Shown here: one piece after another, positions 1 to 36,982 of the stretch
Numbering within the stretch: the first letter of the stretch is position 1
Layout: the number at the start of each line of letters is the position of its first letter
Origin: an uncultured Planctomycetia bacterium
GTDB lineage: Bacteria > Omnitrophota > Gorgyraeia > 2-02-FULL-51-18
DNA length: 36,982 nucleotides
NCBI GenBank assembly: GCA_964492015.1
Contig: CAZBIH010000002.1
Span: 1-36,982, forward strand
Direction: 5' to 3'
The notes under the pieces: model-generated
The model's database searches: none
What the model saw: only the letters and a program-made list of their open reading frames with translations
What the model was told of the DNA's origin: nothing
Position numbers and translations under genes: made by a program

Positions 1-55
1 CGATCTTCTGAAGCTCGGCAAGGATCTTGATCTGTTCGCTGATGGTGGCTGTCAT
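1..55 (-). CDS. 5' end of a gene continuing beyond the window (first 18 codons, MTATISEQIKILAELQKI...); product unknown
   Basis: ATG at 55..53 is the first start after an in-frame TAG, and the frame stays open to the window edge. The L/I/Q/E pattern is coiled-coil-like. No clear Shine-Dalgarno. Starts 8 nt downstream of tRNA-Val. Confidence 0.3.
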   Translation of the reverse strand, partial: MTATISEQIKILAELQKI

Positions 56-63
56 TTTATCTA

Positions 64-140
64 TGGTAGGCAATACTGGGCTCGAACCAGTGACCTCTTC
101 GATGTGAACGAAGCGCTCTAACCAGCTGAGCTAATTGCCC
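64..140 (-). tRNA. tRNA-Val (anticodon CAC), CCA encoded
   Basis: Reverse complement reads GGGCAATTAGCTCAGCTGGTTAGAGCGCTTCGTTCACATCGAAGAGGTCACTGGTTCGAGCCCAGTATTGCCTACCA. It has a 7-bp acceptor stem, D arm GCTC/GAGC, anticodon stem CTTCG/CGAAG with loop TTCACAT, and T arm ACTGG-TTCGAGC-CCAGT. Length 77 nt. Confidence 0.93.
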
Positions 141-252
141 ATTCATTTTGCCTTCTAAGCTGTGGAGAGACTCATACTCTCTCGAACTTCTCCGAAAAAC
201 TGTCAATAATATCCGTAATTCTACCACACAATCTTTTAGATAGGACACATCT

Positions 253-277
253 AAAATCTTAAAACTCTAAAGATTTT
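253..277 (-). terminator. weak AT-rich hairpin just after the giant ORF stop (possible terminator or processing site upstream of tRNA-Val)
   Basis: aaaatctt (253..260) pairs with aagatttt (270..277) around a 9-nt loop. It begins 4 nt after the TAA at 281..283. There is no strong U-tract and the stem is only 8 AU-rich bp. Confidence 0.2.
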
Positions 278-280
278 GGC

Positions 281-3200
281 TTACGAAGACTGCAACAACA
301 TCCTCGAGGAGGTAAAATAAGCGCGAATAGCCAGCGCAATGCTTGCGGATAAAAGGGCCGGCAGGGCAAAACGGCGCACGGCCGCCGCGTTCCCCTGGAT
401 GAAGCTGACAAATTCTTGGCGGCTCAACCTGTCACCGTAGAAACTACGGTAATATTCATAAGCCTGATCTGCGGAGGTGACCGAAAGATCCCGGCCAATC
501 CCGCCCACACGGCGTACCAGCCCCAACGCGGGCCCGAATTCAAACACGGCCGCGATCTTGGACCGCGGATCCGACTGCAGATCCTCGAGTGTAATAAAAA
601 GATCCGGCACACTCCCGCTTTCCCAGGTTTTGTGGCTCCTCAAGAAGTCCGACTTCATCGACAAATGTGTCCGCGGCGCGCCAAGATCAGGGAATTCCTG
701 CCCCTCTTCCAAGAATACGGCGTGAGCCCCCGAAAGGTCTTTGTTCATGACCCCGAGCGCTTTCCTGCGGATCCCCTCATCCCCCTCAAGCTTCACATAA
801 AGAGAAGCCATCGGCGCTCCGGCAAATCCCGCCAGCAAACTCTTAAGAGCATTGGTCTCAAGCTCCGGCACCGCGTTTTGAAAACCGTTCAGATGGAGCA
901 CAACGTTCACAGTCATAGCCTGAGACGCTTCCAATTTTTGGTCGTTGGCCTTCGCGCGTATTTCTTTCATCATAAATACAATGTCCGCCAGATCAGGCGC
1001 TGATACTTGGCTTGCACTCTCATTAACAACACGGTCTTGAACGGGAACCAGTCGGGCACGCACCTGCCGGTAGACCGCGGGTCCTTTATAAACCGTGATT
1101 TCATCACCATTTTTTTTCTTAAAACGCAAAATTACCGGCGAGTCATAAGATTTGAAGCTCATGGCAATTTCAGCGCGATCAGGAATCCCCTGTTCTTTTT
1201 CTACGCCTGAGACAAAAGCGTCAAACTTAACGTCTAGGTTAGAAGCCAACCTCGCCCCCCGAGGTTCCCTTTCCGCGAGATTCTCGACAATGAACTCAGA
1301 TGCCAGCTTCTGCCTCTGGTCTTCCGGGAATTTCTCCGAGTTGTCCCACACCACCTTGATCTCTCCGGCTATTTCGCCTATAAAACCTTCGGGGAAACCT
1401 TGAGGATATTTGGCTGCGATCGTCTCCAATCCCCTGAATGCACTCGGGGTATAAGGCCCTGCCGTTTTCGCGATGAAAAGCAAGAGATCCTCCCCAACCG
1501 CATCATGGGCTTCCTTCATTCGTTTGGCAGATCCGGCGGACAGATAAAGTTTTCCGGGACTTTTGGCCAAATGGCCCAGCGCTTTAAAAACATCGTTGGA
1601 CCCAGCGCGCTCCATCAATTCAGCTAGGAAGCCCGCTTCCAAATACGGCGAGTTAAGATCGATCAGACGGATCTGCAATACAACCGGCTCAAGATATTTA
1701 TCGGACAAGAATTCATTGCCCGCAAACATCGCTTTCATGAATCGAGAGTCAAGATATTGGCTATAACTTGGATTTCGTTTCATAAGAGCCATGAAACCGA
1801 TCAAACCCCGAAGAAAAGGGATAGAGAAGATCCTCGGCTCTTTATCCGTCTCGGGCGTCATCAGGATCTCATACAAAAATTCGGGATCCGCAAGAAAAGC
1901 GTACTCCGGCCGATCCGGCAGAGCATCCAGATACTCATAAAACAGATCCAGGATGGATGACAACAATCCTTGCATGCCAGGATCCACGGCGGGAAGGACA
2001 GGGCGAAATTTTAGAAAGATCTCTCCAGCCAACGGATGAAGAAAGCGGTTTTTAGTCTCATAATGATCGGTGCCGGAGCCAAGGAAATCCCGAATTTTGC
2101 CCTCCTCCGCTTCCCCGAGATATTGCCCCACAAAATAGGCGATCTTATCCAGGGAATTTTTAAGCGGAGGGAGATACCCATGCTGAGCATCCTGCTTGTA
2201 TCCCCAAAGAATAGAAAAAAGAATGGATGCTTCATCTTTAAGCGACTTTTTTTGCTCCAAATACTTAAAAATTTTATGAATTAAGTAAACCGCTTCATTC
2301 GTACGTCTCTCATAGAAGTACTTCCGCAAATAAGGCCGAACATCCGGCTGGTCGGCAAAAGGCAAAAGATCTCTAAAAGCTTCAAGATGCTCTTTCTGAG
2401 ATTTCTCAGTCCATGGCGTTCTTAGCACCGTCAGGTCTTTGTGAATCTGATCCTGGTTAAAATCCTCTGCTAACCTAGCCCCCTTCTCCGAAGCTTTCTT
2501 AACCAGGTCTTGAACGTATTTCACAATGAGCTCCTGCTTCTCATCCAGGGAGTGTCCATCCTCCACATGATGGATCACCCGCATTTCAACCGCGATGTTG
2601 CCAAGTTCGGCTTCGGAAAATTGATTTTCGCGCGCTTTAGTCAGATCGATCAAGGCGTCCAATACTTCCTCGGTATGAGGTCCGGCTAATTTGGCTACAT
2701 GCATCAAAAGATCAGTTCCAACGGCATCGCGAACCTCCGCCACAGCGGCTTTTGAAAGATAGATCACTAGTTCTGGAAATCTATACAATGAGTTCAGCGC
2801 CGCCGAGTTTGGGCCAACGCTTTCTAAAAATTCTGCGATCCTCTCGGGATCATCAAAATACGAGGCCTGATCGGCATGGCGTGTCGAATTAATCGCGTTC
2901 GGCAACGCCATCACGTTATAAATTGGCAGACTTGAATTGATCGCCAGAATGAACCTTCTATTAAGATAACGCGGATCAAAAACACCTCTTCTTACTGAAC
3001 CGATAAACTGCTCTAAATTTCTGAGAAAAAAGAACGACATGCCAAAATTCCTGTCCTCCGGCGACTCCTCCAAAAGCTGTTTCAAATAATCCTCGTCGAT
3101 AAGGAATTGGTATTTGGGCTGAATTTCGCCTGACTTGTCAAAAAGCAGTTCTTCTTGCTGTGAGATAGCGCCTAGATAGTCATAAAGCCCGTCTAAAAAT

Positions 3201-6200
3201 TTTAGTTCATGATCCGGTGGAAGCGCTGTGCGAATCTTTAGAAAAATTTTAACAGCGGCTTTATATAAAGGTTTTTTTAGCGTGTCCATATAGTGATGAA
3301 GCGCGCTGTTGTCCCAAAGGGATTCCAGTTCCAAAAACCCAAAAAATTTAGAAAGCTCCTCTTCTGTCGCGTTTTTCAGAAAGGGCTTCAAAATACGGGA
3401 TACCCGTCCATAGTGCTCTTTCATCAACAACATAAAGGATCCGGGAACCATAGCGATTTTCCTGTACCTGTACAAGTGATGAAGAAGGAACGGGTGACGG
3501 TTGTTATCCTGTTCAGCGCTCAATAAAAATCTTAAGAACAGTGTGTATTTTTTGTTGAGGTTGTATTGTAGAGAATACGTAGTAAGCACCTTTTGCACGT
3601 CTTTTCTATCCAGAACAGGCATCAGCCTGGCAATGTGAGTCTCCTCGAGACCGGCTGGCAATTTTGACTTTGCCAGAATTTGCTTACTCTCCTCGATCTG
3701 GGTTTCGCTCAAGCGAGCGCCCTGCCCTATTTTTCCATTTTCAATTTTCCATTTTCCATTGCCTAGCCTTGCCCCCGCCGTAAACTCGCTCATCCAATCC
3801 ACAATTATTTCCCAGCGTTTGGGATTCGCAATTTGTTCATCCTTCAACCTGTTCGAGAGGGCTTTGAGCGCCACGGCAAAATCGCCGATGACAGAAGGAG
3901 GAAATCCTGAATGATAACGCATCGTATATCGAGTCAATATTCTGTACGCTGTCGATACACGATCGCCGGTGATATTTAAAATATAACTTAGAAAATCTGT
4001 CTCCACGATTGGCCGGACCTCCTCCAGTGCCAAAGGAGTCAAGTAAGGCCCAAGATTCTGTAAAGAAGACATCACAAGTGGATCCGTATGGGTTTTGACG
4101 ATCAACTTTGCCAAAAAGTCAGGATCAACCAGTAAGGGATTGAGATTGGATTTTTGTACCTCTTTGATCGTCCTCATCACCAGCGCCACTTTCGAGGATT
4201 GCGTCCTACGAATATCTCCTTTGATTGTCCCAAGCGCCAGGAGAAAACGCGGATGAATATAACCCCGACCGATCTTCTTCAAACGCATCTCTTCCACAAG
4301 GATTCTCAGATTTCTCAAAGCCTCTCCGGAAAAATCCTCCGCGTCATAGCCTTGAGAGCGGACAACCATCTCGACAAGCACCGGATTCAAGAGCATATCT
4401 TTTTCTTGTTGGGTCAATGCCATCCGGATCTTTGTAGCTTTGCCTTGCGACAAAACAGCCTGGACGTATTGGCTTATATCCTCGAGCGCGACAGCCTCAT
4501 CCTCTTGCCTTATAAAAGGTTTGATTCTTAAAAATAATTCTCTGATCTTTTGATCCGCCTCGTCTTGCGACAGTCTCGCCCCCGCCGTTTCATCCGACAA
4601 TCCCAGCATCTCCTCCAGCCCCAGTTCCGGCAAGCGGCCGCGTTTGGCCTTGAGGAGCGCAATCTTGAGAATGATGCCCATGAGTTCTTCGGTGGTGGGC
4701 TCGTGATCCAAGTTGACGGACTTGGTAAATTGGCTCACCCCCGGAGTATTAATTCCGATGAAAACAATATCGATCCCTTTTTCATTGGCTTCCGCCAGAG
4801 ATTCAGGGCTGGCCGAGCCTTCGCCATCCGTCAGGATAATTTCGAGTTTATTTTTCTGCGTCGCCTCTTTTTCGTGCTTGCGGATAGCGCCATTCACCGC
4901 GGCCTGGATGTCCGTGCCTTCGCTGGCAAGACGCGCGCGGATATTACCGAGGGCTTGCTCGATCTTTTGTTTGTTGCGGGAGTCTTGAAATTTTAAAAAT
5001 TGATAAAAGCGGTTACCCAACCCGCCCAGAGAAAACTCGACACCTTTATTTCGCACCGCCGAATAAAAGAAAAGCGAGCTGTAAATGCGCACCATGTCCA
5101 TAAATACCTGATCCAGCCCGCCGCCGGTGCTCCCGCTGATATCGATCGTCAGGCCGATGCTGACCGACGCCAGGCCCTCGACGACATGCGTCACCTTGAA
5201 TGCCTCCGGGTCCCATTCGATGACGCGGAGCATATCCGGCTCGTCGCCTTCTTCGGCGTAGCTGTACATCACTTTGGGCGAGCCGACAAAGGCGGTGAGA
5301 AATTTATTGATGAGTCCCTGGCCGACGGATTCGAGCTCTTCGAGATCCCCATGAACATCGGTGGACGCATCTTCGGCTTTCTCCTCATCATCGTCTTTTT
5401 TATCTTCACTTCCCGATTGACCGGTCCCTATTCCTGTCTGATCAGCCTGAGTGAGAGGCCGTAATGGATTTTTTGTGCCTTTGGGCCTCTTTTTTCCTGT
5501 AATTCGTATGCTGCCTTTTCGAGGCCTTATGCTCCTTTTTAAAATGCTCTTCTTCTTGTCATGTTCGGGCGTGTTAATTTTTGTGGAAGAACCGCCATCG
5601 ACGTAGTCCACAATTTCAATCTCGAGATCGGAAGGACCATCCACACCTCTTAGCATTTCAGTCATATAAGCCTCGCCGCCACCTCCGGTATTGACAATTA
5701 CTTTTTTGCGATAAACCCCTTTTTTCGCCGTATAGAGAAATTTTTGCCTATATTCATAAATAATTGCGGCAATTTTTTGGATCTGTGCGTTGTTCATAGA
5801 GAGAATTTCGTCCACGATTTTTTGGATTCTGTCGTTTTCATAATTATCAGTAATAAGCTCCTTTTCTTCTGTCACGGGAACTTTTTCTTGATACCGCTTC
5901 GCAAGCAAAAGGCCGTTTAGAATACCTTTGGCGGCTTGAGTATATTCGCCTTTTTCGTCCTTATTTTTAAAAATCAGCTTTGCCAATTCATGATTAAGAT
6001 AGGCTTTGGGATCCTCCGAAAAAATAAGTGGGAAAAGCATTGAATTAAGTTCCCTGTTGGCCGGTATTTCGCGGTCACTTTTTCTTGAACGTATTTGGTC
6101 AATCATGTGACCCAATTCGTGATACGCCATCCAACTAATGAATTCTTTCCGCGAAACTCCTGGGGGAGTCTGACTTGCCGCGCTTTCAAACACCACCGCG

Positions 6201-9200
6201 TATTCTCCCTCAAAATAGGCGCTGGCGTCTTTTGAGGGGAATTCATCCCCAGGCACAACATTGGCCTGAACAAAACTATCTTTAAATTTACTCGGATCCA
6301 ACCCCAATTTTTTAAATTGATCTTCACCAAAGGAGAAAATTTGAGATATTTTCTCCGCAAGAACGATGGTATAGGCGACTTCCCCAGCCTGGGAGACCTT
6401 GACAGCCATCGGTAAGAATAGATGCACCCCATGCCGCACAAATATGCTTCGCATCTTAAACATGGCATCTCTTAGTTTATCTTCATGCACAACGGACCGG
6501 TTATAAAGCGTTGTAAAATGTACGAGTGCTTTTTCAAGATCAGGGTCCAATTTCCTCGCGGCATTGTAAACAGATTGAATGAGAGAATCTCCCCCTTGCC
6601 CATCTGCCATGACGTGCACAAAAGGCGCGAGAATTTGTCTGGCGAAGACAAGCGTAGCCTCGGGCGACGCGGCATTAAAACGATCAGCCTCTTTCTGAAT
6701 CTCGGGGATATCATAATGAATATTGACTTCGTCTGACTTCAACTCCGGAGGCCTACTGTCTTCCGGAACTTCATCTAAATCATTTAGTTCCTTTTCATAA
6801 GCATCAATATCATTGAGTCTTTTCAAAATCGTCTCAATCGAATCGCGGTGAAGCACCTCTTCCGAACCCCAGAGATCGAGCGTCCGCGGCTCCACGGGCA
6901 CATATTGCTCGCCACGGGTGACAGCCAACGGTTGAACGACAGCGGCTCTTTCTAACTCAAGAGCCTTACGGCTTTTATCAATTCCTCGGCGGTGATATTC
7001 ATAAAGGATGTCGTTTAAAGCCCAGTTCTCATAATCCATCGGGTTGGGCGGCCATAACTTGTCAGCATAGGAAACAATTTCACGGGCAAATTCTTCGCGG
7101 CCTGAGTATTTCTCCATGGGGTTGAACGTCAGCACGACCATGATCTCGTCATCCACCTCAACCTCAAAACTTTCACCGGCGTACTCCACGCTAAAACGCC
7201 TTTCTCCGCGAAAAAGCGGCATGAGCGCGTAGATCAATTCCGGCGAGGCGTTGGCTTCGTCGATCAAGAGGATCGAGCGCGACGATGTTTCCTGCCCGGG
7301 CACAAGAATGCGCTTCCAATCGGCCTCACCGGCTTTGCGGACTTTTCCGGTGCGCGCTAAAAATTCCTTGATGCCCAATTCAAACTTTCCTTCTTTTACT
7401 TTTAGGCCCGCCGTGATATCGGAAACCTTCAGATCTTCATAAGCGTTGAGCGTGTACAAAGGCACACCCCAAATACGGCTTAAATTTCGTATACCCGTGG
7501 TCTTGGCGGCGCCTGTCTCGCCGTTTTCCATCACGACGCGAGGCAAAGACACACGGCCTTTAGGATCACGCACCCGGATCCAGGACTGCAAGAGGCTTGC
7601 GAACATCCGAGCGATCTCTTCGGTGTAGCGAAGATACTCCGGTGTTGAGACTTCCGACGGGGGCAGAGCGCGCTCCTGGTTGAAAGCGTCCCGCGCCAGC
7701 GGCAGACCGCCGATAGAGTCGATGAGTTCCATTTCGATCGTGAGAGTTTCCCCGTCTTTTTTGGCGTACAGGCCTTCCGAAAGCCGGCGGCCCTTCTCAA
7801 GCGCCTCAGCGGTCATAGGATAGACAGCGCCCGGAGTGCGGATCGCGAACATCGTTTGAGCCTCGTCGTTGGTAGCGGTTTTTTCAATACGAATGCCGTT
7901 GGCCAACCCCACACTGTCGCCCTCGGCTTTTAAGCCCGACAGATCGAGAGTGACTACACGTTTGCCGGTTTGCACAAGCGCCAGGCGCTCGTGGATCGCG
8001 GCTATGGTTTCCTGATAAAAATATTTGACCTGGGTGGGCTTGGCTTTTTTCTTAAAAACCAATTCGGCTAAAAGATGATCCCGGATAATTTCCTTTTCCA
8101 CTTTCAAGCGGTCGGACTTCTCAAGCGCCTGCAGATACACCATCGCCGCGGCTTTGAGCACGTAATACAGCGGATTGGGATTTAAGGGTTTAAAATCAGC
8201 CTGTTTGTCCGTCTGAATAATTTCAGCAAGCTTGAACACTTCTCTCACGGTGAAACCATAACGGAGGCCGAATCGCTGAGTTTTGTCGTATTCGCTCACT
8301 TTTTTAGCCAGCTCCAGGATCCACTCGGCTTCACTCTCATCCACAAGCGGATAACGGTTCATCAAAAGGGTTTTGACTTCGTCAAAATCCTCAAACGCGT
8401 CGACCCGCACCGGCAGAAAACGGTTGATGAACGCCGAGGAGAATTTGTGCTCCACCGCCGAGGAGATCTGCAAGTTCACCCATTCCGGCAAAATATACTC
8501 GATCGACTCGCCTTTCTCATTCTGCAGGGTCATGCGCCGCGCCTGGAGCATCTCGCTCAAAATAATGTTGAGGATCACTCTCTGTCTTTCGGGGATGGCG
8601 TCCATGAGATTGAAAAAAAGAAGTTTCTGGGCATGGGGTTTACCTTTTTCAGTCCGGTATTCCTCCTCTGTCAGAAAATGCCTCAACATAAATCCAAGCG
8701 TCATCTGAAATTCCTTGGAAGCGGCTTCCTTGGCGACTCCATACTTGTCGAACTCTGACTCAAACTTCATCAAAACGCTCGAAACCAGATGCATCCGCGT
8801 CATCTGGGGATGTGACCACAGCGTGTGAAACTCACGGCCTGAAAGATAAGCGAATTTGCGCGCCAAGTCGTACGCATCCGCGCCCTCGGATTCCAGATAG
8901 GCTGTCGGCGCGTGAAGTGAGAGTCCGAAGGCCATCGCGCGAAGCGCGCTATTTTGCGACGGAAGCTCTTCCGGATAAGCGATATCAGTCTCGGAAACAT
9001 TGGTCACGCCTTCCGACTTTTCAAGGAGAATACCCCCGAAATCAATTTGGCCGTTTTTTTGTGAAATTTTTACGGGGCTTCTCCACCATTTCAAATGTTC
9101 TATAAAATCAACCCCAAAAATATCCGTCACCTCCAGCCACATTTTGGGGAATTCCATCCGGTCCAGACGGGAAAGATAGGCGGTCATGATCCCCGCGAAC

Positions 9201-12200
9201 AGAGCACGCTCTACTCCTTGAGCGTTATCCCCGCGCTTGACCGCCTGCATCACCGACTCGGTGACAAGGATCAGCTGGCGGGGGCTCAGCTCCGTGCGAT
9301 GCGGATGAACCTCGTTGAAACGCAGGTGAAGTTTGGCGATCCTGTCTTTCAATCCTGAATTCAACTTTTCCCCTTGCAGGGTGTAATCAATGATACGTAT
9401 CGCGTCCGCGTGTGAAAGGGCGTTGTCCGACCAGATCTTGTGCGAAAGCGTATCCGCGCCATAAGGGATCTGCTCGCGGCCGCTGATGGACCCGGCGGGA
9501 TTCTGAGTGATGCCGATATGGAAAGAGGGGTGCCGTTTTACGATCTGTCCGTGAAGCCCCGGATGAAAAGTCCCTAGATCGAATTGGTCCAGACGGCTTA
9601 AGTGGGTCAAAAACGAGATCACTTCTTGTGAATTAGCGCCGATCGCGCCCTCATCCAGAAGAAATAGGCCTCCCTCGCTGTATGCCTTTAAGAAATCCAG
9701 CGTAAAGTGCCCGTCAGCATCCTTGTCCGAGGTCAAAATAAATTTGTCGCCGCGTTTGGACAGGCGTCCTAAAAAAGTCCCTAGATCAATTTCACCGTAC
9801 ATCAGCTGGCGATAGTAGGGTTCTCCCAGACGCTTGGCGAGCTCACCAAAAGATACGGTTTTGCCGCCGCCCGGATATCCCTCGATCAAAATAGGCCGCC
9901 CGTGGCGCCAGGCGATGATCATCGCGGCGAGCTGCCGTACCAGAGTTTCGGTCGGCGCCAGAAATAATTTTTTATCGGGGATCTCCGTGTAGCGCGTATC
10001 GATGGAAATGCCGTCCACGACCAGCCGCACAACTCCGGAGACATTATTTTTGGCGTAATGAATTTGCCACGACGGATCCGCCATCGGCGCCGGGAGAATA
10101 CTCAAGCCTTTCTGGTATTCAGGCCTCAATCCGATGCCCAGGGTGTAATAAGCCACTTTATGAACGAGCGCCTCTGTTTCTGGGTTCCAATCCCGCGAAA
10201 AAACTTTTTGAGTGTTTAGTTCTGCCAAAAAGGTATCCAGATCTTTTCGGCCGAGGCGGTTGTGCTCATATTCATAGTTTTTGGCCTCTTTCTTGTAAGC
10301 TTCAAATACTTCCAGCGCGATAGCAATTAAGGGAAGTGTGAACGCGGACGGAGTCTGCGACAACTTGGCTTGAAAATACCGCTTGATCCAGGCTTCATCC
10401 AAAACATCACCGACATTGACGCTGATAAAACGGTCGATCTCAGCGGCGGAGAGCTGAGTCTTTTCGACGGCAGAGCCGGTGGCGATAAATTTAAGATTGG
10501 ACGGCGCCTGCGTATAGAACCAGCGCGCGAACTCAAGGCGTGTCGTCGGGTCCAGAAGAGCCGTTTCGGCATCATCCCCTAGAAGGCGCCCAGTTGATTT
10601 CTGGTATTCACGAGCCAAGGCTGTGAGAAATCCGGAATCTTTTTTATCCAGAATTTTTTCTATCAATGCCGAAGCGATGCCGCCGTCAATGCTTTCGGCC
10701 AGGCTTTCAAGCCGGCCTGTCTGGAAAAATTCATTCAAGAGCGGCGCCGATTGGGGATTAAGCCGCGTGTAATTGTGCAACACAACAGTGTGAGTTTTGT
10801 CCGAGGACCGCAGTCTCGCCTCCTCGATCAACTCCGGGATCATTCCAAGGCCGTGCTCGAATTGCGGCGACAGACGGTCCAGAGCCTCCCACCCTTGAGG
10901 CCGTTGCTTTTCCTGACTCTTACGCGGAGGAATAAAACCGCTGACGAATTGCCTGCGGCGATGAAAATAACTGAGCGGCACATCATGAATGACCGCCTGG
11001 GCATCTTCGCGGCTGATCAGGGAATCCAGTTTTGAGAGATCGCTTGTCGCGTTGGAGAAAACAAGAACGGGTTTCTTTTTCTTAAAAGCCCTGGAGAACG
11101 CCTGATCGGCATTGATATTCCGGGCTTCGATCCCCCCCTCTTTCAAGATCGCGTGCACCAGATTCCTGGCGCGGGCCTTGTCCTCGATCTCCTTCCACAT
11201 AAAAACATAAACTCCCTCCACCGCTTTCGCGAAAGCCGCGGGCGCGTCATCGCCGTGAGTAAGATAATATTTGAAATCTTCCAGCACGCGGATCAACTCG
11301 CGGCGGGTAATGTCTTGAGGGGAAGTAAAAAGACGGTTTTTTATTTTAGCTTTGGCTAATTGCAAGTGAAGTTTAGTAAGTATCGGCGCGAAACGCTTGC
11401 TCTGGGCGTCCAGGTCTTGTTCTTTAAAAAATCCATGAATGATCTCGGGCAGTTCGGCGGGGTCGGTGGCCATGTAATAGCGGGGAATATGCGCGGCGAT
11501 GCGGGGCGGAGTGGCTTGGCGGCCGGTAAATCCGTCGGGGTTTACCGTATACAGCCACAAATTATTCCGGTGGATCGCGGTTGAGCGGATCCCTTTGTTT
11601 TCAGGATCCAGAGGCGCAAATTCCGGCAGATACTTGAGGTTCCGGCCGGCTGTTTCGGGGAAATTCCAATAATAAAGCGAGTTGTTCTGGTTGGTGTTCA
11701 TTTCATTGTACAAAAATAAATGGCCGCCTTCTTCCAACCGCTTCAAGTACTGTGCCTCATAGAGACGGTAGCGGCCGTCCTGCGTCACACGGATGTGGCC
11801 GCGGAAATCCGCCAAGTCCGTGTCTTCGTTGATCGTATTTTCCTCGAGGCCCAAGCCCACCATGCGGGAAAAAACACGGGCAAGCTCGGTCTTGCCTTCA
11901 CCGGAGGGACCCTCGATCTGAGCCATCTGAGTACCGTATTTGAGATCACGGACAAGTTGAGAAAAAACACGTGCTTCCAGATCCGACACAACAAATCCGT
12001 ACCGGCCACGGATCAGCTCCCGGGGAGACTTTTCAGGCGAAGCTTCTACGGCTCGTTTGAAATCCTCTGACATCTTGATCCCCACGCCATCAAAAAATAT
12101 CAGATCCCCCGCGATCTCGATCTGAGGCGTGCCGGGATTTTTTCCTTTCAAAAATTCAAGCGTTTTTCTGTCTTCGGCGTTCCTCAACCGCAACCAGAGA

Positions 12201-15200
12201 TAGTGATAGGCCTCTTGCCGGATGATCTTGGATTCTCCCGTGGAATACTCCTTGTCGCGGCCCAAGACCCTGCGGGCGATCTGGATCAAGTCCATGAAAT
12301 CAAGGCCTGGGTCTTCTTTGAATTTTATCCTCGTGAGGGAATCATACAGGTCCCACAGATATCTCTCGGTGTCCTCGGAGATACCCACTCTCAGGTGAAG
12401 ATAGCCGGCGATTTCGGAATAATTTTTAAATTTATCGGAGGATGTTGAAACGCTAACCGGCAAATCATTTTCCTGATCGTCATCGCCCTTGGATGCGGCT
12501 GATCTTTTATCTATTTTAGATTTCGCTCCGGATTGAACGTAATCCGAGATCATTTTTGAGGTAGTTTCTCCGATAAGCATTCTTTTGTTAAGGACCTCGG
12601 AAAGTTTTTCATAGGGCACCTGGCTTATTTGGTCCGCGGTCAAGGTTGGTTGCATTTCAAGGATGCTGGCTTCAATTACCTTTTTAATGGAGCGAGCCAG
12701 GATCAGCATATGCTCAGTGTCCATGCCCTGCATCCGCAGCCGACGCACGACAGCCAAAGTTTCCTGCTGATAAAGCCCTGCCTTTTTAGAGACATAAGAG
12801 GCGATACGCTCGATCGTCTCTTCCTCGATCGACGGGATCCCCACATACTGCACCAGCGGCCGGTTCATGAAAGAGTCATCCTGGATCGTGTGATCGCGGT
12901 GCATCGTGAACACAAACTGCAAATTGGGCGGCAGCACCACCGTCTCTCCGCGGTCAGGCACTTCTACTCTCTTTTCCCACAACACCGGATTGAGCTGGAC
13001 ACGCACGCGGCCCGGGAGCGCTTCCACGTTGTCCATGATGAACGTGTAGCGATTCTCGGGGTCCGCGGCGGCCGCATGGGCCATCTTCACCAATAGACCG
13101 TCCTGCCATTCCATCAGATCTTTCCACCGGTCAGGCTCCTTTAGATAAGTCGCGATCGCCATTTTCAGAACGCGGTCTTTCTGAAGCTCCGGATCAGTTG
13201 ACCAGGCTTGGTAATATTCTTCTACCTCACTATCTTCTAAAGCGAGGATCACTTTAAGCGCTTCGCGGATCCCGTCGACATTGACGAGCCTGGCATTGAT
13301 CAGGCGATGATTCACTTCCTGCGCTTCCATCACCGGCTTGGGCATGTACATTCCAAAGAGTTCTCGTCGCCTTGAAAATCCGCTGGCTGAAAGCCGCACA
13401 GTTTTTCCATCCTGTTTATCGATACGCTCAAGCACAGTTTCAACCACGGGAGAATTCTCAGAGTCCACCATAAGAAGTAGCGGCCTTGACACCTGCGCGG
13501 CACGCTCGATCATCGCTTCGATCGAGACCTCTAGGGGTACTTCTTCTCCTGCGGGGGAACGATCCAAGTGCTCATAGTCTCCATACGCGATGATCTGCTC
13601 GATGCGACGATTCAGATCGCCGCGCAAGGAAACTGAATGCATCAGCGCTTTACCGAACAGTGCCCGATACTCCGGAGACTGAAACATATCTGAAAGGACC
13701 TTTTCAAATTCTTTGCGGGCCTCCGGTGTCGCGATCACACGGCCGTAAATATTGAACGCGGTCAAAATAAAGAGCTCGAGTACATTCTGGAATCCTTCCT
13801 GACGCAGATAATATTGGCTAAAATCCACGTTGAAGCGCACAAGCTCTCGAAACGTGACCGGATGATCTCCGCCGACAGGATAGCGCTTGACCAGATCCAG
13901 CATCTTGCGATTTAGATCAATGCTCAGCCCAATAACCTCTTCCTGCTCGGAGCGAGTGAGCGTCAGGCGCTTGCCGGTAAAATATTCGGCGACATAGTGC
14001 TCCACTAGCTCCGCATACGGAGAATCCGGGGCCCCGCCTTTTAAGATCTCAAAAAATGAGGCGAAGAAAAGCCCGCGAGCAGCGGGCCCGGCTTCAAGCT
14101 TCATATTCAAATACAAATAAGCCGCGAATTCTTCCTGCATGAAGTTGTCCTTGGTCACCAATTTCTTAAGCTCCGCCAGATTCTGCGTCGGAAGTTTCTT
14201 GCGTATCGCGTCAGGAATAAAACTCAAAAGCGCCTGCTCATACGTGAGCGTGATCCCATGCGCCGCTAAAAATTTGATCACAGAATCCAACGGGGAATCG
14301 GAAGCGAGACGAGCTCCCTCCCAAGCTTTTTTAGCCTCGCCAGCCAGCCATTCTTCGGTTCTTTCATAGATCTCTTTGTCTTTAAATCGATCATGGATCA
14401 ACACCATAGCTTCTTTCAATTCCTGGACTACACGCCATGTCAGTTTCCCGGCGCGGCTCATCGCGATCGCGTATTCAAGATAAGACTGAATGGGTGTGAT
14501 AATTCCACCCAGAGATTTCACTCTCTCCGGGTCCGTGTTATTTTCGATGAGAAACAAAAGTTCCTTGTCCAAAGCATAGGACGGCAACTCGCCTTTTTTG
14601 ACCGAGCGCGACATCGTGAGCATCACTCCGAGTTCTCGTGATGCAAAATGATTGAATCGCGCGTACATCGCGCTCAAAAAATTATTCTCCAAATACGGCG
14701 CTTCGAGCTTTTCTTTTTGTACAGTCTCGTACAACTGCGTCAGGTAAGATAGAAGCTGTCCATAAGGAGCGGCTTCCTTAAGAACTGCTCTCGTCCGACT
14801 CGCCACTTCACCCAGAAGCTGCCTCAAGCCCTCAGGATACACTTCAAATTGCGAGGCAATCTCATCGGGTGAAGCTTGCACAAGGTCCTTCTCAAACCAA
14901 TCCCGAACAATCTGGATAAAACCAAGACGCGTATCCATCAGTCGCGAATGCGGGGTCTGATTCTCGGTGGCCAGCAAAAATTCGTTCACCAACGGAAAGA
15001 TTCCCGGATGATGAACGGCTTCGGCCAGGAGAGCTTCGATAAAAACAGAGTAGCCTTTTTCATAAAAATGGTTGATCGAGGCGTAACCGACGTCCAAATA
15101 TTTTATCAATGCGGCCGCGATCTCGGGCTCTCTCCATCCAGAAAGAAGAGCCAGAGCCGCATTTTGCCTGATCACAAAAATTTCATCGGCAGGGGTCACT

Positions 15201-18200
15201 CTACCATTGTCGGCAAGTTCCTTAAGAACGACCAACGCGAGCTCCCTGTCCATGGACCGCTTGGGATGAACCTTCAAAAACTCGACAACCTCTTTACGCA
15301 AGAAAAGCGAAGAATGTTCCAAATACTTGACTGCAAATTTTTCATGGCCCGCCACCACATAACCCATCGGGTATTGGCCGCTCTTCAAATAAAAAACAAA
15401 CCTCGCCTCGGGAAGAACCCCGGAATCTTTTTGGAGAACAAACCCGGAAACCAGCTTTTCTGCCAATGGCAGGGAAGAGACTGAAAAAGGCCTCTCATCT
15501 ATTGAAGCGTTCGCAGCGGCCAGGTATAATTCGGAAGCAAATTTTGCGGCGCCATCCACTTTGACTGCCTCGATCACCTGACGGTCAAGCATCAAGAAAT
15601 AAAACCGGGCCTCAGGATCGTGGCGCTGACTCAAGATCTCTTTTGCCGCCATACTCTCATCACGGTCTTTCAGCTCAGCCATGGTTTTCTTAAATAACTC
15701 CAAAGGCGGCATCCTCCAAAGCTCCCTATTTTGGAGATACCCGATCACCCCGCGATAAGACGACACAAACGGCGTTCCCAGCATCTGTTTCCACCAACGG
15801 AAAAAAAACTTCACCTTCCACCACCACGAAATTTTCACAGGCTCTTGATCTCCTCTATCCTCTTCTCTCTCTCCTCTATCCTGACTTAATCTCGCCCCCT
15901 TCGGATACGCCAATTCATGAAAATACTCCACCGTCCACGAAAAACGCTTTTCCGCGGGAACATGAGCGGAGAGAACATGAAGCTCTTCCACGAGTCCCAG
16001 GATCCGGTTTTCGTTGAGTAAGCCATCCGCTTCCAGAAAAACAATATAAGCGCGAAAATGATTATAAATATCCTTGAGTCCGCTTTTTACTTTGTCGGGC
16101 TTGAGAAAAATCAGGCCCATCAGGGTATTTTCGCGGATCATTTGCATAATTCTTGGATCGACCACATAAGCCGGTGTCTGCTCCAGCTTCACTTCCTGGA
16201 TCAGGCTGTGGCTGAACTCAAAGTTTTTGATCCAATTCGTCACTTCATTTATTTCGTCAAGCGTCACTTCCGCGCGGCGCTTGGGATCCCTGAAATACGC
16301 GTCTAAAAAATCTCGAACAAATTGATCGGAGCCATGCTGTCTCAAGATCTCCACAAAATGCATCGCCCGAACCAGAGCCTCTTCGATCCGGAAAGTGCCC
16401 TTGGCAGCCAGTGCCTGCTGTTCGATAAAAAAAGCAATCATCACATCTTTTAATTCCGGAGAATAATATTTAAAGTATTCCTGGATCTGTCCGGCTTGGG
16501 CAGCGATAAAAAGCTTGCTCGCATTTTTAAACCCAGCCCACACCTGGCTGTCTTTGGCAATAGGGATGTCCAAGGTAAAGTATTGGGATTTGTACAGGAA
16601 TAACATAAAAAGAGGCATGAGACCCGTGTCTTCAGGTAGACGTTTGCCCACACGAATCACAAAATCCTTAAGAAGCTGGACACCCGTTATATCCATATTC
16701 CCAATGAAAGGCGCCTGTGTCTCCACAAATTCACGCAAGATCTCTAAACTGTCTTTCTCGGAACTATCCGCAAATCTGAGAGCAGCCTCAACTCTCAAAA
16801 TATCAGATACCTCGGTTTTTTTCATCGCCAGGATCTTTTGCGCAGTGGTCTTATCCATTCGCTCCATCAGATACGCAAACACGACTTCGCTATGATAACC
16901 ATCGGACTTGATGTAGCGCAAAGCCAGATCACCCGCATTAGGAATCCTGTCCGACCTGTCATAATCCTTCTGCATCACAAAATAGGCAAATTTCACCCCA
17001 TCTCCGATTGTTTTGGGCCGTTTTTTGATCACGCGGCCCATCACAGACATTGCTCCATTAAGGATTTTTCTGGAAGGAATAGGTTTTTGAGACAGAAGAG
17101 ACCATGCCAGACGCTCTATTTTTGGGATACGAGCGGCTCTGCGATAGCCCCCGGCTAAAATATCCCGGTAAAAAACGGCGGCCGGCCCTTCCCTCAGATC
17201 GAGCTCCATCCTCAAGGCGATCACGATCGCTTTTTCTTGATCTTCTTTGTTGGACAACGCAATATGCTCCGCCAAATAACGCGTGGACTGCGTCCGAAGC
17301 TTACCACTCTCCACCAAAAAAACCGCCGGCTTAAAATCCAACCGGTAAAAATCGATCAGCCCGTGCTTGGACCCAAACGCGACCGGCAGGAGCCTCCACG
17401 CCCACAGGGTCTTCTCCCAACGGCTCATCGGATAAAAATCCACCTCGCTTTTTCCATTTTCAATTTTCAATTTTCCATCCGTTATATCTTTTTGATTTTC
17501 TCTTCCCTCTAACCTCTCTCCTCTATCCCGACTTAATCTCGCCCCCGCCCTCTCATCCAAATATTTTTTCAAAAACTCCAACGCTTTCAGATTGCGATAT
17601 TCGATCGAAGGACGTGGGGTTCTTTGTTTAAGCACAGAGTGAAGTACGGTGAACTGCTCCAAAAGATCGAGTATGAGCAGTTCATTCACCTGATCGGAAT
17701 GATGAGCTCCAAAATTTGCGAGAGCTTCAAATGCCTCATCCGCATGCCCGCCGGTGAATCCGATCACTTTTTCCAAAAAGCGGGTGCCTCGTATGCCTGG
17801 ATACCGGGAATCCGGAAACACATAAGCGTCAAGGCTCGACAGAAACCCGAAAGTGTGTGCTGTCGTCAGAGGCGCCTGATTCCAGATCCGCTTTAAAAAT
17901 CCATACCCAAAGACAGGTGCTCGCAAAACAACGGAGTGAATCTGGGCATGCGACCCGAAATAGCCGCTCAAATCTTTTTTGACACGCTTATGAAACCAAT
18001 AAACCAGGGCTTGGGCCTGTGATCTTGATATTTTGGCTTTTTGTGTGGCAGCCCCCATTTCATAACCAACTTCCGAATCGGTAAGACCACCGACACGGAT
18101 CGCCATCGAGATCATATCCAATGCCCGGGAATAAGCGGGAACATCGGGATTGTTCTTCTTGCCCGAAACCGCCCCCTTCTGCCGCGTCAGTTTGAGGAAT

Positions 18201-21200
18201 GCCTTGAGCGACTGGGGCTTTTCAAGAAGATCTTTTTTACGGTCGAGCCACAGCGTCATCGCGGCCGGGCCTGGATCTTTGAGGATCTTTTTAAGATACG
18301 AAGCTGAGCCTGGAAGAATAAATTCCATCCTGAAGATCAGCGGCAGATACACCACCAGGAAATGCGTTCCCAGTACCTGCACTTCCGGCTCCATACGTTG
18401 GTTGACGCGATGCCACTCCCGGCGCAGAGCCCAAATAGCCTCGGCGGATCTGCGGACATCCTCAGCGCTTCGATCCCATCCGTCATCGGGCAATTGCAGT
18501 ACCTCGAGAACATAGGTGAGGTTCTGGTTGGTTGGTCCGACACTTTTACCCCATTGGACAAAAGCCTGCCAAACCACTTCTTCTTTAGTGCCATGGATCC
18601 TCTTCAAGGCCCAAAGCGACTGGGCTAAGTGGATTTTGTCAGTCATAAATGAACTTAGCTCTTGTAGGTCTTTCCATCTCCAGGCAGCCTCGGCCGGTGT
18701 CCAACCCAGAAGATGCGTGACCGCGTCGTGTTGAGGATTTTGGGGATCAAAATCCTGTCCTTGAATTCCTTCAAGAAGTCTCTGGGCGTAGGGTTGGGCC
18801 GCACCATGCGCCAGAGCGAGGGCCATTTTGTTCCACATACGTCCTTTATTTCTTATGCCTGAAAATATGCCCAGAGCCGGAAGACCAAAGCTCTCGACGA
18901 TCTTCGCAATCTCGTCATATTCCACGGGACTTACATGAAGGCGTGTCCGGCGTGGATCCCGGAGATGATCCAGCACCCGGACAAAAAATGGAACGGATCG
19001 AAGCTGTTGAATGTCGGTAAAATACCGGACCGCCGCCCGGCGAATGGTGGTATCGGGGTCTGTCCACACAACTCTCCTCAAGCGGGACGCTGTGCCGGAA
19101 TAGGTTTTTCCCGTTTTTCCGAGCGCTCGGATAATTGCTTCGCGGTACCGTGCGTCTCCCAATTTTCCAGGTTTAAGCCATTCATCAACGATCGAAACAA
19201 GGATTGGCGCGGCGTCCTTGGCTTGGTCGCCAAACTCCGCCAGGATCTCGGCGAAAATCTGCCGGTTCGGATTGGTTTTATCCGCCAAGTGATGGAGAAG
19301 ATGAGGAATCGCCTCGGGGCCGATCTTAACCAGCGCGTCGCGGGATTCCCGATAAGGATTGCTTCCTTGAGTAGTAGTAAAGCTGATGTCTTTCCTTCTT
19401 ACAACATTACAGAGTTCCCAAATGGCCTCTTGGGCAGCGGGTCCGATATTGCCCAATTCCATCGCCGCCGCGACCCGTTTTTCCCCATTAGGATCATTCA
19501 GTTGCACAATGAGCTGTCGAACATGTTCAGGACTGGAGTCTGCCAACCTCGCCCCTCGACTTTTTTCTAAAATAAACTCCACTATCAGGGCCTGAATACG
19601 CTTGTGAGCCAAGCCTTCCTTTTTAAAAGTTTTTTCCAGTAGAGTTAAATCCTCATTCAATGCAGCAATTTCATACTCACGAACAGGATGGTCCTTGGAA
19701 ATTTTCACCAACGCCTGAAAAGCCTGGTCGGTAAGTGTTCCGGAAAGGTCTAAAACTTTTTCCAAAAAGCGGGTGTCCTTGATCTCGCGAATACGGGTAT
19801 TCACTAACGCATAATCACCGAGTGATAAAAGATAGCCATAAATTTCATTTTTTTTCTTGCTGGACGGACCCTGAGAAGCTTCGATTTTTTTGAGAAAATT
19901 AGTACTGATCCAACCATAGGGCTCTTTGCCAGATACAACCAGGCGGCGATATAAATAATTCAGCCCATGCAAGGTCTCGCCAAATCCTATTAACGATCCC
20001 GAGCGGTAGACCGTCCTAACCATGTCAGGATCAAGAAGAGTTTTCTGTAATTTTTCAATTGGCGCCCTTCCAAATCGCCAGTATTTTTCGATGAAGGCTT
20101 CGTCCCTGATTCCGTCTAGATAAACTTCTAACTCCGAAAGTATTCCCGGCCAGCTATAGATGGGTGCCTTTTGGCGCATTCGATCATCTTTGATCAGCGC
20201 CTGAAATATCTCCCAAATAGCCTGTCTGTTTCTGACAGGCGCCACGTGATGCCTAAGCAGGCCGAAGAACCTGGTTTTGGACATCGTCAAGAGATCTTGG
20301 CCTCTTGACGTTTGGATCTCATGCTCACCCCAACTGCCATGTTCCACGGACGGAATCCACCACAAAAGATCTTTGCCCGACGCGTCCAGCTCTGACTCAT
20401 CGGATAAATGACGCATAAAATCCGCTTGGTCAAATCCCGGCAACCAATTATTACGTCTTTCCTCAGATTTATATCCGACCTTGAATCGACGCAGCAAACT
20501 TGCGATCTGTGTTTCTTCTTTCGAAGATCTCAGCGGTTTTAACAGCGCCGCTAAAAATAAATTTTCCACCGCAGATTCATCCCAGGCCAAATAAGTCCTT
20601 AAAACCTGTCTCACACGCAATTGCTTTCTCGCGGGAATCAAAAGTATCGCCGCAGCAGTCGCCCACTCATAGTCATTGTGCTCCATGGTCCGCTGAAGGG
20701 CATTCGCAAGAAAACCCACCTGGTCCCGGCTAAAGTAAGAATTATTAGAAAGCCTAGCCCCCTGCGGCAGCAATCCTTCCTCCAAATATTTCACCACCAT
20801 CCTCTGACGCTCGTCGGGTGTTTTCTCTGATAAATGCCTGGCGCTGCCGTCGATCATGTGGATCTCATCCAAAAGTTTCAGCGCTTTCTGTTCCGTCGCG
20901 CCGTCGGGACTGCTTTCCGCATACACGCCAAGCACCGCCAAAGCTTCTCCCGCATGAGCGCCGGCATACTTCATGATATTTCTCAAGAAACGCGTCCCTC
21001 GGAGATTGGGGTAAATCGAATTTTCAAATACCCACCGGTCCAAGAACGGGAGATTTTCAAAAGCCTTGTCCGCCGTGAGGGGGGATTGCATCACGATCCG
21101 GGTTAAAAACAGTGGATGAAGCACTGGCGAGTTTTGGCGCAGCCGAAGTACCAGTTCATTAATCGATTCCCTGAGGTAGAAATACACATGATCTTTGCCG

Positions 21201-24200
21201 CCACCATCCAAATACGGTACGCGCTTCTCGATTTCTGTTAGAAGTTGTCTGTTCGTGATGAGAACGTGTGCTTTTGACAGATACCTCGTCAACGCCTCAA
21301 GCGGATTCACGACATCCGGAGTCCGTGATCTGAACGAAATCCCGATGAGATCCTGCCAGTTCGAAAGAAGGTCTTTGAACTGCATAAAATCAGCTACGGA
21401 CTTGAGAGCATAAAAATTGTCTTTTTTTGCGATACCTACCTGATTGACTGCGATCAGAGGTATGAAGATGTGCCGGATCTCGGAGTCTTCGGACCAAACA
21501 TAATCTTGTAAAAAAGGCTGGAACACATCCGGATAAAGAAAAGGAACCCCAGCTTCTTCCCGCGTCTGGCCCAGATAGCCCAGAGCTGCCCTGAAAACCT
21601 GATCCGTTTCCGGATTCGACAGGACATGCTCGCGCCTGCCCTGCCGGGCGAGTTTGGAATCTAGGGTTAGGTAGGGGCCATTGGAGAGAGTCGCAGATTT
21701 GAAGTTTTTAACTACCCATTGAAAAACAACTTTGTACCACATCGAGCCATATTCACTCGGAACATGAGCCATCGCTCTTTTAAATTTTGTTACTTGATTC
21801 GGCGTTGTCAAAAAATTATTTATCTCCAGATCCATCGCCACACTATTTAATGCACGCTCAAAATAGTCTTTCCCCATCCAGCGGGGCCCCAAGACCATCG
21901 CAATAAAGGAGCTGTCCAGATTTGCCACACTGCTCTGCGGATCAAGAAAGTGTTCTCTAATCTCCTGGTAGACTCGCGCTTCCCCCAGATGCGGAATGAG
22001 CGCAAGAGCTGCCCGTTCCCTCGAGTCGGGACTCGCCGACGGCGTAAAAAACGCCAGCATTGTCCCCACTTCGCGGGAGTCCAGATATCCAAAGTCTTCT
22101 TTCTTTCCTCTTCCCTTTAACCTCTCCCCTTTATCCTGACTTAATCTCGCCCCCGTCCTCTTATCCAAATATTCTTTAATAAATTCCGCCGCCTTCAATT
22201 CACGGTATTCCCGGGATGCCGGAGGCGTTTTCAGGCTAAAGCCATAAGAGAGCACTGTCAATTCTTCCAAAATTTCCAATTCCAGATCTTCAGCAACTAG
22301 ATCGGGACGCAACCGAGCAAAATCCGCCAGCCTCAGAAGCGTGTCGCCCGCGTGGGAACCGGCCGCATCCATGATCTTCTGCAAAAAATGGAGGCCTTTG
22401 ATAAGCTTGTGCGGGGATTTCATCAAAACGTACCCGTTGAGCTCCGGCAATTTTTTAAAAACAGAATTAAACTGATTGGGAGCCTGCTGGCTGATATGAA
22501 AGGGGAATCTAAATTTTAAGACCGGCAAGTCCTGGCTCAATCCGACAACCGGGAGGTTTCGAAGATAATTGAAAATATAGGTTCGTATTTCCCGATCAAA
22601 ATCCCGGATCAGCTCAAGAGGAATGGCCGGCGCAAGAGATCCTTCTTTGATTTCTTTTTTTCTGTCTTCCAAATGCGCATAGACTACCCATGGGATCCCC
22701 ATGGAAAACATAAAAGAAGCACGGTCCAGCGCCCGGAAATAGGCCTCCGTATCCAGCGAAGCCCTGTTGCCGGGCAGATCCCTCACCCATCGCGTGAATT
22801 CCACGAATTCTTCAAAACCATCCGGATTTTTAAGAATTTCTTTTTTTCTTTGCAAAAATCGTATCAGCGACGCCGGCCCCGATGTTTTAAGAAGCCTTTT
22901 CATTGCTAAAGCTGATCCCGGAATCAAAAATTCGAGTTTAAACACCAGCGGTAAGTAGATGTTGTTGGAAAGCTCATCCAAGGGCCGGGCCTCCGGCTCT
23001 ACTTTTCCATAGACGCGTGCCCACTCGACGCTCAGGGAACGAATTGCCGCGGCCGATCTTTGGACTTCTTCGGGAGTCCGGTCCCATTTGCCGTCAAGCA
23101 TAAGAATTGCTGTAAGCACGGACAGGCCGTATGTAGGCGCCAGACTGTTGACCCATGTGGTATACGCCCGCCACGCATTGCTTTCTCCGGGACCGTATTG
23201 GCGCTTGAACTCCCAAAGTTTTTCCGCCACATATCGCTTGTCAACCGCATGGCGCGCCAACCGCTGCACGTAGGGCCACCGGCTCTCAAGCTCTTCGGTC
23301 GTCCAGCCAAAAAGATGAGTCAGCGCGTCGTGTTCTGGGTTCGACGCGTTAAAAGTCTCCTGATCGATCGTATTCATCAGAAGGGGTTCGGCTTGCGACA
23401 TCGCCGTCTCATGAGCCAGTGTGAGCATCGAGTCATCCCAATCCCATCCCTTTTGTCTCATGCGTGAAAATTCAGCCAGAGCGGAAATTCCTATGCTCTT
23501 GATGATTTGTTTATACGTCTCGGGATTCCTGTATAAGCCTCCTTGACGTTGTCGGACACTCTGCTTCAACATACGGACAAAAAATGGAACTGATTTAGGC
23601 CCTTGGAGTTGGGCAATCATCTGGGCTGCTACATCACGATTAGTTATATCGAGATCTGTCCACAGAACTTTTCTCATGCGAGAGAGAGTACCGGGATAAG
23701 TCTTTCCCGTTTTTCCAAGCGCTTTAATAATAGCTCCTCGATAGCCTGGCATACCTAATTTTCCCGGTTTGAGCCACTCATCTACTATTGAAACAAGGAT
23801 CGGCGCGGCATCCTTGGCCTCGTCACCAAATTCAGCGAGAGCGTCGGCGAAGGATTGCCGGTCCGGATTGGTTTGGTCCGCCAGATGAAAGAGAAGATGA
23901 GGGATCGCCGCAGGACCGATCTTAACCAGCGCGTCGCGGGCTTCCCGATAGAGAGCGCTTCCCTGAGTAGTAGCAAAGCTACTATCTCCCCTTCTTACAA
24001 CATTACAGAGTTCCCAAATAGCCTCTTGGGCAGCAGGTCCAATATTACCCAATTCTGTCGCCGCCGCGACCCGTTTATTCCCATTCGGATCATTCAATTG
24101 CGCAATAAGCTGTCGAACATGTTCAGGACTGGAATCCGCAAGCCTCGCCCCCTGCGGAACCGCCAACCCGCGCACATAATCCCCCATCCACTGAAAACGA

Positions 24201-27200
24201 CGTTCCACGGGAGAATTTTTCTCAAGGAGAAAAAGGTTTTCTCTGAGGCCCAGGACCGTCTGCTCCGTCAATGACTCAGTCTTTTTTTGATTCTTCAAAT
24301 AAATCAAATAATCGTCATAAACCAACCGAAACTCGCGGGTGATCTCGCCCGATGGACGAAAGATCGCGCCCATGAGAGCATTTTCTTCGAAGATCCGAAA
24401 GATCACGGGGTCCGCGGCATCGGGAGATTCGGCGGCCGCCTTATAATTCTTGGCCAATAAATGATTATAAAATTCCGCGTTGGGATCTGAATGCTCCCGC
24501 AGGACGATCATGGAGGCGAGAAAATGAGGATCAATATTCAAATGGTGTTCCTCGGTAACACGGTTAAAAGAGGCTTCTTTGGCGAGCGTAAACAGGGATT
24601 TCGAGCGGACTTCTTTGCCCCGCGCAAATAGCAGCGCCCTTGGGAACACCGACCTGTAAAAATGCCAGACAGATCCGGACGCCCAGGCGTATTTGAAAAA
24701 ACGGACTGCCCATACAATCTTCTCTTTGAATATAAAAGGTTTTCTTGAAAAATCCTTCGGAGTTTCTATTTTCGAATTCTTCGCCAGCCTCGCCGCAGCC
24801 AAAGAAAGCGGTAAAATTGACCCTTCGGAGAGCGCTGTGTTATACTTCTCCATATCAGTAGCCGGAGAGACCTGCTTATGACTAAAATTATTATTAACAG
24901 TTACATCGTCGCCGATCCCCAGATTTGTCATGGGAAACCCACGTTCAAAGGGACCCGTGTCATGGTCTGGCAAATCCTCGAATTGCTGGCCGCCGGAGAA
25001 ACTTTCCGGCAAATTCAAAGAGGATTTCCTTCTCTCACCGCCAAGCACGTGAAAGCTGCTCTCGAATACGCCAGCTCTCTCACCCGGGAGAACTTCGTCA
25101 TTGTCAATACCCACTCCCCGCTTCCTACTTGACGAAAACGTCAGGGATGAATTGGGTCCGTTTCTAGCCTCTGAGCGGTTCGATTCAAAACCATCCCCGC
25201 GCTCCACAGACGATAAAGTCATCGCCGGTATTTCCAAGAAAGAAAAAAGAGTACTCGTCACCAATGATGAGGATTTCTGCCGGTATACCCATGATGAGAT
25301 ATTTTCGGTGGTCTGGCTAAGAATTCCCCAGAATGAGCCCAACGTTCTTATCAGCTCTTTCCGAGAATTAGTCCACCACTTCAAAGATTTCGAAGGCAAG
25401 TTGATTGTGCTCACGCCCGGCAAATGGACAGATTCCAGACTAGGCGAAAGAATTAGGTTTGATTCATAGGATTTCGCCAACCGTGCTCCCGATTTAAATT
25501 CATACCCCTGAATATACTCGGCGATCTTACTCTGGCGATCATGATTTTCCATAGGCTCACGGCTCAGCCTATCGTTCAATAGAAATAGCGCGTCGTTCAA
25601 TCCCAGGATGTCAAATTCACTGATCCTGTCATCATGGCTTTTGGACAGTTGGGCAAGAGCTTCCAAAGCCGGCACAAAACTGGGGCCGGTGAGATCTAGG
25701 ACTTTTTCAAGAAATTTTGTTCCCTTGATCTCGGAAGATTTGCTGTCATTTTTGACAAAAGGTTGAAGGCGCAGCAAACTGTCGTAGACCCTGTTCGCGA
25801 CCTCATCAGAGTCAAAGTCCGGCAAAGAAAGTTCGATCTTTTCAAGCAGATCGACGGTAAGCCAGGCGGTGATATCCGCCCGCCTGGTAAAAATGGGGTT
25901 CAGCGAAGAGATCAAACGATGCAGTCCAGAAAGACTACTCCCTTTCCCGCTCACTTTGCCTTGATAAGCCGCCTTGACGACTCTCGGATCCACGAGGAGT
26001 TTCCGCTCTTTTTCGGAAAGATAATACCGTCCGCTTGGAGGATCCTGAACAAAAACGCTCTCGACATAATCGATCAGCTGATCCCAAACCCGCGTCCAAT
26101 GATCGTGCGGAGCCCGCCTCCCAAGTTTATCGGTAGAAATAAGTTCACGAAAAAGACGCCAAATGATCTCCCTTTTTTCCGGATCTACTTCCCTATCCAT
26201 GAGCAGGCGCAAAAACCGGCTCTTGGACATCGTCTTAAGATCTTGCGAACGAAGGATATCCGCCTCAAACTCCGTTTCATTGAAATGTCCAGGCAGAGAA
26301 CCCCCCTGCCAAGCCCATAAAATATCCATCGCCGCCAAGTCGACTGTATCGCTCTGCGGCAAGCGTTTAAAAAGCAAATCGGAAAAATCAATATCTTTCC
26401 AAATATCTTTATCAAATTCGACAGACCGGAACGACTTTAAAAAATCCCAATACGTTTGCTCAAACATAGACCGTCGGAGAGGCTTTAAAAGAGCCTGGAT
26501 AAAAATTTCATCAAGGTCTTTATTTTTTGAGGCTTTTAAATAATTTTTCACAAGCTCGCGGATCCGGGGATCCCTCCTATAAGGAATCAAAAGCATGGCG
26601 AGCGCGGATGTCCTGGCGGGTGGATGTGATGGGTTTTTACTTTGAAGTAAAACGTATTGCTTCGTATAAGCCAACTGTTTATCGGTTAGATATCCTTTCC
26701 TTCCGCCCTCAACCTTCGACTTGTCTTTCTTCGCCAATCTCGCCCCCGATTTAAATTCATATCCTTGGATAAACTCCGCTACCATATGCTGACGCTCATA
26801 ATTTTCCATCGGCTCGGTACTGAGCTTCTTCTCCAACGCGAAAAGCGCATCATTCAATCCCAAAATATCAAACTCTCTGATCTCTCCGTTATGGTCTTTG
26901 GAGAGTTTAATCAGAGCTCTCAGCGCCTGCAAAGAACTGGGCCCAGTGAGATCCAGGACTTTCTCAAGAAATTTTGTCCCGCGAATTTCGTCGGAAGCGC
27001 TGTCATTTTTTACGAACGGCCGGAGGCTCAGGAGGCCGTTATAAACCTCGATCTTGGCTTCATGAAGCTCAGAGGCCGGCAGAGAAAGTTCGATCTTTTC
27101 CAGAAGGCCGGCTGTCAGCCAGTTCGAAAGATCTTCTTTCTCGAGTTCCTGGATGTGCTCAATAAAATAGCGCAGCCCAAAAAGCTTATTGCTGGTCCAA

Positions 27201-30200
27201 TCCTCCCGGCTGTGATAAGCCGCCATGACAACACTTGGATCCAAGAAGATCTCCCGCTCCTTTTCCGAAAGGAAGTACCTTGCAAAATTTAATTTTGGCC
27301 CTTGCTTTCCGCCGATACTCATCTCATAATTAAAAACGAAATCAATATATTCCGTTAATTGGCGTAAAACATCCGTCCAATAGCTGTCCGGAATCCGGGT
27401 TTTAAGCTGACTATCCGAAACAAGTCCCCGAAAGAGGCTCCAAATGATCTCGCTCTTTCGCTTTTTGTCTCTTGAGGCTGTCACTTTACTCCGTAATAGC
27501 CGCAAGAAGCGGCTTTTAGACATGGTTTTGAGATCTTGCCCGCGGATGACGTCAACCTTGGGTTTCACTTCATCAAAAAATTCATCGATTACTCCGGGCC
27601 TGTGCTCATCTTTCCAAGCCCAAAGAATGTCCCGCGTGGCCAGATCTACTTTCTCATCCTGCGGTAGATGCCTTATCAGCACATCTATTGCGTTCGTGTT
27701 TAAGCTGCGCCAAATATCTCTGGTGAAGTCTAAGGTGCGTGTAATATATCGGATCAAAGTTGCTTCAAATGCTTGGCTTCTTAATTTTTTTGAAAGCGCT
27801 TGGATAAATATCTCATCTGTATTTCTATTCTCCGAGGCTTTCAAATAATCTTTCAGGAGTTTACGGATCTCAACATCCCCGCGATACGGAATCAGGAGAA
27901 TAGCAAGCACGCTATCCCTGTACGACGATTGAGATGGCCTTTTGATCTCATTGAAAAGCGCCGCTTTTACGTAAGCCAACTGATCATCCGTCAGATATCC
28001 CCTGTTTTTTCTTCTTTCCTCTTTCCTCTTCCCTCTTCCCTGCCTTTCCGCCAATCTCGCCCCCGCCGCATCCCCCAAATATTTTTTCACAAACTCAGAA
28101 GCCCTGACTTCCCTGAGCCTCGGCGACATCGACGGCAAATACTGATGAAACACCGTAAATTGCTCCAAGAGCTCCTGCTCCAGCGACTCGTTCACAAGGC
28201 CCGGATGCTGTTCGGCAAAGTCCCTCAGCATCCCCAGGCTCTCCACCGCCTGCCAGCCGGTGAACTCGATGATCTTTTCTAAAAATCGCGTGCCTCTTAT
28301 TTCAGGATAAGCGGACTCTCCAAAAACATAACGGTCCAAAAATGGCAGCCACTTCAAAATCCTGTCACTTTCCGGGGAGTACCTGCCAAAGACCTGTATC
28401 AGAAATTCTTTCCGTAAAAGATAGGAAGGATTTTTACCCGTTATATCCTCGGGCTTAAAAAATTTAAAAACTTCTACTGCTAGCCGCTCCTGGAGCCCTT
28501 CGATCAGTATCGGAAACGCTCGTGAGGGCTGCCTGTGAATGACAGAAAGAATGGACCTCATGTTATCTTCCGCGATCATGACCGCTATGTTTCCAAGGCC
28601 CAAAAGCTCCATAGAGGAGACCAGATCCAGGACTTGAGAAGCCGCTTTGATATCGATCCCGGCTCCGGCAGCCCGGAATTGCTCGCGAATGAACGCCATT
28701 TGTTCCACAAACCCGGATTTTTCAAGCGCCCTTCTTTTGGCCGATAAAAACTGCGTCACCGAATCCGCCCGGCCCGATGCCTTGAGCAGGTTTTCTAAAT
28801 TAGAAGCAGAGCCCGGCAGGAGAAGTTCGAGCTGCCAGAGGATCGGCACATCATAACTTTCAAAAATGTTTTTCGTGACACGGACTTCGGGCTCATTTTT
28901 TTCGTCATAGGCGGGCCACTGCGAGATGAGAGATCGGATATCCGCCACTGATGCTTTGGCGGACTCAAGATCTATTTGAAATGCCTGCCCCTGGGCACGG
29001 ATCGCTTTTGAAACCGTTTCAAAATACTGGGGCCCCGCGCTGCGGGCGAGCTCCGCGTAGACCGGCCAGACAGAGGGCATTTTTTCGCCCATTTCTCTTT
29101 TTAGATGCCAGAGCTGTTCGGCGAGCGCTTTCTTTTCGATCCCCGCTTGAGCCAAAAGGTGCAGATCCAGCCAGCGGCTCTTAAGCTCTTCCGGAGACCA
29201 GCCCAAAAAGAAACCGAGCGCGTCGTTCCTGGGATCCTCAGCGCGAAAAGAGGCGCTATGAAGCGCCTCCAGGAAAACGGAGGCATTAGAAGTCACTGCT
29301 TCCCGGGCAAGTACCGTGATCTTCTGGTCTCGCTCCGGATCGCCCGTTTTCAGATCACTTAAAGGTTTAGCGGCCTCGACACCAAAATCCAGGACAAGCC
29401 TCCGGTAAAAATCAAGATCTCCAAGATCTCTGTATTCACCCGGATTTTTTGTTCCCCACATCAGGGAGACAAAATATCCGATGGACTTGGTCCCTTCGAT
29501 CCGGGCAATAGCCTCTCCGGCCGTATGACGAACTTCTGGAACAGGATCCAGCAACAACGCTCTTTTTATCGCCGGCAACGTGCCGGGATCATGCGCGTCC
29601 ACAGCGCTCAGAGCTAATAGGATCTCTTGCCGGTAGGATGCAAACGTCCTTGAATATCTATCCATGATCGAAATCAGGACCGGCGCCGCGGAGGACGCCT
29701 TGTCGCCAAATCGCGCCAGGATCTGGGCAAAAGGCTGACGCGCCGGATTGGTCTCATCCGCCAGATGATGGATCAGATGCGGGATCACCTCCGGTCCGAT
29801 CTTGAACAACGCTTCCGCCGCCTCCGCTGAGGGACCCTTGGAGTCATCGCTGGCGGAAACATTGTCTTTACGCCGCACCAAATTGCACAGCTCCCAAGCA
29901 GCCTCGATCGCCTCCGGGCCCAGGAGCCCCAACTTTTGAGCCACTAATTGGCGTATCTCTATTTCCGGATCACTTAAAAGCCCGATCAACCTTTGAATTT
30001 CCTCTCCCCTCTTTCCTCTAACCTCTTCCCTGTTTTCAGCCAGTCTCGCCGCGCTATCCGCTTTCTGATTCAGTTCTGTCCAAAATTTTGACGTCAAATC
30101 CACCCGATCACCATTTGGGATCTGTTCCGCTCTCGCTAGAATCGTCAGAGCCTCTTTCAAATCTAAAATCGTCTGCTCAGAAAGCAACCTCTTCCCGTTC

Positions 30201-33200
30201 ATCACAAGAAGATAATGTTCATACATAGAGAAAGAGTTGACTTGTCCAAACTGATGCAATTGCGCAATCAACAAAAATACCTCTTTGTCCAAAACGTAAA
30301 GAGGGAGTTTTCCTTCGGCGACAGATCCGGCGATCGAAAAAATAATCTGTGTAAGATCAAAGATATAAGTCTGCCCCGTCTTGAGATAAATATCCTCCAT
30401 AAGGTCTGCTGTAAAAAATTTCTTCAGGATCTCATCCGGAAGCTTTGGATCTATTTCAAAAGCGTCTTCCATGATCCGGACTGTCGTAATAAGATCTTTC
30501 TTGGGGCCCGCTTTCATCTTTTTGATCAATTCAAAGATCACGTGCCAATAATATGAAAAAATACCCATGGCAAGAACCACTTTTACTGTTTTTGGATCGC
30601 CCTCAAAAACCCTGTAGATCTCCGCTCTTAACAATTTCATATCTGCCCGCATTAGAAGTCCGCCGCCGAGATTCCTATTTTTCTCAAAGTTGTACGCACA
30701 GAGTTCAAGCGCAAGTAGGATATATTTGGGATCGATCTTTGATCGGGCCAAAAGTTCCTGCACAAAGATCTGTTGTCCCGTTTTTTCGTAGGTATCACGC
30801 TCTATTGGGGTTGCCACGAATTGGCTTAATATTTCTCTGGCCTTAGGCTCGTCATAACGGTCCAGGAGCTTCATCGCCGCCATTTGTTGAATATCATTTG
30901 GAAGGTCCGACATATTTCCCCGGCGCATTACCTGATCGGTTGTGCGACCCATATCATATTTCAGATAATGCATGGCCATCGGACCCAACATGCCCGCCGT
31001 GGACGGGGTCTGATGAAGTTCAATAGCCAATTCAATATCATTCGGCACGTGAGTTGCCTCTTCATAGTTTTTTATCCAAAGAAGGTGAACCAGCTTCATC
31101 CGGTCATCCAGCGCCGTAGGATTCAACCGGTATATTCTCGCCAAAAGATCCGACGGAGAGAAAAGGTTCGCGACCCACGACTGATACTTGATCAAATGCT
31201 CCCAGGTCACTTGAGCCGCCACCGGCATCATTGCCGCCTCATCAAATCGCTTGTCCAACAGACGGTCATAAAATCGCGCGGTTTCATCATCCCGGCTTCT
31301 TAGTTTTAAAACTGACCGATATTGATTCAGTATCTTGGGTACATCTAATGTTACACCTTGAATAATGTCCCCCATTAGACGCTCTAAAGACTTGTTTTGT
31401 GATTCGGAGTGGACCTTCCAATAGGCAAAAGGACCGCCGCTTCTCTCAACAGTCCACACAAAGCGCATAAACTCAACCACATAGATAAAAATCTTTACCG
31501 GAAGCAGACGCTGACCCAAACCATCCGGCAACATCGCCCGATAAATTAATTTCAACAGGCCAGCCGTTTCTCGCAAGCTTCGTTTTTCCTCTTTCCTCTC
31601 CCCTCTATCCTCTACCCCGCTTTTAGCCAATCTCGCCCCCATTTCACCTTGAGCCTTAGAAAGAAGCTCCGCCATAAATTGCGCGACCCTCTCATATCTC
31701 TGCGGTGGTTCGTATTGATCCGCCAATAGCGCTATCGCTTCTTTGAGCTCCATGACGACCCGTTGGGTCAGCTTGTCTTGGCTCTTTAGGGCCCGCACAT
31801 AATCAAAATAATTTTTAAAAAGATCTCCCACCATGAGATGAGCCCGAGTATTTTTAACGATCAGGTTAATAAGCTCAGTGTCTAGAACATAACTTTCAAG
31901 CTTTTCTTTTTTCACATCTTCAGCTACTTGAATGCCTATCAAAAGAAAATCAGCTGCGAAGTTCCCTGATTGTTTTGATATTGTGTCAACAACATCAGGA
32001 CTCAAAAATGTCAGATCCAGACCTTTCAGTCTGGCATCGACCAATCTCCATCCAAGCTTGATAAGAATGCCGCCGATAAATCCCCTCCGATCCGCCTGGT
32101 TCTCACGATTCTTAAGGATCAACTCTGACAGTACAGGGTAGTTTTTATCGTCTACAAATCGAAGCTGTTGGCGGATAAATTCAGGATCTGCGCTAACCCA
32201 AGAGGGATCCGTGGACTTCTGAATCATTCCAGCCATTGCGTCACGGTTGTTAAAAATCATCCTCCCTGAATCACCGCGAGCCAAAATACTCGAAGTGGAA
32301 TTTTGATTGATGTGCATCCGGATGTGAAAATATAGAGTCAACAAAAGCGGCAGATACTGATCGTCCGCCGCCACGAGCCTTATTAAGTGAGAAACAAATC
32401 CATTCCTTTCCGCATAGCTTTTCATCTCTGGAAAATAATCTCGCTCAATAAATCGAGCTAGCGCTTCGGCGACTCCCGGCTCCGCGACATGATCCAAAAG
32501 CTTGATGGCCGCGGCTTGAGTAACCTCGGTCGAAATTCTCATCGGTTTGGTCCGTCCGATCCCATACCCAGATTTTATTTTCTCAAGTACCTCCAACGCC
32601 GCCTCTTTGTCCATTTTTTGGATGAAAAAGTCGACAGTTCGTCCCCCTCCGTCCGTTTTAAACAATTCTTGAGCATATTGCCACGCGCCCGGCACCTGAT
32701 CGGCGGAATCATAATCTGCCTTGTCGAGAAAATAATAAAACTTTGCCTTGTCGCTGACTTGATCCGGCTGTTTCTTCATCAGGACATCCATTAATCTCCT
32801 AGAGACCTTGATCAACTTTTCCGATGAAGAGTTTTCAATCGCTTCGATGAACATCGCGCTTGCCCAACGTCCGGCGTCCTCAAATCGCGTGGCCTGTCCC
32901 CACCGGCCTTGATACGCCAAATAATAAAACTGAGCCTCCGCATCCTGCCTGCGTCTCAGGATCTCAGCCGCCGCCATCGATCCGTCCGTGGTCAAAAATA
33001 AGACCTTTCCTGATTCCAGTTTTTTCCTGAGAATCTGACTCCTGAACTGTCCGGGTTTTAAATAGACACCCAAAGCGGCCTTTAAAAGCAGAAAAGGCTC
33101 TTCTTCGCCGAACAAATTATCCTCGATCATCCAAAACACATCTTTAAGGTCCGCAAATGAGTAAAAATAAAGATGCGTCCAGTACCGCGGCAAATACCTG

Positions 33201-36200
33201 AAAAATATCCCGATTTTCTGCAGGGTCGACAAGCCTCTAACCTCTTCCCCGCCCTTCGCCAGCCGCGCCCCCTGTCCAAAGTTGTATTCGCTCAGGTACT
33301 CCGCAATCCTCTCCTGCCGTCTGGCGTCTTCCCAATGAGCGTCCCGAAGCGTTCCATCTAGAAGAAACAACGCATCATTCAAACCCAGGAGATCATGTTC
33401 TGTCATTCCATTCGGCCGCTTGGCTAAGATAGCCTTCAACGCAGTGAACGCCCGCGCAGCAAACGGACCTGTCATTTTCAACACAGTTTCCAAAAAGCGA
33501 GTTCCGTGGATCTCCTTTGTCGATGCGTCAGGATTCATATAGCGTCCGAGCTCCCACAACGCAGCGTAAACTCCTTTTTTTGCCTCATCATTCTGAGGAC
33601 TCGGCAAGGTGGTTTCGATCGCGATTAAAAGTTCCGGTGACAATCGCTCAATCATCATTCTTTGCTCTTGAGTCTGGATGTCCTTTCCGAGAGTTGAGTG
33701 AATAAATTTCTCTATTGAATCCAGCGGGTATCCCGAACCATTGTCGGAATGCAAATAAATGCTTTGTAGCACCGCTGAGTTTAACGCCAGAAGAGTTTCC
33801 TTTTGGGACAACTCTCTGGTTAGCGCATTATGTGCCGCAAACCGTTCCGAAAAAATAGCAGTAAGATAATGCGTTAGCTGGAGGAGGAGCGCCGCATGAT
33901 CCGCCGATCCAAATTTATTTTTGATCTTCGGATCCGTGGTGATTTGCTGATACGTGTTCCTGATCCACTTCACATGCCATGGAAGACGCCCGGATGTGAT
34001 CACAAGCTGTCTGGAAATAATAGAATCAGGCACAGAATCGATACCCGATGACTGAAGAGAATGCCCCAGAATTGCCAACACTTTTGTTTCAAAGGGAACA
34101 TTAGTTTCTCGATATTCGTAGCCCGCTTTGTACGCGAGAACCCATAGCAGTTCTCTTGCGACTTTATCCAGACCCCGTCGCCGATTCTGATGCGCACGCC
34201 ACAAATCCAGAGAGATCGGTGCTGCCAGCCGGAACGCACCGCTATTTACAATAAAATGTTCGGCATTATCCATTAGATTTTTAGCCCATTTGGGACCTAG
34301 TAGAGTCGAAGCGAAATGCGTATCACTTCCCCACTTAATCAAATGATAACGAAGCGCGTCCGCCACGAAGGTCAAGTGCCGATAGGGAAAAAGAAGGCTT
34401 GCCGCCGCCGAAGACTCGTTGGATCTTTTCTCATGATTCCATCCTTGCGTGGGATCTGTAATTTGTTTGATCAAATTCTTTATTGCAAGCTCGTTCAAAA
34501 ATTCTTTTTTCTCTTTTTCCTCCTCTTCCTTTCGCCCTCCGTCTTCCGTCTTCGGCCTGCTTTTCTTTGCCAACCTCGCCGCACTCACTGCCGCCTTCCA
34601 ATCCATCCCCGCAATATCCCGAACAAACATATCCCGGTTCCCCAGCGTGTCCGTGGCGATCTGGCGGATCATGAGAGAGCTTACGGCTGAAGGCGCCGGC
34701 GCAGACCCGGAGCTTATTCTCTGTCTCAACAAAAGTTCCTCATAACGGCGCGTGTTCGTTTCTTCAAGGATCTGCGGCACGATCGAGATGTAGGAAATAT
34801 TTTTAGACTTAAGGATCGATTTCAAATTCGGCGCGTGATAACCGCCGGTGATCAGCACGGCTTTCTCTTCAATTTTCAATTTTCCATTTTCCATTTCAAA
34901 AAGCATATTCTGTACAAATTTTTTGTCCCTCTCATAGGTGAGCGAATAAAATTCCTCACAGAGCTCCGCGATATCGTTATAACCGGGCTCCAAAAATACC
35001 GCCTGCCCGTAGAATTCCTTCAGGTCCATGATCTTGCGGTTCAAAAATCCAGTGATCCTCTTCATGTCGTATTTTGTTTTTTGGCTGCGGTAGGTTTCGA
35101 AATCAGCCGGTGTCATTCGCAGGCTCAAAAGATCCCCGAGAGCCCGAATATTTTTATCCGCCTGGACCAGAGCCTCTTCGTCCGGCGTCTGAACAAGAGC
35201 TCCAAAAACTTCCTCTTCAAGCGATCTCTGCTCCGCCAGCACGCGGACAGGAGAAAAAGCCTGGGCCTTTTTGAGATAGCGCAGATATTTGAAAAGTTCG
35301 GGATACCGCGCCTGAGAGGCTGTTCCGGCAAGCTTTTCTTCCAAGAGACAAAAATAGGCCTGCCGTACACAATTATTTTTACCGGACATTTTTTCAGGGT
35401 CCCTTTCCGCGCCGGAAACAGATCCAAGATCTTTCCTATCCGTGGCAGACAGCGCCGCGACAGCTTGAACCTGCTCTTCATTGGCCCGGTTAAAATCAAT
35501 GCGTCTTTCAAGATCCGACAACTGTTTGGAGTGTTTTAAGTGGGTGTATTTTTCTGTCTTAAGCTTGAGCATTTCTGCCATGCGGTACAAGGCTTCGGTA
35601 TATTCCGCCGCGGACAATTGGCCCTGCCTGAATTTTTTCGTCTGCTTATCGAGCGATAGGAGAACGGGGTTTTCAATACGCGGTTTTAGGATCTCGATTC
35701 CGTGAGCGGCCTTGGCGAGATAATTTTTAAAGCGCTCCCTGTTCTTGGCAACTTGCCGGTAAACGGACAATGCCTTTTCGTAGAGTGCCGGATCTTCCAC
35801 ACCCCAAAGCGTAAGCGGCAGATCGGAGGTCAGGTCGAGATACTCACTGCCCTGCAGCTCGCCTTTCATCAGATAAGACCTGGCGACTGTTTTCCTTTTT
35901 TCAGGACTTGCCAACGCCCTCAGGAAAAACAACGAAAGATCGCCTGAACCACCTTCTAAAAAAACAGAAGCTGTCTTTCCCTCCCCCCTCTTCCCCCTAT
36001 CCTCTTCCCTGAATAAATAGTCAAGGGTCTTCGCCACATTCAATTGCCCAGAAATATTCGTATGAGCATCCTGGATTAGAACAACGGTTTTAGAAATATT
36101 CGGCGCACGGTAGGCGTCTTCGATAGAGGCGATAGACTTGGGTAAATTGGGAAGTTCCCGGCGTGCCCAGCTCTTGGCATCGGCGTCAGAATTCCAACGG

Positions 36201-36280: not shown

Positions 36281-36437
36281 AAGCCCTGATTTATTAAAAA
36301 TAAAAACTCCTGAAAACCTGTTGCTACACGTTTGTTTTTAACGAGTTAGAGGGGATGACAAAGAATATACTGTGGCCACCCCCTGGAAAAAGGATGGGGC
36401 TTCTCCCATAATTTCTTCATCGTAATGCCATGCGAGA

Positions 36438-36466
36438 AGTTTACATCCCGAGGACGTGTAAATCAA
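36438..36466 (-). promoter_or_regulatory. candidate promoter for the giant gene
   Basis: The minus strand reads TTGATT, a 17-nt spacer, then TAAACT. This would give a leader of about 150 nt. The spacer and flanks form an inverted repeat (TTTACA...TGTAAA). A second candidate is TTAACT, 16 nt, TATATA near 36500..36530. Neither is verified. Confidence 0.2.
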
Positions 36467-36632
36467 GATAGAGGGATTAAATAAATGAGGGTTTGATGGA
36501 ATATATAAGACTCGATTTGTTTTAGTTAAGCAGTGATTAAATACGTTGGTTTTATCTATTGAAGAGACAACAAGCAATAAGATTTTGAATCTGGCTGGGT
36601 TGGGGTCAGGCAAGGCGGCGGCGAGAATTCGT

Positions 36633-36660
36633 GGGGAGCGCACGAACCCCTGCGCCCCCC
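36633..36660. other. GC-rich stem-loop just 3' of tRNA-Pro (possible processing or termination structure)
   Basis: ggggagcgca (36633..36642) pairs with tgcgcccccc (36651..36660), 9 of 10 bp with one A-C mismatch, around an 8-nt loop. There is no flanking U-tract on either strand. Confidence 0.3.
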
Positions 36661-36688
36661 ACTGTACATCTGAGTTCGATCCACAATA

Positions 36689-36766
36689 TGGTCGGGATGC
36701 AGGGATTTGAACCCTGGACCTCCTGGTCCCGAACCAGGCGCGCTAGCCAAGCTGCGCTACATCCCG
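36689..36766 (-). tRNA. tRNA-Pro (anticodon CGG), CCA encoded
   Basis: Reverse complement reads CGGGATGTAGCGCAGCTTGGCTAGCGCGCCTGGTTCGGGACCAGGAGGTCCAGGGTTCAAATCCCTGCATCCCGACCA. It has acceptor CGGGATG/CATCCCG, D arm GCGC/GCGC, anticodon stem CCTGG/CCAGG with loop TTCGGGA, and T arm CAGGG-TTCAAAT-CCCTG. Length 78 nt. Confidence 0.93.
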
Positions 36767-36812
36767 TAAAATTAATGTCATCTAACCACGCAAAAAAATC
36801 TTGAGCTGTTTA

Positions 36813-36982
36813 TTATAGGTGAGAGTCCACGCGATGTAAATGACGCGTTTTGTCTTCCCCGCTGTCCGAGAGCGCTTTGTAGATCATGATCTGAGTCTTG
36901 GTCGCCTTCTGGTCCACGATCCACTTGAGAAGGCACAGAGCGCCCAGCACGACCCATTGAACAAAGTATTGCCGGATCACGA
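36813..36982 (-). CDS. 3' end of a gene entering from beyond the window (last 55 codons; hydrophobic helix plus charged tail); product unknown
   Basis: The frame reads ...VIRQYFVQWVVLGALCLLKWIVDQKATKTQIMIYKALSDSGEDKTRHLHRVDSHL, then TAA at 36815..36813. A plus-strand frame over the same bases is also open (MTRFVFPAVRERF...) but looks less protein-like. Confidence 0.35.
   Translation of the reverse strand, partial: VIRQYFVQWVVLGALCLLKWIVDQKATKTQIMIYKALSDSGEDKTRHLHRVDSHL

Follow-up and report, generated by a model that had tools for sequence, protein, structure and literature searches.

The window analysed here is a stretch of 36,982 nt from an uncultured Planctomycetia bacterium (GCA_964492015.1, CAZBIH010000002.1:1-36982), and it carries a giant ORF on the minus strand flanked by two tRNA genes (Table 1). 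An Rfam scan of the window revealed nothing beyond these two tRNAs, and the next-largest ORF in it encodes only 234 aa. The giant coding frame contained no stop in 11,999 codons, against a stop density of 39-74 per 1,000 codons for the remaining two sense frames, and GC1 (0.51-0.58) exceeded GC2 (0.34-0.40) in each 1,000-codon block, so that the single open 36-kb frame proposed by an earlier interpretation based on the sequence alone (the sequence-only reading) was borne out. The TTG with which the listed ORF begins lies 26 nt from the AGGAG sequence, too distant to be served by it, and the likely true start is an in-frame ATT located 7 codons upstream. The N-terminus extended to this ATT (MFNKSGLLKTVSL...) lines up with the N-termini of the homologues. 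The tRNA-Pro / giant gene / tRNA-Val arrangement, which the sequence-only reading had suggested searching for in relatives, was not seen in 56 related loci.

Table 1. Features of the window and of the giant protein; residues are numbered along the giant protein and nucleotides along the window.
Feature	Residues (aa)	Nucleotides	Strand	Basis or remark
tRNA-Pro(cgg)		36689-36766	(-)	upstream of the giant ORF
Shine-Dalgarno-like AGGAG		36307..36311	(-)	5 nt before the ATT at 36299-36301 (-)
Giant ORF		281..36280	(-)	ORF listing; 11,999 codons plus stop at 281-283; TTG start
Signal-peptide-like segment	1-19	36224..36280	(-)	h-region TVSLVLVIFYF, c-region IQDIAFA, then TS
Conserved N-terminal domain	~40-520	34721..36163	(-)	homologue alignment
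Span of 20 [GA]ARL[ASG] junction motifs		1244..34582	(-)	pattern count
Junction motif starts 1-10	567, 1004, 1548, 2077, 2740, 3179, 3598, 3829, 4044, 4710
Junction motif starts 11-20	5174, 5576, 6246, 6795, 7322, 10567, 10836, 10854, 11267, 11675
Modules M01-M14	572-7326	14303..34567	(-)	self-BLAST and module clustering
Type I modules				M01, M05, M06, M10, M11
Type II modules				M02, M03, M13, M14
Type III HEAT modules				M04, M09, M12
Short modules				M07, M08
Motor cassette	7327-10571	4568..14302	(-)	3,245 aa; junction-bounded; collinear with Omnitrophota P0001-P0005
Six AAA_5-class domains		6881..13513	(-)	Pfam, hhalign, motif search
AAA domains A, B, B', C	7590-7830, 8090-8420, 8420-8770, 8770-9100
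AAA domains D, E	9100-9480, 9560-9800			midasin-type lid of D at 9301-9403
P-loops	8124, 8801, 9587
Walker B	8188 (NE), 8872 (DE), 9670 (DE)
Post-ring helical domain	9840-10235	5576..6763	(-)	homologue alignment; model
HELGH	10054	6107-6121	(-)	putative zinc site; NxE further downstream
Charged low-complexity spacer (K, G, D, E)	10236-10330	5291..5575	(-)	composition
VWA domain with full MIDAS		4601..5173	(-)	Pfam VWA, E 2.4e-9
MIDAS DISGS	10380	5129-5143	(-)	invariant D-S-S
MIDAS TDG	~10484		(-)	invariant D
Type IV C-terminal modules M16-M18	10572-11679	1244..4567	(-)	self-BLAST and clustering
C-terminal domain	11680-11999	284..1243	(-)	match to the C-terminus of L025
tRNA-Val(cac)		64-140	(-)	downstream of the giant ORF

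A chimeric or collapsed assembly, or several genes joined by sequencing errors, could in theory produce such a frame. The gene is modular and repetitive, its source is metagenome-like, and a relative (P0023) is broken into overlapping ORFs of 701 and 3,116 aa, which indicates that frame errors do occur in such genes. However, the internal DNA repeats have diverged (at most 72% identity over 300 nt, and 60-86% over the 44-60-nt stretches that encode the junction motif), and therefore a collapsed assembly is unlikely. Furthermore, 36 kb are read without a stop, the domain order is collinear with independent homologues across the 3.2-kaa motor, both terminal domains have counterparts at the ends of relatives, and, of the 77 related loci that reach ~10 kb beyond the N-domain, nearly all still have the ORF open past 3,850 aa. 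We consider an artefact extremely improbable, and the stop-free frame, the diverged repeats and the two protein ends typical of the family uphold the earlier judgement to the same effect. The region 281..36280 is a single genuine giant gene with a ~12,000-residue product.

From the N- to the C-terminus, this product consists of a Sec-type signal peptide, the N-domain, 14 modules, the motor cassette, 3 further modules and the C-terminal domain. The modules number ~18, and the repeated ones total ~8,750 aa around the embedded motor. The signal-peptide-like segment, predicted by the sequence-only reading, reached Kyte-Doolittle values of 1.79-1.85, and an [AS][FYW]A motif lies at the same place in the homologues P0022-P0027. 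The N-domain that follows combines an alpha/beta core and a long insert of helices; its invariant residues are QDAHxN, E70, GVE123, E219, R412 and GGxH443; the giant protein thus carries both the signal peptide and the QDAHxN...E...GVE...R...GGxH pattern that define the family (65 sequences). Conserved Glu and Arg residues accompany a pair of GxxH-type His motifs in proteins of the Tiki/TraB/ChaN superfamily, and the invariant DAH, GGxH, Glu and Arg of the N-domain fit this pattern, with no significant match in fold searches: the N-domain model gave no Foldseek match at E <= 0.001, and PDB profile searches with the domain were empty. In Pfam, the N-domain of the window itself did not match this superfamily. 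Among family members, PF04187 appeared below threshold in 2 of 10 (best E 0.0011) and in 9 of 65 (best E 0.011), DUF5694 and DUF5682 were sub-threshold matches in 5 and 3 of the 65, respectively, and none of the family matches reached the Tiki/TraB/ChaN gathering score. The residue pattern suggests that the N-domain may be a metal-dependent hydrolase, distantly Tiki/ChaN-like. A Walker-A-like string at aa 96 is probably fortuitous, since it lies in an insertion absent from all the homologues. At the other end of the protein, a match to the C-terminal domain was obtained at the C-terminus of L025, a complete relative of 3,704 aa (E 4.6e-6), and the tail of the domain (aa 11971-11989) is moderately hydrophobic. 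Alike endings had also led us to suspect that the giant protein has its C-terminal domain in common with P0011, P0012 and P0015, and BLAST and HMM searches found nothing of the kind.

The units are closed by the sequence [GA]ARL[ASG], often followed by a charged linker. The 20 junction motifs announced by the sequence-only reading were recovered as exactly 20 [GA]ARL copies, vs 0.76 +/- 0.91 in shuffled sequences (generalised pattern); from composition, 0.46 copies of GARL would be expected. In 41 relatives 323 copies were observed and 11.6 expected, with an at least 3-fold enrichment in 37 of them, which makes the junction motif a short linear motif of the family as a whole. Lineages carry co-varying variants of it (GSRLA, GTRL, GARM), and the N-domain giants L003, L013, L018 and L036 are devoid of it. 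The first copy is usually found directly after the N-domain (here, in P0022 and P0023, and in most relatives examined), the motor cassette is bracketed by the motif at both ends with none within, and the flanks are unconserved, with small residues ahead of the motif. The Arg and Leu codons vary across codon families, which argues for selection at the protein level; with Arg encoded by both AGR and CGN, and Leu by both TTR and CTN, a role of the motif in the DNA (a recombination site or an internal Shine-Dalgarno sequence) was discarded. At 16 of the 20 sites the motif closes a conserved element of ~106 aa. This element gave nothing in a word-indexed search and was not found in the 77 N-domain loci, and an exhaustive HMMER search returned 11 proteins, mainly matching a ~38-aa helical repeat in its first half.

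HEAT_2 was the only Pfam match in modules M01-M14 (aa 2166-2259 and 5709-5778), and the modules of types I, II and IV had none. The earlier description of the whole protein as helical is therefore borne out for three parts only, namely HEAT modules, N-domain and HExxH domain, whereas the HEAT repeats themselves, and an ATPase core combined with ~8,700 aa of repeated modules, were found as described. As had also been stated, no hallmark of NRPS/PKS, RTX or Ig-like adhesin proteins was detected by Pfam.

The motor cassette contains six AAA_5-class domains. Domains B, C and E are Walker-competent, and domains A, B' and D are degenerate, so that an inactive and an active domain alternate three times; the P-loops and the MIDAS DxSxS, the latter within a Pfam VWA domain, confirmed the Walker and MIDAS motifs of the sequence-only reading. 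AAA_5 was matched in Pfam by domains A, B and E, and the midasin lid by D. With hhalign, B, C and E were linked at 95-98% probability, and A, B' and D at 67-89%, which sorts the six units into two classes, and the ring looks like a triplicated dead-plus-live two-domain AAA unit. When the motor profile was compared with eukaryotic midasins a probability of 99.5% over 692-980 columns was obtained, although the register of the alignment to the six midasin domains is ambiguous. A phmmer search of the PDB with aa 8500-11999 retrieved nothing and a profile was needed, with which midasin was by a wide margin the closest solved structure (E 8e-18 and 1.4e-16), followed by NorQ as the best non-midasin match (3.5e-4). 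Homologues of 25-48% identity retain the Walker A, Walker B and MIDAS residues. Taken together, the profile matches and motifs support a single-chain six-domain ring of the midasin/dynein class.

The ring is followed by a helical domain with a putative zinc site, the charged spacer and the VWA domain. The HExxH, NxE, DxSxS and TD motifs were invariant in 10 sequences of 23-39% identity. The model of the HExxH domain was weak (pLDDT 63), with no Foldseek match at E <= 0.001, and no significant peptidase match was found for it in Pfam, in which 1 of 10 sequences matched M78 at E 0.07. The VWA domain also matches the integrin I-domain (E 2e-5).

The N-domain recovered P0022-P0030 and 202 metagenomic stretches as relatives, mostly giant, cysteine-depleted and enriched in the junction motif, with several paralogues per contig. 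The motor-bearing relatives come mainly from Omnitrophota MAGs, and three of them, the complete L003 (5,390 aa) and L018 (6,436 aa) and the still open L013 (> 8,149 aa), begin with the same N-domain. Some of the nearest homologues are labelled Planctomycetota, Elusimicrobiota, Auribacterota or Actinomycetota, and most belong to Omnitrophota MAGs, in line with the earlier remark that giant genes of this general kind are reported from lineages such as Omnitrophota; by these affinities, the host is probably an Omnitrophota-type uncultivated bacterium. HemN-like radical SAM, agmatine deiminase/CN-hydrolase fusion, DEAD helicase and TauE genes recur upstream in a subset of closely syntenic contigs, and, being housekeeping genes, were rejected as functional operon partners. 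A viral origin was also discarded, since IMG/VR contained no copy of the exact sequence and no relatives of the motor. Searches of PADLOC and NCBIfam gave no significant match to the giant protein.

Cysteine makes up 0.06% of the giant protein and 0.00-0.24% of most of its giant relatives (0.77% in L075), vs 0.4-2.2% in most neighbouring genes of the relatives, i.e., the giants are depleted ~10-fold. No strong transmembrane segment that could hold the motor inside was found in the giant protein: its N-terminus has a single hydrophobic segment, and the few others are marginal. The Sec signal and the cysteine depletion argue that the protein leaves the cytoplasm, and to that extent the secreted or membrane-tethered protein proposed by the sequence-only reading stands; it conflicts, however, with the motor's need for ATP, since an exported ATPase would find none outside the cytoplasm. 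The motor-bearing L003 and L018 have a normal cysteine content and transmembrane segments after the N-domain, and probably keep the motor in the cytoplasm. The clash between export and ATP points to biology that is not yet understood, possibly to effector delivery into other cells.

Like the giant protein, midasin (MDN1/Rea1), the mechanoenzyme of ribosome maturation in eukaryotes, has six dynein-related (AAA_5) AAA+ domains in one polypeptide. The two also agree in a midasin-type AAA lid, a charged spacer and then a VWA domain whose MIDAS is complete, and the N-to-C order of these parts is the same. The giant protein differs in that it is bacterial, with the motor within a 12,000-aa modular chain with a signal peptide, in that three of its six domains have P-loops (six of six in P0006-P0009, four of the five midasins retrieved), and in its additional invariant HExxH site. 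It is probably not a midasin orthologue, because the two resemble each other in sequence only over the AAA domains (8-12% query coverage, E ~1e-12); midasin serves pre-60S maturation, with UBL-domain ligands, and to our knowledge bacteria have no 60S pathway. The ring and the MIDAS are separated by ~570 aa (from aa ~9800 to ~10370), including the HExxH domain and the ~95-aa spacer, whereas midasin has a ~1,700-aa helical linker and a long D/E-rich region there, according to PMC11603028. The FtsH-type AAA+ zinc proteases also have an AAA+ module followed by an HExxH-plus-Glu site in the same chain, but their AAA class is different, and the HExxH domain has no detectable M41 similarity. The MoxR-VWA pairs (NorQ/NorD, CbbQ/CbbO, RavA/ViaA) share with the giant protein the AAA+ clade and a MIDAS-bearing VWA. 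MoxR rings are homohexamers built from a ~300-aa subunit, with the VWA on a protein of its own, whereas here six AAA domains and the VWA are fused, half of the sites are degenerate and a putative zinc site forms an insertion. The logic proposed for the MoxR-VWA pairs is that the VWA binds a target and the ring remodels it (PMC13036017, PMC9976466, PMC3495828), and for MoxR-vWA-peptidase systems recruitment by the vWA, unfolding by MoxR and cleavage by the peptidase have been predicted (Zhang and Aravind; PMC3495828).

Among the giants of Omnitrophota ('Archaeovorins', Dockerin-type), which come from uncultivated and probably host-dependent bacteria, HEAT_2 is the commonest Pfam domain and AAA_5 is in the top 20 (West-Roberts 2023; Seymour 2023). 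They resemble the giant protein in the very long single ORF, the N-terminal signal region and the few annotated domains. At 11,999 aa, however, it is shorter than the Archaeovorins (> 30,000 aa), and it has few or no transmembrane helices vs many in the Archaeovorin type. No Pfam match to a glycosyltransferase, methyltransferase, glycosyl hydrolase, peptidase, NUDIX or radical-SAM/SAM enzyme, or to SecA_DEAD, dockerin or TSP3, was found in it. Its gene exceeds the single ORF of 20 kb used by Seymour 2023, with nearest homologues mostly in Omnitrophota MAGs. The texts of West-Roberts 2023 and Seymour 2023 make no mention, in the present sense, of midasin, dynein, von Willebrand domains, polyproteins, cleavage or junctions.

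The explanation that we favour, and consider fairly probable, is that the gene encodes one ~12,000-aa modular protein with a midasin-like, MIDAS-guided motor on a scaffold. On the model of midasin and of the MoxR-VWA chaperones, the MIDAS would grip an acidic residue of a target protein via a metal ion, ATP hydrolysis at the three competent ring sites would pull on or remodel this target, and the adjoining putative zinc site may cut it. The helical and HEAT modules would form a long binding or spacing scaffold, and the junction motif would be read by a protein partner, as a docking or a processing site; the protein could act at the cytoplasmic face, in the periplasm or at the surface, or inside a host or prey cell. 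The motif could instead mark the cleavage sites of a self-processing polyprotein, with [GA][AST]R[LM]A cut, e.g., at GAR↓LA (after Arg) or after Gly-Ala, by the N-terminal hydrolase-like domain or by the HExxH site. The products would be ~18 helical proteins and a free 3,245-aa motor, and the giant ORF would serve delivery and stoichiometry rather than encode a single working chain. We give this a minor but real chance: the motif is short, with unconserved flanks, small residues ahead and often a charged linker after it, all recognisable units are bounded by it, as is the motor on either side, its first copy usually stands right behind the N-domain, and its co-varying variants are expected if it co-evolves with a reader enzyme. 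In addition, the protein has two candidate metallohydrolase sites, and cleavage of Omnitrophota giants by in-built peptidases was also raised by West-Roberts et al. It is weakened by the lack of a significant match of either candidate protease domain to a known peptidase family, by the four N-domain giants without the motif, and by the folded-looking ~106-aa element closed by 16 of the motifs, which could be a structural cap. It is quite unlikely, in our view, that such a self-processing polyprotein is exported and frees a midasin-like motor, devoid of cysteine like the remainder of the chain, that works outside the producer's cytoplasm, e.g., in an attached host or prey cell and on its ATP, pulling apart target complexes via the MIDAS.

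If the chain is exported, it could also be a passive surface coat or adhesin for attachment to a host or prey, with the AAA+ cassette as a nucleotide-independent structural or binding element. The conserved signal peptide with its AxA-type site, the cysteine depletion relative to neighbouring genes and the absence of a strong stop-transfer segment fit this proposal, HEAT scaffolds and VWA domains are common in adhesion, and roles in adhesion or predation have been proposed in the literature for other Omnitrophota giant ORFs. However, the conservation of the Walker A, Walker B and MIDAS residues among distant homologues argues for catalysis, no Ig, cadherin, discoidin, dockerin or TSP3 domain was found, and L003 and L018 probably hold the motor in the cytoplasm, so that we regard a passive role as rather improbable. 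The vWA-MoxR modules are described in PMC7159879 as core parts of predicted bacterial conflict systems, and several paralogues per contig together with fast divergence are typical of conflict genes. An NTP-dependent conflict or defence system of this kind, cytoplasmic or membrane-proximal and fused in one chain, is nevertheless very improbable: PADLOC gave no significant match, the domain searches revealed no effector or sensor of a known kind, the collection of viral contigs lacks the motor, the upstream neighbours are housekeeping genes and not defence islands, and the signal peptide and cysteine depletion misfit a cytoplasmic sensor.

It is recognised, but unexplained, that Omnitrophota and other host-dependent ultra-small bacteria carry giant ORFs, and in the published view these are poorly conserved and largely without annotated domains. 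Giant Omnitrophota ORFs were thus already known; what is new, as far as the literature could be searched, is the architecture and the junction motif, since the combination of modules, junction motif and six-part midasin-like motor was not found described there. The conserved N-domain offers a handle that recovers > 200 relatives, and the five-residue junction motif, which divides the chain into units, lends itself to tests for a role in cleavage or docking. Rings of six AAA domains in a single chain (dynein, midasin, RNF213) are usually held to be eukaryotic inventions derived from MoxR (PMC3495828). If the exported self-processing polyprotein were true, such rings with a MIDAS would not be purely eukaryotic, and the bacterial ring-plus-MIDAS fusion, whether an independent solution or a prokaryotic relative, bears on the origins of these motors. 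A third handle for experiments is the motor cassette of 3.2 kaa, which is self-contained and, among solved structures, closest to eukaryotic midasin.

The giant ORF carries no stop in its coding frame, while stops interrupt the two other sense frames 39-74 times per 1,000 codons; GC1 exceeded GC2 throughout, in each 1,000-codon block, and all remaining ORFs in the window were of 234 aa or less. Its internal DNA repeats are diverged (at most 72% identity over 300 nt, and 60-86% in stretches of 44-60 nt coding for the junction motif, [GA]ARL[ASG]), and therefore gave no hint of a collapsed assembly. In addition, both ends of the ORF are family-typical and speak for a single intact gene: the C-terminal domain matched L025, a complete relative of 3,704 aa, at its C-terminus (E 4.6e-6), and the N-terminal ~520 aa (the N-domain) have homologues at 28-42% identity, all with a signal-like start ending in [AS][FYW]A. 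The sequence-only reading, which had proposed one genuine 36-kb gene with a signal-peptide-like start, is essentially right, and the observation is real. Judging from the sequence, the true start is probably a rare ATT codon, because translation from it (MFNKSGLLKTVSL...) aligned with the N-termini of the homologues and matched them better than translation from the TTG. A near-consensus promoter-like TTTACA-17-TATAAT was seen upstream of tRNA-Pro (36840-36812, minus). In the gap between this tRNA gene and the giant ORF lies a weaker site (36529-36500, minus), followed by a hairpin with a T-run (36409-36394, minus). Such promoter-like sites were not clearly more numerous than in shuffles. Synteny with the two tRNA genes had been suggested as a check, and these neighbours are not kept among the relatives, where the recurrent upstream genes are housekeeping genes restricted to a syntenic subset. 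Several distant family members have immediately upstream a gene for a carbon-nitrogen hydrolase fused to a Porphyromonas-type peptidyl-arginine/agmatine deiminase (L075, 4568-6571; equivalents in L086, L088, L090 and L097), which probably reflects polyamine metabolism and synteny; an arginine-modifying fold there adjoins a protein rich in an Arg-centred motif. Searches with PADLOC and NCBIfam gave nothing significant.

Only a small part of the giant protein was covered by Pfam, with HEAT_2 (in agreement with the HEAT repeats read earlier), AAA_5, a midasin-type AAA lid and VWA. By cutting at the junction motif we defined 20 units (M00-M19; see the table); self-comparison showed diverged internal repeats (22-71% identity), and even at E 0.5 Pfam matched neither the C-terminal domain nor any module of type I, II or IV.

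Features of the giant gene and its protein (nucleotide positions of the window; aa counted from the TTG)
Feature	Position	Strand	Remark
Giant ORF	281..36280	minus	11,999 codons + stop; TTG is the first canonical start
tRNA-Pro(cgg)	36689-36766	minus	upstream of giant ORF
tRNA-Val(cac)	64-140	minus	downstream of giant ORF
Candidate start ATT + AGGAG	36299-36311	minus	ATT in frame, 7 codons upstream of TTG; AGGAG 5 nt before ATT
M00			N-terminal domain
Type I modules			M01, M05, M06, M10, M11; ~400-460 aa
Type II modules			M02, M03, M13, M14; ~530-550 aa
Type III modules			M04, M09, M12; ~665 aa, HEAT repeats
M07, M08			short; with types I-III, fourteen modules
M15	aa 7327-10571		3,245-aa motor; no internal junction motif
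M16-M18			three type IV modules
M19			320-aa C-terminal domain
HEAT_2	aa 2166-2259, 5709-5778		Pfam
AAA_5 and midasin-type AAA lid	between aa ~7720 and 9725		Pfam
VWA domain	aa ~10378-10515		Pfam
P-loop, domain B	aa 8124		GPSGEGKT
P-loop, domain C	aa 8801		GYPGGGKT
P-loop, domain E	aa 9587		GETGAAKT
Walker B, domain B	aa 8193-8194		NE
Walker B, domain C	aa 8877-8878		DE
Walker B, domain E	aa 9675-9676		DE
K/G/D/E-rich spacer	between HExxH and MIDAS domains

A ~106-aa element that always ends in GARL[AS] is repeated 16 times in the protein. The 20 in-frame junction motifs noticed earlier were recovered by counting [GA]ARL[ASG], far above the 0.76 ± 0.91 copies (maximum 4) of 300 shuffles; the composition of the protein predicts 0.46 GARL. 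In the ORFs of N-domain relatives GARL occurs 187 times (7.3 expected); the next residue is Ala in 76%, Ser in 10% and Thr in 7%, and the flanks show no other conservation. The family-wide form [GA][AST]R[LM][ASTG] was found 323 times, versus 11.6 expected, in the 41 relatives of at least 1,500 aa, with an enrichment of at least 3-fold in 37 of them. In some lineages (L040, L072, L062, L092, L082, L094) GSRLA/ASRLA, GTRL or GARM/ARMA replace GARLA, as would fit a motif that co-evolves with its reader. Across the 20 sites of the window the Arg codons are AGA, AGG, CGG, CGT and CGC, and six different codons serve for Leu, which puts the selection at the level of the peptide and not of the DNA. 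The properties of the motif are those of a short linear motif that would be read by a protein, for docking or cleavage. Related Omnitrophota and Elusimicrobiota proteins of up to 5,950 aa (P0011-P0017) have long arrays of a ~38-aa helical repeat, with module ends (A[QK]SLGA or GASLG) analogous to the junction motif yet different; one of them, P0015, combines such arrays with several AAA domains in tandem (six P-loops of Walker A type, counted by eye), a HExxH motif and VWA.

The motor cassette (aa ~7370-10567) aligned in collinear order, with 27-44% identity, to P0001-P0005, five proteins encoded in Omnitrophota MAGs, and the next-best matches were eukaryotic midasins (E ~1e-12). Profile-profile comparison of sub-blocks resolved six AAA-like units of two classes: B, C and E, which matched each other at 95-98% probability, have P-loops and Walker B, and A, B' and D, which matched each other at 67-89%, have neither, although A is AAA_5 by Pfam and D contains the midasin lid. 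The ring therefore looks, in sequence, like an inactive-active AAA pair that was triplicated. Against a eukaryotic midasin alignment the cassette profile could be placed in several registers, spanning 692-980 columns, with a probability of 99.5%; among all PDB sequences midasin was best (6OR5, 8e-18; 5JCS, 6I26 and 6HYP, 1.4e-16), with NorQ (3.5e-4) and Lon (~3e-3) below it. The helical domain after the ring carries the sole HExxH of the protein (HELGH, aa 10054), where chance predicts 0.38. Ten homologues (23-39% identity) share without exception W..HE..H, the NxE downstream of it, the MIDAS DxSxS and the Asp of TDG, and the VWA profile matched PDB integrin I-domains (2e-5). The earlier call of an ATPase motor with MIDAS thus holds, with three P-loop/Walker B sites and a complete MIDAS in the Pfam VWA domain. 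The AlphaFold model of the HExxH domain (pLDDT 63) gave a best Foldseek E of 0.66, and against Pfam peptidases only one of ten members touched Peptidase_M78 (E 0.07). The search of related genomes for orthologues, also suggested earlier, found the cassette in 21 loci of GTDB species representatives (best identity 48%), labelled mostly Omnitrophota, with some Planctomycetales, Elusimicrobiota, Auribacterota and Actinomycetota; it was absent from IMG/VR. Beyond its VWA domain, P0001 has a segment with GGIDFDPAKINMEI... that is missing from the window's protein.

A scan of metagenome contigs revealed 202 stretches encoding N-domain relatives, and 77 loci were fetched. Where a locus extended 10 kb further downstream, the ORF almost always stayed open past 3,850 aa, and therefore the family consists largely of giant genes; complete smaller members have 1,570-3,990 aa, and stand-alone versions ~510-525 aa (L059, L093, L096, L099). 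The latter, three of which (L093, L096, L099) have an ordinary cysteine content of ~1%, unlike the giants, may be an ancestral or free form of the domain. Two of the N-domain homologues at 28-42% identity (P0022, P0023) also have GARLA immediately after the domain. The cassette behaves as an insertable unit, since ORFs with the same N-domain carry the motor without GARL (L003, 5,390 aa, and L018, 6,436 aa, both complete; L013, >8,149 aa, open) or, as in L025, the junction motif and the C-terminal domain without the motor. Two N-domain genes lie on one contig in L018 (in tandem, 1451-20758 and 21719-25171), Ga0247727_10000187 (L037, L070) and Ga0247727_10001351 (L049, L077), and hence genomes can hold multiple paralogous giants. 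The P0023 orthologue was called in two assemblies (ENA ERZ1426824, ERZ1426835) as a 701-aa gene overlapping a 3,116-3,118-aa gene by 29 nt, which could be a frameshift in a giant gene, real or from sequencing. The residues invariant in 65 N-domains (QDAHxN, E70, GVE123, E219, R412, GGxH443) look like a metal-hydrolase site. The sole recurrent Pfam signals were sub-threshold: PF04187 (ChaN/Tiki superfamily; 2 of 10 and 9 of 65 members), DUF5694 (5 of 65) and DUF5682 (3 of 65). The AlphaFold model (pLDDT 78.9) has a small alpha/beta core and a long helical insert, and structure and PDB-profile searches with the N-domain gave no significant match. A perfect Walker-A string, GKRGEGKT (35969-35992, minus; aa 96-103), is probably fortuitous and no ATP site, lying in an N-domain insertion missing from all nine aligned homologues.

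These comparisons show six midasin-class AAA+ domains in one chain, predicted to form a ring and with apparently competent sites in three of them; an invariant zinc-type motif and a complete MIDAS follow, and the whole is embedded in an array of modules each closed by a conserved short motif. We infer its function by analogy: the protein would work like midasin or a MoxR-VWA pair and belong to neither family, from which its three dead sites, short linker, HExxH insertion, one-chain fusion and lack of orthology distinguish it. The MIDAS domain would grip an acidic residue of a target (PMC8837202, PMC13036017, PMC9976466, PMC3495828), and ATP hydrolysis by the ring, as in those systems, would pull on or remodel it. 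The HExxH site points to cleavage coupled with this action, following the scheme 'vWA recruits, MoxR unfolds, peptidase cuts'. The modules, HEAT and others, would form a scaffold in which junction motifs might be docking or cleavage sites. According to PMC3495828, MoxR gave rise early in eukaryotes to the arrangement of six AAA domains in tandem. A search of the literature found nothing relevant on midasin-like proteins from bacteria or prokaryotes in general. Giant Omnitrophota-type ORFs are an already known class. West-Roberts et al. defined Archaeovorin and Dockerin types for proteins >30,000 aa, listed HEAT_2 and AAA_5 among the frequent domains and speculated on self-cleavage by C39 and S8 peptidases; unlike those types, this protein is without their defining enzymes, SecA_DEAD and many transmembrane helices. 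The texts of both giant-gene preprints do not mention midasin, dynein or von Willebrand domains, and polyprotein, cleavage, linkers and junctions are likewise missing from that of the 2026 preprint. Measured against the searchable literature, the architecture (N-domain, motif-delimited modules and a single-chain midasin-like ring with HExxH and MIDAS) is new.

On the proposal of a secreted or membrane-tethered protein the evidence is divided. Cysteine accounts for 7 of the 11,999 residues, none beyond aa 5624, and for 0.00-0.24% in most giants versus 0.4-2.2% in most neighbouring genes, a ~10-fold depletion; a hydrophobicity scan found no strong stop-transfer helix in the giant protein. Together with the conserved signal peptide, this argues for export, but the conserved putative ATP sites are at odds with it. 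In several relatives the N-domain is followed at once by strong transmembrane helices, which would put this domain outside and the rest inside. M03 (window ~30538-31504, aa ~1593-1919) is the only module with two moderately hydrophobic 19-aa segments, LPVKIFIYVVEFMRFVWTV and VVLAMGIFSYYWHVIFELI, the second missing from the other type II paralogues; they may be marginal membrane segments.

Follow-up and report, generated by a model that had tools for sequence, protein, structure and literature searches.

The window, i.e. the whole stretch of 36,982 nt that was analyzed, carries a single giant open reading frame (ORF) on the minus strand (281..36280; all features given below lie on this strand), which starts with TTG and encodes a protein of 11,999 aa with 7 Cys in total. 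The protein begins with a Sec-type signal peptide or anchor (aa 1-20, ending in IAFA before TSE; 36221..36280), its sole strongly hydrophobic segment, followed by a head domain termed M01 (aa 21-522; 34715..36220). The stretch that leads from M01 to the first junction (aa 523-566; 34583..34714) is for the most part predicted with low confidence and is likely disordered. At the other end lies the C-terminal module M21 (aa 11680-11999; 284..1243), for which no relatives were detectable among the fetched proteins. A Pfam scan of all 11,999 aa returned only HEAT, AAA_5, midasin AAA lid, weak AAA_16 and VWA matches.

Within this ORF the motif [GA]ARL[ASG] occurs in 20 in-frame copies (J01-J20), compared to ~0.23 copies expected by chance, as calculated from the protein's own amino-acid composition. 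Since the protein contains ARL[ASG] 21 times and [GA]ARL 20 times, nearly every ARL followed by a small residue belongs to the motif. All 20 coordinates listed in a preliminary description of this DNA proved exact and in frame with the minus-strand ORF. The form GARLA is found at J02 (aa 1004, 33257..33271), J03 (aa 1548, 31625..31639), J05 (aa 2740, 28049..28063), J06 (aa 3179, 26732..26746), J07 (aa 3598, 25475..25489), J09 (aa 4044, 24137..24151), J12 (aa 5576, 19541..19555), J15 (aa 7322, 14303..14317; the N-terminal border of the AAA-VWA unit described below), J19 (aa 11267, 2468..2482) and J20 (aa 11675, 1244..1258); AARLA at J01 (aa 567, 34568..34582; after M01), J04 (aa 2077, 30038..30052) and J08 (aa 3829, 24782..24796); GARLS at J10 (aa 4710, 22139..22153), J11 (aa 5174, 20747..20761), J13 (aa 6246, 17531..17545), J14 (aa 6795, 15884..15898), J16 (aa 10567, 4568..4582; directly after the VWA domain) and J18 (aa 10854, 3707..3721); and GARLG at J17 (aa 10836, 3761..3775), which is separated from J18 by a 13-aa insert, NGKWKIENGKIGQ (3722..3760).

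That the motif partitions the protein into modules, as had been proposed, is borne out by BLASTP between the inter-motif segments of the window protein, in which every alignment stops right at a motif. Four paralogue families can be distinguished among the segments, namely M02/06/07/12, M03/04/14/15 (with M09 in part), M05/10/13 and M17/19/20. With a tail HMM we found 16 copies of a shared helical tail of ~105 aa, each match ending at a motif (33272-33580, 31640-31951, 30053-30358, 28064-28366, 26747-27055, 25490-25798, 24152-24466, 22154-22468, 20762-21073, 19556-19852, 17546-17860, 15899-16222, 14318-14632, 3776-4078, 2483-2794 and 1259-1567; e.g. aa 3495-3597 for 25490..25798). The preliminary description had the motif always at the end of such a tail and usually followed by a charged linker; the tail is indeed present at 16/20 junctions, but not at J01, J08, J16 and J18, and strongly charged sequence follows the motif immediately at 6 junctions only. 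The first half of the tail resembles a 38-aa tandem helical repeat of related giant proteins, and in the tail alignment the motif columns are the only invariant ones. A structure prediction around the junction, a kind of check that had been suggested, placed the motif in a low-confidence linker outside the predicted fold: in the AlphaFold models of J06 and J07 the pLDDT is 27-38 at and after the motif and 80-90 in the tails, and the last tail helix ends 6-7 residues before the motif. Confidence is mostly low in the run-up to J01, too (10-residue block means of 47, 50, 42, 34 and 38); a helix is weakly predicted at aa 532-545, and on either side of it (aa 524-531 and 545-566) the pLDDT is <50. 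According to these models the motif is located in flexible, predicted disordered linkers between modules.

The longest motif-free unit (aa 7327-10566, ~3,240 aa; 4583..14302) lies between J15 and J16 and combines a midasin-like AAA core, an HExxH region and a VWA/MIDAS domain. It contains AAA_5 (dynein-related) over two stretches (E 5.8e-20; best match 7106..7522), the midasin lid AAA_lid_7 (PF17867, E 9e-8; 8072..8380), two Walker A motifs (aa 8124 and 8801), the sequence HELGH (aa 10054; 6107..6121) and, C-terminally, a VWA domain (E 1.8e-8; 4736..5149) with the MIDAS motif DISGS (DxSxS type) at aa 10380. Several AAA_5 modules, a midasin-type lid and a C-terminal VWA/MIDAS are thus found on one chain, as in midasins, with the six modules not individually resolved. 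The unit as one block has homologues among stand-alone proteins of Omnitrophota that are 4-5 kaa long; this homology begins at J15 and ceases at J16, and the stand-alone orthologues terminate 20-50 aa past the J16 position. In P0005, the nearest relative, the position homologous to J15 reads GTRLS, and the best matches outside Omnitrophota are fungal midasins. Proteins with the same core and another head lack the junction motif: P0001-P0004 contain no copy even with a relaxed pattern, and in P0018 the regular expression matches only DAASLG and GASLAG, which lie within a helical repeat and within the core and not at module boundaries.

The signal peptide and M01 head a multi-copy Omnitrophota family of which the window protein is one member; the M01-headed homologues also carry the N-terminal signal peptide. 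In the loci of other genomes, which were retrieved through M01, we found 78 M01-headed ORFs (>20 of them complete; 173,923 aa) with 269 strict motif copies, compared to 3.95 expected. The other ORFs at the same loci (six-frame, >=150 aa; 234,377 aa) contain 31 copies, 19 of them in four neighboring giant ORFs cut by the locus edge. As the 78 ORFs share M01 alone with the window protein and their modules are unrelated to its own, the motif is independent of fold. Its flanks carry ~0 bits in these ORFs, except for a weak S/A preference at position -1; Lys never takes the place of the Arg, L and M are the residues of position 4, and at position 5 A is more frequent than S and S more frequent than G. 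Pfam domains of the other M01-headed ORFs fall between motifs, e.g. in P0027 with the layout M01-AARLA-insert-GARLA-kinase, and 38/293 gaps between motifs are <=60 aa long. SLG-type junctions also occur without M01, behind a transmembrane segment, in P0020. The first motif lies 40-220 aa past the GGxH of M01 in 65/74 ORFs (6.4 expected), with a median distance from GGxH to the first junction of 94 aa (IQR 81-107).

M01 itself consists of an alpha/beta core with a long helical insertion, and its invariant residues are QDAHTN..GQ, E109 and GGxH, of which QDAH, E109 and GGxH are positioned at strand ends. Searches of Pfam (E<=10), NCBIfam, PDB profiles (full-length and core-only) and Foldseek against the PDB gave no significant family or protease match. 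Paired strand-GxxH motifs together with a conserved Glu are the pattern of the TIKI/TraB/GumN/ChaN/erythromycin-esterase superfamily, which we considered as a possible home for M01; no significant profile or fold match to it was obtained, and the likeness of QDAH/E109/GGxH to the paired GxxH plus Glu is one of pattern only. Invariant Asp/His/Glu/His residues, and the fact that no other constant partner was found, make M01 a candidate, though a weak one, for the protein that reads or cuts the motif. No protease or exporter gene was found to recur beside M01-headed genes.

Several explanations have to be weighed for this distribution. The 15 nt of the motif could be a recombination or insertion target that small mobile hairpin elements duplicate on insertion, or else an RNA element, the peptide being incidental. 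Its codons are in fact skewed, in the window towards GGG (14/17, binomial p ~7e-7) and AGR (16/20, p ~5e-5) and in other genomes differently, towards GGC GCG CGG YTG GCG (this non-random usage also counts against a cleavage site); the DNA of several inserts that lie between paired motifs is hairpin-like and read in frame (inverted-repeat arms of up to 17 nt), and three window junctions have ~33 nt of near-identical sequence in common. However, all synonymous codons occur, Arg alternates between the AGR family in the window and CGN codons, mostly CGG, elsewhere, and J18 differs from J17 at almost every synonymous site; the residues at position 5 (Ala, Ser, Gly) are similar chemically and not in their nucleotides, copies paired around inserts are no closer in DNA (10.8/15) than random same-residue copies (10.7/15), and the nucleotide pattern is confined to the coding frame of the coding strand. 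Because synonymous codons vary, selection acts on the peptide, and we regard the motif as conserved at the peptide level and a nucleic-acid element as highly improbable. No more credible is that the motif was merely inherited as the C-terminus of a single helical repeat fold that became duplicated, and has no function of its own. The 16 window copies that close the homologous tail, and the likeness of this tail to the tandem repeat, speak for it, but four window copies lack the tail, the 269 copies elsewhere stand next to unrelated modules with uninformative flanks, the motif lies outside the predicted fold, and it alone is invariant within the tail; the end of a known repeat fold, named in the preliminary description as the outcome that would overturn its proposal, is thus contradicted. 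The same description had offered the HExxH region as a protease in cis, or the MIDAS/AAA core as a docking partner that latches the motif. Metalloproteases use HExxH, and HELGH is present between the AAA core and the VWA domain; yet P0001, P0003 and P0018 conserve the HExxH region without any junction motif, while none of the 78 motif-rich ORFs has a homologue of the AAA/HExxH/VWA region. Motif and HExxH therefore do not co-occur across the family, this distribution largely refutes both roles for the core, and we give them very little chance.

Taken together, [S/A]-G-A-R-[L/M]-[A/S/G] is best read as a short linear recognition motif in the inter-module linkers of M01-headed Omnitrophota giants, and we estimate a probability of about 0.8 that it serves, in one way or another, as a recognition site at the peptide level. 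This agrees with the earlier proposal that the motif is independent of module family and behaves as a recognition site, in view of its occurrence beside unrelated modules in 78 ORFs, its predicted disordered setting, its uninformative flanks and its peptide-level conservation. We infer a protein that reads the motif, cleavage as the result and a protease responsible for it; an endoproteolytic processing site of a polyprotein is the most likely function, to which we assign roughly even odds. In that case the 12-kaa precursor would give rise to ~20 pieces. M01 would be released as the head, the helical modules and the C-terminal modules would be separated, and the midasin-like AAA-VWA machine of 3.2 kaa would stay in one piece; short inserts of junk sequence would be excised where two sites bracket them, and the scissile bond would probably lie beside Leu/Met, with P1' occupied by a small residue as is the case in MARTX toxins. 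Consistent with processing, the units match autonomous proteins (the core bounded by J15/J16, Pfam domains between motifs), and the short junction motif is independent of the flanking domains, as in a polyprotein. Against processing, a protease domain was recognised neither in cis nor as a recurring element of the neighborhood. Alternatively, and distinctly less probably, the linker peptides could remain uncut and be bound by a common partner that organizes or exports the string of modules. M01 itself could be this partner, as could a chaperone, a component of secretion or a receptor of the surface or prey type. Disordered linkers, fold independence, the strict Arg and Leu/Met and the one motif per module fit such docking or tethering equally well, and the Sec-type signal peptides make an export or assembly factor plausible. 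However, motif pairs around short, apparently meaningless inserts are easier to understand as excision sites, no candidate binding domain or neighboring gene recurs, and the MIDAS and AAA partners are missing from the 78 motif-rich ORFs. Binding without cleavage accounts for the same sequence statistics, which weighs against a firm assignment to cleavage.

Among known systems, MARTX toxins are processed at Leu in unstructured inter-effector segments with a small-Leu-small consensus, at several sites per molecule, and the protease that cuts them is part of the polypeptide itself (PMC2900308). These and the large clostridial toxins, which have an internal cysteine protease domain, are secreted bacterial giants with autonomous effector modules strung along one chain, a build comparable to that of the window protein. 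The window motif, once per module, places Leu/Met followed by A/S/G in low-pLDDT linkers, which would be the sites of the putative cleavage. In contrast to MARTX, this motif (G-A-R-L-A) has more positions and tolerates less variation, Arg being invariant at the putative P2, and the M01-headed family is multi-copy per genome and restricted to one phylum. An Arg at this position does not fit the small-Leu-small consensus, which is a point against cleavage. Neither RTX repeats nor an InsP6-activated cysteine protease (Peptidase C80/CPD) domain were found by Pfam in the 11,999 aa, and the putative processing would be analogous, not homologous, to that of MARTX toxins. The likeness to midasin/Rea1-type AAA+ proteins and bacterial AAA_5-VWA (MoxR-like) proteins, i.e. 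AAA_5, midasin lid and C-terminal VWA/MIDAS on one chain, covers one bead only (aa 7327-10566) and not the junction motif. In viral polyproteins a conserved cleavage motif is read by a protease in the same chain. The window protein resembles them in having one ORF with many units and a short invariant junction peptide whatever the neighboring domains, and M01, at the N-terminus with the first site ~94 aa on, is placed like a viral leader-type protease; unlike them, its family is encoded by cellular genes and carries a Sec signal peptide, and no protease fold was found in M01. With the Omnitrophota giants described so far (Archaeovorin/dockerin-type, 'multi-enzyme' and tandem-repeat classes) the window protein shares the phylum, the extreme length, the signal peptide and a mixed content of enzymes and HEAT repeats. 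The window protein has no dockerin, TSP3, C39, S8 or SecA-like domains according to Pfam, and one N-terminal hydrophobic segment versus their many transmembrane helices. Word searches of the two giant-protein papers and of the literature collection at hand returned no junction motif or polyprotein description (M01 is our own label and not searchable by name), in agreement with the earlier statement that no described family has this motif logic. Post-translational cleavage of the described giants has been suspected, with C39 or S8 peptidase domains proposed as cutters and the cleavage points stated as unknown. Found in an 11,999-residue Omnitrophota protein and in dozens of related giant proteins, G-A-R-L-A is the first concrete candidate for their long-suspected cut or recognition sites.

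A single ORF of 11,999 aa (281..36280, minus strand) encodes the giant protein, accompanied on the same strand by tRNA-Val(CAC) just downstream (64-140) and by tRNA-Pro(CGG) ~400 nt upstream (36689-36766). An N-terminal Sec-type signal peptide is its sole strongly hydrophobic segment, and a Pfam scan returned few domains only: HEAT repeats in three modules, AAA_5 with a midasin AAA lid around aa 9300-9725, and a VWA/MIDAS domain (aa 10378-10515, with the motif DISGS at aa 10380). The protein is extremely Cys-poor (7 Cys per 11,999 residues, none beyond aa 5624). The preliminary description had placed 20 copies of a junction motif, [GA]ARL[ASG], in this ORF, and we found every one exactly at its position and in frame (J01-J20, numbered from the N-terminus), compared to ~0.23 copies expected by chance from the composition of the protein. 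As ARL[ASG] occurs 21 times and [GA]ARL 20 times in total, nearly all of these tetrapeptides are part of the motif. The claim that the motif partitions the protein was borne out as well: BLASTP among the 21 inter-motif segments (M01-M21) revealed four paralogue families, and the alignments all end exactly at the motif. Three modules, M03, M09 and M15, begin after J02, J08 and J14 with aromatic, amphipathic stretches (WWWKVKFFFRWWKQ, IVWAVRFFKYAW and IGIFFRYLPRYW; about 33180-33250, 24700-24760 and 15800-15860) that could be membrane-interacting helices.

The longest motif-free stretch (aa 7327-10566) holds the AAA-HExxH-VWA unit, which as a block is homologous to stand-alone Omnitrophota proteins of 4-5 kaa annotated as 'AAA family ATPase'. 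This homology starts at J15 and ends at J16, 20-50 aa short of the C-termini of the two relatives P0003 and P0002; the motifs therefore enclose a unit which elsewhere exists as a protein of its own. A relaxed copy, TVRLS (window 13388-13402, aa 7627), lies 300 aa inside this otherwise motif-free AAA-VWA unit and may be a degenerate or extra junction.

Upstream of J01 lies the N-terminal head domain M01, which extends to about aa 522 and whose invariant residues include QDAHTN..GQ, E109 and GGxH. We found 22 homologues in the database and 162 matches in GTDB genomes, nearly all in Omnitrophota MAGs; Omnitrophota is where the family is otherwise found, but many of the records bear the title 'uncultured Planctomycetia bacterium', and we take these titles to be mislabelling. 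M01 genes occur in multiple copies (at least 5-7 per MAG in several genomes), some of them in tandem with other giant ORFs (loci L002-L079). In 78 M01-headed ORFs (173,923 aa), which have nothing but M01 in common with the window protein, the strict motif occurs 269 times (3.95 expected) and the relaxed form xxR[LM][ASG] 410 times (58 +/- 5 in shuffles), so that the motif is kept in these M01-headed relatives. Of 74 ORFs, 65 have a relaxed copy 40-220 aa beyond GGxH, where 6.4 would be expected (median distance 94 aa, IQR 81-107). The flanks are uninformative (~0 bits) except that position -1 weakly favours S/A, and Pfam domains (HEAT, UDPGP, PGM_PMM_I, PP-binding) sit between motifs; in P0027 a second motif is followed by a Ser/Thr kinase. 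Lineage variants include GARMA and GARAA in L044, GARAA in L027 and V/S-R-M-A-type forms in one genome. The other ORFs at these loci (six-frame, at least 150 aa; 234,377 aa altogether) contain 31 copies, of which 19 belong to four adjoining giant ORFs that are incomplete at the locus edge. P0028 (701 aa) consists of M01 and then GARLA, and overlaps by 28 nt with a following ORF of >3,100 aa; downstream of P0027 lies an ORF of >6,400 aa with Laminin_G_3, PGM, FHA, GT5 and ROK domains. Each pair may represent one giant gene interrupted by a frameshift, or two separate genes.

The preliminary statement that the motif always terminates a conserved helical tail holds for 16 of the 20 copies, which share a tail of ~105 aa with A-R-L as its sole invariant columns. 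Unrelated sequence precedes the other four: J01 follows the N-terminal domain, J16 the VWA domain and J18 a 13-aa insert, and the fourth is J08. In an AlphaFold2 model of one construct (tail-J06-module-J07) both tails form helical bundles predicted with confidence (pLDDT 80-90), the last tail helix stops 6-7 residues ahead of the motif in both copies, and pLDDT falls to 27-38 at J06, J07 and their downstream linkers. The 45 residues from M01 up to J01 are likewise mostly of low confidence (means of 34-50 in 10-residue blocks). The motif is thus predicted to lie in a linker, outside any fold, which makes the end of a known repeat fold an unlikely explanation. Foldseek with the tail-junction-head model gave non-significant matches only, the best being designed helical repeats. 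A word-indexed search with the tail profile gave no matches; in an exhaustive HMMER search of 1.84 billion proteins no more than 17 representatives (P0010-P0026) matched, most of them through a helical repeat of ~38 aa (EVLDVELLxRIAEASGExxxxAFxALxELGxGVxxGKV) that is equivalent to the tail's first half and recurs in tandem in up to 41 copies per protein. At comparable boundaries these distant relatives carry A-x-S-L-G or G-A-S-L-G, also after WD40, methyltransferase-like and VWA domains; BLASTP gave no support for homology of M21 to the '...AQAA' C-termini of these SLG-type relatives. A DNA-level signal is similarly unlikely, even though the motif codons in the window are strongly non-random (GGG GCG AGR TTR; GGG in 14/17, p about 7e-7, AGR in 16/20; e.g. 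26732-26746, 28049-28063 and 17531-17545). Other genomes are skewed differently (GGC GCG CGG YTG GCG), which makes the skew genome-specific, and gene conversion or translation kinetics are possible causes. The evidence favours selection on the peptide rather than the DNA, because all synonymous codons are seen, the Arg codon family switches between genomes, position 5 varies among Ala, Ser and Gly, the nucleotide pattern is confined to the coding frame, and motif pairs around short inserts (inter-motif gaps of at most 60 aa make up 38/293) resemble each other in DNA only as much as randomly chosen copies with the same residues do (10.8/15 vs 10.7/15 identity). On the latter comparison we also rejected the idea that paired motifs are target-site duplications. 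The charged linker described as usual is an overstatement, with one present at six junctions. After J03, J04, J05, J10, J13 and J14 very purine-rich DNA (e.g. 22094-22138, 17486-17530 and 15839-15883) encodes EDRGER-, KIENGK- or EEVRG-like peptides, and J10, J13 and J14 have ~33 near-identical nt in common despite different module families. Within M01, at 35975-36010, a comparable insertion, REEDRGKRGEGK, occupies the site where the relative P0032 has 'RIEDRGLRIEE...SSILNP'. Homologues contain hairpin repeats of the 'VIARS..TKQS...IASS..RND' type that are translated in frame, all of which suggests that small repeat elements colonise these linkers.

What remains is an island of five to six residues with strict chemistry (G >> A at position 1, A at position 2, Arg never Lys, L or M at position 4 and A > S > G at position 5) that is fold-independent and occurs once per module in disordered linkers, and on these sequence features we read it as a short linear recognition motif. 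Its reader had been sought in the HExxH region as a protease or in the MIDAS/AAA core as a partner. Both are present in the window protein, but they fail the co-occurrence test and this explanation is unlikely: the 4,000-5,000 aa of core relatives with a different N-terminal head (P0001-P0004, P0018) are free of the junction motif, the only regex matches in P0018 (DAASLG and GASLAG) lie inside a helical repeat and inside the core, and the core is absent from the 78 motif-rich ORFs. The only constant partner of the motif is M01, through which, however, the M01-headed loci were fetched; P0020 has SLG-type junctions without M01. The Asp, His, Glu and His residues that are invariant in M01 suggest a candidate enzyme. 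Profile searches of Pfam, NCBIfam and PDB (full-length and insertion-deleted core) and Foldseek did not place M01, nor did they support the idea of a TIKI/TraB/ChaN-like hydrolase. No conserved neighbour gene for a protease or exporter was found across the 78 loci, the best recurrence being a PhoB-like regulator (7/78); 5-7 M01 loci have genes for a PhoB-like regulator, PhoU and a histidine kinase upstream. Altogether, we predict with a probability of about one half that the motif is a proteolytic processing site, since the bracketed units correspond to autonomous proteins, two sites enclose junk-like inserts, the spacing from the conserved N-terminal domain to the first site is fixed, and the Leu/Met-plus-small core parallels that of MARTX toxins. 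The main rival, a docking or export signal that is not cleaved, is less likely in our view, and a 2A-like ribosome-skipping peptide is judged unlikely, with just five residues conserved and no upstream conservation.

If the motif is a processing site, one could imagine, rather improbably, a cellular polyprotein system of Omnitrophota in which M01 is a new family of N-terminal autoproteases cutting all junctions. Dozens of genes per genome would then yield secreted, M01-headed precursors; M01 would first release itself at the site ~94 aa downstream and then cleave each G-A-R-[L/M]|A junction, setting free enzymes, helical scaffolds and a complete midasin-like AAA-MIDAS machine, some pieces possibly being effectors for prey or host cells. 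Giant Omnitrophota proteins, the longest known with up to about 147,000 aa, have been described and their cleavage speculated upon; whether they act as a single chain or in cut form is not known, with no candidate cleavage points so far, and West-Roberts et al., who report that none are known, proposed C39 or S8 peptidases. Seymour et al. and a 2026 preprint on these proteins make no mention of a motif, junction, linker, cleavage or polyprotein in the text searched, and among the papers searched none joins Omnitrophota with 'polyprotein'. The strict, ~70-fold enriched and fold-independent junction peptide offers precise, testable boundaries for semi-specific peptides in metaproteomes and a rational way of dividing the giants into parts to be modelled and expressed, while signal peptide, M01 and a first junction at fixed distance form the signature of a large unannotated gene family. 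Confirmed cleavage would mean that a polyprotein strategy otherwise seen in viruses or single toxins, and rare in cells, is used there at large scale. In MARTX toxins the processing sites lie at Leu within a small-Leu-small consensus, in inter-effector segments that are unstructured (PMC2900308); like the M01-headed giants, whose sites are putative, these toxins are modular with processing-type sites between modules, the two systems being analogous, not homologous.

Follow-up and report, generated by a model that had tools for sequence, protein, structure and literature searches.

A single-chain cassette of six midasin/dynein-type AAA+ units followed by HExxH and vWA domains in a giant Omnitrophota protein

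A conserved cassette within a giant open reading frame

The window, that is, the whole stretch of 36,982 nucleotides that was analysed, is spanned by one open reading frame (ORF) on the minus strand (281..36280), which encodes 11,999 aa and stays open without interruption over 36 kb. Within this ORF we delimited a conserved cassette (4559..14332; aa 7317-10574; all features below lie on the minus strand) using HMMs of its individual units and BLASTP homology limits, the latter set against five Omnitrophota proteins with 35-48% identity. The edges of the segment under study (aa 7327-10571) coincide with these limits. The cassette, ~3,250 residues inside a bacterial protein of ~12,000 residues, showed in a self-comparison neither internal repeats nor similarity to the flanks of the same ORF. 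It begins with a helical region (13529..14293; aa 7330-7584) carrying a lid-like 'TFRELVRFN' motif; this region is kept in 6/6 aligned sequences, and its HMM ('N') always matches immediately before the first AAA+ unit.

Searching with the unit HMMs, we found the same order of six AAA+ units (D1-D6), an HExxH domain and a vWA domain in ~70 representative giant proteins, which are typically ~5,000 aa long, differ in their flanks and are mostly encoded by Omnitrophota MAGs. A preliminary description of this DNA had suggested that the region works as one mechanical unit, and this is supported by the cassette being a single conserved block between unrelated flanks, as judged from the BLASTP limits and the unit HMMs. 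Assembly concatenation could be excluded, given that the order recurs in these ~70 independent representatives, drawn from NCBI, JGI, ENA and Logan assemblies. The flanks of the present ORF are rich in HEAT repeats, while β-propellers occur in other carriers. In the gene neighbourhoods of the carriers, no neighbouring gene was conserved that would indicate a substrate, and the literature that we searched gave no description of the cassette family. To our knowledge, a single-chain layout of this kind was previously described only for very large eukaryotic proteins, among them midasin, dynein and RNF213.

Alternating degenerate and active AAA_5-type units

The three P-loops belong to D2, D4 and D6. 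D2 and its lid (11129..11998; aa 8095-8384; Pfam AAA_5, 27.0 bits) contain the Walker A motif GPSGEGKT (11888-11911; aa 8124-8131), N8192/E8193 at Walker B (11702-11707), the sensor-1 residue N8247 and a His at the arginine-finger position. Across the family, Walker A is kept in 56/57 members, the Walker B Glu, within [S/N]-E, in 55/57 and the sensor-1 Asn in 54/57, with H or N in the finger column. Having Asn or Ser in place of the Walker B Asp throughout the family, D2 may be a unit that binds but does not hydrolyse ATP. D4 and its lid (9101..9958; aa 8775-9060) are fully canonical, with Walker A GYPGGGKT (9857-9880; aa 8801-8808), Walker B D8876/E8877 (9650-9655), sensor-1 N8927 followed by a post-sensor 'GR', and a Lys at the finger position; both the Walker B DE and the sensor-1 Asn are present in 62/62 members. 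Pfam matches to D4 were weak, yet its profile aligned full-length to Rea1 AAA5 at 47.3 bits. D6 (6881..7603; aa 9560-9800; Pfam AAA_5, 31.5 bits) follows a spacer defined by alignment (7604..8080; aa 9401-9559), in which the homolog P0004 carries a ~400-aa insertion. It combines Walker A GETGAAKT (7499-7522; aa 9587-9594) with Walker B D9674/E9675 (7256-7261), sensor-1 N9720 and a Lys at the finger position, and its Walker A Lys (59/59), Walker B DE (58/59) and sensor-1 Asn (54/59) are strongly conserved. The motif positions given in the preliminary description, comprising three P-loops, two DE boxes and the HELGH, DxSxS and TDG motifs, agreed with the sequence, as did its count of two canonical Walker B boxes, since D2 reads NE.

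The three remaining units are degenerate. D1 (12821..13528; aa 7585-7820) matches Pfam AAA_5 at 23.0 bits (cut-off 22), lacks a P-loop and has D-N at the Walker B position, while its arginine finger R7807 (12860-12862) is kept in 49/49 aligned family members. It aligned to midasin AAA1 with 96-98% hhalign probability, and the lid within the region that follows (lid and spacer; 11999..12820; aa 7821-8094) aligns to the midasin AAA1 lid; a ~130-aa insertion at aa 7820-7950 occurs only in the present ORF and in the homolog P0005. D3 and its lid (10091..11128; aa 8385-8730) form the most degenerate unit, lacking both P-loop and Walker B but retaining the finger R8617 (10430-10432; 27/27 in the family). 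It gave no Pfam match and no direct profile alignment to midasin; its hhalign matches to D1 and D5 (98% each) covered the full length. In D5 with its lid (8081..8968; aa 9105-9400), 'EGADA' replaces GxxGKT, and the finger R9287 (8420-8422), within 'FINRF', is present in 63/63 members. This unit aligned to midasin AAA5 (hhalign 90-97%) over its full length including the P-loop position, and its lid matches AAA_lid_7, the midasin lid family, at 24-31 bits. The family profiles of D1 and D5 likewise aligned full-length to midasin AAA units (89-97% probability), so that all six units are tied to midasin AAA units by profile-profile matches, either directly or via D1/D5.

Among 73 family representatives, with per-column counts that vary by unit, D2, D4 and D6 are the only units with an invariant Walker A motif, catalytic Glu and sensor-1 Asn, whereas D1, D3 and D5 are alone in having an invariant [DN]-R-[FPW], the finger position of the even units being H, N or K. 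Profile comparison also placed the odd units in one similarity class and the even units in another. An AlphaFold model of D3-D5, built on a five-sequence alignment and of moderate confidence (pLDDT 62, pTM 0.47), matched three dynein AAA domains in a row, with 900-1300 alignment columns and E-values down to 9e-9. In this model D3 folds into a β-α-β core with a helical lid behind it, and DSSP assigned to D4 a helix-2 β-hairpin and a pre-sensor-1 hairpin, both of which are typical of its AAA+ clade. The off/on alternation of six AAA_5-like units, as originally proposed, is thus borne out by Pfam AAA_5 matches above the curated cut-off on D1, D2 and D6, by the profiles and by the D3-D5 fold match. 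Unrelated folds at D1, D3 and D5 were rejected, as the profiles, the model and the fold search identify these units as degenerate AAA+.

The HExxH slot, the charged tether and the vWA domain

Between D6 and the C-terminal part of the cassette lies an HExxH domain (5681..6733; aa 9850-10200) with the motif HELGH (6107-6121; aa 10054-10058) and with E10077 of 'ELNS' (6050-6052), which conservation marks as a candidate for the third zinc ligand. Within the family, conservation is 28/30 for the motif's first His and its Glu, and 29/30 for the second His and the downstream Glu. In P0004 the HExxH motif and the downstream Glu are lost together; in P0002 a Transglut_core domain (29.7 bits) with readable Cys, His and Asp motifs replaces the whole HExxH domain; and P0025 carries the HExxH domain alone with DUF58, a known vWA-like partner of MoxR. 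No Pfam or NCBIfam family matched the domain, and a fold search with its model (pLDDT 80) returned no significant match (best E 0.24). By motif logic alone, the HExxH…E domain would be zinc-peptidase-like, with a candidate peptidase activity.

A low-complexity tether (5324..5569; aa 10238-10319), in which a K/R-rich part precedes a D/E-rich one, follows. It holds 18 K/R and 17 D/E in 83 residues (aa 10238-10320) and varies in length and sequence among aligned homologs. The charged stretch that had been called an acidic linker is therefore real, but it is a short mixed-charge tether of ~80 aa. The vWA domain behind it (4601..5323; aa 10320-10560; Pfam VWA, 39 bits, E 1.2e-9) has an intact MIDAS, composed of D10380-x-S-x-S in DISGS (5129-5143; aa 10380-10384), T10456, and D10485 in TDG (4823-4831; aa 10484-10486). 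The vWA-MIDAS assignment holds across the family, in which the first Asp is present in 37/38 members, the two Ser in 36 and 37/38, and T-D-G in 36-37/38. This domain ends the cassette, as had been noted, although it is not C-terminal in the protein, which continues beyond it.

A predicted composite ring and its possible relatives

We consider it probable (about 0.6) that the region is a modular, self-contained AAA+ machine, in which a pseudo-hexameric single-chain ring couples remodelling to cleavage. The ring would consist of three pairs, each of a degenerate and an active AAA_5-type unit, with D2, D4 and D6 binding and hydrolysing ATP and D1, D3 and D5 supplying arginine fingers. In single-chain AAA+ rings, each nucleotide site is completed by a finger from the unit that comes next. 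As active-site and finger conservation are complementary, we predict three composite catalytic sites, D2|D3, D4|D5 and D6|D1, the last of which would need ring closure. The flexible charged tether would hold the vWA domain; by analogy, this domain most likely binds a protein ligand at an acidic residue, through the MIDAS, and docks on either the ring or the pore. Such finger-in-pore docking was shown for NorQ-NorD (NorQD) and proposed for Rea1 (PMC13036017). ATP-driven movement of the ring could then pull on or remodel the ligand bound by the vWA domain, and the variable flanks might recruit substrates or anchor the machine. The slot between ring and vWA domain would be filled by HExxH…E here and by a transglutaminase-like Cys-peptidase or an inactivated copy in homologs; because these contents are of peptidase type, remodelling is probably coupled to cleavage in most members. 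The arrangement would follow the logic of MoxR-vWA-peptidase operons, here fused in one polypeptide; for MoxR-vWA-TGL operons, a degradation hypothesis was proposed (PMC3495828). The protein is likely an ATP-driven remodeller of proteins and possibly also a processor.

The 'midasin/dynein-like' label first given to the region proved apt, as midasin ranked first when solved structures were searched by sequence (6e-29 for the D3-D5 profile, 9e-62 for D4) and dynein motor domains were the best fold matches. A shared six-unit, one-chain ancestor with midasin (and dynein), reflecting a bacterial forerunner or an ancient transfer between eukaryotes and bacteria and implying Rea1-like pulling of assembly factors off a large complex, is nevertheless unlikely. 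It would account for the 'QNP-x4-GR' after sensor-1 and the 'F[IV]NRF' common to both, the AAA_lid_7 matches, the typical carrier length, and the odd and even classes into which midasin's own units also split in the profile matrix. The D4 profile also scored Rea1 AAA5 above NorQ (34.0 bits), CobS (32.8), CbbQ (30.1) and MoxR (28.4), but the lead over NorQ is a modest 13 bits and concerns single-chain relatives with solved structures. D1-D6 could not be paired one by one with AAA1-AAA6: every midasin unit fits D4 best, and each bacterial unit favours different midasin units. The full-length fungal midasins examined have six P-loops, some deviating in AAA1, compared with three in the cassette, which also lacks the ~1,700-aa linker and the long D/E region of midasin and has an HExxH domain between ring and vWA that midasin does not. 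Given the absent unit correspondence, the absent linker and the three P-loops, the cassette is, as far as sequence comparison goes, not a midasin orthologue; the midasin layout originally claimed holds for six AAA units followed by a vWA-MIDAS, and the likeness is one of layout.

The missing unit correspondence would also suit an independent origin, possible but doubtful, in which a bacterial alternating hetero-hexamer (an active MoxR-type unit with a degenerate partner, as in BchI/BchD or of NorQ/NorD type) was fused three times into a non-proteolytic chaperone or insertion device, with the HExxH domain serving as an adaptor, either structural or metal-binding. Such triplication of a pair would fit the split into odd and even classes, and Mg-chelatase subunit D has the layout of a degenerate AAA unit, an acidic linker and a vWA domain. 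The fold search returned no protease for the HExxH domain, which some members can do without or carry in degenerate form; however, its HExxH and downstream Glu are kept in 28-29/30 and lost only together, and replacement by an intact transglutaminase-like peptidase would be hard to account for if the slot had no catalytic role. We regard as extremely improbable that there are only three AAA domains with unrelated spacers, or that the cassette is an assembly or annotation artefact. While D3 alone has neither a Pfam match nor a direct midasin match, it fits D1 and D5, which in turn fit midasin units full-length, all three modelled units align to consecutive dynein AAA domains, and the order is kept in independent proteins with the frame here open throughout.

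Where the ring would work is a related question, as an ATPase in a protein whose bulk is exported would be without ATP. A signal-peptide-like segment opens the present ORF as well as 23 of the 38 family members whose N-terminus is complete, and cysteine is extremely depleted, with 7 residues among the 11,999 aa and a cassette free of it. Surface or predatory roles were proposed for Omnitrophota giant proteins (PMC10066038; bioRxiv 2023.11.21.568195). These points would fit an effector that an Omnitrophota predator or parasite secretes, or anchors to its surface, by means of the N-terminal segment, and whose ring works in the cytoplasm of prey or host or has no ATPase role at all. We consider this quite unlikely, because the strict conservation of catalytic residues argues for ATP use, some family members lack the N-terminal segment, and the giant-gene preprint, judging by a figure legend, appears to count AAA_5 among intracellular domains. 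Under the preferred reading of a self-contained remodelling ring, the family would represent a conserved bacterial machine with six dynein/midasin-type units in one chain, three of them live and three dead.

The cassette and its giant carrier protein

The preliminary description had proposed a bacterial motor resembling midasin or dynein, with six AAA_5-like domains, an HExxH motif, an acidic linker and a vWA domain with a MIDAS. As a statement of architecture this interpretation is supported by the conserved domain order, the six AAA+ units (D1–D6), the HExxH domain and the vWA domain. The motifs listed for the cassette (aa 7327-10571) were all confirmed in place on the minus strand, namely the Walker A motifs GPSGEGKT in D2 (11888-11911), GYPGGGKT in D4 (9857-9880) and GETGAAKT in D6 (7499-7522), the Walker B Asp-Glu pairs of D4 and D6 (9650-9655 and 7256-7261), HELGH (6107-6121; aa 10054-10058), and the vWA MIDAS motifs DISGS (5129-5143) and TDG (4823-4831).

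The cassette is embedded in a minus-strand ORF of 11,999 aa (281..36280) that nearly fills the window and is flanked, on the same strand, by tRNA-Val (64-140) and tRNA-Pro (36689-36766). The ORF starts with a TTG codon, with no in-frame Met in the first 80 residues shown. On the plus strand the GC skew is negative in almost all 2-kb windows and the cumulative skew declines steadily to -3.5, as expected if a single long minus-strand gene dominates the composition. Outside the cassette, HEAT repeats were the sole Pfam matches, and they were also all that Pfam detected in the N-terminal repeat region. This region of ~7,300 aa consists of large internal repeats, up to 71–83% identical over 130–200 aa. 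Self-comparison of the ORF located large repeats at aa 5529-6270 (17471-19696, minus strand) and aa 4000-4730 (22091-24283, minus strand), and further copies at aa 2019-2770, 2800-3610 and 800-1000 on the same strand. The last one (aa 7192-7326, resembling aa 1421-1552) ends exactly at the cassette start. Of the 1,425 residues C-terminal to the cassette, aa 10853-11683 (1232-3724, minus strand) lack a Pfam match and contain an internal duplication (aa 10853-11192 versus 11266-11600, 26–31% identity). Cysteine is extremely depleted, with only 7 in 11,999 residues (aa 304, 311, 441, 1861, 2132, 4092 and 5624) and none in the cassette; it is similarly scarce in the family proteins P0001 (0.0%) and P0026 (0.02%) and makes up 0.3–1% of other homologs.

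Five Omnitrophota proteins (2,488–5,055 aa, one truncated) match the cassette at 35–48% identity, precisely from aa ~7317 to ~10574, while the flanking sequence is unmatched. With the D3–D5 alignment as query, 1.84 billion representative proteins were searched exhaustively by profile, and 80 of them matched at E<1e-30. When HMMs for each cassette part were applied to ~70 bacterial representatives, the domain order was constant (N, D1, lid, D2, lid, D3, lid, D4, lid, D5, lid, D6, HExxH, vWA), and distant members kept it even where as much as 2,500 aa was inserted. This shared order excludes an assembly artefact. In the alignment, a ~130-aa insertion in the D1 lid (aa 7820-7950; 12431-12823, minus strand), which includes a low-complexity stretch rich in Ser/Asp/Lys, is confined to the window and the homolog P0005.

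The family members that carry a name belong to Omnitrophota, to an Elusimicrobia MAG ('Ca. Liberimonas magnetica') and to a Deltaproteobacteria MAG; their annotation goes no further than 'AAA family ATPase' or 'hypothetical protein'. When one genome per species was scanned, 13 cassette loci emerged, nearly all in Omnitrophota-type MAGs, with a usual gene size of 4,900–5,400 codons and with tandem or neighbouring paralogs twice. Loci L001 and L002 (contig CAYJXI010000005.1) are two adjoining cassette genes of ~4,950 codons each. At locus L016 (contig JADGBR010000001.1), P0004 (5,055 aa) is encoded 9 kb from P0069 (6,162 aa), a protein that has WD40 propellers and whose D4 and D5 are separated by a 2,500-aa insertion; the P0004 gene also adjoins that of a 3,650-aa ABC1-kinase protein. 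An NCBIfam search of the cassette yielded no family. The sole PADLOC match was 'mad8' at 21.6 bits, which gives no support for a known defence system. The searched literature contained no account of bacterial midasin-like or six-AAA proteins, nor of this family; in papers on Omnitrophota giant proteins, AAA_5 appears merely among the frequent domains.

Division of labour among the six AAA+ units

The presence of six AAA units in cis was borne out by Pfam, hhalign and fold search. Pfam AAA_5, the 'dynein-related' AAA family, exceeded its curated cut-off in D1, D2 and D6, and AAA_lid_7, the midasin lid family, matched after D5; D3 had no Pfam match and D4 weak matches only. That D1, D3 and D5 are degenerate AAA+ domains, as had also been claimed, was upheld by profile-profile matches and by a fold search with a model of D3–D5. 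Using alignments of close homologs, D1 matched midasin AAA1 at 96–98% probability over the C-terminal half of the core and the lid, and D5 matched midasin AAA5 at 90% over its full length, with 'EGADA' exactly over 'GVGKT' and 'SAFINRF' over 'KSFVNRF'. Using family-wide alignments (22–59 sequences), D1 and D5 matched most midasin units over their full length at 89–97%; D3 matched D1 and D5 at 98%, with no direct midasin match.

The AlphaFold model of D3–D5 (aa 8385-9400; pLDDT 62, pTM 0.47, from a five-sequence alignment) contains a β-α-β core followed by a helical lid in all three units, and D4 carries the helix-2 and pre-sensor-1 β-hairpins (strands 456-465 and 515-531, DSSP). Both D4 hairpins in the model, together with AAA_5 on D1, D2 and D6, are the core features of AAA+ clade 7 (MoxR/AAA_5). 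The best 39 PDB matches to the model were all dynein motor domains, with alignments of ~670–1,370 columns, mostly 900–1,300, which corresponds to three consecutive AAA domains; a dynein AAA2–AAA4 entry matched at E 9e-9, and single-unit NorQ first appeared at rank 40.

Motif conservation, counted over 73 bacterial family representatives, separates the units into two kinds. In D4, the Walker A Lys (57/57 aligned), the Walker B Asp-Glu (62/62) and the sensor-1 Asn (62/62) are invariant, and D6 is nearly so (59/59, 58/59 and 54/59 for the same motifs). D2 keeps Walker A in 56/57 and the sensor-1 Asn in 54/57 sequences, and its Walker B Asp is replaced family-wide, by Ser in 28/57 and by Asn in 25/57, the latter also being the residue in the window (aa 8192-8193; 11702-11707, minus strand), with the catalytic Glu kept in 55/57. 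Judging from these residues, the D2 site may be slow, or may serve in regulation. D1, D3 and D5 have no Walker A and no sensor-1 Asn; D3 and D5 also lack Walker B, and D1 has D-N at this position. The odd units instead carry an Arg throughout (D1 49/49, D3 27/27, D5 63/63) in a column at the end of helix α4, '[DN]-R-[FPW]', which we take to be the finger column at the 'xDRF' position of MoxR-type ATPases; the even units have H or N (D2) or mostly K (D4 and D6) there. The hhalign matrix likewise grouped the odd units into one similarity class and the even units into another.

In rings of the dynein type, each unit (i+1) completes the nucleotide site of the unit before it (i). From this rule and the finger Arg of the odd units, we infer three composite ATP sites, for which D2|D3, D4|D5 and D6|D1 would be the simplest reading, and a ring that would thereby be closed. 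Such an alternation of dead finger donors and live units would offer an unusually clean test, set up by nature, of the number of sites that an AAA+ ring requires.

The putative peptidase slot and the vWA domain

D6 and the vWA domain are only ~580 aa apart, a stretch that comprises the HExxH domain of ~350 aa and a mixed-charge tether of 83 aa. Both His and the Glu of HExxH are kept in 28–29 of 30 family sequences, and a further Glu, 19 positions downstream of the second His (E10077, in 'ELNS'), is kept in 29 of 30; P0004 has lost HExxH and the downstream Glu together. This conservation argues that HExxH is not a chance motif, and the combination, with the downstream Glu as candidate third ligand, is of the gluzincin type. 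The domain had no Pfam, NCBIfam or PDB sequence match. Its model (pLDDT 80, pTM 0.73) had no significant fold match in the PDB (best E 0.24); the HExxH enzymes anthrax lethal factor and ACE appeared at E>0.5 only, with a probability of ≤0.14.

In the family member P0002, the whole ~350-aa HExxH domain is swapped for a transglutaminase-like domain (Pfam Transglut_core, 29.7 bits) with Cys, His and Asp motifs readable in the sequence; Pfam found no Transglut_core domain in the window, where the HExxH domain occupies this slot. A homolog search with the HExxH and vWA segment retrieved a single protein, P0025 (loci L014/L015, gene 8001-11510), a 1,169-aa Omnitrophota protein whose HExxH domain is 34% identical. 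DUF58 is a vWA-like partner of MoxR ATPases, and P0025 has hydrophobic segments and a C-terminal DUF58 beside its HExxH domain, with no MoxR gene nearby. More generally, the gene neighbourhoods of P0025, P0004 and P0003 contained no adjacent MoxR gene and no conserved partner genes. The putative peptidase slot mirrors the MoxR-vWA-transglutaminase operons, for which a role in ATP-dependent degradation has been proposed (PMC3495828).

As for the acidic linker of the preliminary description, the charged stretch is real, but it is a minor element of only 83 residues, of mixed charge and unconserved sequence. The vWA domain with its MIDAS was corroborated (Pfam VWA, 39 bits), and its D-x-S-x-S and T-D-G motifs are kept throughout the family.

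Relationship to midasin, dynein and MoxR-type ATPases

Midasin (Rea1/Mdn1), a eukaryotic AAA+ protein of ribosome maturation, is the best sequence match of the cassette among solved structures. Each has, on a single chain, six units of the AAA_5 type with α-helical lids, followed by a charged flexible segment and a vWA domain with a MIDAS at the unit's end; both share the 'QNPxxxxGR' and 'FxNRF' motifs and the lid family, and their carriers are typically ~5,000 aa long. Unlike midasin, however, the cassette has three dead units out of six, in strict alternation with the live ones. The retrieved midasins contain five or six GxxxxGK[ST] motifs, whereas the cassette has Walker A in D2, D4 and D6 only; midasin has P-loops in nearly all six units, AAA2–AAA5 being catalytically competent. 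The cassette is also without midasin's ~1,700-aa helical linker and long D/E-rich region, places an HExxH or transglutaminase peptidase slot before the vWA, follows a large variable N-terminal extension, and is bacterial and often accompanied by a signal-like N-terminus. Midasin acts on pre-60S particles through UBL-domain ligands. The cassette HMM found no matches in corresponding order in midasins, and unit-by-unit orthology to AAA1–AAA6 was rejected because the best partners in a 6x6 hhalign matrix were inconsistent. The cassette is thus midasin-like in architecture, whereas membership of the midasin family fails on P-loop number, linker and unit correspondence, and a midasin orthologue was rejected on these grounds and on the added peptidase slot.

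Common ancestry with the eukaryotic ring is a separate matter. A profile of 15 diverse D4 units scored 47.3 bits over its full length on Rea1 AAA5; the corresponding scores were 34.0 bits for NorQ (over the P-loop half alone), 32.8 for CobS, 30.1 for CbbQ, 28.4 for a MoxR protein and no more than 29 for dynein. The sequence leans measurably toward midasin, but a 13-bit margin, with only solved single-chain relatives compared, does not settle ancestry. Midasin's own units also form odd (AAA1, 3, 5) and even (AAA2, 4, 6) classes in a profile-profile matrix (fungal midasins P0006–P0023), which hints that midasin, too, came from triplication of a pair; these classes map inconsistently onto the bacterial ones. 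That the family is the closest prokaryotic relative of the midasin/dynein ring, and that the midasin/dynein ancestor was taken over from such a protein or was common to both, seems to us improbable.

Dynein and RNF213 (mysterin) resemble the cassette in having six AAA units per chain, several of them catalytically dead, and RNF213 has two active units only (PMC7311170). The fold search with the D3–D5 model was led by dynein motor domains, and direct dynein sequence matches are weak (≤29 bits). Nothing in the cassette points to a stalk or microtubule-binding coiled coil, to a linker of the dynein type or to an E3 module. Dynein has its coiled-coil stalk with the microtubule-binding domain between AAA4 and AAA5, and an N-terminal linker across the ring; in the cassette, the P-loop positions of D4 and D5 lie 332 aa from each other and enclose no long insertion. 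Moreover, the dead/live alternation is strict in the cassette, unlike in dynein or RNF213, and dynein lacks the vWA. The chelatases offer another parallel, as BchD is built of a degenerate AAA unit, an acidic linker and a vWA/MIDAS. Mg-chelatase BchI/BchD and cobaltochelatase CobS/CobT combine an active AAA+ subunit with a degenerate AAA-linker-vWA partner, and CobS is among the sequence matches of the cassette. Yet these are separate subunits in two-tiered complexes, with neither an in-chain hexamer nor a peptidase domain, and they insert metal into tetrapyrroles, a function to which nothing in the cassette points.

With the MoxR-vWA systems (NorQ/NorD, CbbQ/CbbO, RavA/ViaA and MoxR-DUF58/vWA-YebA(TGL)), the cassette shares the AAA_5 clade, the helix-2 insert and an obligatory vWA/MIDAS partner, and its mode of action would resemble theirs; its sequence matches include NorQ, CobS, CbbQ and MoxR, and the peptidase likeness extends to the TGL in P0002 and to HExxH with DUF58 in P0025. 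Single-sequence PDB searches gave only a weak NorQ match for the whole cassette and only a weak TRAP match for the vWA alone, and a tblastn search of plasmids with D4 for single-unit MoxR gave one weak match. A shared mechanism in which a vWA finger docks in the ring pore is plausible by analogy (PMC13036017, PMC3495828). In those systems, a single AAA unit per chain forms a homo-hexamer, and vWA and peptidase are separate or simple fusions, whereas the cassette joins six diverged units, a peptidase and a vWA in fixed positions on one polypeptide and divides labour between the units. We favour, with a probability of about 0.6, a protein remodeller driven by ATP and acting through the MIDAS, which would have three composite active sites and, optionally, a peptidase, and would be fused into giant scaffold proteins.

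The N-terminus of the ORF reads (TTG)-KTVSLVLVIFYFIQDIAFA|TSE, and aa 1-23 (36212-36280, minus strand) resemble a signal peptide, with a basic residue, a hydrophobic core and AFA|T. This is the one clear hydrophobic segment of the ORF, a weaker one lying at the extreme C-terminus. Comparable segments, with a basic residue, a hydrophobic core and a small-x-small end, are present in 23 of the 38 family members with complete N-termini, including P0001, P0027, P0031, P0038, P0048, P0061, P0063, P0069 and P0082. The positive-inside rule would place most of the protein outside the cytoplasm, a location at odds with the strictly conserved ATPase residues. A cytoplasm-facing anchor or action in another cell are options that could account for the export-like signal.

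In the literature searched, the in-chain hexamer is taken to have arisen from MoxR early in eukaryotic evolution (PMC3495828), and the six-AAA single chains named are dynein, Rea1 and RNF213 only (PMC7311170). A bacterial family with the same design and a MIDAS makes this account of a eukaryotic invention testable, its in-chain ring being either a second independent invention or a relative of the eukaryotic one. On the improbable reading of common ancestry, a one-chain AAA_5 hexamer with a MIDAS would have been present in bacteria, among Omnitrophota and their neighbours, without dependence on eukaryotes and perhaps before them, and the midasin/dynein ancestor would not have been built de novo from a single-unit MoxR early in eukaryotes. 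For the giant proteins of Omnitrophota, the cassette identifies a conserved and probably enzymatic core, and it raises the question of why such a predicted ATPase has an export-like signal.

Follow-up and report, generated by a model that had tools for sequence, protein, structure and literature searches.

A DUF433/DUF5615 Toxin–Antitoxin Cassette with a Stop-Free Antisense Frame, Nested in a Giant Omnitrophota-Type Gene

Introduction

How does a giant gene stay open across a complete two-gene cassette that is encoded on its opposite strand? The question is raised by the window analyzed here, by which we mean the whole stretch of 36,982 nucleotides, in which an uninterrupted ORF of 11,999 aa (281..36280, − strand) reads through a toxin–antitoxin (TA) pair of the DUF433 and DUF5615 families. 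Pairs of the PIN-COG2442 type are experimentally validated TA systems of the VapBC class (PMC3834315, PMC2701414), and COG4634, the family of the present toxin, has been classed as a Mut7-C-like PIN toxin (PMC5499597). For the related VapBC10, both the growth arrest caused by the toxin and its neutralization by the antitoxin have been shown (PMC3834315).

Results

TA Genes and Their Signals

The antitoxin gene (24878..25132, + strand, with the ATG at 24878) encodes a protein of 84 aa that matches the Pfam DUF433 profile (PF04255; COG2442) over its full length, positions 1–56 of 56, with an E value of 5.4e-23. In the PDB, it matches 2ga1 (E 9e-5) as well as the VapB-type DUF433 protein 5af3 (E 0.015), and its identity to the nested relatives described below is 72–79%. 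The toxin gene (25101..25469, + strand, 122 aa) has a TTG start and shares 32 nt with the antitoxin ORF in the +1 frame. Its product, of the Mut7-C-like PIN family COG4634, matches DUF5615 (PF18480) at E 7.6e-11 over positions 2–108 of 110 and Mut7-C weakly, at E 0.004, and the PIN matches from a profile search of the PDB are likewise weak (E 0.3–0.5). The toxin has 91 called homologues, with identity up to 62%. In a set of 22 nested and classical homologues, annotated plasmid genes included, residues D11 and D56 are invariant and D58, T54, and E48 nearly so. In an exact look-up among called genes, neither of the two proteins was on record. Identity and intactness of the TA genes are hereby established, and the Pfam profile matches of both ORFs bear out the first-pass annotation, which had described the DUF433/DUF5615 cassette as complete and as nested, in antisense orientation, within the giant ORF, and whose coordinates for the cassette and its surroundings all proved correct.

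A promoter is predicted upstream of the antitoxin gene (24817..24846, + strand), composed of TTGACC (24817–24822), an 18-nt spacer, and TATACT (24841–24846), with 10 of 12 consensus matches. A TG precedes the −10 element, giving the extended form TG-n-TATACT, and the motif TGnTATA(C/A)T is kept upstream of DUF433 in the bacterial relatives, nested and free-standing alike. The Shine–Dalgarno-like GGAGAG (24864..24869, + strand) ends 8 nt 5′ of the ATG. It is included in the second copy of a direct repeat, CGGAGAG, found at 24826 and 24863, which may serve as an operator. All relatives have this layout of a promoter followed by two small, co-directional ORFs, antitoxin and then toxin, that overlap. 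We infer that the TA genes are transcribed from their own promoter against the transcription of the host gene.

Host Gene and Cassette Borders

The giant protein is midasin-like and modular, with HEAT repeats, AAA_5, midasin AAA-lid domains, and a VWA domain. It begins with a hydrophobic leader, a possible signal peptide, and homologues of its N-terminal domain are found in Candidatus Omnitrophica MAGs. Along its length there are about 20 GARL[A/S/G] junctions, ARLA being a conserved protein motif of the Omnitrophota family to which the giant protein belongs. The cassette lies at a module boundary directly between two of these junctions, as had been noted before. The upstream one, GARLAK (25472..25489, − strand; aa 3598–3603), closes the preceding module, and the downstream one, AARLAK (24779..24796, − strand; aa 3829–3834), is where the module series resumes. 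The distance between the two is 693 nt, that is, 231 codons. The borders are tight, GARLAK lying 2 nt beyond the toxin stop codon and the other border about 20 nt from the −35 element.

The first-pass annotation suggested an insertion with duplication of, or recombination at, the junction sequence, but the junction copies do not represent a fresh target-site duplication. The two DNA sequences disagree at 6 of their 18 positions, and all the differences are synonymous except for the Gly/Ala codon. A duplication of this kind is further weakened by the recurrence of the ARLA-X-ARLA topology in two other proteins, L031, where X is an intein, and P0003. The flanking direct repeat amounts to 10 nt, 9 of which are identical, and it coincides with the conserved LAK codons. 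Neither terminal inverted repeats nor a clean target-site duplication nor mobility machinery was found at the cassette. A transposon or insertion sequence was considered and rejected, the unit holding only the two TA ORFs, with no transposase, terminal inverted repeats, or identical duplication.

Three further searches were negative. Ten of the longest + strand ORFs within the giant ORF (148–234 aa) gave no match to Pfam. A protein search for orthologues with the 870 aa around the cassette returned only P0001, which was matched through the cassette itself, and a metagenome scan with the downstream module gave no orthologue of the flanking module.

The Antisense Frame

The segment of the giant ORF that is read antisense through the cassette (24797..25471, − strand) comprises 225 codons without a stop; its peptide matches nothing in Pfam and is not predicted to fold. 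As stated in the first-pass annotation, it is rich in Ser, which makes up 16.8% of its residues as compared to 6.5% for the whole giant protein. Over 24797..25474, the giant frame contains 0 stops and the other two minus-strand frames 11 and 20. The registers are also as previously described: the giant frame and DUF433, which uses no TTA, CTA, or TCA, share their codon register, and between the giant frame and the toxin frame there is an offset of one base.

When synonymous codons were resampled from the usage of the giant ORF and the leader was shuffled, a mean of 5.0 stops was obtained, and the probability of an open frame, P(open), was 0.0015. The same resampling applied to the ORFs separately gave 0.17 for the antitoxin and 0.033 for the toxin. 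A permutation of codons within each ORF yields P(open) values of 1.0 and 0.15, respectively. This second null was rejected, as it is conditioned on a codon set already purged of stop-generating codons; for DUF433 the permutation is uninformative because the ORF holds none of the three codons in question. The antisense frame is open beyond chance. The shuffle test thus sides with the first-pass annotation, according to which such a frame would not be common by chance; the naive (61/64)^231 estimate given there overstated the significance, but the result of well below 1% still holds.

Compared with its relatives, the window has 14, 9, and 37 differences at codon positions 1, 2, and 3 of the antitoxin and 46, 30, and 76 at those of the toxin. 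Substitutions hence concentrate at the third position of the sense codons, which is the first position of the antisense codons, and because of this the identity of the antisense peptide is only 41–46%. By inspection, where the antisense alignment has conserved columns, the sense proteins have their most conserved motifs. AlphaFold2 gives the peptide a pLDDT of 44 and a pTM of 0.14. The pattern of substitutions in these sequences shows purifying selection on the TA proteins and not on the antisense peptide.

Related Cassettes

The antisense translation matches 76 representative proteins, and 20 of the 75 that were scanned carry the Pfam Intein_splicing domain. From 109 public loci, 100 near-full cassettes were obtained, 85 of which have 0 stops in the register frame, the loci having been ascertained by the antisense peptide, which favors open frames. 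At least 41 of the 85 are embedded in long host ORFs on both sides; another 20 are enclosed on one side, and in 24 the ORF is roughly as long as the cassette itself. These 24 are open even though they do not lie in a longer ORF, and pure nesting explains them incompletely. Computed locus by locus, the null gives P(open) values that range between 0.000 and 0.46 and mostly stay under 0.05; this holds even at 30% GC, with 8–36 stops in the other two frames. Among called relatives ascertained by the sense proteins, a small sample of seven, six have 3–10 stops and one is open. The free-standing L004 and L010 contain 8 and 6 stops as compared to the expected 8.6 and 3.4, and four annotated plasmid pairs have 4–12 stops in the antisense frame. 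Open cassettes are oriented antisense to their neighboring genes in a ratio of 45:8, and stop-bearing ones in a ratio of 11:11. Overall, the architecture recurs in more than 60 independent loci.

Inteins account for 24 of the 40 nested loci that were scanned, and no homing-endonuclease family (LAGLIDADG, HNH) appears among the Pfam matches of these 40 hosts. At least two kinds of intein are involved, a bacterial one (CVTGDT...AHNT) and an archaeal one (CYDxxT...VLVRR...GNS). Several host ORFs contain two or more copies of the cassette (L006, P0004, P0073).

The closest relatives, L002 (Omnitrophota), L003, and L031, have sense identities of 62–66% over antitoxin and toxin. Their cassettes sit inside inteins with intact Cys1, TxxH, and HN+Thr, which belong to Omnitrophota-type proteins, and splicing blocks are found around the cassette in these three and in L001. 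The host protein of L031 is homologous to the giant protein, its N-terminal domain being 34% identical over 430 aa (E 6e-49), and has the arrangement GARLAE-intein(cassette)-GARMAD, that is, ARLA-intein(cassette)-ARLA. P0003, which is known from its protein sequence only, is a second protein of the type ARLA-cassette-AAARLA. In the window, no Intein_splicing or Hint match was found in the 236-aa segment or across the giant ORF, and GARLAK and AARLAK flank the cassette directly, without splicing blocks A/B or F/G.

Discussion

It is likely, in our judgment, that the window holds an intact, self-promoted DUF433/DUF5615 cassette (VapBC-like, PIN-COG2442 type) from a lineage specialized for antisense life inside genes. 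Its members would keep one frame on the strand across from the TA genes free of stops, namely that in register with DUF433, and the length of the whole unit would be a multiple of three, such that the host ORF can be translated straight across the cassette. The usual home would be the endonuclease-insertion loop of an intein, the antisense peptide being spliced out together with the intein, and linkers between repeated domains would be other homes. The window copy, which has no intein, would occupy the linker between two modules, bracketed by the two ARLA junction motifs, and its antisense strand would be translated as a disordered, Ser-rich spacer of about 225 residues within the giant protein. 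Its origin may be a copy inside an intein that was later lost, or else the direct transfer of a bare cassette into the ARLA linker; the borders contain no intein remnant that would demonstrate the former. Unrelated hosts carry the cassettes in small inteins, in domain linkers, and in ordinary operons, and this speaks for a selfish element. An imprecise deletion of it would destroy the host gene, and the TA pair may penalize its loss. An addiction module that protects the giant gene and convergent transcription that tunes the distal mRNA, both put forward in the first-pass annotation, are host-specific readings that the evidence does not require.

The frame could also be open through the function of the peptide itself, if the antisense ORF were a real protein-coding gene or domain, that is, a third component of the cassette, and the nested cases were its fusions with inteins or giant proteins. 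The 24 non-embedded cassettes speak for this, as their cassette-sized antisense ORFs, some with an ATG start, are aligned with co-directional neighbors, and some of the genomes have a GC content of only 29–33%. However, the AlphaFold2 scores indicate no fold, Pfam gives no match, and the composition is low-complexity and Ser-rich. The peptide is also only 41–46% identical where the TA proteins are 62–79% identical, and its conserved columns mirror the sense motifs. We therefore find such a gene quite improbable. If the stop-free state were instead a one-off accident, an ordinary TA cassette would have been inserted stop-free, or would later have lost its stops, since, as one of the earlier explanations had it, only such an insertion survives in a needed gene. 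The logic is sound in principle, and the within-ORF permutation value of 0.15 for the toxin would agree with it, but the joint probability of 0.0015 does not. The lucky survivor of one insertion is moreover at odds with a trait common to the relatives, the three closest ones and 85 of the 100 related cassettes being already stop-free in other hosts, and with the second ARLA-flanked copy in P0003. It has very little probability left. The same holds for an assembly chimera, in which the cassette would have been misjoined into the giant gene at a repeated junction sequence. The gene is indeed repeat-rich, and the junction motif occurs about 20 times. However, the junction DNA has only some 10–15 nt in common, which is below assembly k-mers, the insert of exactly 231 codons restores a frame that is open for 8,170 codons more, the GC content equals that of the host (0.49 vs 0.49), and the same architecture is present in independent assemblies.

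A further alternative concerns the role of the pair rather than the frame. DUF433 as the DNA-binding partner and the PIN-like protein as nuclease could constitute a mobility nuclease, a substitute for a homing endonuclease that spreads the intein or the cassette into empty alleles, ARLA linkers included, and not an addiction module. The cassette fills the intein slot that normally holds a homing endonuclease, and no LAGLIDADG or HNH family accompanies it in the 40 nested hosts. It also moves, as judged from its presence in at least two intein kinds and at non-intein sites, and it is found in two or more copies in several host ORFs. On the other hand, the characterized members of the families are VapBC-type RNase toxin/antitoxin pairs (PMC3834315, PMC5499597), the free-standing relatives occur in ordinary TA and defense neighborhoods with HicA, BrnT, and AbiEii, and the borders show no conserved target sequence or duplication. 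We regard this role as unlikely, and a DNA nuclease function of the PIN-like protein is speculation. A joint reading that draws on several of these elements is doubtful as a whole. It would see in the stop-free cassettes a selfish element of a new class, which dwells in the ORFs of Omnitrophota, CPR bacteria, and DPANN archaea and replaces homing endonucleases in inteins, with the PIN-like nuclease and its DNA-binding partner acting across strands in maintenance and/or homing. Within the ARLA-modular giant proteins, the conserved ARLA junctions on both sides would then be processing sites that release the junk peptide. If true, protein splicing would have a counterpart that works without inteins, and the cleavage of giant Omnitrophota proteins into parts could for the first time be approached.

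Returning to the reading that we prefer, a lineage of stop-free cassettes dwelling in ORFs is apparently widespread and undescribed. Functional operons can escape gene callers wholly because a longer host ORF covers them, and TA and defense censuses of CPR, DPANN, and Omnitrophota genomes may miss nested cassettes. With selection only for a stop-free frame, at more than 60 independent loci, the cassettes constitute a clean natural system for the study of overlapping-gene evolution. For intein biology, they suggest an opposite-strand payload other than a homing endonuclease, and in giant Omnitrophota proteins the window points to the ARLA junctions as boundaries that are tolerant and may be processed.

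Comparison with Known Systems

In the searchable literature, we found no paper that joins inteins with DUF433 and nothing relevant on nested cassettes of this kind. The giant protein itself may be of the type of the Archaeovorins, giant Omnitrophota proteins with HEAT, AAA_5, and similar domains (bioRxiv 10.1101/2023.11.21.568195); its length exceeds 10,000 aa, and it contains HEAT repeats along with ATPase modules of the AAA_5/midasin type. The preprint states that the cleavage points are unknown, and the terms toxin–antitoxin, intein, and antisense are absent from it. The two papers on Omnitrophota giant genes are silent on inteins and antisense, and toxin–antitoxin systems come up in them only among flanking or cargo genes.

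The closest functional parallel is with the VapBC-type TA pairs of the PIN-COG2442 kind, such as Synechocystis VapBC10 and M. tuberculosis VapBC45. These share with the cassette the two protein families, the overlap of the ORFs, the leading position of the antitoxin gene, the conserved acidic residues in the PIN-like protein, and the promoter ahead of the antitoxin. The classical pairs are free-standing, with a 4-nt ATGA overlap (toxin frame offset of 2) and 4–12 antisense stops, whereas in the clade of the window cassette the overlap is 23–41 nt (offset of 1) and the antisense frame is stop-free and read by the host in most of the copies ascertained by the antisense peptide.

With inteins that carry a LAGLIDADG or HNH homing endonuclease between blocks B and F, the relatives' cassettes have in common that they occupy the same permissive loop and that their peptide would leave with the intein by protein splicing, a selfish payload in a selfish element. 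They differ in that the payload is an opposite-strand, two-gene TA operon with its own promoter instead of an in-frame nuclease domain, and the window differs from both in having no intein. Finally, long antisense-overlapping, or nested, prokaryotic genes resemble the present case in that one stretch of DNA is coding in two layers, one on each strand. Here, in contrast, only the TA layer is under protein-level constraint while the other is merely kept open, and the pattern is maintained at more than 60 loci whose host genes are unrelated.

Cassette Genes and Promoter

The plus strand of the window carries an intact toxin-antitoxin (TA) operon, embedded in the giant minus-strand ORF at a module boundary; the strand opposite the operon stays in frame and free of stops. 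The operon consists of a −35 element TTGACC (24817-24822), an extended −10 element TG-n-TATACT (hexamer 24841-24846) after an 18-nt spacer, a ribosome-binding site GGAGAG (24864-24869), a DUF433 ORF of 84 codons (24878..25132), and an overlapping DUF5615 ORF of 122 codons (25101..25469). This layout, proposed in the first-pass annotation, agrees with the sequence in its coordinates, and the two family assignments made there are borne out by significant Pfam matches, to the whole DUF433 profile (E 5.4e-23) and to positions 2-108 of 110 of DUF5615 (E 7.6e-11), with Mut7-C as a weak second match of the latter ORF. The window DUF433 also matches PDB entries 2ga1 and 5af3 (DUF433-containing VapB protein). 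The PIN-COG2442 pair is a recognised, experimentally validated VapBC-type TA system (PMC2701414, PMC3834315), and COG4634/DUF5615 proteins are assigned to the Mut7-C-like PIN toxins (PMC5499597).

The cassette promoter agrees with the consensus at 10 of 12 positions, and the TG is present. Since the extended −10, TGnTATA(C/A)T, is conserved just 5′ of DUF433 in the bacterial copies, nested and free-standing alike, the cassette is probably transcribed autonomously. In many bacterial relatives (L003, L006, L007, L034, L036, L044) only 6-10 nt separate the −10 from the ATG, implying leaderless antitoxin mRNAs; the window and L002, unlike these, have a leader of ~31-32 nt between −10 and start codon, with a Shine-Dalgarno sequence. 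The promoter and leader of the window also hold a direct repeat on the plus strand, CGGAGAGCGCTG / CGGAGAGACCTG (24826-24837 and 24863-24874, 37 nt apart), the second copy of which takes in the Shine-Dalgarno sequence; it may be a binding site of the DUF433 antitoxin.

Open Antisense Frame

The minus-strand ORF (281..36280, 11,999 codons) runs uninterrupted across the cassette, with 0 stops over 24797..25474 compared with 11 and 20 in the other two minus-strand frames. As had been noted from the sequence alone, the giant frame is in codon register with DUF433, where TTA, CTA, and TCA are all absent, and is shifted by one base relative to the toxin frame. When synonymous codons are resampled from the giant ORF's own usage and the leader is shuffled, 5.0 stops are expected and P(open) is 0.0015, well below the limit of 0.05 set beforehand for such a shuffle; the initial (61/64)^n estimate was thus right that the open frame exceeds chance, while its naive figure was too optimistic. 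Permutation of codons within each ORF was discarded as an uninformative null, because the DUF433 ORF is already purged of the three relevant codons.

The arrangement recurs widely. A search with 870 aa around the cassette matched one protein, P0001, through the antisense segment only, and found no host-module orthologue in public data for an empty-site comparison. P0001 contains an intein, the middle of which is the antisense of a DUF433/DUF5615 pair with both genes intact on the opposite strand. When the 226-aa antisense peptide was run with HMMER against the full set of 1.84 billion representative proteins, 76 proteins matched (31 at E ≤ 1e-10). In most of them the segment is part of a longer chain, the longest reaching 6,089 aa, and the Pfam Intein_splicing domain is present in 20 of the 75 that were scanned for domains. 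Genome and metagenome contig scans gave 109 loci with related cassettes, from Omnitrophota, Patescibacteria, Woesearchaeota, Pacearchaeota, Altiarchaeota, Atribacterota, and others.

These loci contain 100 near-full-length cassettes, in which both TA genes are intact. The register frame, that is, the antisense frame in codon register with DUF433, has 0 stops in 41 cassettes where the host ORF continues on both sides for at least 100 aa (or as far as the contig goes), in 20 where it extends on one side only, and in 24 where the ORF is about cassette-sized, and it has 3-8 stops in the remaining 15; the set was ascertained through the antisense peptide, a search that favours open frames. With codon-usage nulls, P(open) per locus is mostly 0.001 to 0.05, and remains low at 30% GC, where the other two frames hold 8-36 stops. 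By Pfam, 24 of the 40 nested loci are inteins, and the Pfam matches of these 40 include no homing-endonuclease family. Some host ORFs contain two or three antisense cassettes (P0004, P0073, and L006, which has two, at about 177-825 and 1884-2478), implying repeated colonisation of, or duplication within, a single gene.

The null is calibrated by two free-standing gammaproteobacterial cassettes, L004 (8 stops, 8.6 expected) and L010 (6 stops, 3.4 expected). Among seven relatives ascertained in the sense direction (called genes that share 54-62% identity with the window toxin and sit in ordinary TA/defence neighbourhoods), six have 3-10 register-frame stops. The sole stop-free one, L118 (2954..4272), is a close free-standing relative that adjoins a diversity-generating-retroelement-like pair (bAvd and reverse transcriptase). 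Stops number 4-12 in four annotated plasmid pairs (Synechocystis, Thermus, Leptospira, Nostoc), whose ORF overlap geometry differs from that of the window lineage. Open cassettes lie antisense to their neighbours in a ratio of 45:8; for those with stops the ratio is 11:11, a random orientation. Despite the ascertainment, the stop-free state goes with residence in a host gene, not with the protein family as such.

Nesting alone does not account for the open frame in copies such as L026 (7920..8639) and L103 (5956..6768), which lie outside a larger ORF in AT-rich DPANN genomes. Their antisense ORFs are complete (239-270 codons, ATG start) and co-directional with the flanking genes, that of L026 overlapping the upstream gene's stop codon. 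Such cassette-sized open frames in DPANN operons suggest that translational transparency may also matter outside ORFs, e.g., by avoiding polarity.

Which Layer Is Selected

Nucleotide differences between the window and its relatives are concentrated at sense codon position 3, with 14/9/37 at positions 1/2/3 in the antitoxin and 46/30/76 in the toxin. The concatenated TA proteins are 62-66% identical (the antitoxin alone up to 79%) while the antisense peptide reaches only 41-46%, and the acidic residues of the toxin are invariant among the homologues compared. The window antisense segment contains 16.8% Ser, has no match in a Pfam profile search, and is modelled by AlphaFold2, from a shallow alignment, with a pLDDT of 44, a pTM of 0.14, and almost no secondary structure. 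It is therefore the TA proteins that are maintained, by purifying selection, and the antisense layer is only kept open.

Insertion Site and Host Protein

The cassette lies, as first described, at a module boundary between GARLAK (25472..25489) and AARLAK (24779..24796), exactly 231 codons apart and two of the ~20 GARL[A/S/G] junctions between successive modules of the giant protein. Its borders are tight, 2 nt past the toxin stop and ~20 nt past the −35 element, and no terminal inverted repeats are found at it. The first-pass annotation had suggested insertion with duplication of the junction; a recent target-site duplication is not borne out, because 6 of 18 nucleotides differ between the two flanking junctions (synonymous changes and a Gly/Ala codon).

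A simple neighbour-joining tree built from antitoxin and toxin together places the window cassette with those of L002 (an Omnitrophota MAG), L003, and L031, all of which lie inside a canonical intein (Cys1, TxxH, C-terminal HN then Thr). The L031 host ORF (≥2,400 aa) shares the N-terminal domain of the giant protein (34% over 430 aa, E 6e-49) and has ARLA-type junctions, in the order ...GARLAE-ETPTQ-[intein with cassette]-TYLPKP...-GARMAD...; the ARLA-X-ARLA topology is thus common to L031 and the window, with an intein around the cassette in L031. No intein is found anywhere in the window in searches of the 236-aa cassette segment and the giant ORF, and in L025 the cassette sits within a degenerate intein. 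A second protein with ARLA-cassette-AAARLA, P0003 (1,379 aa), otherwise shares nothing with the giant ORF. In L061 (2767..8637) and L066 (4654..10443) the cassette lies, with no intein, between diverged tandem copies of a ~150-aa host domain (TDVKI.DK.EEK...GRISYLV.SSDG.FD.E.TTH), a second kind of non-intein nesting in which the flanks are duplicated. Linkers outside inteins have therefore been occupied more than once. The window copy may have lost an intein, or it may have come in as a bare cassette.

The giant protein is midasin- or MoxR-like, with HEAT_2 repeats (about aa 2166-2259 and about 5709-5778), several dynein/midasin-type AAA_5 domains with a midasin AAA lid (about aa 9300-9725), and a VWA domain (about aa 10378-10515), all on the minus strand; its N-terminus is a hydrophobic leader, by eye a possible signal peptide. 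Domain content and homologues make Omnitrophota the probable source of the window. The [G/A]ARL[A/S/G] motifs (20 sites, 1244..34582, minus strand) each come after a conserved module terminus (...EY/F..x..GARLA) and are usually followed by a Lys/Arg/Glu/Gly-rich linker, and the DNA is also alike across sites (GGGGCGAGRTTRGC); the motif could be a processing, docking, or recombination signal. Its retention after the N-terminal domain, at about aa 560-600, in Omnitrophica homologues of 27-45% identity makes it a protein-level feature of the family. Two modules open with near-identical sequence, GARLADSSPEHVRQLI[A/V]QLNDPNG.KRVAAA.ELGNIGPAAQEAIWELCNVVRR... (about 19541..17600 and 24151..22200, minus strand; aa 4044 onward and 5576 onward), and modules aa 2741-3179 and 3180-3598 are mutually paralogous, internal duplications that make the giant gene prone to recombination. 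Two junctions are just 18 aa apart (GARLGNGKWKIENGKIGQGARLS; 3707..3775, minus strand, aa 10836-10858), with a KLKIENGK-like peptide that recurs after the junction at aa 6246; this may be a degenerate mini-module or linker repeat.

Proposed Working and Comparison with Known Systems

The giant protein would be translated through the cassette, yielding a disordered Ser-rich spacer tolerable in a linker, while the TA genes would be transcribed from their own promoter, against the host gene. Such an arrangement would be selfish, the cassette being removable only by precise in-frame deletion and its loss possibly penalised by the toxin. In the intein-borne relatives, the junk antisense peptide would be spliced out with the intein. 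That ARLA sites are processed is an idea prompted by their conservation on both sides of the cassette in the window, P0003, and L031.

The searchable literature yielded no earlier description of an antisense TA operon in inteins or linkers, an absence that is no proof of novelty, and no paper combining inteins with DUF433; inteins and antisense are absent from the two papers on Omnitrophota giant genes, which place TA systems only among flanking or cargo genes. The TA proteins of the cassette belong to a known TA family; nuclease-bearing inteins are known as well, and so are antisense-overlapping genes. What is new is the combination, a two-gene TA operon lying antisense inside inteins or linkers, with a lineage-wide stop-free opposite strand.
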